The translations under genes and the position numbers were made by a program. From contig OZ176050.1 in assembly GCA_964247055.1 (NCBI GenBank), positions 14,880,001 through 14,944,000 of the forward strand: a stretch of 64,000 bases of DNA, in the 5' to 3' direction. Shown piece by piece: positions 1 through 64,000 of this stretch. Below the pieces are notes generated by a model. That model did no database searches. It saw only the letters and a list, made by a program, of their open reading frames with translations, and had not been told where the DNA came from. Source of the DNA: Paragordius varius (Eukaryota > Animalia > Nematomorpha). The first letter of the stretch is position 1. Each line of letters starts with the position of its first letter.

Positions 1-1713
1 ATAACACCAGTTTGACCTGGACAGAGGAACATGAGAATAGCTGGAAAGCAGCTAAGATTTGTTAAGCGAAGCTTTAAAACCGTATAATCCAAATAGGAAG
101 TTGATAAGAAAGGTGCGTTTTGGATTTGGATATATTTTAAGTCATGAGCCAATTAGAGGATCCCGATCGCGTTGCCCTCTAAAAAGGTACTAATACTAAA
201 CGAAATTCTCCCGCTATCGAAAGAGAATCGAAAGCATTATTTGTACTAAGAAAGTTTCATAGTTTTGTGTATGGAAGATTACTAATATTAACTGATAACC
301 ATTAGTAAAGTTAACTATTTAAGATCAAAACTTATAAATATACATGCATGCTGAGGTGTAAGATGGATAAATAAGATAAATGAACTTGAGATAAATCAAA
401 AAGGAGCCCATAATAGAACCAATTATATGTTTAGATGGCCGATTGACGAGATCGATGTCTATGACAAAGAAGCGAGGACCCGATATCTGAATTTTTCTAT
501 GATGACGTGCGGCTAAGCATAATTAAGAACCGCGTTAAATCCGGTATTACAGAGAGTCAAAGCGTTAAAATTATTACTGCATTACAGAATTAAAAAAGCA
601 CCCCTTAAGAGAAGTTTGCAATATGGCTTATTAAGTTTAAATGATCGGATTAATACCCAAATCTCTTCTAGTGCTAAACCAGCACAGCGGTCAGAACAAC
701 GTATAATAATAAAGTGGGTAAATTTGGGAGTTTCGAAATTCAAAACAACCTGTTTAAATCAGTAGGTCAGTAGTCAATGAGCTTGCCAACTTAGTTGGCC
801 ACAACCCCAGATTTCCACTTATCAATTAAATCAGAATGTTGCTGTTGTGTCGGAGTGGTTACATGATATAGATGGCGGCAGATGGTTATTATTAATTGAT
901 AACTCATAGAGCCTCCAAATGGGCAAGAGGGTTATTTTAGATAAGGTAACAGCAACTTCTATAAACTAGAAGAACATTTGCAAGGTTTGCTTTCTTAAGA
1001 GGAAGCGACAATGCATCGTATTGTAATAAGTATTTTAATTAAACCTGCATATTAAATTTACCCCTTTTGCTAAAAGGGATGGTAGATAGGTTAATTGATA
1101 CAAATAAATAAATATAGAGAATGGCGCTATATCAACCCAAAGCTTTTAACATTAGCCTATGGGGGCATAGAAACTTTATACACTTGACAACTGATGAAAC
1201 CCCGGCTTCAATGTTCAACGAATACTCCAACCCCCTAACCTGGTTAAATAAGCGATATCAATAATTGCGCCGAACATCATGCCATTAACCCGGTAAGTAT
1301 CAAAGACTAAGTACAGGTTGACAAGCTGGAGAGATCACTGATTCTACAGGATTTTAGTGCAAGTGTGGGACAAAGATCAAGAAAAACTCCTGAAAGAACA
1401 GGCCGATCAAATCATACATTGGCCGAAAGAGCAACCATTCACATTAATTAACACCAGTGATCGCAACCACTTTCATGCAGGATGTTGTAACCTCTGAAAC
1501 TCAACCAGATAAAATCATCAAGACCAATGATGGAATTAAATCGAACACCGAGATAGTCTGAAGCCCAAACAATAATTGTAAGAAAAGTATAAGGAATCAG
1601 AGGCCACAGAAGCAGCCATGACCAGCTCCCCGGCAACTAACCCTACCAAAAAAGACGTTACCCTACAAGAGCCTATCAGAAACCCGTTTTTTGCCGTTAT
1701 AAAAGGGAAGTGC
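1..1713 (+). mobile_element. Degenerate Ty3/Gypsy LTR retrotransposon, 3' part of pol (RT-RNaseH connection, RNase H, integrase), ending at a polypurine tract
   Basis: Frameshifted translation gives LTWTEEHENSW...LKPYNPN...GFGYILSH...IERE...LRKFHSFVYGR (RT/RNase H), WPQP...EWLHDIDGGRWL (integrase core start) and RRYPTR-like C-terminus. The purine run AAAAGGGAAG (1701-1710) is followed by TGTTATAG at 1714, the expected 3' LTR start. Confidence 0.8.
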
Positions 1714-2408
1714 TGTTATAGTTGCACTTTCATTTATATAAAGTACGCTGAAATATAATTTTGCTACATATTAAATTTTTTAAAAAGTTATCATTTTTTT
1801 AATATAGTTAATATAAAAATTTATAATTTCTCTGCATTTTGTAAACTAGCCTATTTCAAACAAGCGAAATTTGGGATTTGAACACTTTATAATTAAAAAC
1901 TCTAAAAAATATTTTTGCTCTATATTTGTAGTTTATGATAATTTTGGTATAATATTTTTTGGAATAAAGCATTTATAGCTTTTTTAACACTCCACCATTT
2001 TCACCCAGAGCGATTCGAAATTTATTTAATAACATTTGAGGTATTAAGCCAAATTTAAAATTATGCTTTCTTTAGCCTTTTAGGCGCATTATACAAGTTT
2101 TTTTAATTGTAAAAAATGCGCCATTTTATACCTATATTTGTTTAAATAGTTGCAACAGCAAAATACATATTATGGCTAAATGTTAATATATCAATGCACT
2201 TCAGGAATCTCCTTGAACACTTCAAGTTGTTCCTTTGACTTTTTTGTTTTGTTTTTAACTTTTATTAATCAAATAATATATCATTCTATTTTATTGTTTT
2301 AACCTATTTCCTATTATTTAACATTAATTTTAAATCAATATCAACTTTTAATCATTCAGAAACCGTATATCTTTATTAATTTCTTAAAATTATTTTAGAT
2401 ATTTATAA

Positions 2409-3529
2409 CACTAGTCGACAAATTTGGACATTTTTCAGCACCACCACTCAAACTTTTTAAATTATGACTAATTTCAGTATTTTAAAACCGAATGTAAAAA
2501 AATTTTTGATCCCGCCAATCAGAATTTAGAAATTTTATAGGTTTTTTAATTTTTCAAAAACAAGAGATCGAGAGAAAATTAAATATAACTTTATAATAAA
2601 ATGTTATTATATTATAAACTTAATATCATTTAATTAAGCGTTTTAAACTCTATCTTTTGAATATAAATATGTCATTTAAATATCAGAGAAAAAAAAATAG
2701 TAGGGACTTAAACGTCAAAATTCAGTCTTTTTTTTCAATTGAATTATTAACACATATAAATTTTTTTTAAAAAAATACTATAGGCATTCTATGGTTTAAA
2801 CCTTCGGCTTTCAGATAGGCTATATTTTTTTGTTAGATTTCGTTCTTTCGAGTACTTATTAGACTTTTTCTCTTGAGTTGGTTCTTATAAAAAATCCTTT
2901 ATTTATACCTAGTGGATATACCTTATTTTTTTAAGATTATTGGTTGTTTTGTATTTTGAATTTCAGATGGATGTTGTGTAGCCACTTTTAGTAGAATTTA
3001 CTGTTATGGGGTTGGACCATTTGTATTTACCTAATTTATATTCAATTTAATTGTAGAATTTATCTAACTTTATTCTGTAAATTGGTTAATTTGACATGTC
3101 AATTTGCCACGATTTTGCTTGCAAGTCTCTCTTATCGGACTTTACGATTACTTATTGTTATCTTTGCCATATAGGATCGCTTGGGGGATATGCAGAGCTT
3201 GTGCAGCCGCCCATATCTATCACACTATACATAAGCCCCTTTTAGATTTTTAATACTTTGGCTCTTAGCTTGTTTAGTATCTTATTTAATGCCTAGAATT
3301 TGTTATACATGCATGGAATATTACTTGTATCGACTTGCTTGTTTGATATTTAAACATATGTTCACGAAAAATGATTGTTATTTTTTTTTTAAAATACAAA
3401 TATAAAAATTATATTTTGGAAAAATCCTATTGGTGGCCTCAATTTTCTTTTTCGTTTTGGCCTTTCCATGCCATTAGGTATCAGAAAATGCAAAAATAAT
3501 GGGGTGGTGCAAAACCTTGTTGAGCAGTG
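2409..3529 (-). mobile_element. Decayed Tc1/mariner-like DNA transposon nested in MITE copy 1
   Basis: Imperfect TIRs CACTAGTCGACAA...GCACCACC (2409) and GGTGGTGC...TTGTTGAGCAGTG (ends 3529) followed by TA. Length is 1.1 kb. Only faint, stop-riddled transposase-like residues are visible on the minus strand. Confidence 0.5.
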
Positions 3530-3544
3530 TAATTTAACATAAAT

Positions 3545-3548
<4 letters not shown>

Positions 3549-3583
<35 letters not shown>
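3549..3583. repeat. (TA)n microsatellite
   Basis: Perfect TA run of about 17 units. Confidence 0.95.
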
Positions 3584-3586
<3 letters not shown>

Positions 3587-5781
3587 TTCTGGGTTATTAG
3601 TTACAATTTTTCATTAAAAACATTTAAAAGGTAATAATTTTGTTGAATGAAAAAAAATAGTTTTAAACAAAAAAGTGGTTTTTCAATAAAAATTTTTATT
3701 TTTAAATGAATAAATATATAATAGTTAGAGAAAATTAGGTTAATAAATAATAAAATAAAAGATTAATGCAAAAATTATGGTTAAATTAAATCTTAATTTT
3801 AATGACCAACTTGAAGTGTTCAAAGACCAACTTGAACTGTTCAAGGACACTCTTGAAGTGCAAATGATATAATAACTTTAAAAAGCTTTCAGGTTAATCC
3901 AAAATTTTATATATTTTAATTTTATATCAGCATTATTAAATTTTTTTAGAGTTTCCCAATTATAGACTCTAGAAGTGACAAATCTGTAAAAAATATTAGC
4001 TTTTTAAATTTATAAAAAGAATGTTTGATAATAAAATTTTAAAATTAACTTTAAACACTGTACGTCAATATAAAAATATAGAAAAGGTTATAAAGTATTA
4101 ATTTTTTTCAGTTTTTATATGAAGTACTTAACAAAAAGGTAATTTTTTCGAATCCCACGGGGCCACAACCAAAAATAGCATGATATTCCTGATAGATTTC
4201 TTATTAGTAATATAATTCAATGTGAACACTAAGTAATATTCCCAGAGCTACATATGGATTTTAAGACAAATGTCCATATAATAAAAACAATTACTTATTG
4301 TCTTAAACAGGACCTGTGTTTATTCCATTATTAATCTCTATAATATTTGACGATCAAAAAAAACATTTCTATTAAACCATAGAAATTGTTTTTGCGGTTG
4401 ATTATTTTACACACCTCACTAGTATATCATATAATATGGAACATTAAAAATTTACTTAGAAAGCCATGAACAAAAATAATTATCTATAAACCAATATCAA
4501 TTTCAGGAGATTGCAGACACCACTCCAAATATACATGCGTCGGTTATATGTGACAATGTAACTCATACAATAAAATCGAATTCTAACTTTAGAATTATAG
4601 GCTAATTAACCATATACTAAACAATTGTAAAATTAAATCCAACCAAAATACGCTCAACATATGTGACAACCAACGTAAATACCTTGAAAAATAAGCCACT
4701 GAATGTTAGACTCTAACCCACGGGTGTCATAAGGATGAATTCAACATCCTTGGAGAAAAATTAATTCCATTAAAAATAATACGTCAAACAACAATAAATG
4801 GCTAATATACCATTCAGAAGTCAGGTCAGATATTTAATACGCCACAAACCGGCCTCTAAATAACAAACCTTGCCGGAAAGTTGAATACTAAAAATAAATT
4901 TTATAACAATGTTGCGACTCGCCAAAATGACACAGTATAAAATTTTATACAAAAAAGACATTAATATTTAAGCGACATTAAACGTCTACAAACCGGACCG
5001 GTTTCCCTAGGTTTAGCTTGACTTTCTGATGTGAGTTTATAATACTAAATAAAGTTTTTGAATATCAAGGTCATGACCACGCATAATAAAATGAAATTTT
5101 AACGTATTATTTTAAATAATAACTTTTAAAAACCTAATTTCTTGAAATAAAATAATCTTTTTTAAAATACGACGCAACTGTATCCCCCGGTGTATCCCCA
5201 TTTACCTAAGCTACACTACTCACCTCAAAATAGAAAACATATCGAAACTCATGGAAACAACCTTAAAGAATTTCAGACCTAATATGAAAACACAAAACAT
5301 GTCATAAAAACATTAAACCTCAACACTATCAGGTGTCTCTATGGACAAAATAAAAAGGTAATTTATTAGATACTTCAAATATGAATTAACGATATATCCT
5401 TTTGAGCTTTAATAAATTTTAAACAACTTAATACCATTTAGAAAAATTCCGTAATCATTTGTTTTTGACAATTTATTGGGATTAAACTATAAATTAATTT
5501 ATGACTTTATCATGAAAAATACTCGGGATCCCCCCTCCCCTTTCCCGTTAAAATTTATTCTATCGCAAAATCTATTATCAAAAATTGCAATAAATGGTTA
5601 AAATATGTGTTTGAACTGTACTGTTTTCATTTTATCTAAATGCGAATAATTTTTACAACGTGTTTTTCACCTTTCTTGTACTACGGGGTCAAATACAAAA
5701 ATTTATATATATAATATATATATCTAATACAATTTTACAATTATATTTGGATTTACCTGTTTAAATTAATCCCCGAAAATT

Positions 5782-8700
5782 ATGGTAGGAAATCCACAAA
5801 TGTTGATATGCTCATTTGTCACATTGATAACGATTAGGACAATATTTAGTGCTGAAGTTATTTATTTTCACCAACCTGAACACCATGAACACAGAAACCT
5901 CAATTATGAGAAGCCAGATACGTTTCAAGGTTAATTAATGTTTTTTACAGTTTATAACACTAGACAACAAATTTTTCTTTCACTCAAGATATTTGCATTT
6001 TCCTATATTTACAGTAAATAAATCTGAAATAAAAATTATAAATCGTAAGAATTCTGTAAAATATGATTTTTTATGCGTCCTCTTTATCAAAATTTTATTA
6101 AAAAATGTTTCAAGTGCCCATTTATAATATACCGACCGAAAGAGTATTGAAACTCTATATAATACTAATGTGTTTTACATCGATAGTGAATATTGGACAC
6201 ATGAAGCGACAAACGCGCAAAGCCAGAGCGTTTTTCTTAGTTCCTTTTCAACGCTTGACATTAGAAAGAGAATAGGATTGGGTAGAAAAGCGAGATCAAA
6301 TTAATAAATTCGGAATAACAAGAGCGTAGGGTTTGAAAAAAAATACTCTGTTTTGTTCTCCCGGTCACCTCGTATTGTTAGAGCTGAACTCTCAGAAAAA
6401 GAGACAAAGAAAGGCTCATGGTTTTTGAAAGGAGCTGCTGGCGTAGGATGCTAGGATACACCAGGAAGGATAAAATTAAGAATGGAAATCTAATACAGAA
6501 ATAAAGCCTAAAACAAACATCCTGGAGATAATTCTATAAAGAAAGTTAACATATTTTAATCATGTAATGCGATCGAATTCTCTAGAGAAAGATACAATGT
6601 TTAGAAAGGTAGAAGGACAAAGGAAATGAGGCCGACCACCGATGAAATGGTTGGATATGTAAAAGAAGAAACTAAAATGACATTAAACGATCTCAATGTA
6701 ACGGTAAAAGATAGAAGGAAGTGAAAATCAATAGTGAAAACTATATCCAAAAAGTCCTTTACGACTTAAGAATAATTAACCAACATATTTTTAAAAATAA
6801 TGGATTTTATCTTAAATATTGACCTGGAAACAATGAATCTCTATTATAAATAACAGTCCTTAATTTTTTAGCTTGGGAAAAAAGTTTTTTGGGTTATTTA
6901 AATAATGTATGTTTCATAGCCAATAAAATATTTAGATTCGTTGGGTGTAGAATTATTAATTGGGCGAATTTCCTTTGCAGTAATAACTGGAACTTTACGG
7001 ACAAAACGTAATAAAACAAATATTTTTTTCAAGCTACAACCATACTTTTTTAAATCTAAATCTTTCCCATATAAATGATTTATATACAATTATAAAATTT
7101 TGTTACCAATATACACTACATACTTGGAAATTTTTAGCAAATAATTAAATAAAAAATCAAGATTTAAAAAGTATGTATCTTTAGGAAAAAAATATTTGTC
7201 TTTATTTTTTTATCGTCCGTATAATTTCAATAAAAATTAATCATTATAAAATAATCTTTGCCATATTCTTCCTTTTAAAATTATTATTAAAATAAATTAA
7301 ATAAAACATTAATTTTATGTCTTTCTATTATTAGTTTCAACTTGAAAAATTTTAAATAATTAAGAAATGTAATTTTACAGATAATTAAAAATTAAAAATG
7401 GTTTTTCATTTGTCGAATAAAATAACCGGTCAGACCAAAGGCCTAGCTTGCATTTTTGGTATGAACATGCAACGCCCCTGGCATTTTTAAAAATAATTGA
7501 ATTACAATAGTGCTCATTTATGGGCGATATTTTTATGTATTATTTAAAATAATAATAAATATAATTAAAATTGAAAATCGAACGCCTGCTTACTCATGGC
7601 GCTCGGTCTAATCCCCATTTCCCACCCCAAAACAGTAAGTTATAATTAAAGTATTCCCTGTCTTTTGAATAGAATATTTGTTTTATGCTTTTATATTTTG
7701 CCTGTATAATTCCAATTTTTCTACAGTGCCGTGTTTAAATGCCTTTATACCAGGTCACAACCAATAGGAGTTGTAAATGTACAAAATGATGTTTTATTTT
7801 TCTTTTCATTTTTATGAACAATATCTAATAGATGTTTGCGAATTATCTGAACTCACAATTGAGCAATATCAGAATGTATCAGAACAAGATTTACCTGATA
7901 TATTTTTGCCAAATTCAGATATGCTTTTGAGGAAAACGCATGATACCTTTATTTTACCCGTGCCTCAAACTAAAGAGGAATACGATAATGCTTTTAGTTA
8001 TGTCCCTGATGGGAATTATTACTTTACTGTAAATGCCCTATTATCTTATGGATATTCGGTTAGTATATACACTTTACTCCGAAATTTAACAATAAAATCA
8101 CTATATCTTTTATATTATTAATATTTTTCGCCATAACTGATAAATTAATTTACCTTCATAAAGAGTTTGTTTCAATTAAAATATCCTTGATAAAATTATA
8201 TTCAAAATTTAAATGTTTTAAAGTTAAGGAAGCTTAATCTTTACAGGCACCATTCCATAATTTAATAGCTCCTAAATAATCAATATTAATCAAACAAACT
8301 GTCTCTTACATTTTAGTTTTATATGGATATACCGCCGAACGTTGACATAATGTCATTGATTGGGGTTCAGGGCAGCTATCAACGAAAATATGGGAGGGCA
8401 CCCCAACAAAACTTCATGCAAATCTCCAATTTCACCACAAAAGATATTTTGGGTGATGTCCAGCTTCGTTCTGAATTTACGGTATTAATATTATAGGGCA
8501 GGACTGGCAAATTTTAATATATCGCGGGCTATTTTTTTGGAAGAAAATTTGAATATTAAGTGTTTAAAAATTTATTAAATTTTTAACAAATGATGCAAAG
8601 ATGCACATAATTTCATATACGGATTTAAGTGACTAGCACAGGATTTTAAAATTAATATTACGTGCGAAAAATAATTATAATAGTTATTTTTATTTATATA

Positions 8701-10987
8701 TTAATTTTATCATAATACATAAATGCAATAAATAAGTGTTATCAAAAAAACTTTCTGTTTTTAACTATCGACGGAAAACATCTTAGTACGCATTTTATAC
8801 AATTTTTATTACTCTTTCGAATTACAAATGAGCATTTGTTGTATATTTTCAAAGAAAAACTTTATTAGTAAAATTTTAATAGAGGGCTCATATTAAATTA
8901 TACAAAATTTTTAGGCGAAACATAATTTATATTTCATATTTACTGTTAAAATGATAAATTTGAAAATGCAAAAAAACTCGAGTGGCAGAAAAATTTGTTG
9001 TCGAGTGTAATCAAGTGTCATCTTGCGACGGATTTTAGATAATTGACGTAAAAAATAGATTTGTAGCTCATGGCAGAGATCTCTATAATTTACCATATTT
9101 TATGGATTTCTGCATAAGAAGTTTCATATCAGGGGTAGCCAACACGCGGGGCCCTTTGAGACCTATGATTTGCAAAAAACATGTTCACAAAATCTTATTA
9201 AAATTGATATTCCTTTGACAATTTTTTCTCAAGTTCAAATTAACAAAACCGGAAAAAATTGTAGCATTCCGTTTTCATTATTAAATAATTGAGAATGCCC
9301 TTTTGACTCGAAAGCCATTTGTGTTGGACACCCCTGTTTATTGTGTTAAAGATATCGGTTTTGATATAATTATCTAGTTAATTCAGATGTAGGATGGTTA
9401 AGCCGTGCTGCATTTTTAGAAAGATTAGACAATTTTTACCACAAATTAGTCTATTTTACAAAAGAAAATTATTCATCACCACAATTAACAGATTTAAAAT
9501 CGCTTCTTAATCCTGCTTATTGATGAGATATATCAGAAAAATTGTACATTGCAAATCAATCTAATATATTAAATTTTTCTAATTTAAAGTAATCTTTCTT
9601 AAAATTTTTTTGATTAAGATCAACACCTCCTAAATAGTTGTGTTTATAGATGGGGATACGATTTTTACGATTCATAATATTCTTTTTGTCTTCACTAATA
9701 AAAGCCTCTTTCCAAATTTCTCCGCCCTGAAAGGATTTGTTGTTTTCTATTAGGATTTTTGGTATTTTAAATTGCAATTATGGATTATTTTATTTTTGTC
9801 ATTCAAAAGCAGTATTTCTGCTCATAACTTTGTTGCTCTTTCAAAACTTGATTGTTAATTTGCCAATATCTGAATTAAATTTTGCTAGTTACTGTGAAGC
9901 TTAGTAGAATGTACATTTGCTTTTATAGGCAAAGTCACCGTTTGTATATCAAACAAATACATTTATCATTAAATATAAATTTTTACCATTCATTCTATAC
10001 GATATATTTTATGTTTTTCCTGGCTTGACTTTTTAACCATACTACAATATAAGTTTAAAGGATACCTGCATGTGTTTTTAGCTAAATAACAATTGTTTAA
10101 GACATCATAAATTATTTGATAGCTTACATATGATTAAATCAACACTTAAAAAAATAATATACCTTAAATAAATTTTGTTAACAAGTTAATTTCAAATACA
10201 AAATATAAAAATTAAAAAATTACATGCTAAAACACGTTTTGAAATCTCGCGGACACGAAGTCGACCGCGGTCGTTTGTTGGCCACCCCTGTGCTCATGAA
10301 GATTTTTTATAGAAACATATTTTTTGAAACAATTACCATTTCACGTATCGTTATTAGTGCCATGAAATCTTTTGTAAATTCCAAAAATTTGCTTATAATT
10401 AATAATCGATAAAGATTGATAAAAATTTCCATTAAAATAATAATGTAGATTTAACAATGTTCTTTTATTGGTTTTAGCTTCGCATACGTCAAGAAAGTCA
10501 GGGCCTTTTAACGTATAATTTGGTTTTCCCACAATTTGTGTTAAGTCGAAAAATCCTTAATCACAATCTTAAATATCTTTGCCAAATTGTTATGAAGCAT
10601 TCGCAAACACACGAATTTTTAGAGGAGGAATCCACCGTTCCCTCGCTCAAGTTTGAATTTCACCCATGTGAAACAGGTATACAGTAGATTAAGAGTCAAA
10701 CTACAGAAAAATTTGAAAAAGACAAATATTTTTTTTAAAAAAGAAATATAAACACCGTTTTCCGTTGCCACGTATAGGTTTAGATATGTAAATTGTCAAT
10801 AGACTTGATTGCTTACATTTGTTGGATAATTTATGTGTAGTTCTTTTCGTAAAATGTTTACGCACCAATTTTTGTAAAAGTACCCTTTTTTATTTTCGAC
10901 TGTGGTTTTGATAAAATACAAAACACTTCCGAATCCAGGGTTCCTACGGTGTCCTTGTTTATTGGTCTAATATTTCTAACATGCTGA
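5782..10987 (+). CDS. Candidate multi-exon gene, unknown secreted or surface protein (signal peptide, hydrophobic C-terminus); exon chain only partly resolved
   Basis: Open, splice-site-bounded segments: 5782-5929 (MVGNPQMLICSFVTLITIRTIFSAEV..., signal-peptide-like), 6920-~6979/7007, 7727-, ~7832-8057 (DVCELSEL...SYGYS), ~8317-~8490 (FYMDIPPNV...SEFT), ~9386- and 10478-10676 (66 open codons). The last is 10881-10987 (...RVPTVSLFIGLIFLTC*). Several joins are phase-compatible. No family recognised. Confidence 0.5.
6250..6775 (+). mobile_element. 3' fragment of an RTE/BovB-like LINE in intron 1 of the candidate gene
   Basis: Decayed translation DIRKRIGLGRKA...RLMVFERSCWRRML...KLTYFNHVMRSNSLEKDTM.RKVEGQRK.GRPPMKWLD...KDRRKW matches the RTE/BovB ORF C-terminus pattern. 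Confidence 0.8.
9130..9336. mobile_element. Small hAT (Charlie-like) MITE
   Basis: TIRs CAGGGGTAGCCAACAC ... GTGTTGGACACCCCTG; the 8-bp TSD is degraded. A second orphan right end TGTTGGCCACCCCTG ends at 10290. Confidence 0.65.
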
Positions 10988-11714
10988 TAACCCTAAATTA
11001 TTATAATGTAAATAACCGGTTGTAAAAATAGAAACTGTTAAGGCACATATTACAGAAAACATATTATTTTTGGAATCAAATAAACGATACAATCTTATTG
11101 AATAATTCAGAAGCGCACAAGAATCGAAAAGGAATGATATAGGATAAAATGATTATTTCCACGCATTATTGTCATTTATTTTTGTTTTAAAAGAATGTGG
11201 TAAAGGCCACGTAAAATCGTGCCCAAATTATATTTTATAAATTTATAATAATGAAAGATGAAAGTTGTCATATTATTAAGATTATTGGATTAAGTTTTTT
11301 AACCACGACATATAATATCAAATTATGGAAACTAAAACTGTGACGACATTTTTAATGATCACTTTTATTAGATAAAATGTTTGCCAATTGTATTTATTCG
11401 CATTAGTCCCTAAAATATCAGATTACTGCTCTCGGTAAATAAGATGGTGATGAAATTGACCCTAAACGCTTAGGTGAATAAAAAAATCTTAAGTTAGATT
11501 ATAACTAAATACTCCGCTTTGTACCAGCTGTGTTGTTAAACTACCTGTCTACGAAAACATTATGTAATTGTCAAAAACAAAATACCTATAACTCACATTC
11601 CACTGACACTATTTTGAATTTTATAAAAAATTATTTATGATTGCTTATATTTTAATAGCGTGTCAATTCTAAATCTATCAAAATTACAAAAAAATAATTT
11701 GATTACTATAAAAT

Positions 11715-14100
11715 AGGAGAGGTTTTGAACCTTGGCACGGCGGAAAAGGTTACGGGGTTATAAATGAAGAAGGGGCTAGTTTATTAAGATTTGCCCAATC
11801 TTATAACTTTGCTATAACAAATACTTTTTTTACGAAAAGGGATAGCCACTTAGTTACCTACGAAAGTGGAAATAAGAAGTCACAAATTGATAATATTCTA
11901 GTGCCACGAAAGTCTTTAAAGTTTGTTTTGGACTGCAAAGTGATACCTAACTTGCAGATTAGCACACAACACAATTTAATTATGTGTAAATATATGACAG
12001 ATATACCAATAAATGCCAAAAAGCCTAAGCTTATAGCGCCGAAGGTAATTAAATGGGATTCTCTAAGAAACAGTAAAGAAAGATTTGTAGAAACGGTAGG
12101 CATACTAGACAGGAACAGTGATCCAGAAAGTGTTGGGTCTCAGGTGGCAAAAAAAATAAAAGAGGCGGGAGTTAAGGTGTGCGGAATGAAAGGTGGCAGA
12201 AACCAGGTTTATAGAGAGGCATGGCTGAAAGACGAAAAAATAATTCTGAAATCGCGAGAGAAAAGAAAAGCTTTTAAAATGTGGAGGTTTACCCACCAAG
12301 CAGAAGACAAGGAAAAATATAAAAGGATTAATAAGGAACTTAAAAGGCTTGTAAGATTTGTCAAAAAAGAAAAGACGGCATCATTATATGAAGAGTTGAA
12401 CAGTAAGCAAGGTCTAAACAAAGTTTTTAAAATTGCTCGACAAAGACACAGAAGAAAGCTGGATTTGCCCCCTTACGCGACAGCTATTAAAGATAAAAAA
12501 GGCAAATTACTCATTGAGGAAGCGAAAATATTGAAAAGGTGGAAAGAATATTTCCAGGAGCTTGAATTGGGCGTCAGTGAAACAAGTTTACCCGAAACAC
12601 CAGATTATATATCTGCTCATATTGAAAGTATAACAAAGGAAGAAGTCCAGGCTGGTTTAGAAAATGTCAATAAATAAGGCTGCAGGTCCAGACGATATTA
12701 ACATAAACTGTTGGAAAATATTGTCAGAAAAAGGTATTGAATTTTTAGCAGATATTTTTAATAATGTAGTTACTACAGGTTTGATACCAACCGAATGGAA
12801 GGAGAGTTTCACTGTTCCCATTTTCAAGGGTAAAGGAGATATTAATGATTGTAATAATTACAGAGGGATAAGATTGATGTCGCATACAATGAAGTTTTTT
12901 GAGAAAGTACTAGAGAAAAGAATAAGAAAAATGGTTAGTATTGAGGGTAATCAATTTGGTTTTATTCCAGGAAAATCCACCATTGATCCAATTCACGCAG
13001 TAAGAAGGCTCATCGAGAAGCATATAGAAATGAAAAAGGAGTTGCATGGTATTTGTATTGATATTGAAAAGGCATTATACCTCGGAGCACAATATGGTGG
13101 AGCTTAAGACGGAAAAAGGTCCCTGAAAGTTACATAAAGATTTTAAAAAGCATGTACGAATCACACCAAACCAAAATTAAAACACACCAGGGAATATCAG
13201 GTCCTATTACAATAAACGAAGGGGACTATCAGGGGTCTGCAATCAGCCCGTTACTATTTATAATATGCATGGACGAAATTTCAAAAGAAGTAGGACAACA
13301 TGATGGCTGGTATTTTTTTTATGCAGACGACCTAATAGTCCTGTCCGACGAGTTGCATGAATTAAAAGAATCGGTGGGTAAATGGATTGATGTGTTACGA
13401 CGATGCGGATTATAAGTTAACAAAAAGAAAACGGAACTGATAAATTTTGGTGGGAAAAAACGAGAAATAGAATTAGAAGAAGGGTGGGTATTAAAAGGTC
13501 AGGAAGAATGCAAATATTTAGGAGCAATATTAGCAGCTGATGGATCTTTAACACTTGATATTAATTTAAGAATTCGAAATAGTTGGGCAAATTACAAAAA
13601 GATCTCAAGTGTTTTTGCGACAAAAATATTGACCTAAAAGTAAAGGGTAAGATTTACAGTGCTGTTGTACAACCAAAAATGATGTACAACTCACAGCCAT
13701 GGGCAATAAAGAAATCAGAAGAGAGGCACTTTGAGGTTACTGAAATGAGAATGCTTAGATTGATGTGCGGTGCAACGAGGAAAGACAAGGTGAAGAATGT
13801 TTACATAAGAGGAAGTACGGAAATCAAATCGGTAACGCAAAAGATGATGGTAAATCGTTTAAGATGGTTTGGACATGTTGAAAGAAGAGATAAAAATTAC
13901 ATTGGTAAAAAGATTGATGATTATATTGTAAAAGGCAAGAGGGGAAAAGGGCGCCCTAAAACGCGATGGATAGATACAGTTAAGAGGGACATGGCAAAAC
14001 CGAACCTAAAACGCGAAGACGCCTTAGACAGGGTTCTATGGCGAAATAGTTTACGGATATGACCGCTCGAAAGAGTGATATCATATAATGTAATTATTAT
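11715..14100 (+). mobile_element. 5'-truncated, frameshifted RTE-clade LINE (APE endonuclease C-half plus reverse transcriptase)
   Basis: EN motifs GGKGYGVINEEG...NTFF.KRDSHLVTYESG..SQID and CKVIP...TQH. RT motifs GPDDI, NYRGIRLMSHTMK, QFGFIPGKST, QGSAISPLLF, YADD. C-terminal RLRWFGHVERR and GRPKTRW. The ORF is broken into at least 4 pieces and has a short (TTA)-like tail. Confidence 0.95.
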
Positions 14101-14402
14101 TATCATAATGGTGAATAGTAAGTCAGTTGTTTACGCATTTTGATGTTCGCCTTTACTCGCTTATATGGCCTTTAATTCCTATATTTGTCCCATTTTATAT
14201 TAAAATTTCAGTATGAGTCCATAATATTTTTTTGATAAAGACTTTACTATAAAAGTCGAAAATTAAAATATATATTTTTTATATTTGTACGCATTTCAGC
14301 TTAATTTTTTTAATAAATGTAATAAATACAATGCTTAATTCTCTCATTTTAACATAATAAAGCATTTCAGTGTTTAAAAATATAATATTAAAGAGTATTT
14401 AA

Positions 14403-14408
<6 letters not shown>

Positions 14409-14440
<32 letters not shown>
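14409..14440. repeat. (TA)n microsatellite
   Basis: Perfect TA run of 16 units. Confidence 0.95.
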
Positions 14441-14444
<4 letters not shown>

Positions 14445-14707
14445 CTACTAACATGATGTACAACAAAGGTATGATTATGGTTATATTTTTAGACTTGTTC
14501 TTTTATTATGAAGATTTGTGCTTTATGGTCAATCGATTTGGACGTTACAATATTTTTTATCGGTTGCCGATACCTAGTGAAATTGATTAGTAATATATTG
14601 CATTATGTGGTCTTTTTCCTGATTATTTTTAGTTTCTTTTAATTAAATTTATTTTTCCTTTGATAAAATGTTAGTTATATTGTATAATATTTTGTTTAGT
14701 TTTACAG

Positions 14708-17700
14708 GTTGGGCTGATCAAAATTTGTTTGTTGAAAGAAAAGATGGGAAAGTAATTATTTCACTAGATCATCAGTTATTGGAGGAAAGAAGTTATTACA
14801 GTTATGTGCTGAAACCCGAAGATCAAAAAATCTTAAATACAATAATAAAAAATGTTCCTAACTCTGGAGTAAAATTTCATTTTAATCCAAATTATATAAT
14901 TGATAAAGAAAGATCTTATATTATGCCAAAAAAATTAAAGAGCCATATTTATCTTGGCTTAAGGGCCGATATCGATACACTAAAATAAAAATTGAATAAA
15001 TAACTTAAGGCATGGTATAGTAGGTAGGGGTCCGGACTTTCAGGCGCGTGCCTGAGTTTGAAGCCCGAAAATCCACGCTTTGTCCATCATCACTGTCAGC
15101 CCTGGGCAGGAGCGTGTTAGAGCCTCCCGGAGATACAATTTAAATCCTTACCCAGAACCTTTAGGGCAGCATGCAACCCATGGGCTGGGGTTTGAGTATT
15201 ACTGTGCTATCCTTATTATCATATTTTAACATTTAACTTTAAATACTTTTATAACTATTATTAATGGCAAATTATATGCTAAAAAATGATTTTTTTGTTT
15301 TATTGGCTTAAGACAGCCCTCTAAAATCTGAATATAATATACAGTTAAACTTAAAATTTTATAAATAAAATTAAAAAACGAAAAGACACTATTTTGAAAA
15401 ATCACTACTTTTATTTTGCAACCAAATCGATAGGTTTAATAGGATGGTTTTGAAATATGGAAGCTTTTTTTAAATTGTCTTATATTTTTACCTTAGTACA
15501 GGTTATCTCCATATAAGAGAACAATGCTTTAAAACTTAAACAAAAGCGACAAAATTCTTTTTGATTTATTAATGGGATCATTTTTTATATACAATTTTTT
15601 ATCAAATTATATAAATTCATGTATAAGTTTCAAGAATAAATTTATAAAATTTAATTTAATTAATATGCAAATGATTTTATCTCGAATGCCTACACTGTCA
15701 TTTAAAATCAAAAATTTTTGGGGCCCAAATTTTGTACTTGGTGTAATCGTGCAGAGTTTAAATTTTAGTTTGGTGATAAATAAAATATAATATATGACTT
15801 GAATGATAATATGTGAATTGTGAATAATCCTATTTCCAATTGTTCCAAACATATTGTTAATATTTTATCCCCCCTTTTGATAGGACCTAATTTGCAAGTG
15901 TAGTTACCCTTAAAATATGGTAAATGGCTATGGTGATACCAAACTTTGGCTTTTAAAATATTTTGATATTAAATGAATAATTTTGCCACTAGTTTTATAT
16001 CGATATCCCTGCTCAACACAAAATTCACGCCATTTACGGGACGTATGAACTAAGCCCAACAAATGAAACATACTATGGTTTCAATGATAGTTTAGGAAAC
16101 AGCGCACCAAACAGTTCGTACTATCAGGCCGGATCGTTCCCATACTTTAATAAGCTATATTTGATCAAAGTAAAACAATTTTTTAATACAGTAAATTGTA
16201 AAGACAAATATTTTTGATTAGAAAACAGCCATCCTTTTTAAAACCTCTATTTTTCCAATATATGTGATTTGATCACATCGTTAAATACCTAATTGCTTGT
16301 GTTACCAATATACATCTCTATTTTTTACTTTGCAATTAAAATAATACGTTTTAAAGGTACAACGCGTTCTTTTTAAATATTTGTCCGTATAATTTCAATT
16401 TTTACTCTCAATATTATTTGGTTAACGTACTCGTTTTATTAATTAACTATAGATAAGGATCTGGCAACCGGCTCGAGCACCGATGCAAATTTTTGAATAT
16501 TATCCAGATTACATAATCACACGAGCTATTCCTACAAATAATCTCCATTTTTTACAACGGATAGTTTTTGTTAAACCACATCAGCTTAGGATGCAGCCAG
16601 GAATCTCGAATCCTCAACTCACAGAATTTATGAATGATGGAATTTTACAGAGAGTACAAATCGTATTAGATGATTGCTATGAAAGGCATATATACGATTT
16701 CAATGGGATTCGTGACAAACCAATCGTGGGCCATACACTTCCCTACCTAAATTATTATGGGAATGACTTACGAATTTTGACGGTAAATGCCAATGGCTCC
16801 ATCGACTCAACCATAAATACCACTACCAATGATGATACATTTAATCTTTCTGAATGGAATATAGGTTATAATTTATATACCATAAATAATTAGTGAGTTT
16901 GTAATGCCTACGGCTGTAAATGAAACAAGAAACATAATTAATATTTAATGACTAAGCAAGAATTCTTTGCTTGCGTAAATTTTTAACCCAAACCAATAGA
17001 ATTCCTGTCAAAAATTAAGGCATTCCTGTGTGATTTGAGCATAAAACTATTGAGGCATAAAATTAATTTGATTGAATTAAGCTAGTTGCATAGCTTTTAC
17101 AAAAAAAGAAAACTGTATATAGATGCAACGTGACTTCCATTTTTGAGATTTAAAACTTTTCAATTTGTTTAAAAAATATATAAACCTTACCTCATTTAAT
17201 AATCTATATAGTGGACGAATTGCATCCTTTGACAGAAAACTTACCAAGATTTACTAGTTATGATTCACGTAAAATTTATTTTTATCACTTTTTTTCGAAA
17301 ATTAAAGAACATTCAAAGCATAAAATTATTTGTGATATTGTAGAAACCAATTATGTATATCATCATAACATTGATGATGCCATCCGACAACCCGGAATTT
17401 ACAATGTAATCAAAAAGCCTGTCAATCCTCAATCATCTAATATAATTTATGTGTAAGCTACTGTTAATATTATTTATAATAATAAGTTGGGTCTTTAATT
17501 GGTTGCCTTCAACTGTAGTCATCACTCTTTACTCAACTCTACAATTTGATATATTTATAAATTGGTTGTTTTTAGAAAAAAATATTTCTTTTTAATTTTC
17601 TACCTTTTGTCTAAAGTCAATTTACACATACAATTAGAAATCTACCATTATTCCCTCGACGTATTAACGATGTCCTGCACATTGTTTTGAATTACAAAGC

Positions 17701-19706
17701 CATGTATAAATTGGAGAATGCAACAGAAATATTTGGTTCCAAAAGCCGTACAAATTTAACCCTTTTTGATTCTAGCTTGGAAGATTCACTTTGGAATTTT
17801 GTGCATGATTTTAATCTGTCTGTCTACATCCATAATTCGGTCAGCTTTTTTTAAATTTTATAATATAAATGTATATACTAAATATAATACTAAGATTGGT
17901 AGATATACTTACGAATCGTAGCGCCTAACGCTAAATAATTATTTTAAAATGGCGAATTATTGAAAAAAACTATTTCTATACAGTTTATCTTCAAATCCAA
18001 TGTCATTTCTGCCCCGACTGATTGCAATTTCAAATTTCTTGTTAGACAAGAGCTAATTACGATGAACAACAAGAACAAAAATGTAATTACCCTGTTTTAT
18101 CTATTGAATTTTTCTAAAATTTACAGTAAAAATGGAAATTATACGGAAAAATGTAAAATTATAAGGACAAATATTTTTTTTCAAAAACAACCATGTTTTT
18201 TTAAGCCTTAATTTTTCCAATATAAGCTCTTCGATTACAATTGCAAAATATAGAAGTGATTGTGTTAATTATATATATTATTTCACACTTTGACATGTAA
18301 ACAATGAGTTATAATATACCATTAACACTTCAAGAGTGTCCTTGAACAATTCAAGTTGGTCCTTGAACAATTCAAGTTGGTCCTTGAACAGTTCAAGTTG
18401 GTCCTTGAACAATTCAAGTTGGTCCTTTAACTTTTTTGTTTTGTTTTTAACTTTTATCAATCAAATCGAAAATAATTCATCTATTTTATGTTTTTAACCT
18501 TTTTTCTATTATTTAACATAAATTTTAAATCGATTACAACTTTTAATCTTTGAAAACCGTATATCTTTATTAATTTCTTAAAATAAATTTAAATATTTAT
18601 AAGATTTTAACACGAAATGAAAAAATATATAAGTTTTCGGGGTTATAAATTAAATTTTTTTATTAAAAACATTTAAAAGTCAATAATTTTGTTCAATTGA
18701 AAAAAATAGTTTTAAGAAAAAAAATTGGTTTTTCAATAAAAAATTTATTTTTAAATGAATAAATATATAATAAATAAAGAAAATTAGGTTAATAAATAAT
18801 TAAATAAAAAAATAAATGCAAAAATCATGGTTAAATTAAAATTTATAAATTTTAAGGACCAATTTGAACTGTTCAAGGACCAACTTGAATTGTTCAAGGA
18901 CCAACTTGAATTGTTCAAGGACCAACTTGAATTGTTCAAGGACACTCTTGAAGCGTAAATGGTATATACAAAATCATGATATAAATAGAATGGTTGTCTT
19001 TTAGAAAAAAATATTTGTCTTTATATTTTTACGTTGTGTCCGTATGTATTCAGTTTTTACTGTAATTTCATATATTATAAATTGATTTACGGTTTTTGAG
19101 CGTTGTTGGTATACATAACCTGTTTATTAACATAAATGTATACAGTCCTAAATCGTCTAATAATTTCTATGAATGCAGATAAATGTTTGATATAATAAAA
19201 AGATTACCCGTTTCAACTCATTATCGTGCTTGAATGACAATTAATAGGAATTAAAATAACAATAATCATTAGATATATAATTTTTCGAATATAACCACCT
19301 TCAGACTCATCACTATATGAACATATATTATTAAGGAATTGTTGAACTTTATTTTTTTCTATAATATAAATATTCATTTTATTTATGACATTCATGGCTT
19401 AGTATAATACCAAACTACATTATTACAAATGGATAATAAATACCCTCTTAATATTGCTACATATGAATATTTTTACAGTTTACAGTTAAACAGGAACCCA
19501 ATAAGCTAAAGATTCGATTTGGCCATGAGCGAGAAACTTTGTATGAGAATGGCGTTTTATTACGTATCTCCTGTATTCCGAATGACCTTTTGAATGGAAT
19601 TGGACGATTTATTCCGTATCAAAATGTAAATGACACATCTGTTAGACCAACTTTAGTTTCTCTTACTCGACTCTTTGATATTTATGATCGTCGTTCAACA
19701 CTATAA
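14708..19706 (+). CDS. Candidate multi-exon gene or pseudogene, unknown N-glycosylation-rich extracellular protein; probable paralogue of the 5782-10987 gene
   Basis: Splice-bounded open segments at ~14708-14988, 15993-16169 (FYIDIPAQHK...LYLIK), 16453-~16892 (phase-0 join IRIWQPARAP...), ~17206-17453, ~17640-17840 and ~17984-18080. Terminal exon 19486-19706 (73 codons, ...DRRSTL*). Many NxS/T sequons. Some junctions could not be phased. Confidence 0.45.
15008..15215 (+). mobile_element. Probable tRNA-derived SINE relic
   Basis: GC-rich island in AT DNA. It begins GGGCATGGTATAGTAGGTAG (A-box-like) with GAGTTTGAAGCCC (decayed B box) at tRNA spacing, then a ~140-bp GC-rich body and an AT tail. 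Confidence 0.5.
18124..19062. mobile_element. MITE family 2 (Tc1/pogo-type, TA|CAGT...ACTG|TA) hosting MITE family 1 copy 2
   Basis: TA-CAGTAAAAATGGAAATTATACGGA...AAGGACAAATATTTTTT at left is inverted to AAAAAATATTTGTCTTT...TCCGTATGTATTCAGTTTTTACTG-TA at right. Related pieces occur near 7190 and 16190-16410. Confidence 0.7.
18317..18964. mobile_element. MITE family 1, copy 2 (intact, ~650 bp)
   Basis: TACCATT..CACTTCAAGAGTGTCCTTGAAC plus tandem 21-mers at left, inverted at right (GTTCAAGGACACTCTTGAAGCGTAAATGGTA); TA flanks. Confidence 0.9.
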
Positions 19707-21620
19707 TCACCATTGTGATATATTCTAACTAACTTACATTTAAACTTTCATTATTTACTTTATATATATACAATTTTATACAAGTTTTTGCAATAAAATC
19801 AAAGCATTTTATATCTTGATGGTAAATTTATTTTTGTTGGTCCTAGCTGGGAGATGTCGTGTAGGGCTACATTACTATATCATGCTTTAAAATCCGTAAA
19901 ATAGAGTTTATCCAAATTTTTGCTAGTGGAATGAACCATCATTTTTTTTTATTTGATATAATGGGAGCTAAAATTGCGACTTGTCGATTTTTCCTATAAA
20001 TATGTTGTCTTAAAGGGGCATAATGAGAAAAACGGGGCCCGTATATTCCCCACATCGAAATCAAGATGGGCATGATTTGCCCAATCCCATGGGTGTTAAA
20101 CACGCGTTCCGTAATCATTTTAATCAAATTGATATTCCTAAAAAAGATTTTTCGAATAATTATCTAATTGGCAACAAACTAAAAAAAGGTGAAACATATA
20201 GAAGTGATATTGGTGTGCAATATTTTACAGTTTTAGTTTGAAAACTAAAAAAAATATTTTTTAATACTCATATATGGAATGCAGGCATGCTTTAGTTTAA
20301 CCCAATTCCTGATATATACCAGGATTATGGGGTCGCGGTGATAAAAATACAATTTAACAAAAAATGTTTTTTAACTTGTAAAATTATTGTTATAAAGGAA
20401 AATAACAATCAATGTAGATAAGTATATCATAAAATCTTCTGGTTCGGAAAGAGTTATATCAGCATTTCTATTCGATCATCATAATCTATATATATAATGG
20501 AAAATGCTAGCTTTGTTATCTGTTTCCGGAAAACCGGTAATCCCCTTCAAATCCAAATGTCAAAAAATATAATCATTAATGAATGCCCCGACAATAGCTT
20601 CGCCCTTTTTTAAAATTAGGCTCCCAGTTCGGGCCCACCCCGTGTAAAAAACAGGTTTTTTAAAAACAGAAGTCCAGAAAAATCGTTCCTTGAGACTCAA
20701 GAAAACCTGTTGTACCTTTCGATTTCAAATATGATTAGTTTTACTTTTTTCTATTGGGCCGAACCTAGTCAGCTTACTTTTTAAATTTAGGTTCTCTTTT
20801 AACCCGTTCCCCCGGTAAAATGCCATTAAAAAATATTTTTTGCCCAAGGTGTAAGACCGTTAAAATTTACTGAGGATTCGAGTTATTCTCAGTTAAAAGG
20901 CAAAAAATTTTGTCCTGCCTTTTTTTAATATTGGCTGCTGGGTAAACAGATAGCCGCTAAAACTGCGCCACTATATACAAATTGTGTTATTTCGGAAATT
21001 TACAGAAAATATATGAAGCCATATACCCTAAAAGCTCGAAATATTACCTGTAACTAGGTAATAGTTAAGGTCGGGTTTTATTAGCCGTTAATTTACTTTA
21101 CTGCCCTAAAATGGCATCATATAACAATTATTTAATTTTGGTGTTTTTTCGAATAACCCATGAGACGATGGTAGCAAAGATGATTCCAAATATGTGCCCT
21201 ATAAAGGCAAGAATTATTTAACTCTGCGCTTTTTCCATATAGATCTATGGGTGGGGTCTACTGGTTTAAAACTAAGACGCCTACAAAATAGGCGTATGGG
21301 GATAATTTTCAAAAATCTTAAGTAGCCATACGAGGTCAGTCAAACACATTTCTGGGGAATTTTTATAATATTATTCTTTCCTTTAAAAGGACCAAAAATG
21401 ATTTACTTTTTATATCTCTTGATCCCAGCTGTACGAACACAATTCCAAATTAGAACTTTTAACCATGATTTTGTAAATCGAAAATTTTAAAATAAATCCA
21501 ATGATAGTTGAGTAACTTTAATAAGGGACAGAATAAATATGGTTAATTTCGAATAAACAATATTTCAGCCTATGCAAAAACCAGTAAAAGAATAATTAAA
21601 GGCATTCTTTTTATAAAATA

Positions 21621-24600
21621 CTAGCGTAAACAAAAAAGGGACAATAAGGTGATCCACATATGTGGAATATTTCGAAACATTATTTAATAGCTATGATCTC
21701 ATATTTTAAAACGGTGCTTTCATAGTAAATTAATGTTTACTTGGGGAAAAAATAGATTTAAAAAAATTATTTTTATGGACTTTGATTTTTTAAAATAGAT
21801 ACTTCTTACTCAGCAGCAATCATCAAAGAAACGCTTGACTAAAATTTTTATTTTTTAACAGGAAATACGTGGAATCCTTATTGAATTTTTGTCTCATAGC
21901 TTGGGCACAAAAATACAATCAAAAAATTATTTTTGTGGACTTTGTTTTTTGAAAAAAATGGCATTTTAGGGCGGGAGCGGGTAAAAAGAGCGCCTAAATC
22001 AAAATAACGAGACGACTATGTTCGGCGCGATCAAAAATAGGTAAACAAAAATCATATTTGAAATTGAATGGTCCACATTCTGCGGAAAATTGTCTCAACC
22101 TGTTTTTTAAACGGGGTAGGCCCGAACTGGGGGACTAATTCCAAAAAACGCTGAGGCTATTGCCGGGACATTTATTTATGATTATATTTTTTCGATATTT
22201 GCATTTGATTGGGTTCCCCGGTTTTTCGGAAACAGATCACAAAGTTACATAAAAAATCAGTTTTTAGCGGGTAGCTCCCTACCCAGCAGCTATCATCAAA
22301 GAAACTCTTGACTAAAATTTTTGCCTTTAAACGGGGAATACGTGGAATCCTGATTGAATTTTTACAGTCTCATACCTTGGGCAAAAAAATACAATCAAAA
22401 AATTATTTTTGTGGACTTTGTTTTTTGAAAAAAATGGCATTTTACGGGGGGAGGGGGTAAAAATAGCGCCTAAATCAAAATAGCGAGAAGACTATGTTCG
22501 GCGCGATCAAAAATAGGTAAACTAAAATCATATTTGAAATTGAATGGTCCAACAGATTCTGCGGAAAGTATCAAACTGTTTTTTACACGGGGTAGGCCCG
22601 AACTGGGGGCCTAATTCAAAAAAAGGACGAAGCTATTGTCGGGGCATTGACTGATGATTATATTTTTTCGATGTTTGGATTTGAATGGGTCTACCGGTTT
22701 TCCGGTCCAGATCACAAAGCCAGCATTTTCCATTTTTATAAATATATAGATTACCATAAATAATGTTTTATTATCCATATATTTTGTAACATCCTATACA
22801 TATGATAGATACTCCTTACTCAGCAGCTATCATCAAAGAAACGCTTGACTCAAATTTTTGCCTTTTAACAGGAAATACGTGGACTCCTTATTGAATTTTT
22901 ACAGTCTCATACCTTGGGCACAAAAATACAATCAAAAAATTATTTTTGTGGACTTTGTTTTTTTGAAAAAAATGGCATTTTACGGGGGGAGCGGGTAAAA
23001 AGAGCGCCTAAATCAAAATAGCGAGACGACTATGTTCGGCGCGATCAAAAATAGGTAAACAAAAATCATATTTGAAATTAAATGGTCCAACAGATTCTGC
23101 GGAAAATTGTCACTGTTTTTTACACGGGGTAGGCCCGAACTGGGGGACTAATTCCAAAAAACGGCGAGGCTATTGCCGGGACATTTATTTATGATTATAT
23201 TTTATCGATATTTGCATTTGATTGGGTTCCCCGGTTTTCTGGAAACAAATCACAAAGTTACATGAAAAATCAGTTTTTAGCGGGTAGCTCCTTACCCAGC
23301 AGCTATCATTAAAGAAATTCTTGACTAAAATTTTTGTCTTTTAACAGGGAATACGTGGAATCCATATTGAATTTTGACGGTCTCATACCTAGGGCGAAAA
23401 ATAGATTTAAAAAATTATTTTTGTGGACTTTGTTTTTTGAAAAAAATGACATTTTACAGGGAAAGCGGGTAAAAAGAGAAATCAAAATAGCGACACGACT
23501 ATGTTCGGCGCGATCAAAAATAGGTAAACAAAAATCATATTTGAAATTGAATGGTCCACATTCTGCGGAAAATTGTCTCAACCTGTTTTTTACACGGGGT
23601 AGGTTCGAACTGGGGGCCAAATTCCAAAAAAAGGCGAGGCTTTGTAAGACATTTATTTATGATTTTATTTTTTCGATATTTGGATTTGATTGATTTCACC
23701 GGTTTTCCGGAAACAAATCCAAAAAGTTACATGAAAAATCAGTTTTTAGCGGGTAGCCCCTTACTCAGCAGCAATCATCAAAGAAACGCTTGACTAAAAT
23801 TTTTGCCTTTTAACAGGAAATACTTGGAATCCTTATTAAATTTTTACAGTCTCATACCTAGGGCGAAAAATAGATTTAAAAAATTATTTTTGTGGACTTT
23901 GTTTTTTGAAAAAAATGACATTTTACGGGGGGAGCGGGTAAAAAGAGCGCCTAAATCAAAATAGCGAGACGACTATGTTCGGCGCGATCAAAAATAGGTA
24001 AACAAAAATCATATTTGAAATTGAATGGTCCAACAGATTCTGCGGAAAATTGTCTCAACCTGTTTTTTACAAGTGGTAGGCCCGAACTGGAAGCCTAATT
24101 CCAAAAAAAGACGAGGCTATTGTAAGACATTTATTTATGATTATATTTTTTCGATATTTGGATTTGAATTGGGTTCACCGGTTTTCAAGAAACAAATCAC
24201 AAAGTTATATAAAAAATCAGTTTTTAGCGGGTAACTCCTTACCCAGCAGCTATCATCAAAGAAACTCTTGATTAAAATTTTTGTCTTTTAACAGGGAAAA
24301 CGTGGAATCCACACTGAATTTTTACGGTCTCACTAGGGCGAAAAATAGATTTAAAAAATTATATTTTTAGACTTTGTTTTTTGAAAAAAATGACATTTTA
24401 CGGGGGGAGCGGGTAAAAAGAGCGCCCAAATCAAAATAGCGAGAAGACTATGTTCGGCGCGATCAAAAATAGGTAAACAAAAATCATATTTGAAATTGAA
24501 TGGTCCAATAGATTCTGCGGAAACTAGTCTAACCTGTTTTTTATACAGGGTAGGCCCGAACTGGGGGCCAAATTCCAAAAAAAGGCGAGGCTTTGTAAGA

Positions 24601-27600
24601 CATTTATTTATGATTATATTTTTTCGATATTTGGATTTCATTGGGTTCACCGGTTTTCCGGAAACAAATCACAAAGTTACATTAAAAATCAGATTTTACC
24701 GGGTAGCTCCTTACCCAGCAGCTATCATCAAAGAAATTCTTGACTAAAATTTTTGCCTTTAAACGGGGAATACGTGGAATCCTGATTGAATTTTTACAGT
24801 CTCATACCTTGGGCAAAAAAATACAATCAAAAAATTCTTTTTGTGGACTTTGTTTTTTGAAAAAAATGGCATTTTACGGGGGGAGGGGGTAAAAATAGCG
24901 CCTAAATCAAAATAGCGAGACGACTATGTTCGGCGCGATCAAAAATAGGTAAACAAAAATCATATTTGAAATTGAATGGTCCACCTTCTGCGGAAAATTG
25001 TCTCAACCTGTTTTTTACACGGGGTAGGCCCGAACTGGGGGACTAATTCCAAAAAACGGCGAGGCTATTGCCGGGACATTTATTTATGATTATATTTTTT
25101 CGATATTTGCATTTGATTGGGTTCACCGGTTTTCCGGAAACAAATCACAAAGTTACATGAAAAATCAGTTTTTAGCGGGTAGCCCCTTACCCAGCTGCTA
25201 TCATCAAAGAAACTCTTGACTAAAATTTTTTCCTTTTAACAGGAAATACGTGGAATCCTTATTGAATTTTTACAGTCTCATACCTTGGGCACAAAAATAC
25301 AATCAAAAAATTATTTTTGTGGACTTTGTTTTTTGGAAAAAAATGGCATTTTACGGGGAGAGCGGGTAAAAAGAGCGCCTAAATCAAAATAGCGAGACGA
25401 CTATGTTCGGCGCGATCAAAAATAGGTAAACAAAAATATATTTGAAATTAAATGGTCCAACAGATTCTGCGGAAAATTGTCAAACCTGTTTTTTACACGG
25501 GGTAGGCCCGAACTGGGGGCCAAATTCCAAAAAAAGGCGAGGCTTTGTACGACATTTATTTATGATTATATTTTATCGATATTTGCATTTGATTGGGTTC
25601 CCCAGTTTTTCGGAAACAGATCACAAAGTTACATAAAAAATCAGTTTTTAGCGGGTAGCTCCCTACCCAGCAGCTATCATCAAAGAAACTCTTGACTAAA
25701 ATTTTTGCCTTTAAACAGGGAATAGTGGAATCTTTATTGAATTATTACAGTCTCATACCTTGGGCAAAAAAATACAATCAAAAAATTATTTTTGTGGACT
25801 TTGTTTTTTGAAAAAAATGGCATTTTACGGGGGGAGGGGGTAAAAATAGCGCCTAAATCAAAATAGCGAGACGACTATGTTCGGCGCGATCAAAAATAGG
25901 TAAACAAAAATCATATTTGAAATTGAATAGTCCATCTTCTGCGGAAAATTGTCTCAACCTGTTTTTTACACGGGGTAGGCCCGAACTGGGGGACTAATTC
26001 CAAAAAACGGCGAGGCTATTGCCGGGACATTTATTTATGATTATATTTTTTCGATATTTGCATTTGATTGGGTTCACCGGTTTTCCGGAAACAAATCACA
26101 AAGTTACATGAAAAATCAGTTTTTAGCGGGTAGCCCCTTACCCAGCTGCTATCATCAAAGAAACTCTTGACTAAAATTTTTGCCTTTAAACGGGGAATAC
26201 GTGGAATCCTGATTGAATTTTTACAGTCTCATACCTTGGGCAAAAAAATACAATCAAAAAATTCTTTTTGTGGACTTTGTTTTTTGAAAAAAATGGCATT
26301 TTACGGGGGGAGGGGGTAAAAATAGCGCCTAAATCAAAATAGCGAGAAGACTATGTTCGGCGCGATCAAAAATAGGTAAACTAAAATCATATTTGAAATT
26401 GAATGGTCCAACAGATTCTGCGGAAAGTATCAACCTGTTTTTTACACGGGGTAGGCCCGAACTGGGGGCCTAATTCAAAAAAAGGACGAAGCTATTGTCG
26501 GGGCATTGACTAATGATTATATTTTTTCGATGTTTGGATTTGAATGGGTCTACCGGTTTTCCGGTCCAGATCACAAAGCCAGCATTTTCCATTTTTATAA
26601 ATATATAGATTACCATAAATAATGTTTTATTATCCATATATTTTGTAACATCCTATACATATGATAGATACTCCTTACTCAGCAGCTATCATCAAAGAAA
26701 CGCTTGACTCAAATTTTTGCCTTTTAACAGGAAATACGTGGAATCCTGATTGAATTTTTACAGTCTCATACCTTGGGCAAAAAAATACAATCAAAAAATT
26801 CTTTTTGTGGACTTTGTTTTTTGAAAAAAATGGCATTTTACGGGGGGAGGGGGTAAAAATAGCGCCTAAATCAAAATAGCGAGAAGACTATGTTCGGCGC
26901 GATCAAAAATAGGTAATCTAAAATCATATTTGAAATTGAATGGTCCAACAGATTCTGCGGAAAGTATCAACCTGTTTTTTACACGGGGTAGGCCCGAACT
27001 GGGGGCCTAATTCAAAAAAAGGACGAAGCTATTGTCGGGGCATTGACTAATGATTATTTTTTTCGATGTTTGGATTTGAATGGGTCTACCGGTTTTCCGG
27101 TCCAGATCACAAAGCCAGCATTTTCCATTTTTATAAATATGTAGATTACCATAAATAATGTTTTATTATCCATATATTTTGTAACATCCTATACATATGA
27201 TAGATACTCCTTACTCAGCAGCTATCATCAAAGAAACGCTTGACTCAAATTTTTGCCTTTTAACAGGAAATACGTGGAATCCTTATTGAATTTTTACAGT
27301 CTCATACCTTGGGCACAAAAATACAATCAAAAAATTATTTTTGTGGACTTTGTTTTTTTGAAAAAAATGGCATTTTACGGGGGGAGCGGGTAAAAAGAGC
27401 GCCTAAATCAAAATAGCGAGACGACTATGTTCGGCGCGATCAAAAATAGGTAAACAAAAATCATATTTGAAATTAAATGGTACAACAGATTCTGCGGAAA
27501 ATTGTCAAACCTGTTTTTTACACGGGGTAAGCCCGAACTGGGGGACAAATTCCAAAAAACGGCGAGGCTATTGCCGGGACATTTATTTATGATTATATTT

Positions 27601-30600
27601 TTTCGATATTTGCATTTGATTGTGTTCACCGGTTTTCCGGAAACAAATCACAAAATTACATGAAAAATCAGTTTTTAGCGGGTAGCCCCTTACCCAGCTG
27701 CTATCATCAAAGAAACTCTCTAAAATTTTTGCCTTTAAACGGGGAATACGTGGAATCCTGATTGAATTTTTACAGTCTCATACCTTGGGCAAAAAAATAC
27801 AATCAAAAAATTCTTTTTGTGGACTTTGTTTTTTGAAAAAAATGGCATTTTACGGGGGGAGGGGGTAAAAATAGCGCCTAAATCAAAATAGCGAGAAGAC
27901 TATGTTCGCGCGATCAAAAATAGGTAAACTAAAATCATATTTGAAATTGAATGGTCCACCTTCTGCGGAAAATTGTCTCAACCTGTTTTTTACACGGGGT
28001 AGGCCCGAACTGGGGGACTAATTCCAAAAAACGGCGAGGCTATTGCCGGGACATTTATTTATGATTATATTTTTTCGATATTTGCATTTGATTGGGTTCA
28101 CCGGTTTTCCGGAAACAAATCACAAAATTACATGAAAAATCAGTTTTTAGCGGGTAGCCCCTTACCCAGCTGCTATCATCAAAGAAACTCTCTAAAATTT
28201 TTGCCTTTAAACGGGGAATACGTGGAATCCTGATTGAATTTTTACAGTCTCATACCTTGGGCAAAAAAATACAATCAAAAAATTATTTTTGTGGACTTTG
28301 TTTTTTGAAAAAAATGGCATTTTACGGGGGGAGGGGGTAAAAATAGCGCCTAAATCAAAATAGCGAGACGACTATGTTCGGCGCGATCAAAAATAGGTAA
28401 ACAAAAATCATATTTGAAATTGAATGGTCCACCTTCTGCGGAAAATTGTCTCAACCTGTTTTTTACACGGGGTAGGCCCGAACTGGGGGACTAATTCCAA
28501 AAAACGGCGAGGCTATTGCCGGGACATTTATTTATGATTATATTTTTTCGATATTTGCATTTGATTGGGTTCACCGGTTTTCCGGAAACAAATCACAAAA
28601 TTACATGAAAAATCAGTTTTTAGCGGTAGCCCCTTACCCAGCTGCTATCATCAAAGAAACTCTCTAAAATTTTTGCCTTTAAACGGGGAATACGTGGAAT
28701 CCTGATTGAATTTTTACAGTCTCATACCTTGGGCAAAAAAATACAATCAAAAAATTATTTTTGTGGACTTTGTTTTTTGAAAAAAATGGCATTTTACGGG
28801 GGGAGGGGGTAAAAATAGCGCCTAAATCAAAATAGCGAGACGACTATGTTCGGCGCGATCAAAAATAGGTAAACAAAAATCATATTTGAAATTGAATGGT
28901 CCACCTTCTGCGGAAAATTGTCTCAACCTGTTTTTTACACGGGGTAGGCCCGAACTGGGGGACTAATTCCAAAAAACGGCGAGGCTATTGCCGGGACATT
29001 TATTTATGATTATATTTTTTCGATATTTGCATTTGATTGGGTTCACCGGTTTTCCGGAAACAAATCACAAAGTTACATGAAAAATCAGTTTTTAGCGGGT
29101 AGCCCCTTACCCAGCTGCTATCATCAAAGAAACTCTTGACTAAAATTTTTGCCTTTAAACGGGGAATACGTGGAATCCTGATTGAATTTTTACAGTCTCA
29201 TACCTTGGGCAAAAAAATACAATCAAAAAATTCTTTTTGTGGACTTTGTTTTTTGAAAAAAATGGCATTTTACGGGGGGAGGGGGTAAAAATAGCGCCTA
29301 AATCAAAATAGCGAGAAGACTATGTTCGGCGCGATCAAAAATAGGTAAACTAAAATCATATTTGAAATTGAATGGTCCAACAGATTCTGCGGAAAGTATC
29401 AACCTGTTTTTTACACGGGGTAGGCCCGAACTGGGGGCCTAATTCAAAAAAAGGACGAAGCTATTGTCGGGGCATTGACTAATGATTATATTTTTTCGAT
29501 GTTTGGATTTGAATGGGTCTACCGGTTTTCCGGTCCAGATCACAAAGCCAGCATTTTCCATTTTTATAAATATATAGATTACCATAAATAATGTTTTATT
29601 ATCCATATATTTTGTAACATCCTATACATATGATAGATACTCCTTACTCAGCAGCTATCATCAAAGAAACGCTTGACTCAAATTTTTGCCTTTTAACAGG
29701 AAATACGTGGACTCCTTATTGAATTTTTACAGTCTCATACCTTGGGCACAAAAATACAATCAAAAAATTATTTTTGTGGACTTTGTTTTTTGGAAAAAAA
29801 TGGCATTTTACGGGGAGAGCGGGTAAAAATAGCGCCTAAATCAAAATAGCGAGACGACTATGTTCGGCGTGATCAAAAATAGGTAAACAAAAATCATATT
29901 TGAAATTAAATGGTCCAACAGATTCTGCGGAAAATTGTCAAACCTGTTTTTTACACGGGGTAGGCCCGAACTGGGGGCCAAATTCCAAAAAAAGGCGAGG
30001 CTTTGTACGACATTTATTTATGATTATATTTTATCGATATTTGCATTTGATTGGGTTCCCCAGTTTTTCGGAAACAGATCACAAAGTTACATAAAAAATC
30101 AGTTTTTAGCGGGTAGCTCCCTACCCAGCAGCTATCATCAAAGAAACTCTTGACTAAAATTTTTGCCTTTAAACAGGGAATAGTGGAATCTTTATTGAAT
30201 TATTACAGTCTCATACCTTGGGCAAAAAATACAATCAAAAAATTATTTTTGTGGACTTTGTTTTTTGAAAAAAATGGCATTTTACGGGGGGAGGGGGTAA
30301 AAATAGCGCCTAAATCAAAATAGCGAGACGACTATGTTCGGCGCGATCAAAAATAGGTAAACAAAAATCATATTTGAAATTGAATGGTCCACCTTCTGCG
30401 GAAAATTGTCTCAACCTGTTTTTTACACGGGGTAGGCCCGAACTGGGGGACTAATTCCAAAAAACGGCGAGGCTATTGCCGGGACATTTATTTATGATTA
30501 TATTTTTTCGATATTTGCATTTGATTGGGTTCACCGGTTTTCCGGAAACAAATCACAAAGTTACATGAAAAATCAGTTTTTAGCGGGTAGCCCCTTACCC

Positions 30601-33600
30601 AGCTGCTATCATCAAAGAAACTCTTGACTAAAATTTTTGCCTTTAAACGGGGAATACGTGGAATCCTGATTGAATTTTTACAGTCTCATACCTTGGGCAA
30701 AAAAATACAATCAAAAAATTCTTTTTGTGGACTTTGTTTTTTTGAAAAAAATGGCATTTTACGGGGGGAGGGGGTAAAAATAGCGCCTAAATCAAAATAG
30801 CGAGAAGACTATGTTCGGCGCGATCAAAAATAGGTAAACTAAAATCATATTTGAAATTGAATGGTCCAACAGATTCTGCGGAAAGTATCAACCTGTTTTT
30901 TACACGGGGTAGGCCCGAACTGGGGGCCTAATTCAAAAAAAGGACGAAGCTATTGTCGGGGCATTGACTAATGATTATTTTTTTCGATGTTTGGATTTGA
31001 ATGGGTCTACCGGTTTTCCGGTCCAGATCACAAAGCCAGCATTTTCCATTTTTATAAATATATAGATTACCATAAATAATGTTTTATTATCCATATATTT
31101 TGTAACATCCTATACATATGATAGATACTCCTTACTCAGCAGCTATCATCAAAGAAACGCTTGACTCAAATTTTTGCCTTTTAACAGGAAATACGTGGAA
31201 TCCTTATTGAATTTTTACAGTCTCATACCTTGGGCACAAAAATACAATCAAAAAATTATTTTTGTGGACTTTGTTTTTTTGAAAAAAATGGCATTTTACG
31301 GGGGGAGCGGGTAAAAAGAGCGCCTAAATCAAAATAGCGAGACGACTATGTTCGGCGCGATCAAAAATAGGTAAACAAAAATCATATTTGAAATTAAATG
31401 GTACAACAGATTCTGCGGAAAATTGTCAAACCTGTTTTTTACACGGGGTAAGCCCGAACTGGGGGACAAATTCCAAAAAACGGCGAGGCTATTGCCGGGA
31501 CATTTATTTATGATTATATTTTTTCGATATTTGCATTTGATTGTGTTCACCGGTTTTCCGGAAACAAATCACAAAATTACATGAAAAATCAGTTTTTAGC
31601 GGGTAGCCCCTTACCCAGCTGCTATCATCAAAGAAACTCTCTAAAATTTTTGCCTTTAAACGGGGAATACGTGGAATCCTGATTGAATTTTTACAGTCTC
31701 ATACCTTGGGCGAAAAATAGATTTAAAAAATTATTTTTGTGGACTTTGTTTTTTGAAAAAAATGACATTTTACGGGGGGAGCGGGTAAAAAGAGCGCCTA
31801 AATCAAAATAGCGAGACGACTATGTTCGGCGCGATCAAAAATAGGTAAACAAAAATCATATTTGAAATTAAATGGTACAACAGATTCTGCGGAAAATTGT
31901 CAAACCTGTTTTTTACACGGGGTAAGCCCGAACTGGGGGACAAATTCCAAAAAACGGCGAGGCTATTGCCGGGACATTTATTTATGATTATATTTTTTCG
32001 ATATTTGCATTTGATTGGGTTCACCGGTTTTCCGGAAACAAATCACAAAATTACATGAAAAATCAGTTTTTAGCGGGTGGCCCCTTACCCAGCTGCTATC
32101 ATCAAAGAAACTCTCTAAAATTTTTGCCTTTAAACGGGGAATACGTGGAATCCTGATTGAATTTTTACAGTCTCATACCTTGGGCAAAAAAATACAATCA
32201 AAAAATTATTTTTGTGGACTTTGTTTTTTGAAAAAAATGGCATTTTACGGGGGGAGGGGGTAAAAATAGCGCCTAAATCAAAATAGCGAGAAGACTATGT
32301 TCGGCGCGATCAAAAATAGGTAAACTAAAATCATATTTGAAATTGAATGGTCCAACAGATTCTGCGGAAAGTATCAACCTGTTTTTTACACGGGGTAGGC
32401 CCCAACTGGGGGCCTAATTCAAAAAAAGGACGAAGCTATTGTCGGGGCATTGACTAATGATTATATTTTTTCGATGTTTGGATTTGAATGGGTCTACCGG
32501 TTTTCTGGAAACAAATCACAAAGTTACATGAAAAATCAGTTTTTAGCGGGTAGCTCCTTACCCAGCACCTATCATCAAAGAAATTCTTGACTAAAATTTT
32601 TGTCTTTTAACAGGGAATACGTGGAATCCATATTGAATTTTGACGGTCTCATACCTAGGGCGAAAAATAGATTTAAAAAATTATTTTTGTGGACTTTGTT
32701 TTTTGAAAAAAATGACATTTTACGGGGGGAGCAGGTAAAAAGAGCGCCTAAATCAAAATAGCGAGACGACTATGTTCGGCGCGATCAAAAATAGGTAAAC
32801 AAAAATCATATTTGAAATTGAATGGTCCAATAGAATCTGCAGAAAATTGTCTCAACCTGTTTTTTACACGGGGGGCCTGAACTGAGGGCCTAATTCCAAA
32901 AAAAGGCGAGGCTATTGTAAGACATTTATTTATGATTATATTTTTTCGATATTTGGATTTCATTGGGTTCACCGGTTTCCCGGAATCAAATCACAAAGTT
33001 ACATTAAAAATCAGATTTTAGCGGGTAGCTCCTTACCCAGCCCTTATCATCAAAGAAACTCTTCTAAAATTTTTGTCTATTAAGAAGGAATACGTGGAAT
33101 CCATATTGAATTTTGACGGTCTCATACCTAGGGCGAAAAATAGATTTAAAAAATTATTTTTGTAGACTTTGTTTTTTGAAAAAAATGACATTTTAGAGGG
33201 AAAGCGGGTAAAAAGAGAAATCAAAATAGCGACACGACTATGTTCGGCGCGATCAAAAATAGGTAAACAAAAATCATATTTGAAATTGAATGGTCCACAT
33301 TCTGCGGAAAATTGTCTCAACCTGTTTTTTACACGGGGTAGGTTCGAACTGGGGGACAAATTCCAAAAAAAGGCGAGGCTTTGTAAGACATTTATTTATG
33401 ATTTTATTTTTTCGATATTTGGATTTGATTGGGTTCACCGGTTTTCCGACAAATCCAAAAAGTTACATGAAAAATCAGTTTTTAGCGGGTAGCCCCTTAC
33501 TCAGCAGCAATCATCAAAGAAACGCTTGACTAAAATTTTTGCCTTTTAACAGGAAATACTTGGAATCCTTATTAAATTTTTACAGTCTCATACCTAGGGC

Positions 33601-36600
33601 GAAAAATAGATTTAAAAAATTATTTTTGTGGACTTTGTTTTTTGAAAAAAATGACATTTTACGGGGGGAGCGGGTAAAAAGAGCGCCTAAATCAAAATAG
33701 CGAGACGACTATGTTCGGCGCGATCAAAAATAGGTAAACAAAAATCATATTTGAAATTGAATGGTCCAACAGATTCTGCGGAAAATTGTCTCAACCTGTT
33801 TTTTACAAGTGGTAGGCCCGAACTGGAAGCCTAATTCCAAAAAAAGACGAGGCTATTGTAAGACATTTATTTATGATTATATTTTTTCGATATTTGGATT
33901 TGAATTGGGTTCACCGGTTTTCAAGACACAAATCACAAAGTTACATAAAAAATCAGTTTTTAGCGGGTAACTCCTTACCCAGCAGCTATCATCAAAGAAA
34001 CTCTTGATTAAAATTTTTGTCTTTTAACAGGGAAAACGTGGAATCCACACTGAATTTTTACGGTCTCATACCTAGGGCGAAAAATAGATTTAAAAAATTA
34101 TTTTTTTAGACTTTGTTTTTTGAAAAAAATGACATTTTACGGGGGGAGCGGGTAAAATGAGCGCCCAAATCAAAATAGCGAGACGACTATGTTCGGCGCG
34201 ATCAAAAATAGGTAAACAAAAATCATATTTGTAATTGAATGGTCCAATAGATTCTGCGGAAACTAGTCAAACCTGTTTTTTACACAGGGTAGGCCCGAAC
34301 TGGGGGCCAAATTCCAAAAAAAGGCGAGGCTTTGTAAGACATTTATTTATGATTATATTTTTTCGATATTTGGATTTCATTGGGTTCACCGGTTTTCCGG
34401 TAACAAATCACAAAGTTACATTAAAAATCAGATTTTACCGGGTAGCTCCTTACCCAGCAGCTATCATCAAAGAAATTCTTGACTAAAATTTTTGTCTTTT
34501 AACAGGGAATACGTGGAATCCATATTGAATTTTGACGGTCTCATACCTAGGGCGAAAAATAGATTTAAAAAATTATTTTTGTGGACTTTGTTTTTTGAAA
34601 AAAATGACATTTTACGGGGGGAGCAGGTAAAAAGAGCGCCTAAATCAAAATAGCGAGACGACTATGTTCGGCGCGATCAAAAATAGGTAAACAAAAATCA
34701 TATTTGAAATTGAATGGTCCAACAGATTCTGCGGAAAATTGTCAAACTTGTTTTTTTACACGGGGTAGGCCCGAACTGGGGGCCAAATTCCAAAAAAAGG
34801 CGAGGCTTTGTAAGACATTTATTTATGATTATATTTTTTCGATATTTGGATTTGATTGGGTTCACCGGTTTTCCGGAAACAAATCCAAAAAGTTACATGA
34901 AAAATCAGTTTTTAGCGGGTAGCCCCTTACTCAGCAGCAATCATCAAAGAAATTCTTGACTAAAATTTTTGTCTTTTAACAGGGAATACGTGGAATCCAT
35001 ATTGAATTTTGACGGTCTCATACCTAGGGCGAAAAATAGATTTAAAAAATTATTTTTGTGGACTTTGTTTTTTGAAAAAAATGACATTTTACGGGGGGAG
35101 CAGGTAAAAAGAGCGCCTAAATCAAAATAGCGAGACGACTATGTTCGGCGCGATCAAAAATAGGTAAACAAAAATCATATTTGAAATTGAATGGTCCAAC
35201 AGATTCTGCGGAAAATTGTCAAACCTGTTTTTTTACACGGGGTAGGCCCGAACTGGGGGCCAAATTCCAAAAAAAGGCGAGGCTTTGTAAGACATTTATT
35301 TATGATTATATTTTTTCGATATTTGGATTTGATTGGGTTCACCGGTTTTCCGGAAACAAATCCAAAAAGTTACATGAAAAATCAGTTTTCAGCGGGTAGC
35401 CCCTTACTCAGCAGCAATCATCAAAGAAACGCTTGACTAAAATATTTGCCTTTTAACAGGAAATACTTGGAATCCTTATTAAATTTTTACAGTCTCATAC
35501 CTAGGGCGAAAAATAGATATAAAAAATTATTTTTGTGGACTTTGTTTTTTGAAAAAAATGACATTTTACGGGGGGAGCAGGTAAAAAGAGCGCCTTAATC
35601 AAAATAGCGAGACGACTATGTTCGGCGCGATCAAAAATAGGTAAACAAAAATCATATTTGAAATTGAATGGTCCAATAGATTCTGCAGAAAATTGTCTCA
35701 ACCTGTTTTTTACACTGGGGGCCTGAACTGGGGGCCTAATTCCAAAAACAGGCGAGGCTATTGTAAGACATTTATTTATGATTATATTTTTTCGATATTT
35801 GGATTTCATTGGGTTCACCGGTTTTCCGGAAACAAATCACAAAGTTACATTAAAAATCAGATTTTAGCGGGTAGCTCCTTACCCAGCAGCTATCATCAAA
35901 GAAACTCTTCTAAAATTTTTGTCTATTAAGAAGGAATACGTGGAATCCATATTGAATTTTGACGGTCTCATACCTAGGGCGAAAAATAGATTTAAAAAAT
36001 TATTTTTGTAGACTTTGTTTTTTGAAAAAAATGACATTTTACAGGGAAAGCGGGTAAAAAGAGAAATCAAAATAGCGACACGACTATGTTCGGCGCGATC
36101 AAAAATAGGTAAACAAAAATCATATTTGAAATTGAATGGTCCACATTCTGCGGAAAATTGTCTCAACCTGTTTTTTACACGGGGTAGGTTCGAACTGGGG
36201 GCCAAATTCCAAAAAAAGGCGAGGCTTTGTAAGACATTTATTTATGATTTTATTTTTTCGATATTTGGATTTGATTGGGTTCACCGGTTTTCCGACAAAT
36301 CCAAAAAGTTACATGAAAAATCAGTTTTTAGCGGGTAGCCCCTTACTCAGCAGCAATCATCAAAGAAACGCTTGACTAAAATTTTTGCATTTTAACAGGA
36401 AATACTTGGAATCCTTATTAAATTTTTACAGTCTCATACCTAGGGCGAAAAATAGATTTAAAAAATTATTTTTGTGGACTTTGTTTTTTGAAAAAAATGA
36501 CATTTTACGGGGGGAGCGGGTAAAAAGAGCGCCTAAATCAAAATAGCGAGACGACTATGTTCGGCGCGATCAAAAATAGGTAAACAAAAATCATATTTGA

Positions 36601-39600
36601 AATTGAATGGTCCAACAGATTCTGCGGAAAATTGTCTCAACCTGTTTTTTACAAGTGGTAGGCCCGAACTGGAAGCCTAATTCCAAAAAAAGACGAGGCT
36701 ATTGTAAGACATTTATTTATGATTATATTTTTTCGATATTTGGATTTGAATTGGGTTCACCGGTTTTCCGGAAACAAATCACAAAGTTACATTAAAAATC
36801 AGATTTTACCGGGTAGCTCCTTACCCAGCAGCTATCATCAAAGAAATTCTTGACTAAAATTTTTGTCTTTTAACAGGGAATACGTGGAATCCATATTGAA
36901 TTTTGACGGTCTCATACCTAGGGCGAAAAATAGATTTAAAAAATTATTTTTGTGGACTTTGTTTTTTTGAAAAAAATGACATTTTACGGGGGGAGCTGGT
37001 AAAAAGAGCGCCTAAATCAAAATAGCGAGACGACTATGTTCGGCGCGATCAAAAATAGGTAAACAAAAATCATATTTGAAATTGAATGGTCCATCAGATT
37101 CTGCGGAAAATTGTCAAACCTGTTCTTTACACGGGGTAGGCCCGAACTGGGGGCCAAATTCCAAAAAAAGGCGAGTCTTTGTAAGACATTTATTTATGAT
37201 TATATTTTTTCGATATTTAGATTTCATTGGGTTCACCGGTTTTCCGGAAACAAATCACAAAGTTACATGAAAAATCAGTTTTTAGTGGGTAGCTCCTTAC
37301 CCAGCAGCTATCATCAAAGAAACTCTTGACTAAAATTTTTGTCTTTTAACAGGGAATACGTGGAATCCATACTGAATTTTTACAGTCTCATACCTTGGGC
37401 ACAAATCCAAAAATTATTTTAGTGGACTTTGTTTTTTGAAAAAAATGGCATTTTACGGGGGGAGCGGGTAAAAAGAGCGCCTAAATCAAAATAGCGAGAC
37501 GACTATGTTCGGCGCGATCAAAAATAGGTAAACAAAAATCATATTTTAATTGAATGGTCCAACAGATTCTGCGGAAAATTGTCAAACCTGTTTTTTTACA
37601 CGGGGTATGCCCGAACTGGGGGCCAAATTCCAAAAAAAGGCGAGTCTTTGTAAGACATTTATTTATGATTATATTTTTTCGATATTTGGATTTGATTGGG
37701 TTCACCTGTTTTCCGGAAACAAATCACAAAGTTGCATGAAAAATCAGTTTTTAGCGGGTAGCTCCTTACCCAGCAGCTATCATCAAAGAAATTCTTGACT
37801 AAAATTTTTGTCTTTTAACAGGGAATACGTAGAATCCATATTGAATTTTGACGGTCTCATACCTAGGGCGAAAAATAGATTTAAAAAATTATTTTTGTGG
37901 ACTTTGTTTTTTGAAAAAAATGACATTTTACGGGGGGAGCAGGTAAAAAGAGCGCCTAAATCAAAATAGCGAGACGACTATGTTCGGCGCGATCAAAAAT
38001 AGGTAAACAAAAATCATATTTGAAATTGAATGGTCCAACAGATTCTGCGGAAAATTGTCAAACCTGTTTTTTACACGTGGTAGGCCCGAACTGGGGGCCA
38101 AATTCCAAAAAAAGGCGAGGCTTTGTAAGACATTTATTTATGATTATATTTTTTCGATATTTGGATTTCATTGGGTTCACCGGTTTTCATTAAACAAATC
38201 ACAAAGTTACATGAAAAATCAGTTTTTAGCGGGTAGCTCCTTACCCAGCAGCTATCATCAAAGAAATTCTTGACTAAAATTTTTGTCTTTTAACAGGGAA
38301 TACGTGGAATCCATATTGAATTTTGACGGTCTCATACCTAGGGCGAAAAATAGATTTGAAAAATTATTTTTGTGGACTTTGTTTTTTTGAAAAAAATGAC
38401 ATTTTACGGGGGGAGCAGGTAAAAAGAGCGCCTAAATCAAAATAGCGAGACGACTATGTTCGGCGCGATCAAAAATAGGTAAACAAAAATCATATTTGAA
38501 ATTGAATGGTCCAACAGATTCTGCGGAAAATTGTCAAACCTGTTTTTTACACGTGGTAGGCCCGAACTGGGGGCCAAATTCCAAAAAAAGGCGAGGCTTT
38601 GTAAGACCTTTATTTATGATTATATTTTTTCGATATTTGGATTTCATTGGGTTCACCGGTTTTCATTAAACAAATCACAAAGTTACATGAAAAATCAGTT
38701 TTTAGCGGGTAGCTCCTTACCCAGCAGCTATCATCAAAGAAATTCTTGACTAAAATTTTTGTCTTTTAACAGGGAATACGTGGAATCCATATTGAATTTT
38801 GACGGTCTCATACCTAGGGCGAAAAATAGATTTAAAAAATTATTTTTGTGGACTTTGTTTTTTTGAAAAAAATGACATTTTACGGGGGGAGCAGGTAAAA
38901 AGAGCGCCTAAATCAAAATAGCGAGACGACTATGTTCGGCGCGATCAAAAATAGGTAAACAAAAATCATATTTGAAATTGAATGGTCCAACAGATTCTGC
39001 GGAAAATTGTCTCAACCTGTTTTTTACACGTGGTAGGCCCGAACTGGGGGCCAAATTCCAAAAAAAGGCGAGGCTTTGTAAGACATTTATTTATGATTAT
39101 ATTTTTTCGATATTTGGATTTGATTGGGTTCACCGGTTTTCCGGAAACAAATCACATTACATGAAAAATCAGTTTTTAGCGGGTAGCTCATTACCCAGCA
39201 GCTATCATCAAAGAAACTCTTGACAAAAATTTTTGTCTTTTAACAGGGAAAACGTGGAATCCATACTGAATTTTTACGGTCTCATACCTAGGGCGAAAAA
39301 TAGATTTAAAAAATTATTTTTGTAGACTTTGTTTTTTGAAAAAAATAACATTTTACGGGGGGAGCGGGTAAAAAGAGCGCCCAAATCAAAATAGCGAGAC
39401 GACTATGTTCGGCGCCATCAAAAATAGGTAAACAAAAATCATATTTGAAATTGCATGGTCCAACAGATTCTGCGGAAAATTGTCTCAACCTGTTTTTTAC
39501 ACGGGGTAGGCCCGAACTGGAGGCCAAATTCCAAAAAAGGCGAGTCTTTGTAAGACATTTATTTATGATTATATTTTTTCGATATTTGGATTTCATTGGG

Positions 39601-42600
39601 TTCACCGGTTTTCCGGAAACAAATCACAAAGTTACATGAAAAATTAGTTTTTAGCGGGTAGCTTTTTACCCAGCAGCTATCATCAAAGAAATTCTTGACT
39701 AAAATTTTTGTTTTTTAACAGGGAATACGTGGAATCCATATTGAATTTTGACGGTCTCATACCTAGGGAGAAAAATAGTTTTAAAAAATTATTTTTGTGG
39801 ACTTTGTTTTTTGAAAAAAATGACATTTTACAGGGGAAGCGGGTAAAAAGAGCGCCTAAATCAAAATAGCGACACGACTATGTTCGGCGCGATCAAAAAT
39901 AGGTAAACAAAAATCATATTTGAAATTGAATGGTCCAACAGATTCTGCGGAAAATTGTCAAACCTGTTTTTTACACGGGGGGCCCGAACTGGGGGCCAAA
40001 TTCCAAAAAAGGCGAGTCTTTGTAAGACATTTATTATGATTATATTTTTTCGATATTTGGATTTCATTGGGTTCACCGGTTTTCCGGAAACAAATCACAA
40101 AGTTACATGAAAAATCAGTTTTTAGCGGGTAGCTTTTTACCCAGCAGCTATCATCAAAGAAATTCTTGACTAAAATTTTTGTTTTTTAACAGGGAATACG
40201 TGGAATCCATATTGAATTTTGACGGTCTCATACCTAGGGCGAAAAATAGTTTTAAAAAATTATTTTTGTGGACTTTGTTTTTTGAAAAAAATGACATTTT
40301 ACGGAGGGAGCAGGTAAAAAGAGCGCCTAAATCAAAATAGCGAGACGACTATGTTCGGCGCGATCAAAAATAGGTAAACAAAAATCATATTTGAAATTGA
40401 ATGGTCCAACAGATTCTGCGGAAAATTGTCTCAACCTGTTTTTTACATGGGGGGCCCGAACTGGGGGCCTAATTCCAAAAAAAGGCGAGGCTATTGTAAG
40501 ACATTTATTTATGATATTTTTTCGATATTTGGATTTGATTGGGTTCACCGGTTTACCGGAAACAAATCACATTACATGAAAAATCAGTTTTTAGCGGGTA
40601 GCTCTTTACCCAGCAGCTATCATCAAAGAAACTCTTGACTAAAATTTTTGTCTTTTAACAGGGAAAACGTGGAATCCATACTGAATTTTTACGGTCTCAT
40701 ACCTAGGGCGAAAAATAGATTTAAAAAAATTATTTTTGTGGACTTTGTTTTTTTGAAAAAAATGGCATTTTACGGGGGGAGGGGGTAAAAATAGCGCCTA
40801 AATCAAAATAGCGAGACGACTATGTTCGGCGCGATCAAAAATAGGTAAACAAAAATCATATTTGAAATTAAATGGTCCAACAGATTCTGCGGAAAATTGT
40901 CAAACCTGTTTTTTACACGGGGTAGGCCCGAACTGGGGGACTAATTCCAAAAAACGGCCAGGCTATTGCCGGGACATTAATTTATGATTATATTTTTTCG
41001 ATATTCGCATTTGATTGGGTTCACCGGTTTTCCGGAAACAAACCACAAAGTTACATGAAAAATCAGTTTTTAGCGGGTAGCCCCTTACCCAGCTGCTATC
41101 ATCAAAGAAACTCTTGACTAAAATTTTTGCCTTTAAACGGGGAATACGTGGAATCCTGATTGAATTTTTACAGTCTCATACCTTGGGCAAAAAAATACAA
41201 TCAAAAAATTCTTTTTGTGGACTTTGTTTTTTGAAAAAAATGGCATTTTACGGGGGGAGGGGGTAAAAATAGCGCCTAAATCAAAATAGCGAGAAGACTA
41301 TGTTCGGCGCGATCAAAAATAGGTAAACTAAAATCATATTTGAAATTGAATGGTCCAACAGATTCTGCGGAAAGTATCAACCTGTTTTTTACACGGGGTA
41401 GGCCCGAACTGGGGGCCAAATTCCAAAAAAAGGCGAGGCTTTGTAAGACATTTATTTATGATTATATTTTTTCGATATTTGGATTTCATTGGGTTCACCG
41501 GTTTTCATTAAACAAATCACAAAGTTACATGAAAAATCAGTTTTTAGCGGGTAGCTCCTTACCCAGCAGCTATCATCAAAGAAATTCTTGACTAAAATTT
41601 TTGTCTTTTAACAGGGAATACGTGGAATCCATATTGAATTTTGACGGTCTCATACCTAGGGCGAAAAATGGTTTTAAAAAATTATTTTTGTGGACTTTGT
41701 TTTTGGAAAAAAATGACATTTTACAGGGGAAGCGGGTAAAAAGAGCGCCTAAATCAAAATAGCGACACGACTATGTTCGGCGCGATCAAAAATAGGTAAA
41801 CAAAAATCATATTTGAAATTGAATGGTCCAACAGATTCTGCGGAAAATTGTCAAACCTGTTTTTTACACGGGGGGCCCGAACTGGGGGCCAAATTCCAAA
41901 AAAAGGCGAGGCTTTGTAAGACATTTATTTATGATTATATTTTTTCGATATTTGGATTTCATTGGGTTCACCGGTTTTCATTAAACAAATCACAAAGTTA
42001 CATGAAAAATCAGTTTTTAGCGGGTAGCTCCTTACCCAGCAGCTATCATCAAAGAAATTCTTGACAAAAATTTTTGTCTTTTAACAGGGAAAACGTGGAA
42101 TCCATACTGAATTTTTACGGTCTCATACCTAGGGCGAAAAATAGATTTAAAAAATTATTTTTGTAGACTTTGTTTTTTGAAAAAAATAACATTTTACGGG
42201 GGGAGCGGGTAAAAAGAGCGCCCAAATCAAAATAGCGAGACGACTATGTTCGGGGCGATCAAAAATAGGTAAACAAAAATCATATTTGAAATTGAATGGT
42301 CCAACAGATTCTGCGGAAAATTGTCAAACCTGTTTTTTACACGGGGGGCCCGAACTGGGGGCCAAATTCCAAAAAAAGGCGAGGCTTTGTAAGACATTTA
42401 TTTATGATTATATTTTTTCGATATTTGGATTTCATTGGGTTCACCGGTTTTCATTAAACAAATCACAAAGTTACATGAAAAATCAGTTTTTAGCGGGTAG
42501 CTCCTTACCCAGCAGCTATCATCAAAGAAATTCTTGACTAAAATTTTTGTCTTTTAACAGGGAATACGTGGAATCCATATTGAATTTTGACGGTCTCATA

Positions 42601-45600
42601 CCTAGGGCGAAAAATAGATTTAAAAAATTATTTTTGTGGACTTTGTTTTTTTGAAAAAAATGACATTTTACGGGGGGAGCAGGTAAAAAGAGCGCCTAAA
42701 TCAAAATAGCGAGACGACTATGTTCGGCGCGATCAAAAATAGGTAAACAAAAATCATATTTGAAATTGAATGGTCCAACAGATTCTGCTGAAAATTGTCT
42801 CAACCTGTTTTTTACACGGGGGGCCCGAACTGGGGCCCTAATTCCAAAAAAAGACGAGGCTATTGTAAGACATTTATTTATGATTATATTTTTTCGATAT
42901 TTGGATTTGATTGGGTTCACCGGTTTTCCGGAAACAAATCATATTACATGAAAAATCAGTTTTTAGCGGGTAGCTCATTACCCAGCAGCTATCATCAAAG
43001 AAACTCTTGACAAAAATTTTTGTCTTTTAACAGGGAAAACGTGGAATCCATACTGAATTTTTACGGTCTCATACCTAGGGCGAAAAATAGATTTAAAAAA
43101 TTATTTTTGTAAACTTTGTTTTTTGAAAAAAATAACATTTTACGGGGGGAGCGGGTAAAAAGAGCGCCCAAATCAAAATAGCGAGACGACTATGTTCGGC
43201 GCCATCAAAAATAGGTAAACAAAAATCATATTTGAAATTGCACGGTCCAACAGATTCTGCGGAAAATTGTCAAACCTGTTTTTTACACGGGGTAGGCCCG
43301 AACTGGAGGCCAAATTCTAAAAAAGGCGAGTCTTTGTATGACATTTATTTATGATTATATTTTTTCGATATTTGGATTTCATTGGGTTCACCGGTTTTCC
43401 GGAAACAAATCACAAAGTTACATGAAAAATTAGTTTTTAGCGGGTAGCTTTTTACCCAGCAGCTATCATCAAAGAAATTCTTGACTAAAATTTTTGTTTT
43501 TTAACAGGGAATACGTGGAATCCATATTGAATTTTGACGGTCTCATACCTAGGGCGAAAAATAGTTTTAAAAAATTATTTTTGTGGACTTTGTTTTTTGA
43601 AAAAAATGACATTTTACAGGGGAAGCGGGTAAAAAGAGCGCCTAAATCAAAATAGCGACACGACTATGTTCGGCGCGATCAAAAATAGGTAAACAAAAAT
43701 TATATTTGAAATTGAATGGTCCAACAGATTCTGCGGAAAATTGTCAAACCTGTTTTTTACACGGGGTAGGCCCGAACTGGGGGCCAAATTCCAAAAAAGG
43801 CGAGTCTTTGTAAGACATTTATTATGATTATATTTTTTCGATATTTGGATTTCATTGGGTTCACCGGTTTTCCGGAAACAAATCACAAAGTTACATGAAA
43901 AATTAGTTTTTAGCGGGTAGCTTTTTACCCAGCAGCTATCATCAAAGAAATTCTTGACTAAAATTTTTGTTTTTTAACAGGGAATACGTGGAATCCATAT
44001 TGAATTTTGACGGTCTCATACCTAGGGCGAAAAATAGTTTTAAAAAATTATTTTTGTGGACTTTGTTTTTGGAAAAAAATGACATTTTACAGGGGAAGCG
44101 GGTAAAAAGAGCGCCTAAATCAAAATAGCGACACGACTATGTTCGGCGCGATCAAAAATAGGTAAACAAAAATCATATTTGAAATTGAATGGTCCAACAG
44201 ATTCTGCGGAAAATTGTCAAACCTGTTTTTTACACGGGGTAGGCCCGAACTGGGGGCCAAATTCCAAAAAAGGCGAGTCTTTGCAAGACATTTATTATGA
44301 TTATATTTTTTCGATATTTGGATTTCATTGGGTTCACCGGTTTTCCGGAAACAAATCACAAAGTTACATGAAAAATCAGTTTTTAGCGGGTAGCTTTTTA
44401 CCCAGCAGCTATCATCAAAGAAATTCTTGACTAAAATTTTTGTTTTTTAACAGGGAATACGTGGAATCCATATTGAATTTTGACGGTCTCATACCTAGGG
44501 CGAAAGTTTTAAAAAATTATTTTTGTGGACTTTGTTTTTTGAAAAAAATGACATTTTACAGGGGAAGCGGGTAAAAAGAGCGCCTAAATCAAAATAGCGA
44601 CACGACTATGTTCGGCGCGATCAAAAATAGGTAAACAAAAATCATATTTGAAATTGAATGGTCCAACAGATTCTGCGGAAAATTGTCAAACCTGTTTTTT
44701 ACACGGGGTAGGCCCGAACTGGGGGCCAAATTCCAAAAAAGGCGAGTCTTTGTAAGACATTTATTTATGATTATATTTTTTCGATATTTGGATTTCATTG
44801 GGTTCACCGGTTTTCCGGAAACAAATCACAAAGTTACATGAAAAATTAGTTTTTAGCGGGTAGCTTTTTACCCAGCAGCTATCATCAAAGAAATTCTTGA
44901 CTAAAATTTTTTGTTTTTTAACAGGGAATACGTGGAATCCATATTGAATTTTGACGGTCTCATACCTAGGGCGAAAAATAGTTTTAAAAAATTATTTTTG
45001 TGGACTTTGTTTTTGGAAAAAAATGACATTTTACAGGGGAAGCGGGTAAAAAGAGCGCCTAAATCAAAATAGCGACACGACTATGTTCGGCGCGATCAAA
45101 AATAGGTAAACAAAAATCATATTTGAAATTGAATGGTCCAACAGATTCTGCGGAAAATTGTCAAACCTGTTTTTTACACGGGGTAGGCCCGAACTGGGGG
45201 CCAAATTCCAAAAAAAGGCGAGTCTTTGTAAGACATTTATTTATGATTATATTTTTTCGATATTTGGATTTCATTGGGTTCACCGGTTTTCCGGAAACAA
45301 ATCACAAAGTTACATGAAAAATCAGTTTGTAGTGGGTAGCTCCTTACCCAGCAGCTATCATCAAAGAAATTCTTGACTAAAATTTTTGTCTTTTAACAGG
45401 GAATACGTGGAATCCATATTGAATTTTGACGGTCTCATACCTAGGGCGAAAAATAGTTTTGAAAAATTATTTTTGTGGACTTTGTTTTTGGAAAAAAATG
45501 ACATTTTACAGGGGAAGCGGGTAAAAAGAGCGCCTAAATTAAAATAGCGACACGACTATGTTCGGCGCGATCAAAAATAGGTAAACAAAAATCATATTTG

Positions 45601-47269
45601 AAATTGAATGGTCCAACAGATTCTGCGGAAAATTGTCAAACCTGTTTTTTACACGGGGTAGGCCCGAACTGGGGGCCAAATTCCAAAAAAGGCGAGTCTT
45701 TGTAAGACATTTATTTATGATTATATTTTTTCGATATTTGGATTTCATTGGGTTCACCGGTTTTCCGGAAACAAATCACAAAGTTACATGAAAAATTAGT
45801 TTTTAGCGGGTAGCTTTTTACCCAGCAGCTATCATCAAAGAAATTCTTGACTAAAATTTTTGTTTTTTAACAGGGAATACGTGGAATCCATATTGAATTT
45901 TGACGGTCTCATACCTAGGGAGAAAAATAGTTTTAAAAAATTATTTTTGTGGACTTTGTTTTTTGAAAAAAATGACATTTTACAGGGGAAGCGGGTAAAA
46001 AGAGCGCCTAAATCAAAATAGCGACACGACTATGTTCGGCGCGATCAAAAATAGGTAAACAAAAATCATATTTGAAATTGAATGGTCCAACAGATTCTGC
46101 GGAAAATTGTCAAACCTGTTTTTTACACGGGGGGCCCGAACTGGGGGCCAAATTCCAAAAAAGGCGAGTCTTTGTAAGACATTTATTATGATTATATTTT
46201 TTCGATATTTGGATTTCATTGGGTTCACCGGTTTTCCGGAAACAAATCACAAAGTTATAGAAAAATCAGTTTTTAGCGGGTAGCTTTTTACCCAGCAGCT
46301 ATCATCAAAGAAATTCTTGACTAAAATTTTTGTTTTTTAACAGGGAATACGTGGAATCCATATTGAATTTTGACGGTCTCATACCTAGGGCGAAAAATAG
46401 TTTTAAAAAATTATTTTTGTGGACTTTGTTTTTTGAAAAAAATGACATTTTACGGGGGGAGCAGGTAAAAAGAGCGCCTAAATCAAAATAGCGAGACGAC
46501 TATGTTCGGCGCGATCAAAAATAGGTAAACAAAAATCATATTTGAAATTGAATGGTCCAACAGATTCTGCGGAAAATTGTCTCAACCTGTTTTTACACGG
46601 GGGGCCCGAACTGGAGGCCTAATTCCAAAAAAGGGCGAGGCTATTGTCGGGATATTTATTTATGATTATATTTTTTCGATATTTGGATTTGATTGGGTTC
46701 ACCGGTTTTCCGGAAACAGATCACAAAGTTACATAAAAAATCAGTTTTTAGCGGGTAGCTCCTTACTCAGCAGCTATTATCAAAGAAACTCTTGACTAAA
46801 ATTTTTGACTTTTAACAGGGAATACGTGGAATCTATATTGAATTTTTACGGTCTCATACCTAGGGCGAAAAATAGATTTAAAAAATTATTTTTGTGGACT
46901 TTGTTTTTTGAAAAAAATGACATTTTACGGGGGAAGCGGGTAAAAAGAGCGCCTAAATCAAAATAGCGAGACGACTATGTTCGGCGCAATCGAAAATAAG
47001 TAAACAAAAATTATATTTGAGATTGTCCAACACGTTTTCCATAAAATTGTCTCAAAGACATGATTTTTGTGGACTTCTGTTTTCAAAAAAAAACCGTTTT
47101 TCACACGGGGAGGGCCTGAACAGGGGGCCTAATTCAAAAAAAAGGCGAAGCTATTGTCGGGGCATTCATTAATGATTATATTTTTTCGATGTTTGGATTT
47201 GAATGGGTCTACCGCTTTTCCGGTACCAGATCCCAAAGCCAGCATTTTCCATTTTTATAAATATATAGA
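21621..47269 (-). mobile_element. Giant (25.6 kb) non-autonomous Helitron, subfamily B, with an internal satellite expansion
   Basis: The minus strand starts TCTATATATTTATAAAAATGG at 47269 and ends TTTACGCTAG at 21621, inserted between A and T with no TSD. Both termini and the unique 3' region match the 1.8-kb copy at 48508-50303. Confidence 0.85.
21745..47240. repeat. Tandem satellite array, ~53 monomers of ~474 bp; five 538-bp variants carry an internal Helitron 5' end
   Basis: Marker CTATGTTCGGCGCGATC recurs at spacings of 476, 538, 469, 474, 475 and 476 bp and continues to ~46980. Monomers are highly similar, with diagnostic variants. Confidence 0.97.
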
Positions 47270-47621
47270 TATAATTATTATTATTTTTTCTCCAATAACT
47301 CTATTTATTGCAAATTATATTTATCGGTGAGACTACGCTATACCGAAGCGGACAGGGCCTGCAACAAAGTTTCTATATAGTATTTCGAATAACCTATTAT
47401 TTTTTTTCATATTTGTTGGGGTCGTTAAAAAACTCGCAATCATAAATGGGGTCGGCAACTACAAAAGTTTAACAAGCCCTGATATATACCATTTACGATT
47501 TAAATTCACCCTTGAACAATTCAATTCACCCTCAAATAATAATGTTTTTTTTTAATTAAAATAATACTAAAAAAATAATAAACTATGCCATAAAGATATA
47601 TTTCTTATTAACAATGAATTA

Positions 47622-48020
47622 TAAATGACGACATTATGTGGAGATTATACTAATTAGCCTACCATCAATTAGAAGTCATAGTACTTCCTATCAAGCAATT
47701 GGTGGCTTTAAGAAACGAAAAATATAAGATAACAGTCAGTTCTCTGTTTTCTCCATCACCAACTATAATTGGTCTTAAATTTTAAAATACTGTATATATA
47801 CAAACTTCTAATTGACAGTGTTTGCCCGTATTCATTAGGTGTGACTTATGAATCCACAACAACGACGAAACGCGTCTAACACAATGGACACGTGGTAAAC
47901 ACTAAACACTGTCATCTTAAAATTTCGTTTCATAAAAAGCAATTGTTCGATAGGAAGTACTATGACTTCTAATTGCAATGGTAGGCTAATTAGTATAATT
48001 TCCACATAATGCGTTATTAA
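47622..48020. mobile_element. MITE family 3 (~400 bp, ~110-bp TIRs)
   Basis: CATTATGTGGAGATTATACTAATTAGCCTACCAT..AATTAGAAGTCATAGTACTTCCTATC... is inverted at 47908-48013. Confidence 0.75.
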
Positions 48021-48065
48021 ATATAAAGATGGCGTTTTCCGTCTCTATATATAATTTTTTGATAG

Positions 48066-50454
48066 TACCATTTGCATTTCAAGAGTGTCCTTGAACACTT
48101 TAAGTTGGTCCTTTAACACTTCAAATTGGTCCTTGAATACTTTAAGTTGGTCCTTGAACACTTCAAATTGCTCCTTTGACTTTTTGGTTTTGTTAAAAAC
48201 ACTTATTAATCATATCGTAAATCATCATCTATTTTATCGTTTTTGACTTTCAATTATTTAACATAAATTTTAAATCAATATCGACTTTTAATCAATGAGA
48301 AACCCTATATCTTTATTAATATCTTAAAATTATTTCGTACACTTATAAGATTTTAAAACGTTATAAAATATATAAGTTTTTTGGGTTATTATTTACAATT
48401 TTTATGGAAAACATTTAAAAGTTAATAATTTTGTTAAATCGGAAAAAAATTAGTTTGAAGCAAAAAAGTGATTTTAAAATCAAAATTTCTATTTTAAAAT
48501 GACTAAATCTATATATTTATAAAAATGGAAAATGCTGGCTTGGTGATCTGGTACCGAAAAACCAGTAGACCGATTCAATTTCAAACATCGAAAATATATA
48601 ATCATTAATGAATGCCCCGACAAAAGCTTTTTTTGAAATAGGCCCCCAGTTCGGGCCCACCCCCTGTGAAAAACGGTTTTTTTTGAAAACAGAAGTCCAC
48701 AAAAATCGTGTCTTTGAGACAATTTGAACGTGTTCATTCAATATCAAATATGATTTTTGTTTACTTATTTTCGATTGCGCCGAACATAGTCGTCTGGCTT
48801 TTAAAATTTAGGCCCTCTTTTTACCCGCTCCCCCCTAAAATGCCATTTTTTTAAAAAAACCAAGTCTACAAATATAATTTTTTAAATTATTTTTCGCCCT
48901 AAATATGAGACCGTAATCAAAAAATATCATCATCAATGAATGCCCCGACAATAGCCCCGTGTAAAAAACAGGTTAAGACAATTTTCCGGCGAACATGTTG
49001 GACAATTCGATTACAAATATAATTTTAGTTTACTTATTTTCGATTGTGCCGAACATAGTCGACTCATTTTTTGATTTAGGCATCTTTTTACCCGCTACCG
49101 CCGAATGCCATTTTTTTCAAAAAACCCACAAAAATAATTTTTTAAATCTATTTTTTGCCTTAGGTATAAGACCGTAAAAATTCAATATGGGTACCACGTA
49201 TTCCCTGATAAAAGTCAAAAATTTTAGTCAAGCGTTTCTTTGATGATAGCTGCTGGGTAAGGAGCTACCCGCTAAAAACTGATTCATCATGTGGCTTTGT
49301 GATTTGTTTCCGGAAAACCGGTATACCCATTCAAATCCAAACATCAAAAAATATCATCATCAATGAATGCCCCGACAATAGCTTCGCCCCGTGTAAAAAA
49401 ACAGGTTAAGACAATTTTCCGGAGAACGTGTTGGACAATTCGATTTCAAATATAATTTTAGTTTACTTATTTTCGATTGTACCGAACATAGTCGACTCAC
49501 TTTTTTGATTTAGGCCTCTTTTTACCCGCTACCCCCGTAAAATGCCATAGTCCACAAAAATAATTTTATGATTGTATTTTTTTCCCCAAGGTATGAGACT
49601 GTAAAAATTCAATAAGAATTTTTAGTATTCCCTGTTTAAAGGCAAAAATTTTAGTCAAGCGTTTCTTTGATGATAGCTACTGAGTAAAAAGTATCTATCA
49701 TATGTATAGGATGTTAAAAAATATATGTATAATAAAACATTATTTATGGTAATTTATATATTTATAAAAATGGAAAATGCTGGCTTTGTGATCTGGTACG
49801 GGAAAACCGGTAGACCCATTCAAATCCAAACATTAAAAAAATATAATCATTAATGAATGCCCCGACAATAGCTTCGCCTTTTTTTGAAATAAGCCCCCAG
49901 TTCGGGCCTACCCCGTGTAAAAAACAGGTTGAGACAATTTTCCGGAGAACGTGTTGGACCATTCAATTACAAATATGATTTTTGTTTACTTATTTTCGAT
50001 TGCGGGAACATAGTCGTCTCGCTTTTTTAATTTAAACCCTGTTTTTAACCGCTCTCAGCCTAAAATGCCATTTTCAAAAAACAAAGTCCACAAAAATAAT
50101 TTTTTAAATCTATTTTTCCCCCAAGTAAACAATAAATTAGTATGAATGCAACGTTTTAAAATTCCTATGAGATCATAGATATTAAATAATGTTTTGAAAT
50201 AATCCACATATGTGGATCATTTTATTGTCCCTTTTTTCAAATAACCCCCCCTCCTCCAGTCCGAAGGACTTCCTCGGGCTGCGTAACAGCAGATTTACGC
50301 TAGTATAAAATAAAAGAAAACCACGTTAAAAAATAATAAAATAAAAATACATGCAAAAATCCTGGTTACAAAATTTAAAAATTTTAAGGACCAACTTGGA
50401 ATGTTCAAGGACCAACTTGAAGTGTTCAAGGACACTTTTAAAGTGCAAATGGTA
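48066..50454. mobile_element. MITE family 1, copy 3, interrupted by the 1.8-kb Helitron B
   Basis: 21-mer TIR arrays at 48066-48180 and 50385-50454. The body rejoins the family consensus when 48508-50303 is removed. Confidence 0.85.
48508..50303 (+). mobile_element. Non-autonomous Helitron subfamily B, short (1796 bp) copy with ~3-4 monomers
   Basis: A|TCTATATATTTATAAAAATGG ... GC-rich hairpins (AGTCC-GAA-GGACT 50258-50270; GCTG-CGTAA-CAGC 50278-50290) ... TTTACGCTAG|T; no TSD. Confidence 0.9.
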
Positions 50455-50874
50455 TATATTAGTTAGAAATCACATAATTGTTGTTTAGGGTGATGAGTCC
50501 GAGGGTGAATTTGGACTGTAAATGGCATTATTTGAATATATCGTTTATGATTTATGGATATAGATAGATAGCATAAATATTTATTTCAAAATAACTATAA
50601 AGTAATTCAATATGCTATTATTTAAATAAAAAAATCCAATTTAAAAAATATATAATATTCTATTACATATTATGTTCTATAATAATTATAATTTGGATAA
50701 AATTTTTAGTATATACCATGAAATATAGTAAAAATAATTAGAAATATGATGCAATAATACTTTTGTACAAAGTGTACAATATATGCTTGATATAAAATAT
50801 GTAGATAAAAAGATGGGTAAGTATTTAGAAAAAAGGGAGAATTCTTGATTAACATAAATATTATCCACTAAATT

Positions 50875-53800
50875 TCAGGCTATAGGCAAGCGTTTTTTAT
50901 GTTCTTTCATAGCTGTGGCATACCATTCCAATTGTTTAAGGAATTTATCAGCCCGTTCATTAAGCGTGGCATCTTTCGGTTTGCCAGTTTCATCGATGGC
51001 CTCCGTGATTTTAGCGATTGAAAGGAGCGAAGGAATTGAAACGGAACCGAGTTCAATCAACATACCTCGTAATTGAATAGCACATCGAACTCCGCCCAGA
51101 AAACCTTGAGAAAAAAAATTTGAGCAAAAAACCAAATCAAGTCCACCACATTTTATAATAATAAATAAATATGTAAATGCTTGATGGCGTATTTTTTCAA
51201 TTGTATTTAAACGGATCCAAAACTTAAATTTTATGATTTAAAAAGTTTTGAGCAAAAATCCCAATGTTTTCCAAAAATAGATTATGAATGATATCTATTT
51301 TTAGCAAACAAAAATATTTTTTGGTAAAAATATGCATTGTTACGAAGATTTATTAGGAGATGAATTTATAAAATTTATGTTTAAAATTCGGTATGGTTTT
51401 AATATCCATTAAAAAACACTCTCTAATCCAGTGGTACTCACCAAAAATTTTGACGGGCCAAATAAAATATATTTTTTTTTCGAGGGCCATGAACCTTATA
51501 ATGGAAAATATTCCATAGCTATTTTACACATATGCACATATTTATACTCTAAATCTGCATAATTGCAGATCGTATGTAAATCCAGCTAAAAACTCGCACC
51601 ATTTACTTTAAAAAATTAAAATATTTTAATAAAAATTATTTTGATATCCAATAATTTTTGACAAATAATCTTGCCAAAACTCCACATTCTACAATTATTC
51701 TTGAGTATAAGCTCCATATTGGAATCATTTTTATAATCTACATTTCAATGATATGCGCCTTATCAAAACATAAATGTTCAAGTTGTTTATTATTGGATAT
51801 ATCCATACGCATGGATTTTCAACGGTTTTATGCAATTTTTAAATTTTTAAAATCTGAATTTTCATTAAATAAAAATGTTAAATGATTGTCTATTTTCAAA
51901 TTAATCTCCGCGGTAAATTTCATATTTTCTCATTATTCGTTTAAAATGTTGAAAGATCCTGGAGTGTTTTATGTTATTAATTTTTCTTCAAAGGCAAATA
52001 TTTGATAAGCGAATTGGGTTGATATTTTGCTCCCTTGAAGACTGTATTAAAAATACTAAGTTTATATGTAATGTCGCAAAGGTAGGCTAATAATCCCACC
52101 ATTTATACCATTAATATCCTAGACACACTTTCTGTTATATTTTAAAACTCTGTCTTAAAACAAAAAATCTATTTAATACTTTGCTAAAGCTTAGCCATCT
52201 CACAGCGGTGTACAAAAGAATATTATAACTCACTGTAACTTTCAATAGGTTTTTGGATTTACGGCGGTTAAATTCTCTGCTACAGATGTGATTAACTCCA
52301 CAACCGTTTTAATTATTATATTTAATGATTCATCTTTTACACGCGAATGATGAATAAAGCATTGAAAGGATAAAATATTTTGCAAATTATATGGGGTTTT
52401 CAAAAAAAGAATAAATTATTTGTTTATTCCAATCATAGAGGGCCAGTCATCTGTTCAGATCAAAACCAATTTCCTCATAGATATACCATTATTATCGAAA
52501 AAAGTGCTAATTATTTCAGAGAAAATCACTTTTTGTGGTATTATTCATTGGTAAAATTTTTAGATATTCCTTGTTGATTATGTTGTCGTTGCAAAATTTC
52601 ACTAAGAGGGCACATTGAGGTGTTGAACTAATATCAGTGCTAGAATCGATAGCAATACTAAAATATTTGCAGTTTTTCAGAGCCAATAATGTATTTTAGA
52701 ACATATATTTAGATATATCTTCAATGCGTCAGGTACATGTTGAATCAAAAAGTTTTTTTAATTTGCCTTGATATATCTTTATTATAAAATTTATCAAATA
52801 AAAAAGTGCAACCATTTATTAGACATTATTTTATTAGTTGAGAATAAACGGTTTCATATTTTCCCCTAAAATATGGCAAATTTCATACGGAGCTAATGTT
52901 ACAGCTTTTTACTGGGAGAAAGCTATGGACACAATTGATTTTTCTTTCTGGTATAATTCCTTAATCTTTTTATATTTTTCGTTTCTTTCTCATGATTTTC
53001 TGGTAATTTATCAGAACGATGGCTGTAAGATGTCTTACAATACTGTATTTTTATGATTTTGTTTTTACATATAATACAGGAAAGAGCATTTTTATTTAAA
53101 ACGACAAGGAATTTGTCTTCCCATTTTTTATTAAAGGAGTGATTTTTATCTGAAAATTTACGTTTTTAGCATTAAATGTCATCCTTTGAATTTATGTTTA
53201 AATATTATGTAAATTTTTCAAAAAAATAGGAATATAATTTGATCAATAAAAACAGGTCAAAATTTAATGATGTTGATTTCAAAAATATTTTATAAGAATG
53301 ATTTATAAAAAATGATGCTAGATATGAAAAGAATATGTATATGCAAGTTTGGGTGAAAGGCTTGCTTAAATACAAAAAAAGAGTGCAATAGTGCCAAAAT
53401 TTTAAAACCATATCATTATAGCGAAATTTTTCTATATTTCGAATTGGGTAAAAGTAAAAATTACCAAAATTGAATCTAAAAAACAAAAATAAAAATAAGC
53501 GAAAATTCGTTTAAGTGTATTTTAAAAGTTCAGTAAAAAATAATTTAGATATCAATATGGTCATAGCGCAATTAAAAATTACTTTTCGAATTGCGATTCT
53601 ATGGTTCAACCTTTTCTTTTCATTTTAAACCTTATATATTTAGTATAAATTAATACATGCAAAAGACGGTAGCTATGTGTAGTGATCGTATGCTGTAAGA
53701 TCAAAGAAAACTGATTTGTTTAATAGTTAAACAAATAAAACTAAATCGATTATAAATTTCTTATATCATTATTTACTCTAAGAACTAATTTTCTTTAATT

Positions 53801-54463
53801 GTAACAAAGTTAAAATTGCGTTGTTTTATCTAAAAGGCATTATAATAAGGCTGGCAAATGGCCTTGGAATTAAAAGCTTTGCCATTTTATAAATTATTCT
53901 GGTTAATTGTTATGCAAAATGGATTAAATATTTCAAGTTGCATATAATATTATATATAATTATGCATACCTATATAGTATGGTTTACGAATAAATTATGT
54001 AAAAAAAATTAAAAGAATATTAATTGTGCTTAATTTAAGATAACAAAATATTTACAAAAAAACGGTATATAAATTACTTATGGAATAACTGCAGATGGCA
54101 GAAGGTTTATGGGCATAAGAAGCGGGCGGAAAATAATCCAAAAGATTGCTTAGAGCTGGTGGAATGGATTGATTGTATTCTGGCGTGATGATTATAAAAG
54201 CATCACTATCTACAATGTCTTTATTAATTGCATGTAAAATCTGAGGCGCATCTTTCGGATCCTTATAGAAATGTAGTGGGCAGCGTACAATAGGTAAATT
54301 TAATTCGAGCGGATCTAATGGAAATGTAAAAGCAAAAATATATACCTAATAATTTGAATTCATGGGCTGTATGCGATAACTTTTCCATAAGAAATTTAGC
54401 GACACGCAAGCCATGTCGATTATCTCGTACGGTTCCAAGAAAAACTAAATACTTTAAAGTCAT
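50875..54463 (-). CDS. NADPH-dependent FMN reductase (flavodoxin-like, FMN_red / quinone-chromate reductase family), 194 aa; exons 54463-54346, 54314-54078, 51104-50875
   Basis: The spliced product MTLKYLVFLGTVRDNRHGLRVAKF...LLDPLELNLP...DAFIIITPEYNQSIPPALSNLLDYFPP..KPSAICSYS..LGGVRCAIQLRGMLIELG...QLEWYA contains the family GTVR..R.G, PEYN.S.P.AL.N..D and KP motifs. Both introns are GT-AG in phase 1. Confidence 0.93.
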
Positions 54464-55136
54464 GTGGAATTAATAAGGTAAACAAGGTGAGATTCTCATA
54501 TGCTTTCACGAGGTAAAGGTATACACATTTAATTTTCAAAATTTTATATATACCTTATATAGCATAAACTTTAACACTCAATTCGAATTGGAGTATCTAA
54601 ATATCCAGATTATGTTTGAATCTATATTTTTTAAACGGTATCAATTTTAATTTATGCTTAAATCCTATAAAAATTATATAAAAAGGCCAAAAGATCTAAA
54701 TAAAATTTAATATTACAATAATTCCATGTCAGACTACTTCGACCCATTTTTAATAGTTTCTGCAGAATATTGTGTATATTTGATTTTTAAGATAAAATTG
54801 AAGCAAATTTTTTTTTAAATTACATCTAACATTGATAGAAATAAAAAAGATGTTTATTTTGTATAATACAATGCACACATGCTAGGTTGACTAAGTTTTT
54901 ACCTTTGAGTTCACAACAAAATAAGTAATATCAAGTATTTTTGAATAAATTTTTTTAGATATTTCAGTTTATTAATATTGTATAGGTGCAAAATTTTGCC
55001 ATGGTTATGATTCCCTCCATATTTTTTATAATATTTAATTTTAAACAGGCCTAAGGTATCCAACTCCCCCAATTTGAATCGAAAGACTGTAATGTGTATC
55101 GAAGTGTTAAGCTTTAAATTTAAATAAAATATATAG

Positions 55137-58086
55137 TCCATATATTTATAAAAATGGACAGTGGTAGCTCTGTGATCTGTTTCCGACCGGTACACCCATT
55201 TAAATCCAAATATCTAAAAATAATCATCCCCGACAATAGCTTCGCCCTTTTTTTAATTAGGCCCCCAGTTCAGGCCCACCCCGTGTACAAAACATTTTTT
55301 TTAAAACAGAAGTCTACATAAAATCGTGTCTTTGAGACAGTTTTCCGGAAAACGTGTTGAACCATTCAATTTATATGATCATTGTTTAGTCATTTTCGAT
55401 TGCGCCGAATATAGTCGTCGCTTTTTTAATTTAGGCCCTCTTTTTACCCGCTCCCCCCGTAAAATGCCATTTTTTCAAAAATAAGTCGATAAAAATCATT
55501 TTTTGAATCTATTTTTCGCCCAGGGTATGAGACCGTAAAAATTCAATGAGGGACCAGGTATTATAAAAGGCAAAAATTTTAATGATGCGTTTTTTGTATT
55601 GGCAGCTGGGTAAAAATATCCGCTAAAAACTGCCCCGTCATATCAAAATAGCGTGCCTTTGGGGCTAAATTTCAAAAGGCCTATCAGGCCATATGGGTTT
55701 ACTAGCTCCTTATATTATTACCTGTAACAAATTCAGGTCGTAGGTTGTTTAAAATTAGCCTCAATTAGGCCCTTCACCCCTGAAAAATGCCATAGAATGA
55801 TTTTTTAGTTTTGAGGCAATTTTTTTAAAAACTAATGAGAGCATAAGGAATCAATCATGATTCCAGATATTCTCCGTAAAAAGCATAAATTTTAACAAGG
55901 GCTTTTTTTATCACCTTCTGGGTAGGGAGCTACCGGCCTAAAACTGTGCCACCACATCAAAATTGCGTTGTTTAGGAGTCAATCAGAAAACTTATTAGGA
56001 CACTGTTAAAAGGGTTATCATCATACGCAAATTATCCTTCTCTTTTTTAGTGCATAATACACTTTGGTCCTTGTTACGTTAAAAATATATATTACCTTGG
56101 TTGTGAATGCAAATTATTTTATTTATACTTATTATCTTTAACTACGTTTAAACCACACAACTTTATCCTTGTGAATGCAATAACCAAATTTCCTAATGTA
56201 TATAAGGAATCATTGTAACACACAGAACACATTATATTATATTATTCAGTTTTGATGTTATACTAAATAAATAAATATATCCTTTATAATTTATATTAAC
56301 TATTTGTCAACTGGCGCGGTCGATAAGTTAATATAAATTATAAAGGATATATTTATTTATTTAGTATAACATCAAAACTGAATAATATAATATAATGTGT
56401 TCTGTGTGTTACAATGATTCCTTATATACATTAGGAAATTTGGTTATTGCATTCACAAGGATAAAGTTGTGTGGTTTAAACGTTGTTAAAGATAATAAGT
56501 ATAAATAAAATAATTTGCATTCACAACCAAGGTAATATATATTTTTAACGTAACAAGGACCAAAGTGTATTATGCACTAAAAAAGAGAAGGATAATTTGC
56601 GTATGATGATAACCCTTTTAACAGACACATAAGTATATTAAGGGCCAGAAATATTACCCGTAAAAAGGCAAAAATTTAAGTCGAGTGGTTTTTTAAATAA
56701 GCCGTTAATTAGGCCCTATTCGCCCTAAAAAATAAGCTAACTATCTAATTTTGTAGCCATTCTACCAAAAAATATTTAAAACATATGGAATAAATGATGA
56801 TTCGAGGTATTCCCCTATGAAGGCAATTTTTATCGAACGTCTTTTTTATTATGGCTTCTGGTTAGGGGGCCACCTGCCTACAACAGCGTTACCATATCCA
56901 TACAGCGTGAATTTGAAGGCAAATTATCAGGACATATCAGTTTTATAAGGGCCTGAAATATTCCGTAAAAAGGCAAAAATTTAAGTGGAGCTGTTTTATT
57001 AATTTTTAACTAATTAGGCCCTTGCACTGAAAAATGCGCCACCATAGAATGACTTTTTGGTTTTGAGGCATTTTTTTCGAAAATCCCACGAGAGCATATA
57101 GAATCAATCATGATTCTAGGTATTACCCGAATTAAGTCAATTAATCGAGTGTTTTTTGTTTTGCCCCTGATTAGGGGGCTACCCGCATAAAACTGCATCA
57201 CTATATCGATACAGGTTTTAGAGTCAAATTTCAGGGATAATAGGGAAATATTTTCTGGATATTTCCATATATTCCCGATATAAAGGCAAAAATTTTGCCC
57301 AACGTTTTTTCCTGCTTCTCATAAGGAGCTACCCGCCAAAGACTGCGCCACTATATAGTAATGGCTTTGTTTTGGAGCTAATTTACAGAAAATTTATGAA
57401 GCAATATGAGCTCATTAAAATCTTGAAATATTACCCGTAACTGGGTAAAAATTAAGGTCACGCGTTTTTTTAGCCGCTAATTTGGGTGGCCTTTATGCCT
57501 TAATAATACGCCATCAATAACGATTATTTAATGTTGCGATATGTTTTTGAATAACCCATGAGACGATGGTATCAAAGATATCCAAATAATTGCCCTATAA
57601 AGGCAAAAAATTTAACTCAGCGCTTTTTCCATATTGGTCTATCGGTAGGGTTCTACGGGTTTAAAAGAGCTATTTTTCAAAAAACTTAAGAAGCCATACG
57701 AATTCAGTTCGTAATTCTGCGGAATTTGTATAATATCATTCTTTCCTCAAAAAAGGGACCACAAATGATTTACTTTTTATATCCCTTGATCCCAGCTGTG
57801 TGAACTCATTTTCTAAATTAAACTTTTAACCATGATTTCGTAAAAGGAAAATCTTAAAATAAATCCAATGATTGTTAAATATTTTTAATAAGAGAGTGTT
57901 TAAATATGGTTAATTTCGAGTAAACAATATTTGAGCCTATGCAGAAACTCGTAAATGAATAATTATATACATTCTTTATTAAATATGTTTTTTATTTTTT
58001 ATCTCCATTACCTCTATTTATTGCAAATTATTAAAAATAAATTATCGATGAGACTACCTAGCAGCGAAGCGTGACAGGGCCAACAG
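55137..58086 (+). mobile_element. Helitron subfamily A, second copy, with diverged ~157-bp internal subrepeats
   Basis: 5' TCCATATATTTATAAAAATGG, then one monomer-like unit and old subrepeats. 57520-57985 is homologous to 21120-21620 and is followed directly by the 3' tail homologous to 47275-47369. Confidence 0.8.
56004..56623. mobile_element. 620-bp near-perfect palindromic insertion (298-bp arms, 24-bp spacer), TGT...ACA ends, 5-bp TSD
   Basis: 56004-56301 is the reverse complement of 56326-56623, with one mismatch seen by eye. It is flanked by GACAC at 55999-56003 and 56624-56628. Confidence 0.9.
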
Positions 58087-58499
58087 TTATCAGTAATAAT
58101 TTTTAAAAATGTTTTATTGGAAAAATTCATATTCAAACATAATATTTGTTTATACTTTCATTCGATTCAAATTGGGGTAGTTGGATACCCCAGGCCTGTT
58201 TAAAATTAAATACTTTAAAAATATAAAAGGAATCGAAACCGTGGCAAATGTTTGCACTTATATAACAAATTAAACCGAAATATATAAATTTTAAAAAACT
58301 TGTACTTATGGTAATGTAGTAAAAATTTAGTCAAGTCACATGTGTGCATTGGCTTTGAAAAAATACAAAATTAACCACTTTTTTTATTTCTATCAATGTT
58401 AGATGTAATTTAAATAAAAAATAGTTTTAATTTTACCTTTTTTAAATAAACACAGTTGTAATGAATTTTATTCAGTTTTATAGACTTGGGTTGGTTCTT

Positions 58500-58790
58500 C
58501 AATAGTTGATTTAAATAATTAGTTTTATAATCACATTGTTAATAATCAGTTGTTCATAAATTGTAATTATTAATCAGTTGTTTTTAATCAGTTGTTTTTA
58601 TTAATTAGTTGTTTTTGTTAATTAGTTGTTTTTATTATTCAGTTGTAATTATTAATCAGTTTTATTTAATTAGTTTTAATTAGTGTTTAAATTAATCAGT
58701 TGTTTAAAGTCAATTGTTTTATTCAATCATGTTTAAAGTCAGTTGTTTTATACAATCAGTTGTTTAAAGTCAGTGTTTTAATTAACACTT
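58500..58790. repeat. Degenerate short tandem repeat (TTAATCAGTTGTT-like units)
   Basis: About 15 imperfect copies of an (A)ATCAGTTGTT / ATTAGTTGTT core. Confidence 0.75.
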
Positions 58791-60070
58791 GGATACATTA
58801 CATTCATTTTAGTCCTTCGATTCAAATTGTGTTTAAAATTAAATAATTTTAAAATTATGGAAGGAATAGAAACCATGGCATTTTGCACTTATGTAACATT
58901 AAACCGATATATATAAAACTTTCAAAAATACTTGATATTACTTATTTTAAGAAAAACCCAAAGGTAAAAATTTAGTCAACGTGACATATGTGCATTGGCT
59001 GAATTGAAAAATAATAAAAAATAAATTTTATTTCTATCTATGTTAAATAAAAAATTAGTTTTAATTTTACCTTTTTTAAATATATACTATATTTTGTGAA
59101 AATATTGTAAAAGATGGCGTCAAAGTAGTTCATGGAACTTTTTTTTAAATTGAAATTTTATCTAGATATTTTGGTTTTGTTATATAATTTTTATTAGGAT
59201 AGAGGCATAAATTTAAGTTGGGACAGTTTTAGTGGTTTTTTTTTAAAATATTAATTTTCTGGGAATCTAAGTGTTAATAGATTATACCCTTTGGGAAAGA
59301 TTTATATCTCAAAGTTTCGAGTTTATTTAAAAATATGTCCTAAGTCAGATCAAATTTAATCCTATTACACTTTTGGGCACTTTGTCAACACTTTTGACCT
59401 TTTCATTTTTTTGCACGCGATGACATACCGGGATAATTTTTTATCCCAAAACTTAAATTGCCAAACATACTAATGTTTTTTGGTTAAAATTTAATTTATT
59501 AATCTTCTGTTGTATTAATAAATTTACAATTTTTACCCTTTTTTGACTTTTAGAGTCAAAAGGAGATAACTCCAAAACATGATTGAAACAAGCTAATATT
59601 TTAATTAATAATATCAAAAATTTGTTGATAAATTGTAATTTGAAAGCTTTCGAGATTTTATATTTAGCTATATTTTACATTTATTTGCGTTTTTTAATTG
59701 ACGATTTAACTAAATCTCTTAAAATACAGTAAATAGTACATTGTATAATACGAATCCATTTGAAACTTAAACTTTATTTATTCAGTTGTGGATGAATATA
59801 TTTTGGGATCTTTAAATAAAAAACTATTTTTTTAAGATAATTTTTTTGGATAAATAATTTATTTGAAAATGCATACGCATTAACAATTAAGATTATTCAC
59901 TCACACAATATCAGAAAAGATCGATGTGTAACAATTAATTATATGTTTTGCCTGCTAAGTTTTATATTTTTAAACTATAATTAGCTTAGGTGCTGACCAC
60001 CGTTTATGAATGAGGCAATAAACTATTTGGTTTATGTTAGTATACATAATATTTTTTTCAATATAGCAAC

Positions 60071-63000
60071 ATGAAGTTCAGTATATCGCTATTCATTATT
60101 TTTGGCCAATATGGATATATTCTTAACCGTATTAAATAATATTATTAAAACAGATCTTAGCTGCTTTTGCAATTCTTGTGAGAATCATTACTGTAAAACA
60201 CTTTCTTCCGGTAGCTGTTATACTACAATAAATAACCCTTTAGGCGGAGTTCATTATGGGTTTTTACATTAATTATTTTTTTTCATGGGTTTAATTTAGA
60301 TTGAATGTAATTACATTTAAAAAATAAAGGCTCCTATCTATTGTTTACAATATATGTAGAACGCTCAAAATTTTATATTTAAAACAATCCTAATTACGTA
60401 TATAAAGGTTTATTAGTGTTGAGGCTTTGCTAAAATTTAATATCCTAAATATTATATTTTTTGTTTTATTTTATAAGTTTTTGTTGTATACTAATGTGAC
60501 CAGATATTTTGAATATGGAGGCAGTACAAAAATAAAACATACTTTGCCTGTTTTTATACTATCGATGTGGTATATTACACAGTTTCCACAAAAAAATATC
60601 CTGATGAAATATATATTTTCTGATAGGAAAATATTAGGATTATCATGGTACTTTTGAATTTAACCTTTACGAGTTATTTAAGAAAGTTATTAACACTTTT
60701 GTAATAGGTGCTCTGTTTAAAATTGCAAAATGTGCGCAATTTTTTTAAATATATTTTTTGGTGAAAGCTAAATATTTCATTTCAAAAATATACCATTTGC
60801 TCTTCAAAAGTGTCCTTGAACACTTCAAGTAGGTCCTTGAACAATTCAAGTTGGTCCTTGAACAATTCAAGTTTGTCCTTGAACATTTCAAGTTGGTCCT
60901 TCAACACTTTAAGTTGGTCCTTAAAATTTATAAATTTTGATTTAACCATAATTTTTGCATTTATTTTTTTATTTATTATTTATTAACCTAATTTTTTTAT
61001 TTATTATATATTTATTATTTAAAAATAAAAATTTTTATTTAAAAACCACTTTTTTGTTTCAAACTATTTTTTTTCAATTGAACAAAATTGTTGACTTTTA
61101 AATGTTTTTAATGAAAAATTTTAATTAATAACCCAGAAAAATTATATATTTTTTCGTTTCGTGTTAAAATCTCATAAATATCCAAAATTATTTTAGGAAA
61201 TTAATAAAGATATACGGTTTCTCAAAGATTAAAAGTTGATATCGATTTCTAATTTATGTTAAATAATAGAAAATGGGTTAAAAACAATAAAATAGATGAA
61301 TTTTTTACGATTTGATTGGTAAAAGTTAAAAACAAAATAAAAAGTCAAAGGACCAACTTGAAGTGTTTAAGGACCAGCTTGAAATGTTCAAGGACACTAT
61401 TGAAGTGCAAATGGTATATCACTAAAATATAACATAAACTACATATAAAAAGCAAAAAATATTTTTAAAATTTTAAATTTTTAGATGTGTGCTTAAAAGC
61501 GAAAATTCCGACATTGTGCAATAATTTTAAATATATACTAAACTTTGATATCAACTAAATATATTAAAAAATGCACACTTTCAAAAATTTAATTTTTAGC
61601 AAATTTTGTTCAAGCGTACTTCATATTATTTTTAAGACTACGATATAAACGATTGAGATGATATAACATTTTATATATATAATTCGATAATGCTAATTCT
61701 CAATCAAAATTTTGTTAAAATATTCGTGCGTTTTTAGATTTATGTTAAATAAAAATTGTGACCAAAATTTGCAAGCAAAACCTTCAAATTAAACATCTGA
61801 ACCTATAGTAATGTTCAACATCATCGAATTATTTAGAAAAAGGGATATATTATATCTTAAAGCGTTATACCGTTTCCATCATGCTTCAAAATCGTTAGAA
61901 GTACGCTTCAACAAAATATCTCAAATTTGTTTATGCAAAAAATAAGAAAATTTTAAAAATTAAAGTGTAGGAAAAAAACTAAGTAATATCTACCCCCCAC
62001 CTAATGAGTATAAAAAACTTAAAAACTCTAAATATTTAATACGAAAAAATGTTATTTCGAAACATATGCCATATATAAAAAATTTCATATAATATGTTAC
62101 GGGAATAACGAATTTCTATATTTTCCGTTTGATAATTATAATAAAAAATGAACTTTCTAAGATCAAACATTTATTAAAATATTAAAAATTTTGTTAATTT
62201 TAAATGTTGAAGTACCTATTTTTACAGAAGCCCTGAGTGAAAGAGCCATTAGCCTGAATCTTGAGTCCGAGATTTATATTTTCGCCACTGCGCGAAAGGC
62301 TGCAATCTTAAGTTTTATGTATGATTCGAGCAGAAATAAAATATTATTAACCAATTAAAAAAAGGCCAATAGTATTTTACCGCAAAATGAATCATTTCTT
62401 TACAAATTATGGGGTAATTACAGAGGGTACTATATTAAGTTTTAAAATTATTTTTTTGAATAAATAAAAGGTAATTGATATATATTTATAAATAACTATT
62501 TTTTTTAATTTAAAAAGCAGTACAAAAGTGGGTGCAGTACAGGCGCAGTTTTTTTCTGAAAACCCAGTACTGTACTGCGAAAAACAGCCTATCTGGTCAC
62601 ATTATTGTATACTCAACTTTTTGTTAAATCTATCCTTTTGAAACTGATCTGATGTTTTTACTGTATTAGCCTACATATTTAAAATTATATTTTCTAATTA
62701 TTTGCCAGCAAATTTTGTAAAACCAATATAAAACATAAACTTAATTCTGCTTTGAAATTCTATATTAACCCAAATCTTTTTTGAATTTATCCCATGTAAA
62801 AAATTGCCAAGTGTGAAAGTACAGCCAAAAATTGATATTAAAGTACATTAATTTAATAAAAATTTGGCAGTCTAATTCTTTTAGAAATAAATATTGAATT
62901 ATCTTAACATGTTTGATATCAATTTATATTGGCTCGATTAAAAATAAAATTTATAGTATTTCAACCTACTTAGTTGAATCTTTTCAAAACGTATCGTTTA

Positions 63001-63605
63001 TATTAAAAATATTGCTAATTAAAATCATAAAATTGTAAATAAAATTAATTCCGAATGACAAATAGTTAACGAATAAACTTGAAATATAATGAAACATTTT
63101 TATTTTGTTTTAAATCGCATTCATAGCCAATATAATTATTTATATTTAACAAAAATGCAAAAATTATGTCTTAGATGTCAAGCATAAACTCCAAAAAACT
63201 CTTTTAAAATTTAAAATTAATCGATTCATATATACTATAATAAACAGTTTATATCTTCATAATACTGGCAATCAGCTGTTTGGCTCATTTTTGAATTGCA
63301 TGTGTTATTATATGAAATCTCCAAATTTAATAGGGATTCGCAAAACCCATCATTTTATTTAAAAATTAATTCAAACGTACCAACGGATCGCGAATTATAA
63401 TTAATTGAATATTATTTTAAACAGGATATAGATGCTTAGATATGATATATTGTTATATAGATGCACTAATTATGGAGTAAAATGGTTTGTTTGTACTTTG
63501 GATGGCAATCTCAATTCCTCCAATTATTATGGAAACCGACCTCTACAATATCCTGATGCGGCGCATGTAATCTGTTGCAATGACAGTAGTTGGTGTAATT
63601 ATAAC
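60071..63605 (+). CDS. TGF-beta/activin type I receptor Ser/Thr kinase, 5' part (signal peptide plus ectodomain); exons 60071-60128, 60154-60259, 63461-63605; the rest probably lies beyond the window
   Basis: Spliced: MKFSISLFIIFGQYGYILN-H-LSCFCNSCENHYCKTLSSGSCYTTINNPLGGVHY-G-CTNYGVKWFVC...VICCNDSSWCNYN. This is the 10-Cys type I receptor pattern (CxC..C, FVC, CCx5CN box). The phase-2 join GG|A restores the conserved GC, and there is a strong GTGAGT donor at 63606. Confidence 0.85.
60791..61416. mobile_element. MITE family 1, copy 4, in intron 2 of the receptor gene (body in opposite orientation to copies 1-3)
   Basis: TACCATTTGCTCTTCAAAAGTGTCCTTGAAC plus 21-mers ... GTTCAAGGACACTATTGAAGTGCAAATGGTA; TA flanks. 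Confidence 0.9.
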
Positions 63606-64000
63606 GTGAGTTTAAACACACTCTCGGACGATCTTTTAAGTTAATTAAGCTGTTATGTTTTATAATTTTTTTATTGATTCAAAACAATTTTTATCAATAC
63701 ATCTAAGGATAAGACTTAAATTGTGCCCTTGGTCTGTTATCTTTTGCCTAGGACTAACATAGATAGAGAAATGTAGAGTTTCGGGGTAATTTCAATTATA
63801 TATTTTTTAGGAATTCTAAACTAAACACCTACTTTCTCCTATTACGACAATGACTCTCATATTTTACTGTTACTAATGCCCATGATTTTATAAATAACAT
63901 GATTTCTTAGCACAGCAATATAATTTATCTGTTTTATAGATATGATTATTTTTTTGTTTGGAAGAAAAGTTTTATGTATTTTGATCAAATTAAAACGTAA

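Follow-up and report, generated by a model that had tools for sequence, protein, structure and literature searches.

We asked how a long tandem array came to lie between the two ends of a single mobile element, in the same window (the whole 64,000-nt stretch of DNA analysed here) as a much shorter element with similar ends. An earlier note on this DNA had described the array as about 53 units of 474 bp within Helitron termini, and this description was borne out. Positions 21621-47269 of the minus strand form one Helitron-bounded, non-coding unit, 25,649 bp long as assembled, with 53 monomers of about 475 bp, a 5' TC, a 3' CTAG and an insertion point between A and T that is supported by empty sites.

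Ends, empty sites and family

At the 5' end of the large element, the 34-nt end motif (the head) finishes at 47269 and is followed by an A at 47270; at the 3' end, CTAG occupies 21621-21624 next to an A at 21620, which is a T on the element strand. The small element likewise has an A before its TC (48507/48508) and a T after its CTAG (50303/50304). The proposal that the two copies have termini and a 3' region in common proved right for the termini and for a 3' region that is 87% identical across 110 nt. It did not extend to a hairpin-bearing segment of about 60 nt, comprising a poly-C tract and both hairpins, which is missing from the large copy, so that beyond this region only the last 10 nt are shared with the small one. 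A genome search found the deletion junction to be private to the large copy, and the short 3' end was rejected as a subfamily mark because this junction is unique.

The joined flanks of the small element matched three paralogous MITE copies within the window, with neither a gap nor a duplication in the alignment. For the large element, seven paralogs of the host repeat (one of them in the window, Table 1, and the other six elsewhere in the genome) contain the joined flanks as one contiguous stretch; this alignment is ambiguous by 2 nt in the length of an AT run. This host repeat itself begins with TC after an A, and it has a similar 5' end and head monomer. These alignments show both elements to be true insertions.

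Table 1. Positions of the elements, their parts and their host repeats in the window.
Feature	Positions	Strand	Remarks
Large non-autonomous Helitron copy	21621..47269	-	5' TC to 3' CTAG; inserted between A and T of an older repeat
Outer 5' end motif (head)	47236..47269	-	34 nt; identical to that of the small copy
Tandem array (Tandem Repeats Finder)	22812..47025	-	period 475, 50.6 copies, 87% matches
Head monomer m01	46747..47257	-	only array monomer grouping with head monomers of other loci
Monomers m02-m31	32542..46746	-	variant type A; no internal heads
Monomers m32-m53	21802..32541	-	mostly variant type B; carry all five internal heads
Internal 63-bp spacer and 5' end motif, copy 1	31033..31129	-	
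Internal spacer and 5' end motif, copy 2	29545..29641	-	
Internal spacer and 5' end motif, copy 3	27112..27208	-	
Internal spacer and 5' end motif, copy 4	26576..26672	-	
Internal spacer and 5' end motif, copy 5	22717..22813	-	
3' region	21634..21739	-	unique; 87% identical to that of the small copy, ~88% to 29 other members
Hairpin-less 3' end	21621..21640	-	~60 nt deleted; junction once in the genome
Host repeat of large copy, left part	20487..21620	+	older related Helitron-like repeat
Host repeat of large copy, right part	47270..47361	+	host repeat resumes
Paralog of large copy's host repeat	57282..58081	+	uninterrupted at the insertion point (empty site)
Small two-headed family member	48508..50303	+	1,796 bp
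Host of small copy	48066..50454	.	MITE-like; inverted ends of 21-bp subterminal tandem repeats
Inverted arms of small copy's host	48066-48148 and 50372-50454		
MITE paralogs with small copy's empty site	3609-3813, 18658-18866, 60911-61116		

Searching the genome with the monomer and with the termini showed that the family is not local: about 1,900 heads, 1,000 tails and 3,600 monomer cores were counted, with heads exceeding tails by about 1.9 to 1. The 34-nt head gave 1,931 matches at two or fewer mismatches, compared to none for a reversed control. Compared with one monomer of the large array, those at other loci show 75-89% identity, and outside its array the large copy matches other members at only about 88% identity. 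Given this abundance and divergence, the description of a young satellite family had to be abandoned.

TC stands at the 5' end of both copies and of every sampled member. CTAG terminates both copies and 27 of the 30 sampled tails (two end in CTTG and one is truncated); 28 of the 30 tail loci have a T as the next base, and similarity ends there. Six copies of 1.08 kb on different chromosomes are 95-99.2% identical within unrelated flanks, each running from TC after an A to CTAG before a T. The family 3' end carries a double hairpin (-15.3 kcal/mol, z = -5.0) that finishes 11 nt from the terminus; in the small copy the hairpin is weak (-8.3 kcal/mol, z = -2.1), and in the large copy it is deleted. 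With TC, CTRR, insertion between A and T that leaves no target-site duplication, and a 3' hairpin, the family would be classed as a non-autonomous canonical Helitron of the Helitron1 type. A Helentron/Helitron2 (DINE-1-like) identity was rejected on the target, which was A-T and not T-T in all cases examined, and a scan of the small copy showed no inverted repeat pairing the head with the 3' region. No intact Rep/helicase gene was found: the Rep domain PF14214 matched about nine loci, all fragmentary, with a longest open frame of 299 aa. At two of these loci, the family head and head monomer lie 2.2-3.4 kb upstream on the same strand.

Internal structure of the array

Phasing on the minus strand yielded 53 monomers (m01 to m53) of 461-539 bp each across 21802-47257. 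The type A stretch includes a run of monomers that are 99.4-99.8% identical (m03, m05-m08 and m16), and m48-m50 (23276-24694), inside the mostly type B part, are type A copies of m28-m30. The earlier note had described a plain array of monomers; instead, the 5' end motif was found five more times within it, always following a 63-bp spacer, so that the element has six heads and one tail. Heads occur at 5 of 52 internal junctions, and the stretches between them hold 34, 3, 5, 1, 8 and 2 monomers. A one-unit element of 568 bp can be aligned to monomers of the array between nt 31 and about nt 410, and by this match the array monomer is the Helitron's own body. Plain monomer-monomer junctions were also considered as decayed tail-to-head junctions, an idea that was set aside, the resemblance by eye amounting to only a few bases. 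Open reading frames within the array were put down to chance, and an Rfam scan of 20000-51000 for ribozymes or other RNAs in the monomer returned nothing at the gathering score. The sole Pfam hit among the window's long open reading frames, at 12664-13107, is to part of a reverse transcriptase and has no bearing on the array. The contig is 15.23 Mb long, and the large array lies about 0.3 Mb from its end.

The combination of spacer and head recurs in at least 10 of 30 tail loci, as well as in arrays on C2, C6 and C8. Other sampled arrays of the family measure 6.1, 6.8 and at least 12.7 kb, and the layout with several heads and one tail recurs in other arrays of the family. Every sampled array has the family head at its 5' edge, and most also have a tail. 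Like satellite DNA, the family occupies several loci with long arrays in which a single monomer is repeated head to tail.

In a comparison with 98 monomers taken from the small copy and from more than 30 other loci, 52 of the 53 array monomers (m02-m53) formed one clade with a support of 100; the other-locus sample, about 45 elements, is small relative to the roughly 1,000 tails and 1,900 heads of the family. A diagnostic 22-mer had 51 matches at one mismatch or fewer in the 110.6-Mb genome, 50 of which fall in the large array (C1:14901989-14926969). Array monomers are 83-100% identical overall and differ by 8% on average, 38 of the 53 have a twin within the array at 98% identity or more, and three are identical. 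The monomers at the array edges are the most diverged, m01 being 89% and m53 95% identical to the nearest relative. Block duplications were read from the monomer identity matrix, since a megablast self-comparison hid most of them; they comprise one to five monomers at offsets of 1, 2, 3, 6, 8, 9, 13, 17 and 20, and several multi-monomer blocks are 96-99% alike. Near-identical blocks at many offsets are the pattern expected from unequal exchange. Collectively, these data support the view that tandem amplification between its own ends, at this locus, made the large copy as long as it is. The earlier proposal of Helitron-type elements, one about 14-fold longer through internal amplification, agrees with the length ratio of 14.3 (25,649 versus 1,796 bp), the private clade and the diagnostic 22-mer.

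Explanations for the array

We consider it likely that a short two-headed Helitron inserted here, expanded in place by unequal exchange and also lost its 3' hairpins. A short non-autonomous Helitron would have gone in between the A and T of an older, related repeat, and this founder may have been of the family's common two-headed type, with a head, body repeats, 63-bp spacer, second head, body repeat and tail. Because the Helitron body is itself the repeat unit of about 475 bp, units can be added by misaligned exchange, which may have occurred between sister chromatids or homologues, or alternatively by replication slippage. Repeated unequal exchange would have duplicated blocks of one to five units, some with the spacer and second head; we infer from the pattern of duplications that a few units became 53 and two heads became six. 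At some stage, the deletion of about 60 nt removed the 3' hairpins that signal the Helitron end. With these hairpins deleted, the large copy is probably poorly mobile or immobile, and it has left no daughters, its private variant being absent elsewhere.

The array might instead have been made before it integrated. Xiong, Dooner and Du (2016) proposed a model in which a circular template that has lost its terminator is copied repeatedly, and the resulting array of truncated Helitrons is integrated as a block. Six 5' heads against one 3' tail is the layout reported for plant arrays, the termination-signalling hairpins are absent from the large copy, loss of the hairpin raises read-through in Helraiser, and heads outnumber tails throughout the genome. 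However, just 5 of 52 internal junctions bear a head, the stretches between heads reveal no fixed unit, and nested identities of 83-100% with recent local block duplications are at odds with the equal age of one burst. The internal junctions join spacer to head, unlike the CTAG-to-TC junction of Helitron circles, and the private variant has neither a donor nor a daughter. On this evidence, the large array does not appear to have been built by rolling-circle amplification prior to integration, and we regard that route as unlikely. Six start signals and no terminator hairpin could also mean that Rep/helicase nicks and unwinds from internal heads and cannot finish, so that local re-replication or break-induced repair adds units; this seems quite unlikely to us, and if true, it would mean that a transposase can drive the expansion of a satellite in place in an animal genome.

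The array could also have arrived already long, its monomers then being homogenised by gene conversion. Repeat mis-assembly might account for all or part of the length, as three identical monomers and multi-monomer blocks that are 96-99% alike are where assemblers err. Such an artefact is very unlikely, given that monomers differing by 8% on average, in an ordered and non-periodic series of variants, are easy for long reads to place, that neither collapse nor over-expansion would give such a series, and that both array ends meet unique flanks matching empty sites. We give almost no credence to capture, in which a free satellite predating the element was picked up by a Helitron: Helitrons are known to take up host DNA, tandem repeats included, and the 63-bp spacer resembles a captured flank, but homology ties the monomer to the body of the shortest one-unit elements, the family head marks the 5' edge of all sampled arrays with a tail in most, and the variant of the large array is present nowhere else.

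Amplification in place from a short Helitron has published counterparts. Many-headed Helitron arrays and Helitron-derived satellites have both been described, and the seeding of satellites by internal Helitron repeats is established in the literature, so there is nothing new in kind here. As far as the plant accounts describe them (Xiong, Dooner and Du 2016, Plant J 88:1038, as summarised in PMC12628747 and cited in PMC12001565), many-headed arrays consist, as here, of truncated Helitron bodies in tandem, each array combining several 5' ends with only one 3' end, and they range from a few to hundreds of units. The large element shares this head-to-tail arrangement of several 5' ends and one 3' end. 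It differs from the plant arrays, as so described, in that its junctions are mostly without a head, its head spacing is irregular, the evidence favours unequal exchange in place over pre-integration rolling-circle amplification, and the setting is an AT-rich, animal-like genome and not a plant centromere.

DINE-TR1/DINE-1 of Drosophila (Dias et al. 2015; Abdurashitov et al. 2013, PMC3833285) is also a non-autonomous rolling-circle element, with internal tandem repeats that expand in satellite-like fashion at some loci and with mostly short copies (PMC3833285). DINE-1 elements are Helentrons, however, with another end structure and target and a short central repeat module, whereas here nearly the entire body of a canonical Helitron that inserts between A and T makes up the repeat unit. 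Helentron repeats of the Pacific oyster (PMC8268682; reviewed in PMC12628747) similarly comprise satellite monomers dispersed across the genome inside rolling-circle elements, in arrays of variable length, some with element parts on one side only; they belong to another element group, are unrelated in sequence and form mostly short arrays. Heli2Xen of Xenopus is another animal non-autonomous Helitron whose copies are largely internal tandem repeats, although its units are 166 bp, it carries 2-7 repeats, it is of Helitron2 type and nothing near 53 units is reported (PMC12001565). The present locus is a clean, well-bounded case of a mobile element's own body becoming satellite DNA, with both insertion boundaries backed by empty sites and a private variant that shows growth at the locus. 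It adds an animal-like genome to the many-headed Helitron arrays, which the sources consulted report mainly from plants; it opens no new question, as this route was already established and can be seen for this family at many loci of the genome.

The neighbouring small copy

The earlier note had taken the small copy for an unexpanded sibling of the large one. It lies in the opposite orientation and in a different host repeat, and its monomers, which share 72-85% identity with array monomers, group with elements from other chromosomes. By these comparisons, the small copy is another family member that landed nearby, a cousin rather than an unexpanded twin. Neighbouring copies should therefore not be taken for parent and offspring. 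From its 5' end, the small element consists of a head, about 2.5 monomers, the spacer and second head, one monomer, the 3' region, the weakened hairpins and CTAG, and the TC of its internal spacer and second head (49688-49786) is mutated to TT.

Two insertions of one Helitron family

Termini read off the sequence placed both units exactly where the earlier note had put them. On the minus strand, the large copy, a Helitron-bounded unit enclosing an array of ~475-bp monomers, starts with TC at 47269, preceded by A at 47270, and ends with CTAG to 21621, followed by T, the complement of A at 21620. The small copy, a member of the same family on the plus strand, reads A|TC at its start and CTAG|T at its end. 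The two copies lie 1.2 kb apart in opposite orientation, with a length ratio of 14.3. The window (C1:14,880,001-14,944,000) showed no assembly gaps, as it contains no N, and the array is ~0.3 Mb from the end of its 15.23-Mb contig.

Using the 3' region of the small copy, we retrieved 30 loci with the family tail. Their conserved end consists of a poly-C tract, two adjacent hairpins, and 11 nt ending in CTAG, where similarity stops; the next base was T in 28 of 30. The consensus 3' end folded at -15.3 kcal/mol compared to -5.9 +/- 1.9 for shuffled sequences (z = -5.0). Six 1.08-kb copies on different chromosomes, 95-99.2% identical and with unrelated flanks, were each bounded by A|TC...CTAG|T. 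These data support the Helitron termini proposed from the window sequence, and since the target is A|T and not T|T, the family is of the canonical Helitron type and a Helentron identity was ruled out.

Both copies are insertions. When the small copy (1,796 bp) was excised in silico, the joined flanks aligned gaplessly, without duplicated bases, to all three other copies of its host in the window. This host is a MITE-like element with inverted ends made of 21-bp tandem repeats; the family is ~650 bp long, with ~28-nt inverted ends and then 4-5 tandem copies of the 21-bp unit on each side. The flanks of the large copy are part of another repeat with hundreds of copies (841 first-look genome candidates with the left flank as query), and they are adjacent in seven copies, six of them outside the window and one within it (57282-58081). 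In the alignment to these empty sites, an AT run differed in length by 2 nt. The A|T site without a TSD described earlier therefore holds for the small copy, while the large copy has the A|T site but could formally carry a 2-nt duplication. The head monomer of the large copy's host repeat is 72-78% like that of the array family.

Features of the window
Feature	Position	Remarks
Large copy	21621-47269 (-)	25,649 bp
Small copy	48508-50303 (+)	1,796 bp
Array (Tandem Repeats Finder)	22812-47025	one large array; period 475, 50.6 copies, 87% matches
Phased monomers	21802-47257	53 consecutive in the assembled sequence
Head monomer (m01)	46747-47257	
Heads inside array (34 nt)	22717-22750; 26576-26609; 27112-27145; 29545-29578; 31033-31066	each after the same 63-bp spacer
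Spacer + head, small copy	49688-49786	one module
MITE-like copies (4)	18311-18958; 48066-48507 + 50304-50454; about 3400-3830; 60812-61120	second hosts small copy
Host repeat of large copy	20487-21620 + 47270-47361	itself Helitron-like: A|TC start, related 5' end
Part of host repeat	21221-21335	resembles sequence directly upstream of Rep-domain loci
Host-repeat paralog	55141-55649 + 57282-58081	interrupted by 1.6-kb insertion
Degenerate 17/31-bp tandem repeat	58539-58785	adjoins host-repeat paralog
Inverted repeats (~55 nt)	47640-47695; 47940-48000	between large and small copies
ORF	12664-13107	reverse-transcriptase domain fragment (RVT_1, E = 1e-8)

Growth of the array

With a single monomer as reference, the minus strand was phased into monomers numbered from the 5' edge (m01-m53). 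Forty-six are 461-479 bp long, and six reach 511-539 bp owing to additional sequence. When 151 monomers were placed in one tree (53 from the array, 94 from over 30 loci elsewhere, and 4 from the small copy), m02-m53 formed one group with support 100, with the other-locus and small-copy monomers on the opposite side; m01 was the only array monomer to group with head monomers from other loci. Because the sample of loci was small, we sought a diagnostic word. A 22-mer found in 41 of 52 array monomers was absent at up to one mismatch from all other sampled monomers, and 50 of its 51 genome-wide matches at that tolerance fell inside the array, the other being a one-mismatch match on contig C5. This private group and word support the internal tandem amplification of the large copy suggested previously, and indicate that the array grew where it lies.

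Identity among array monomers ranged from 83 to 100% (mean 92%); 38 have a twin at 98% or above, three of them identical. Near-identical blocks of 1-5 monomers repeat at offsets of 1, 2, 3, 6, 8, 9, 13, 17, and 20, with the greatest divergence in the monomers at the two edges. This pattern points to unequal exchange or slippage that recurred over a long period rather than one burst, which argues against an array made as in the rolling-circle model proposed for plants (Xiong, Dooner and Du 2016, as described in PMC12628747). Arrays in which many 5' ends share a single 3' end are already published, and the array is not the plain monomer array of the earlier note, as the head (the 34-nt 5' end motif) recurs five times internally behind its spacer. 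Further against the rolling-circle model, the head is present at only 5 of 52 internal junctions, the stretches between heads comprise 34, 3, 5, 1, 8, and 2 monomers, and CTAG|TC occurs at none of the array's junctions. That tandem repeats carried by Helitron or Helentron elements expand into satellite DNA, as the note stated, is already in the literature, with examples in Drosophila DINE-TR1 (Dias et al. 2015; Abdurashitov et al. 2013, PMC3833285), oyster Helentron repeats (PMC8268682, PMC12628747), and Xenopus Heli2Xen arrays (PMC12001565); the large-copy array, grown in place, is a new, well-documented instance.

Monomer origin and family make-up

The monomer is the body of the Helitron itself: the array monomers match a 568-bp one-unit member beginning at nt 31, just past the head, and continuing to ~nt 410, where the alignment reaches the first part of the unique 3' region. 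Family members are modular: behind the head come 0.7 to many units, then a 3' region, and finally the tail. Of ~45 sampled members, most measure 0.57-1.7 kb; the sample also includes longer arrays (6.1, 6.8, and at least 12.7 kb). At a tolerance of 2 mismatches or fewer, the 110.6-Mb assembly contained 1,931 matches to the head, 1,042 to the tail, 1,457 to the plain monomer-monomer junction, and 3,602 to the monomer core (0-3 for reversed controls). By these counts the family makes up roughly 1.5% of the assembly; about 1.5% of its monomers are inside the large copy's array.

The spacer-head module is common across the family (at least 10 of 30 tail loci), forming higher-order repeats of ~2.0 and 3.4 kb in arrays on contigs C2 and C8 and a period of ~1,056 bp on C1. 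By analogy with Helraiser, which reads through when its terminator is missed, the module likely arose when a truncated upstream copy moved together with a complete copy and the 63 bp of flank between them, and this composite would then have spread. A 15-head array was visible among the head matches at C1:7.348-7.363 Mb. At sampled locus L048 (G000:C5:5497245-5500435, positions 1691-1695), a second member begins 3 nt past the CTAG of the first, head-to-tail; these are two separate insertions.

The Rep domain (PF14214) matched ~9 loci, all fragmentary, with a longest open frame of 299 aa. Upstream of two of these loci, on the same strand and at a distance of 2.2-3.4 kb, there is a family head with a head monomer, suggesting that the family likely has an autonomous Rep-bearing partner.

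An old large copy and its cousin

The large copy lacks ~60 nt comprising the poly-C tract and both hairpins; this deletion junction occurs once in the genome, and no fold besides an upstream palindrome was found at its 3' end. Hairpin deletion in Helraiser lowers transposition to ~9% and increases read-through, and by analogy the large copy has probably lost mobility. Compared to 29 other members, its unique 3' region and head monomer have median identities of 87.7% and 88.9%, versus 94.8% for the small copy's 3' region. The large copy thus appears old and crippled. The small-copy monomers are 72-85% identical to array monomers and cluster with elements from elsewhere, so that, instead of an unexpanded sibling showing both states of one element, as first proposed, the two copies are independent insertions of one large family, the small copy being a cousin.

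The inverted-repeat pair between the copies (47640-48000) resembles a further small foldback or MITE element. The RVT_1 ORF, in a GC-richer, strongly skewed stretch at 12-14 kb, is probably a decayed retroelement.
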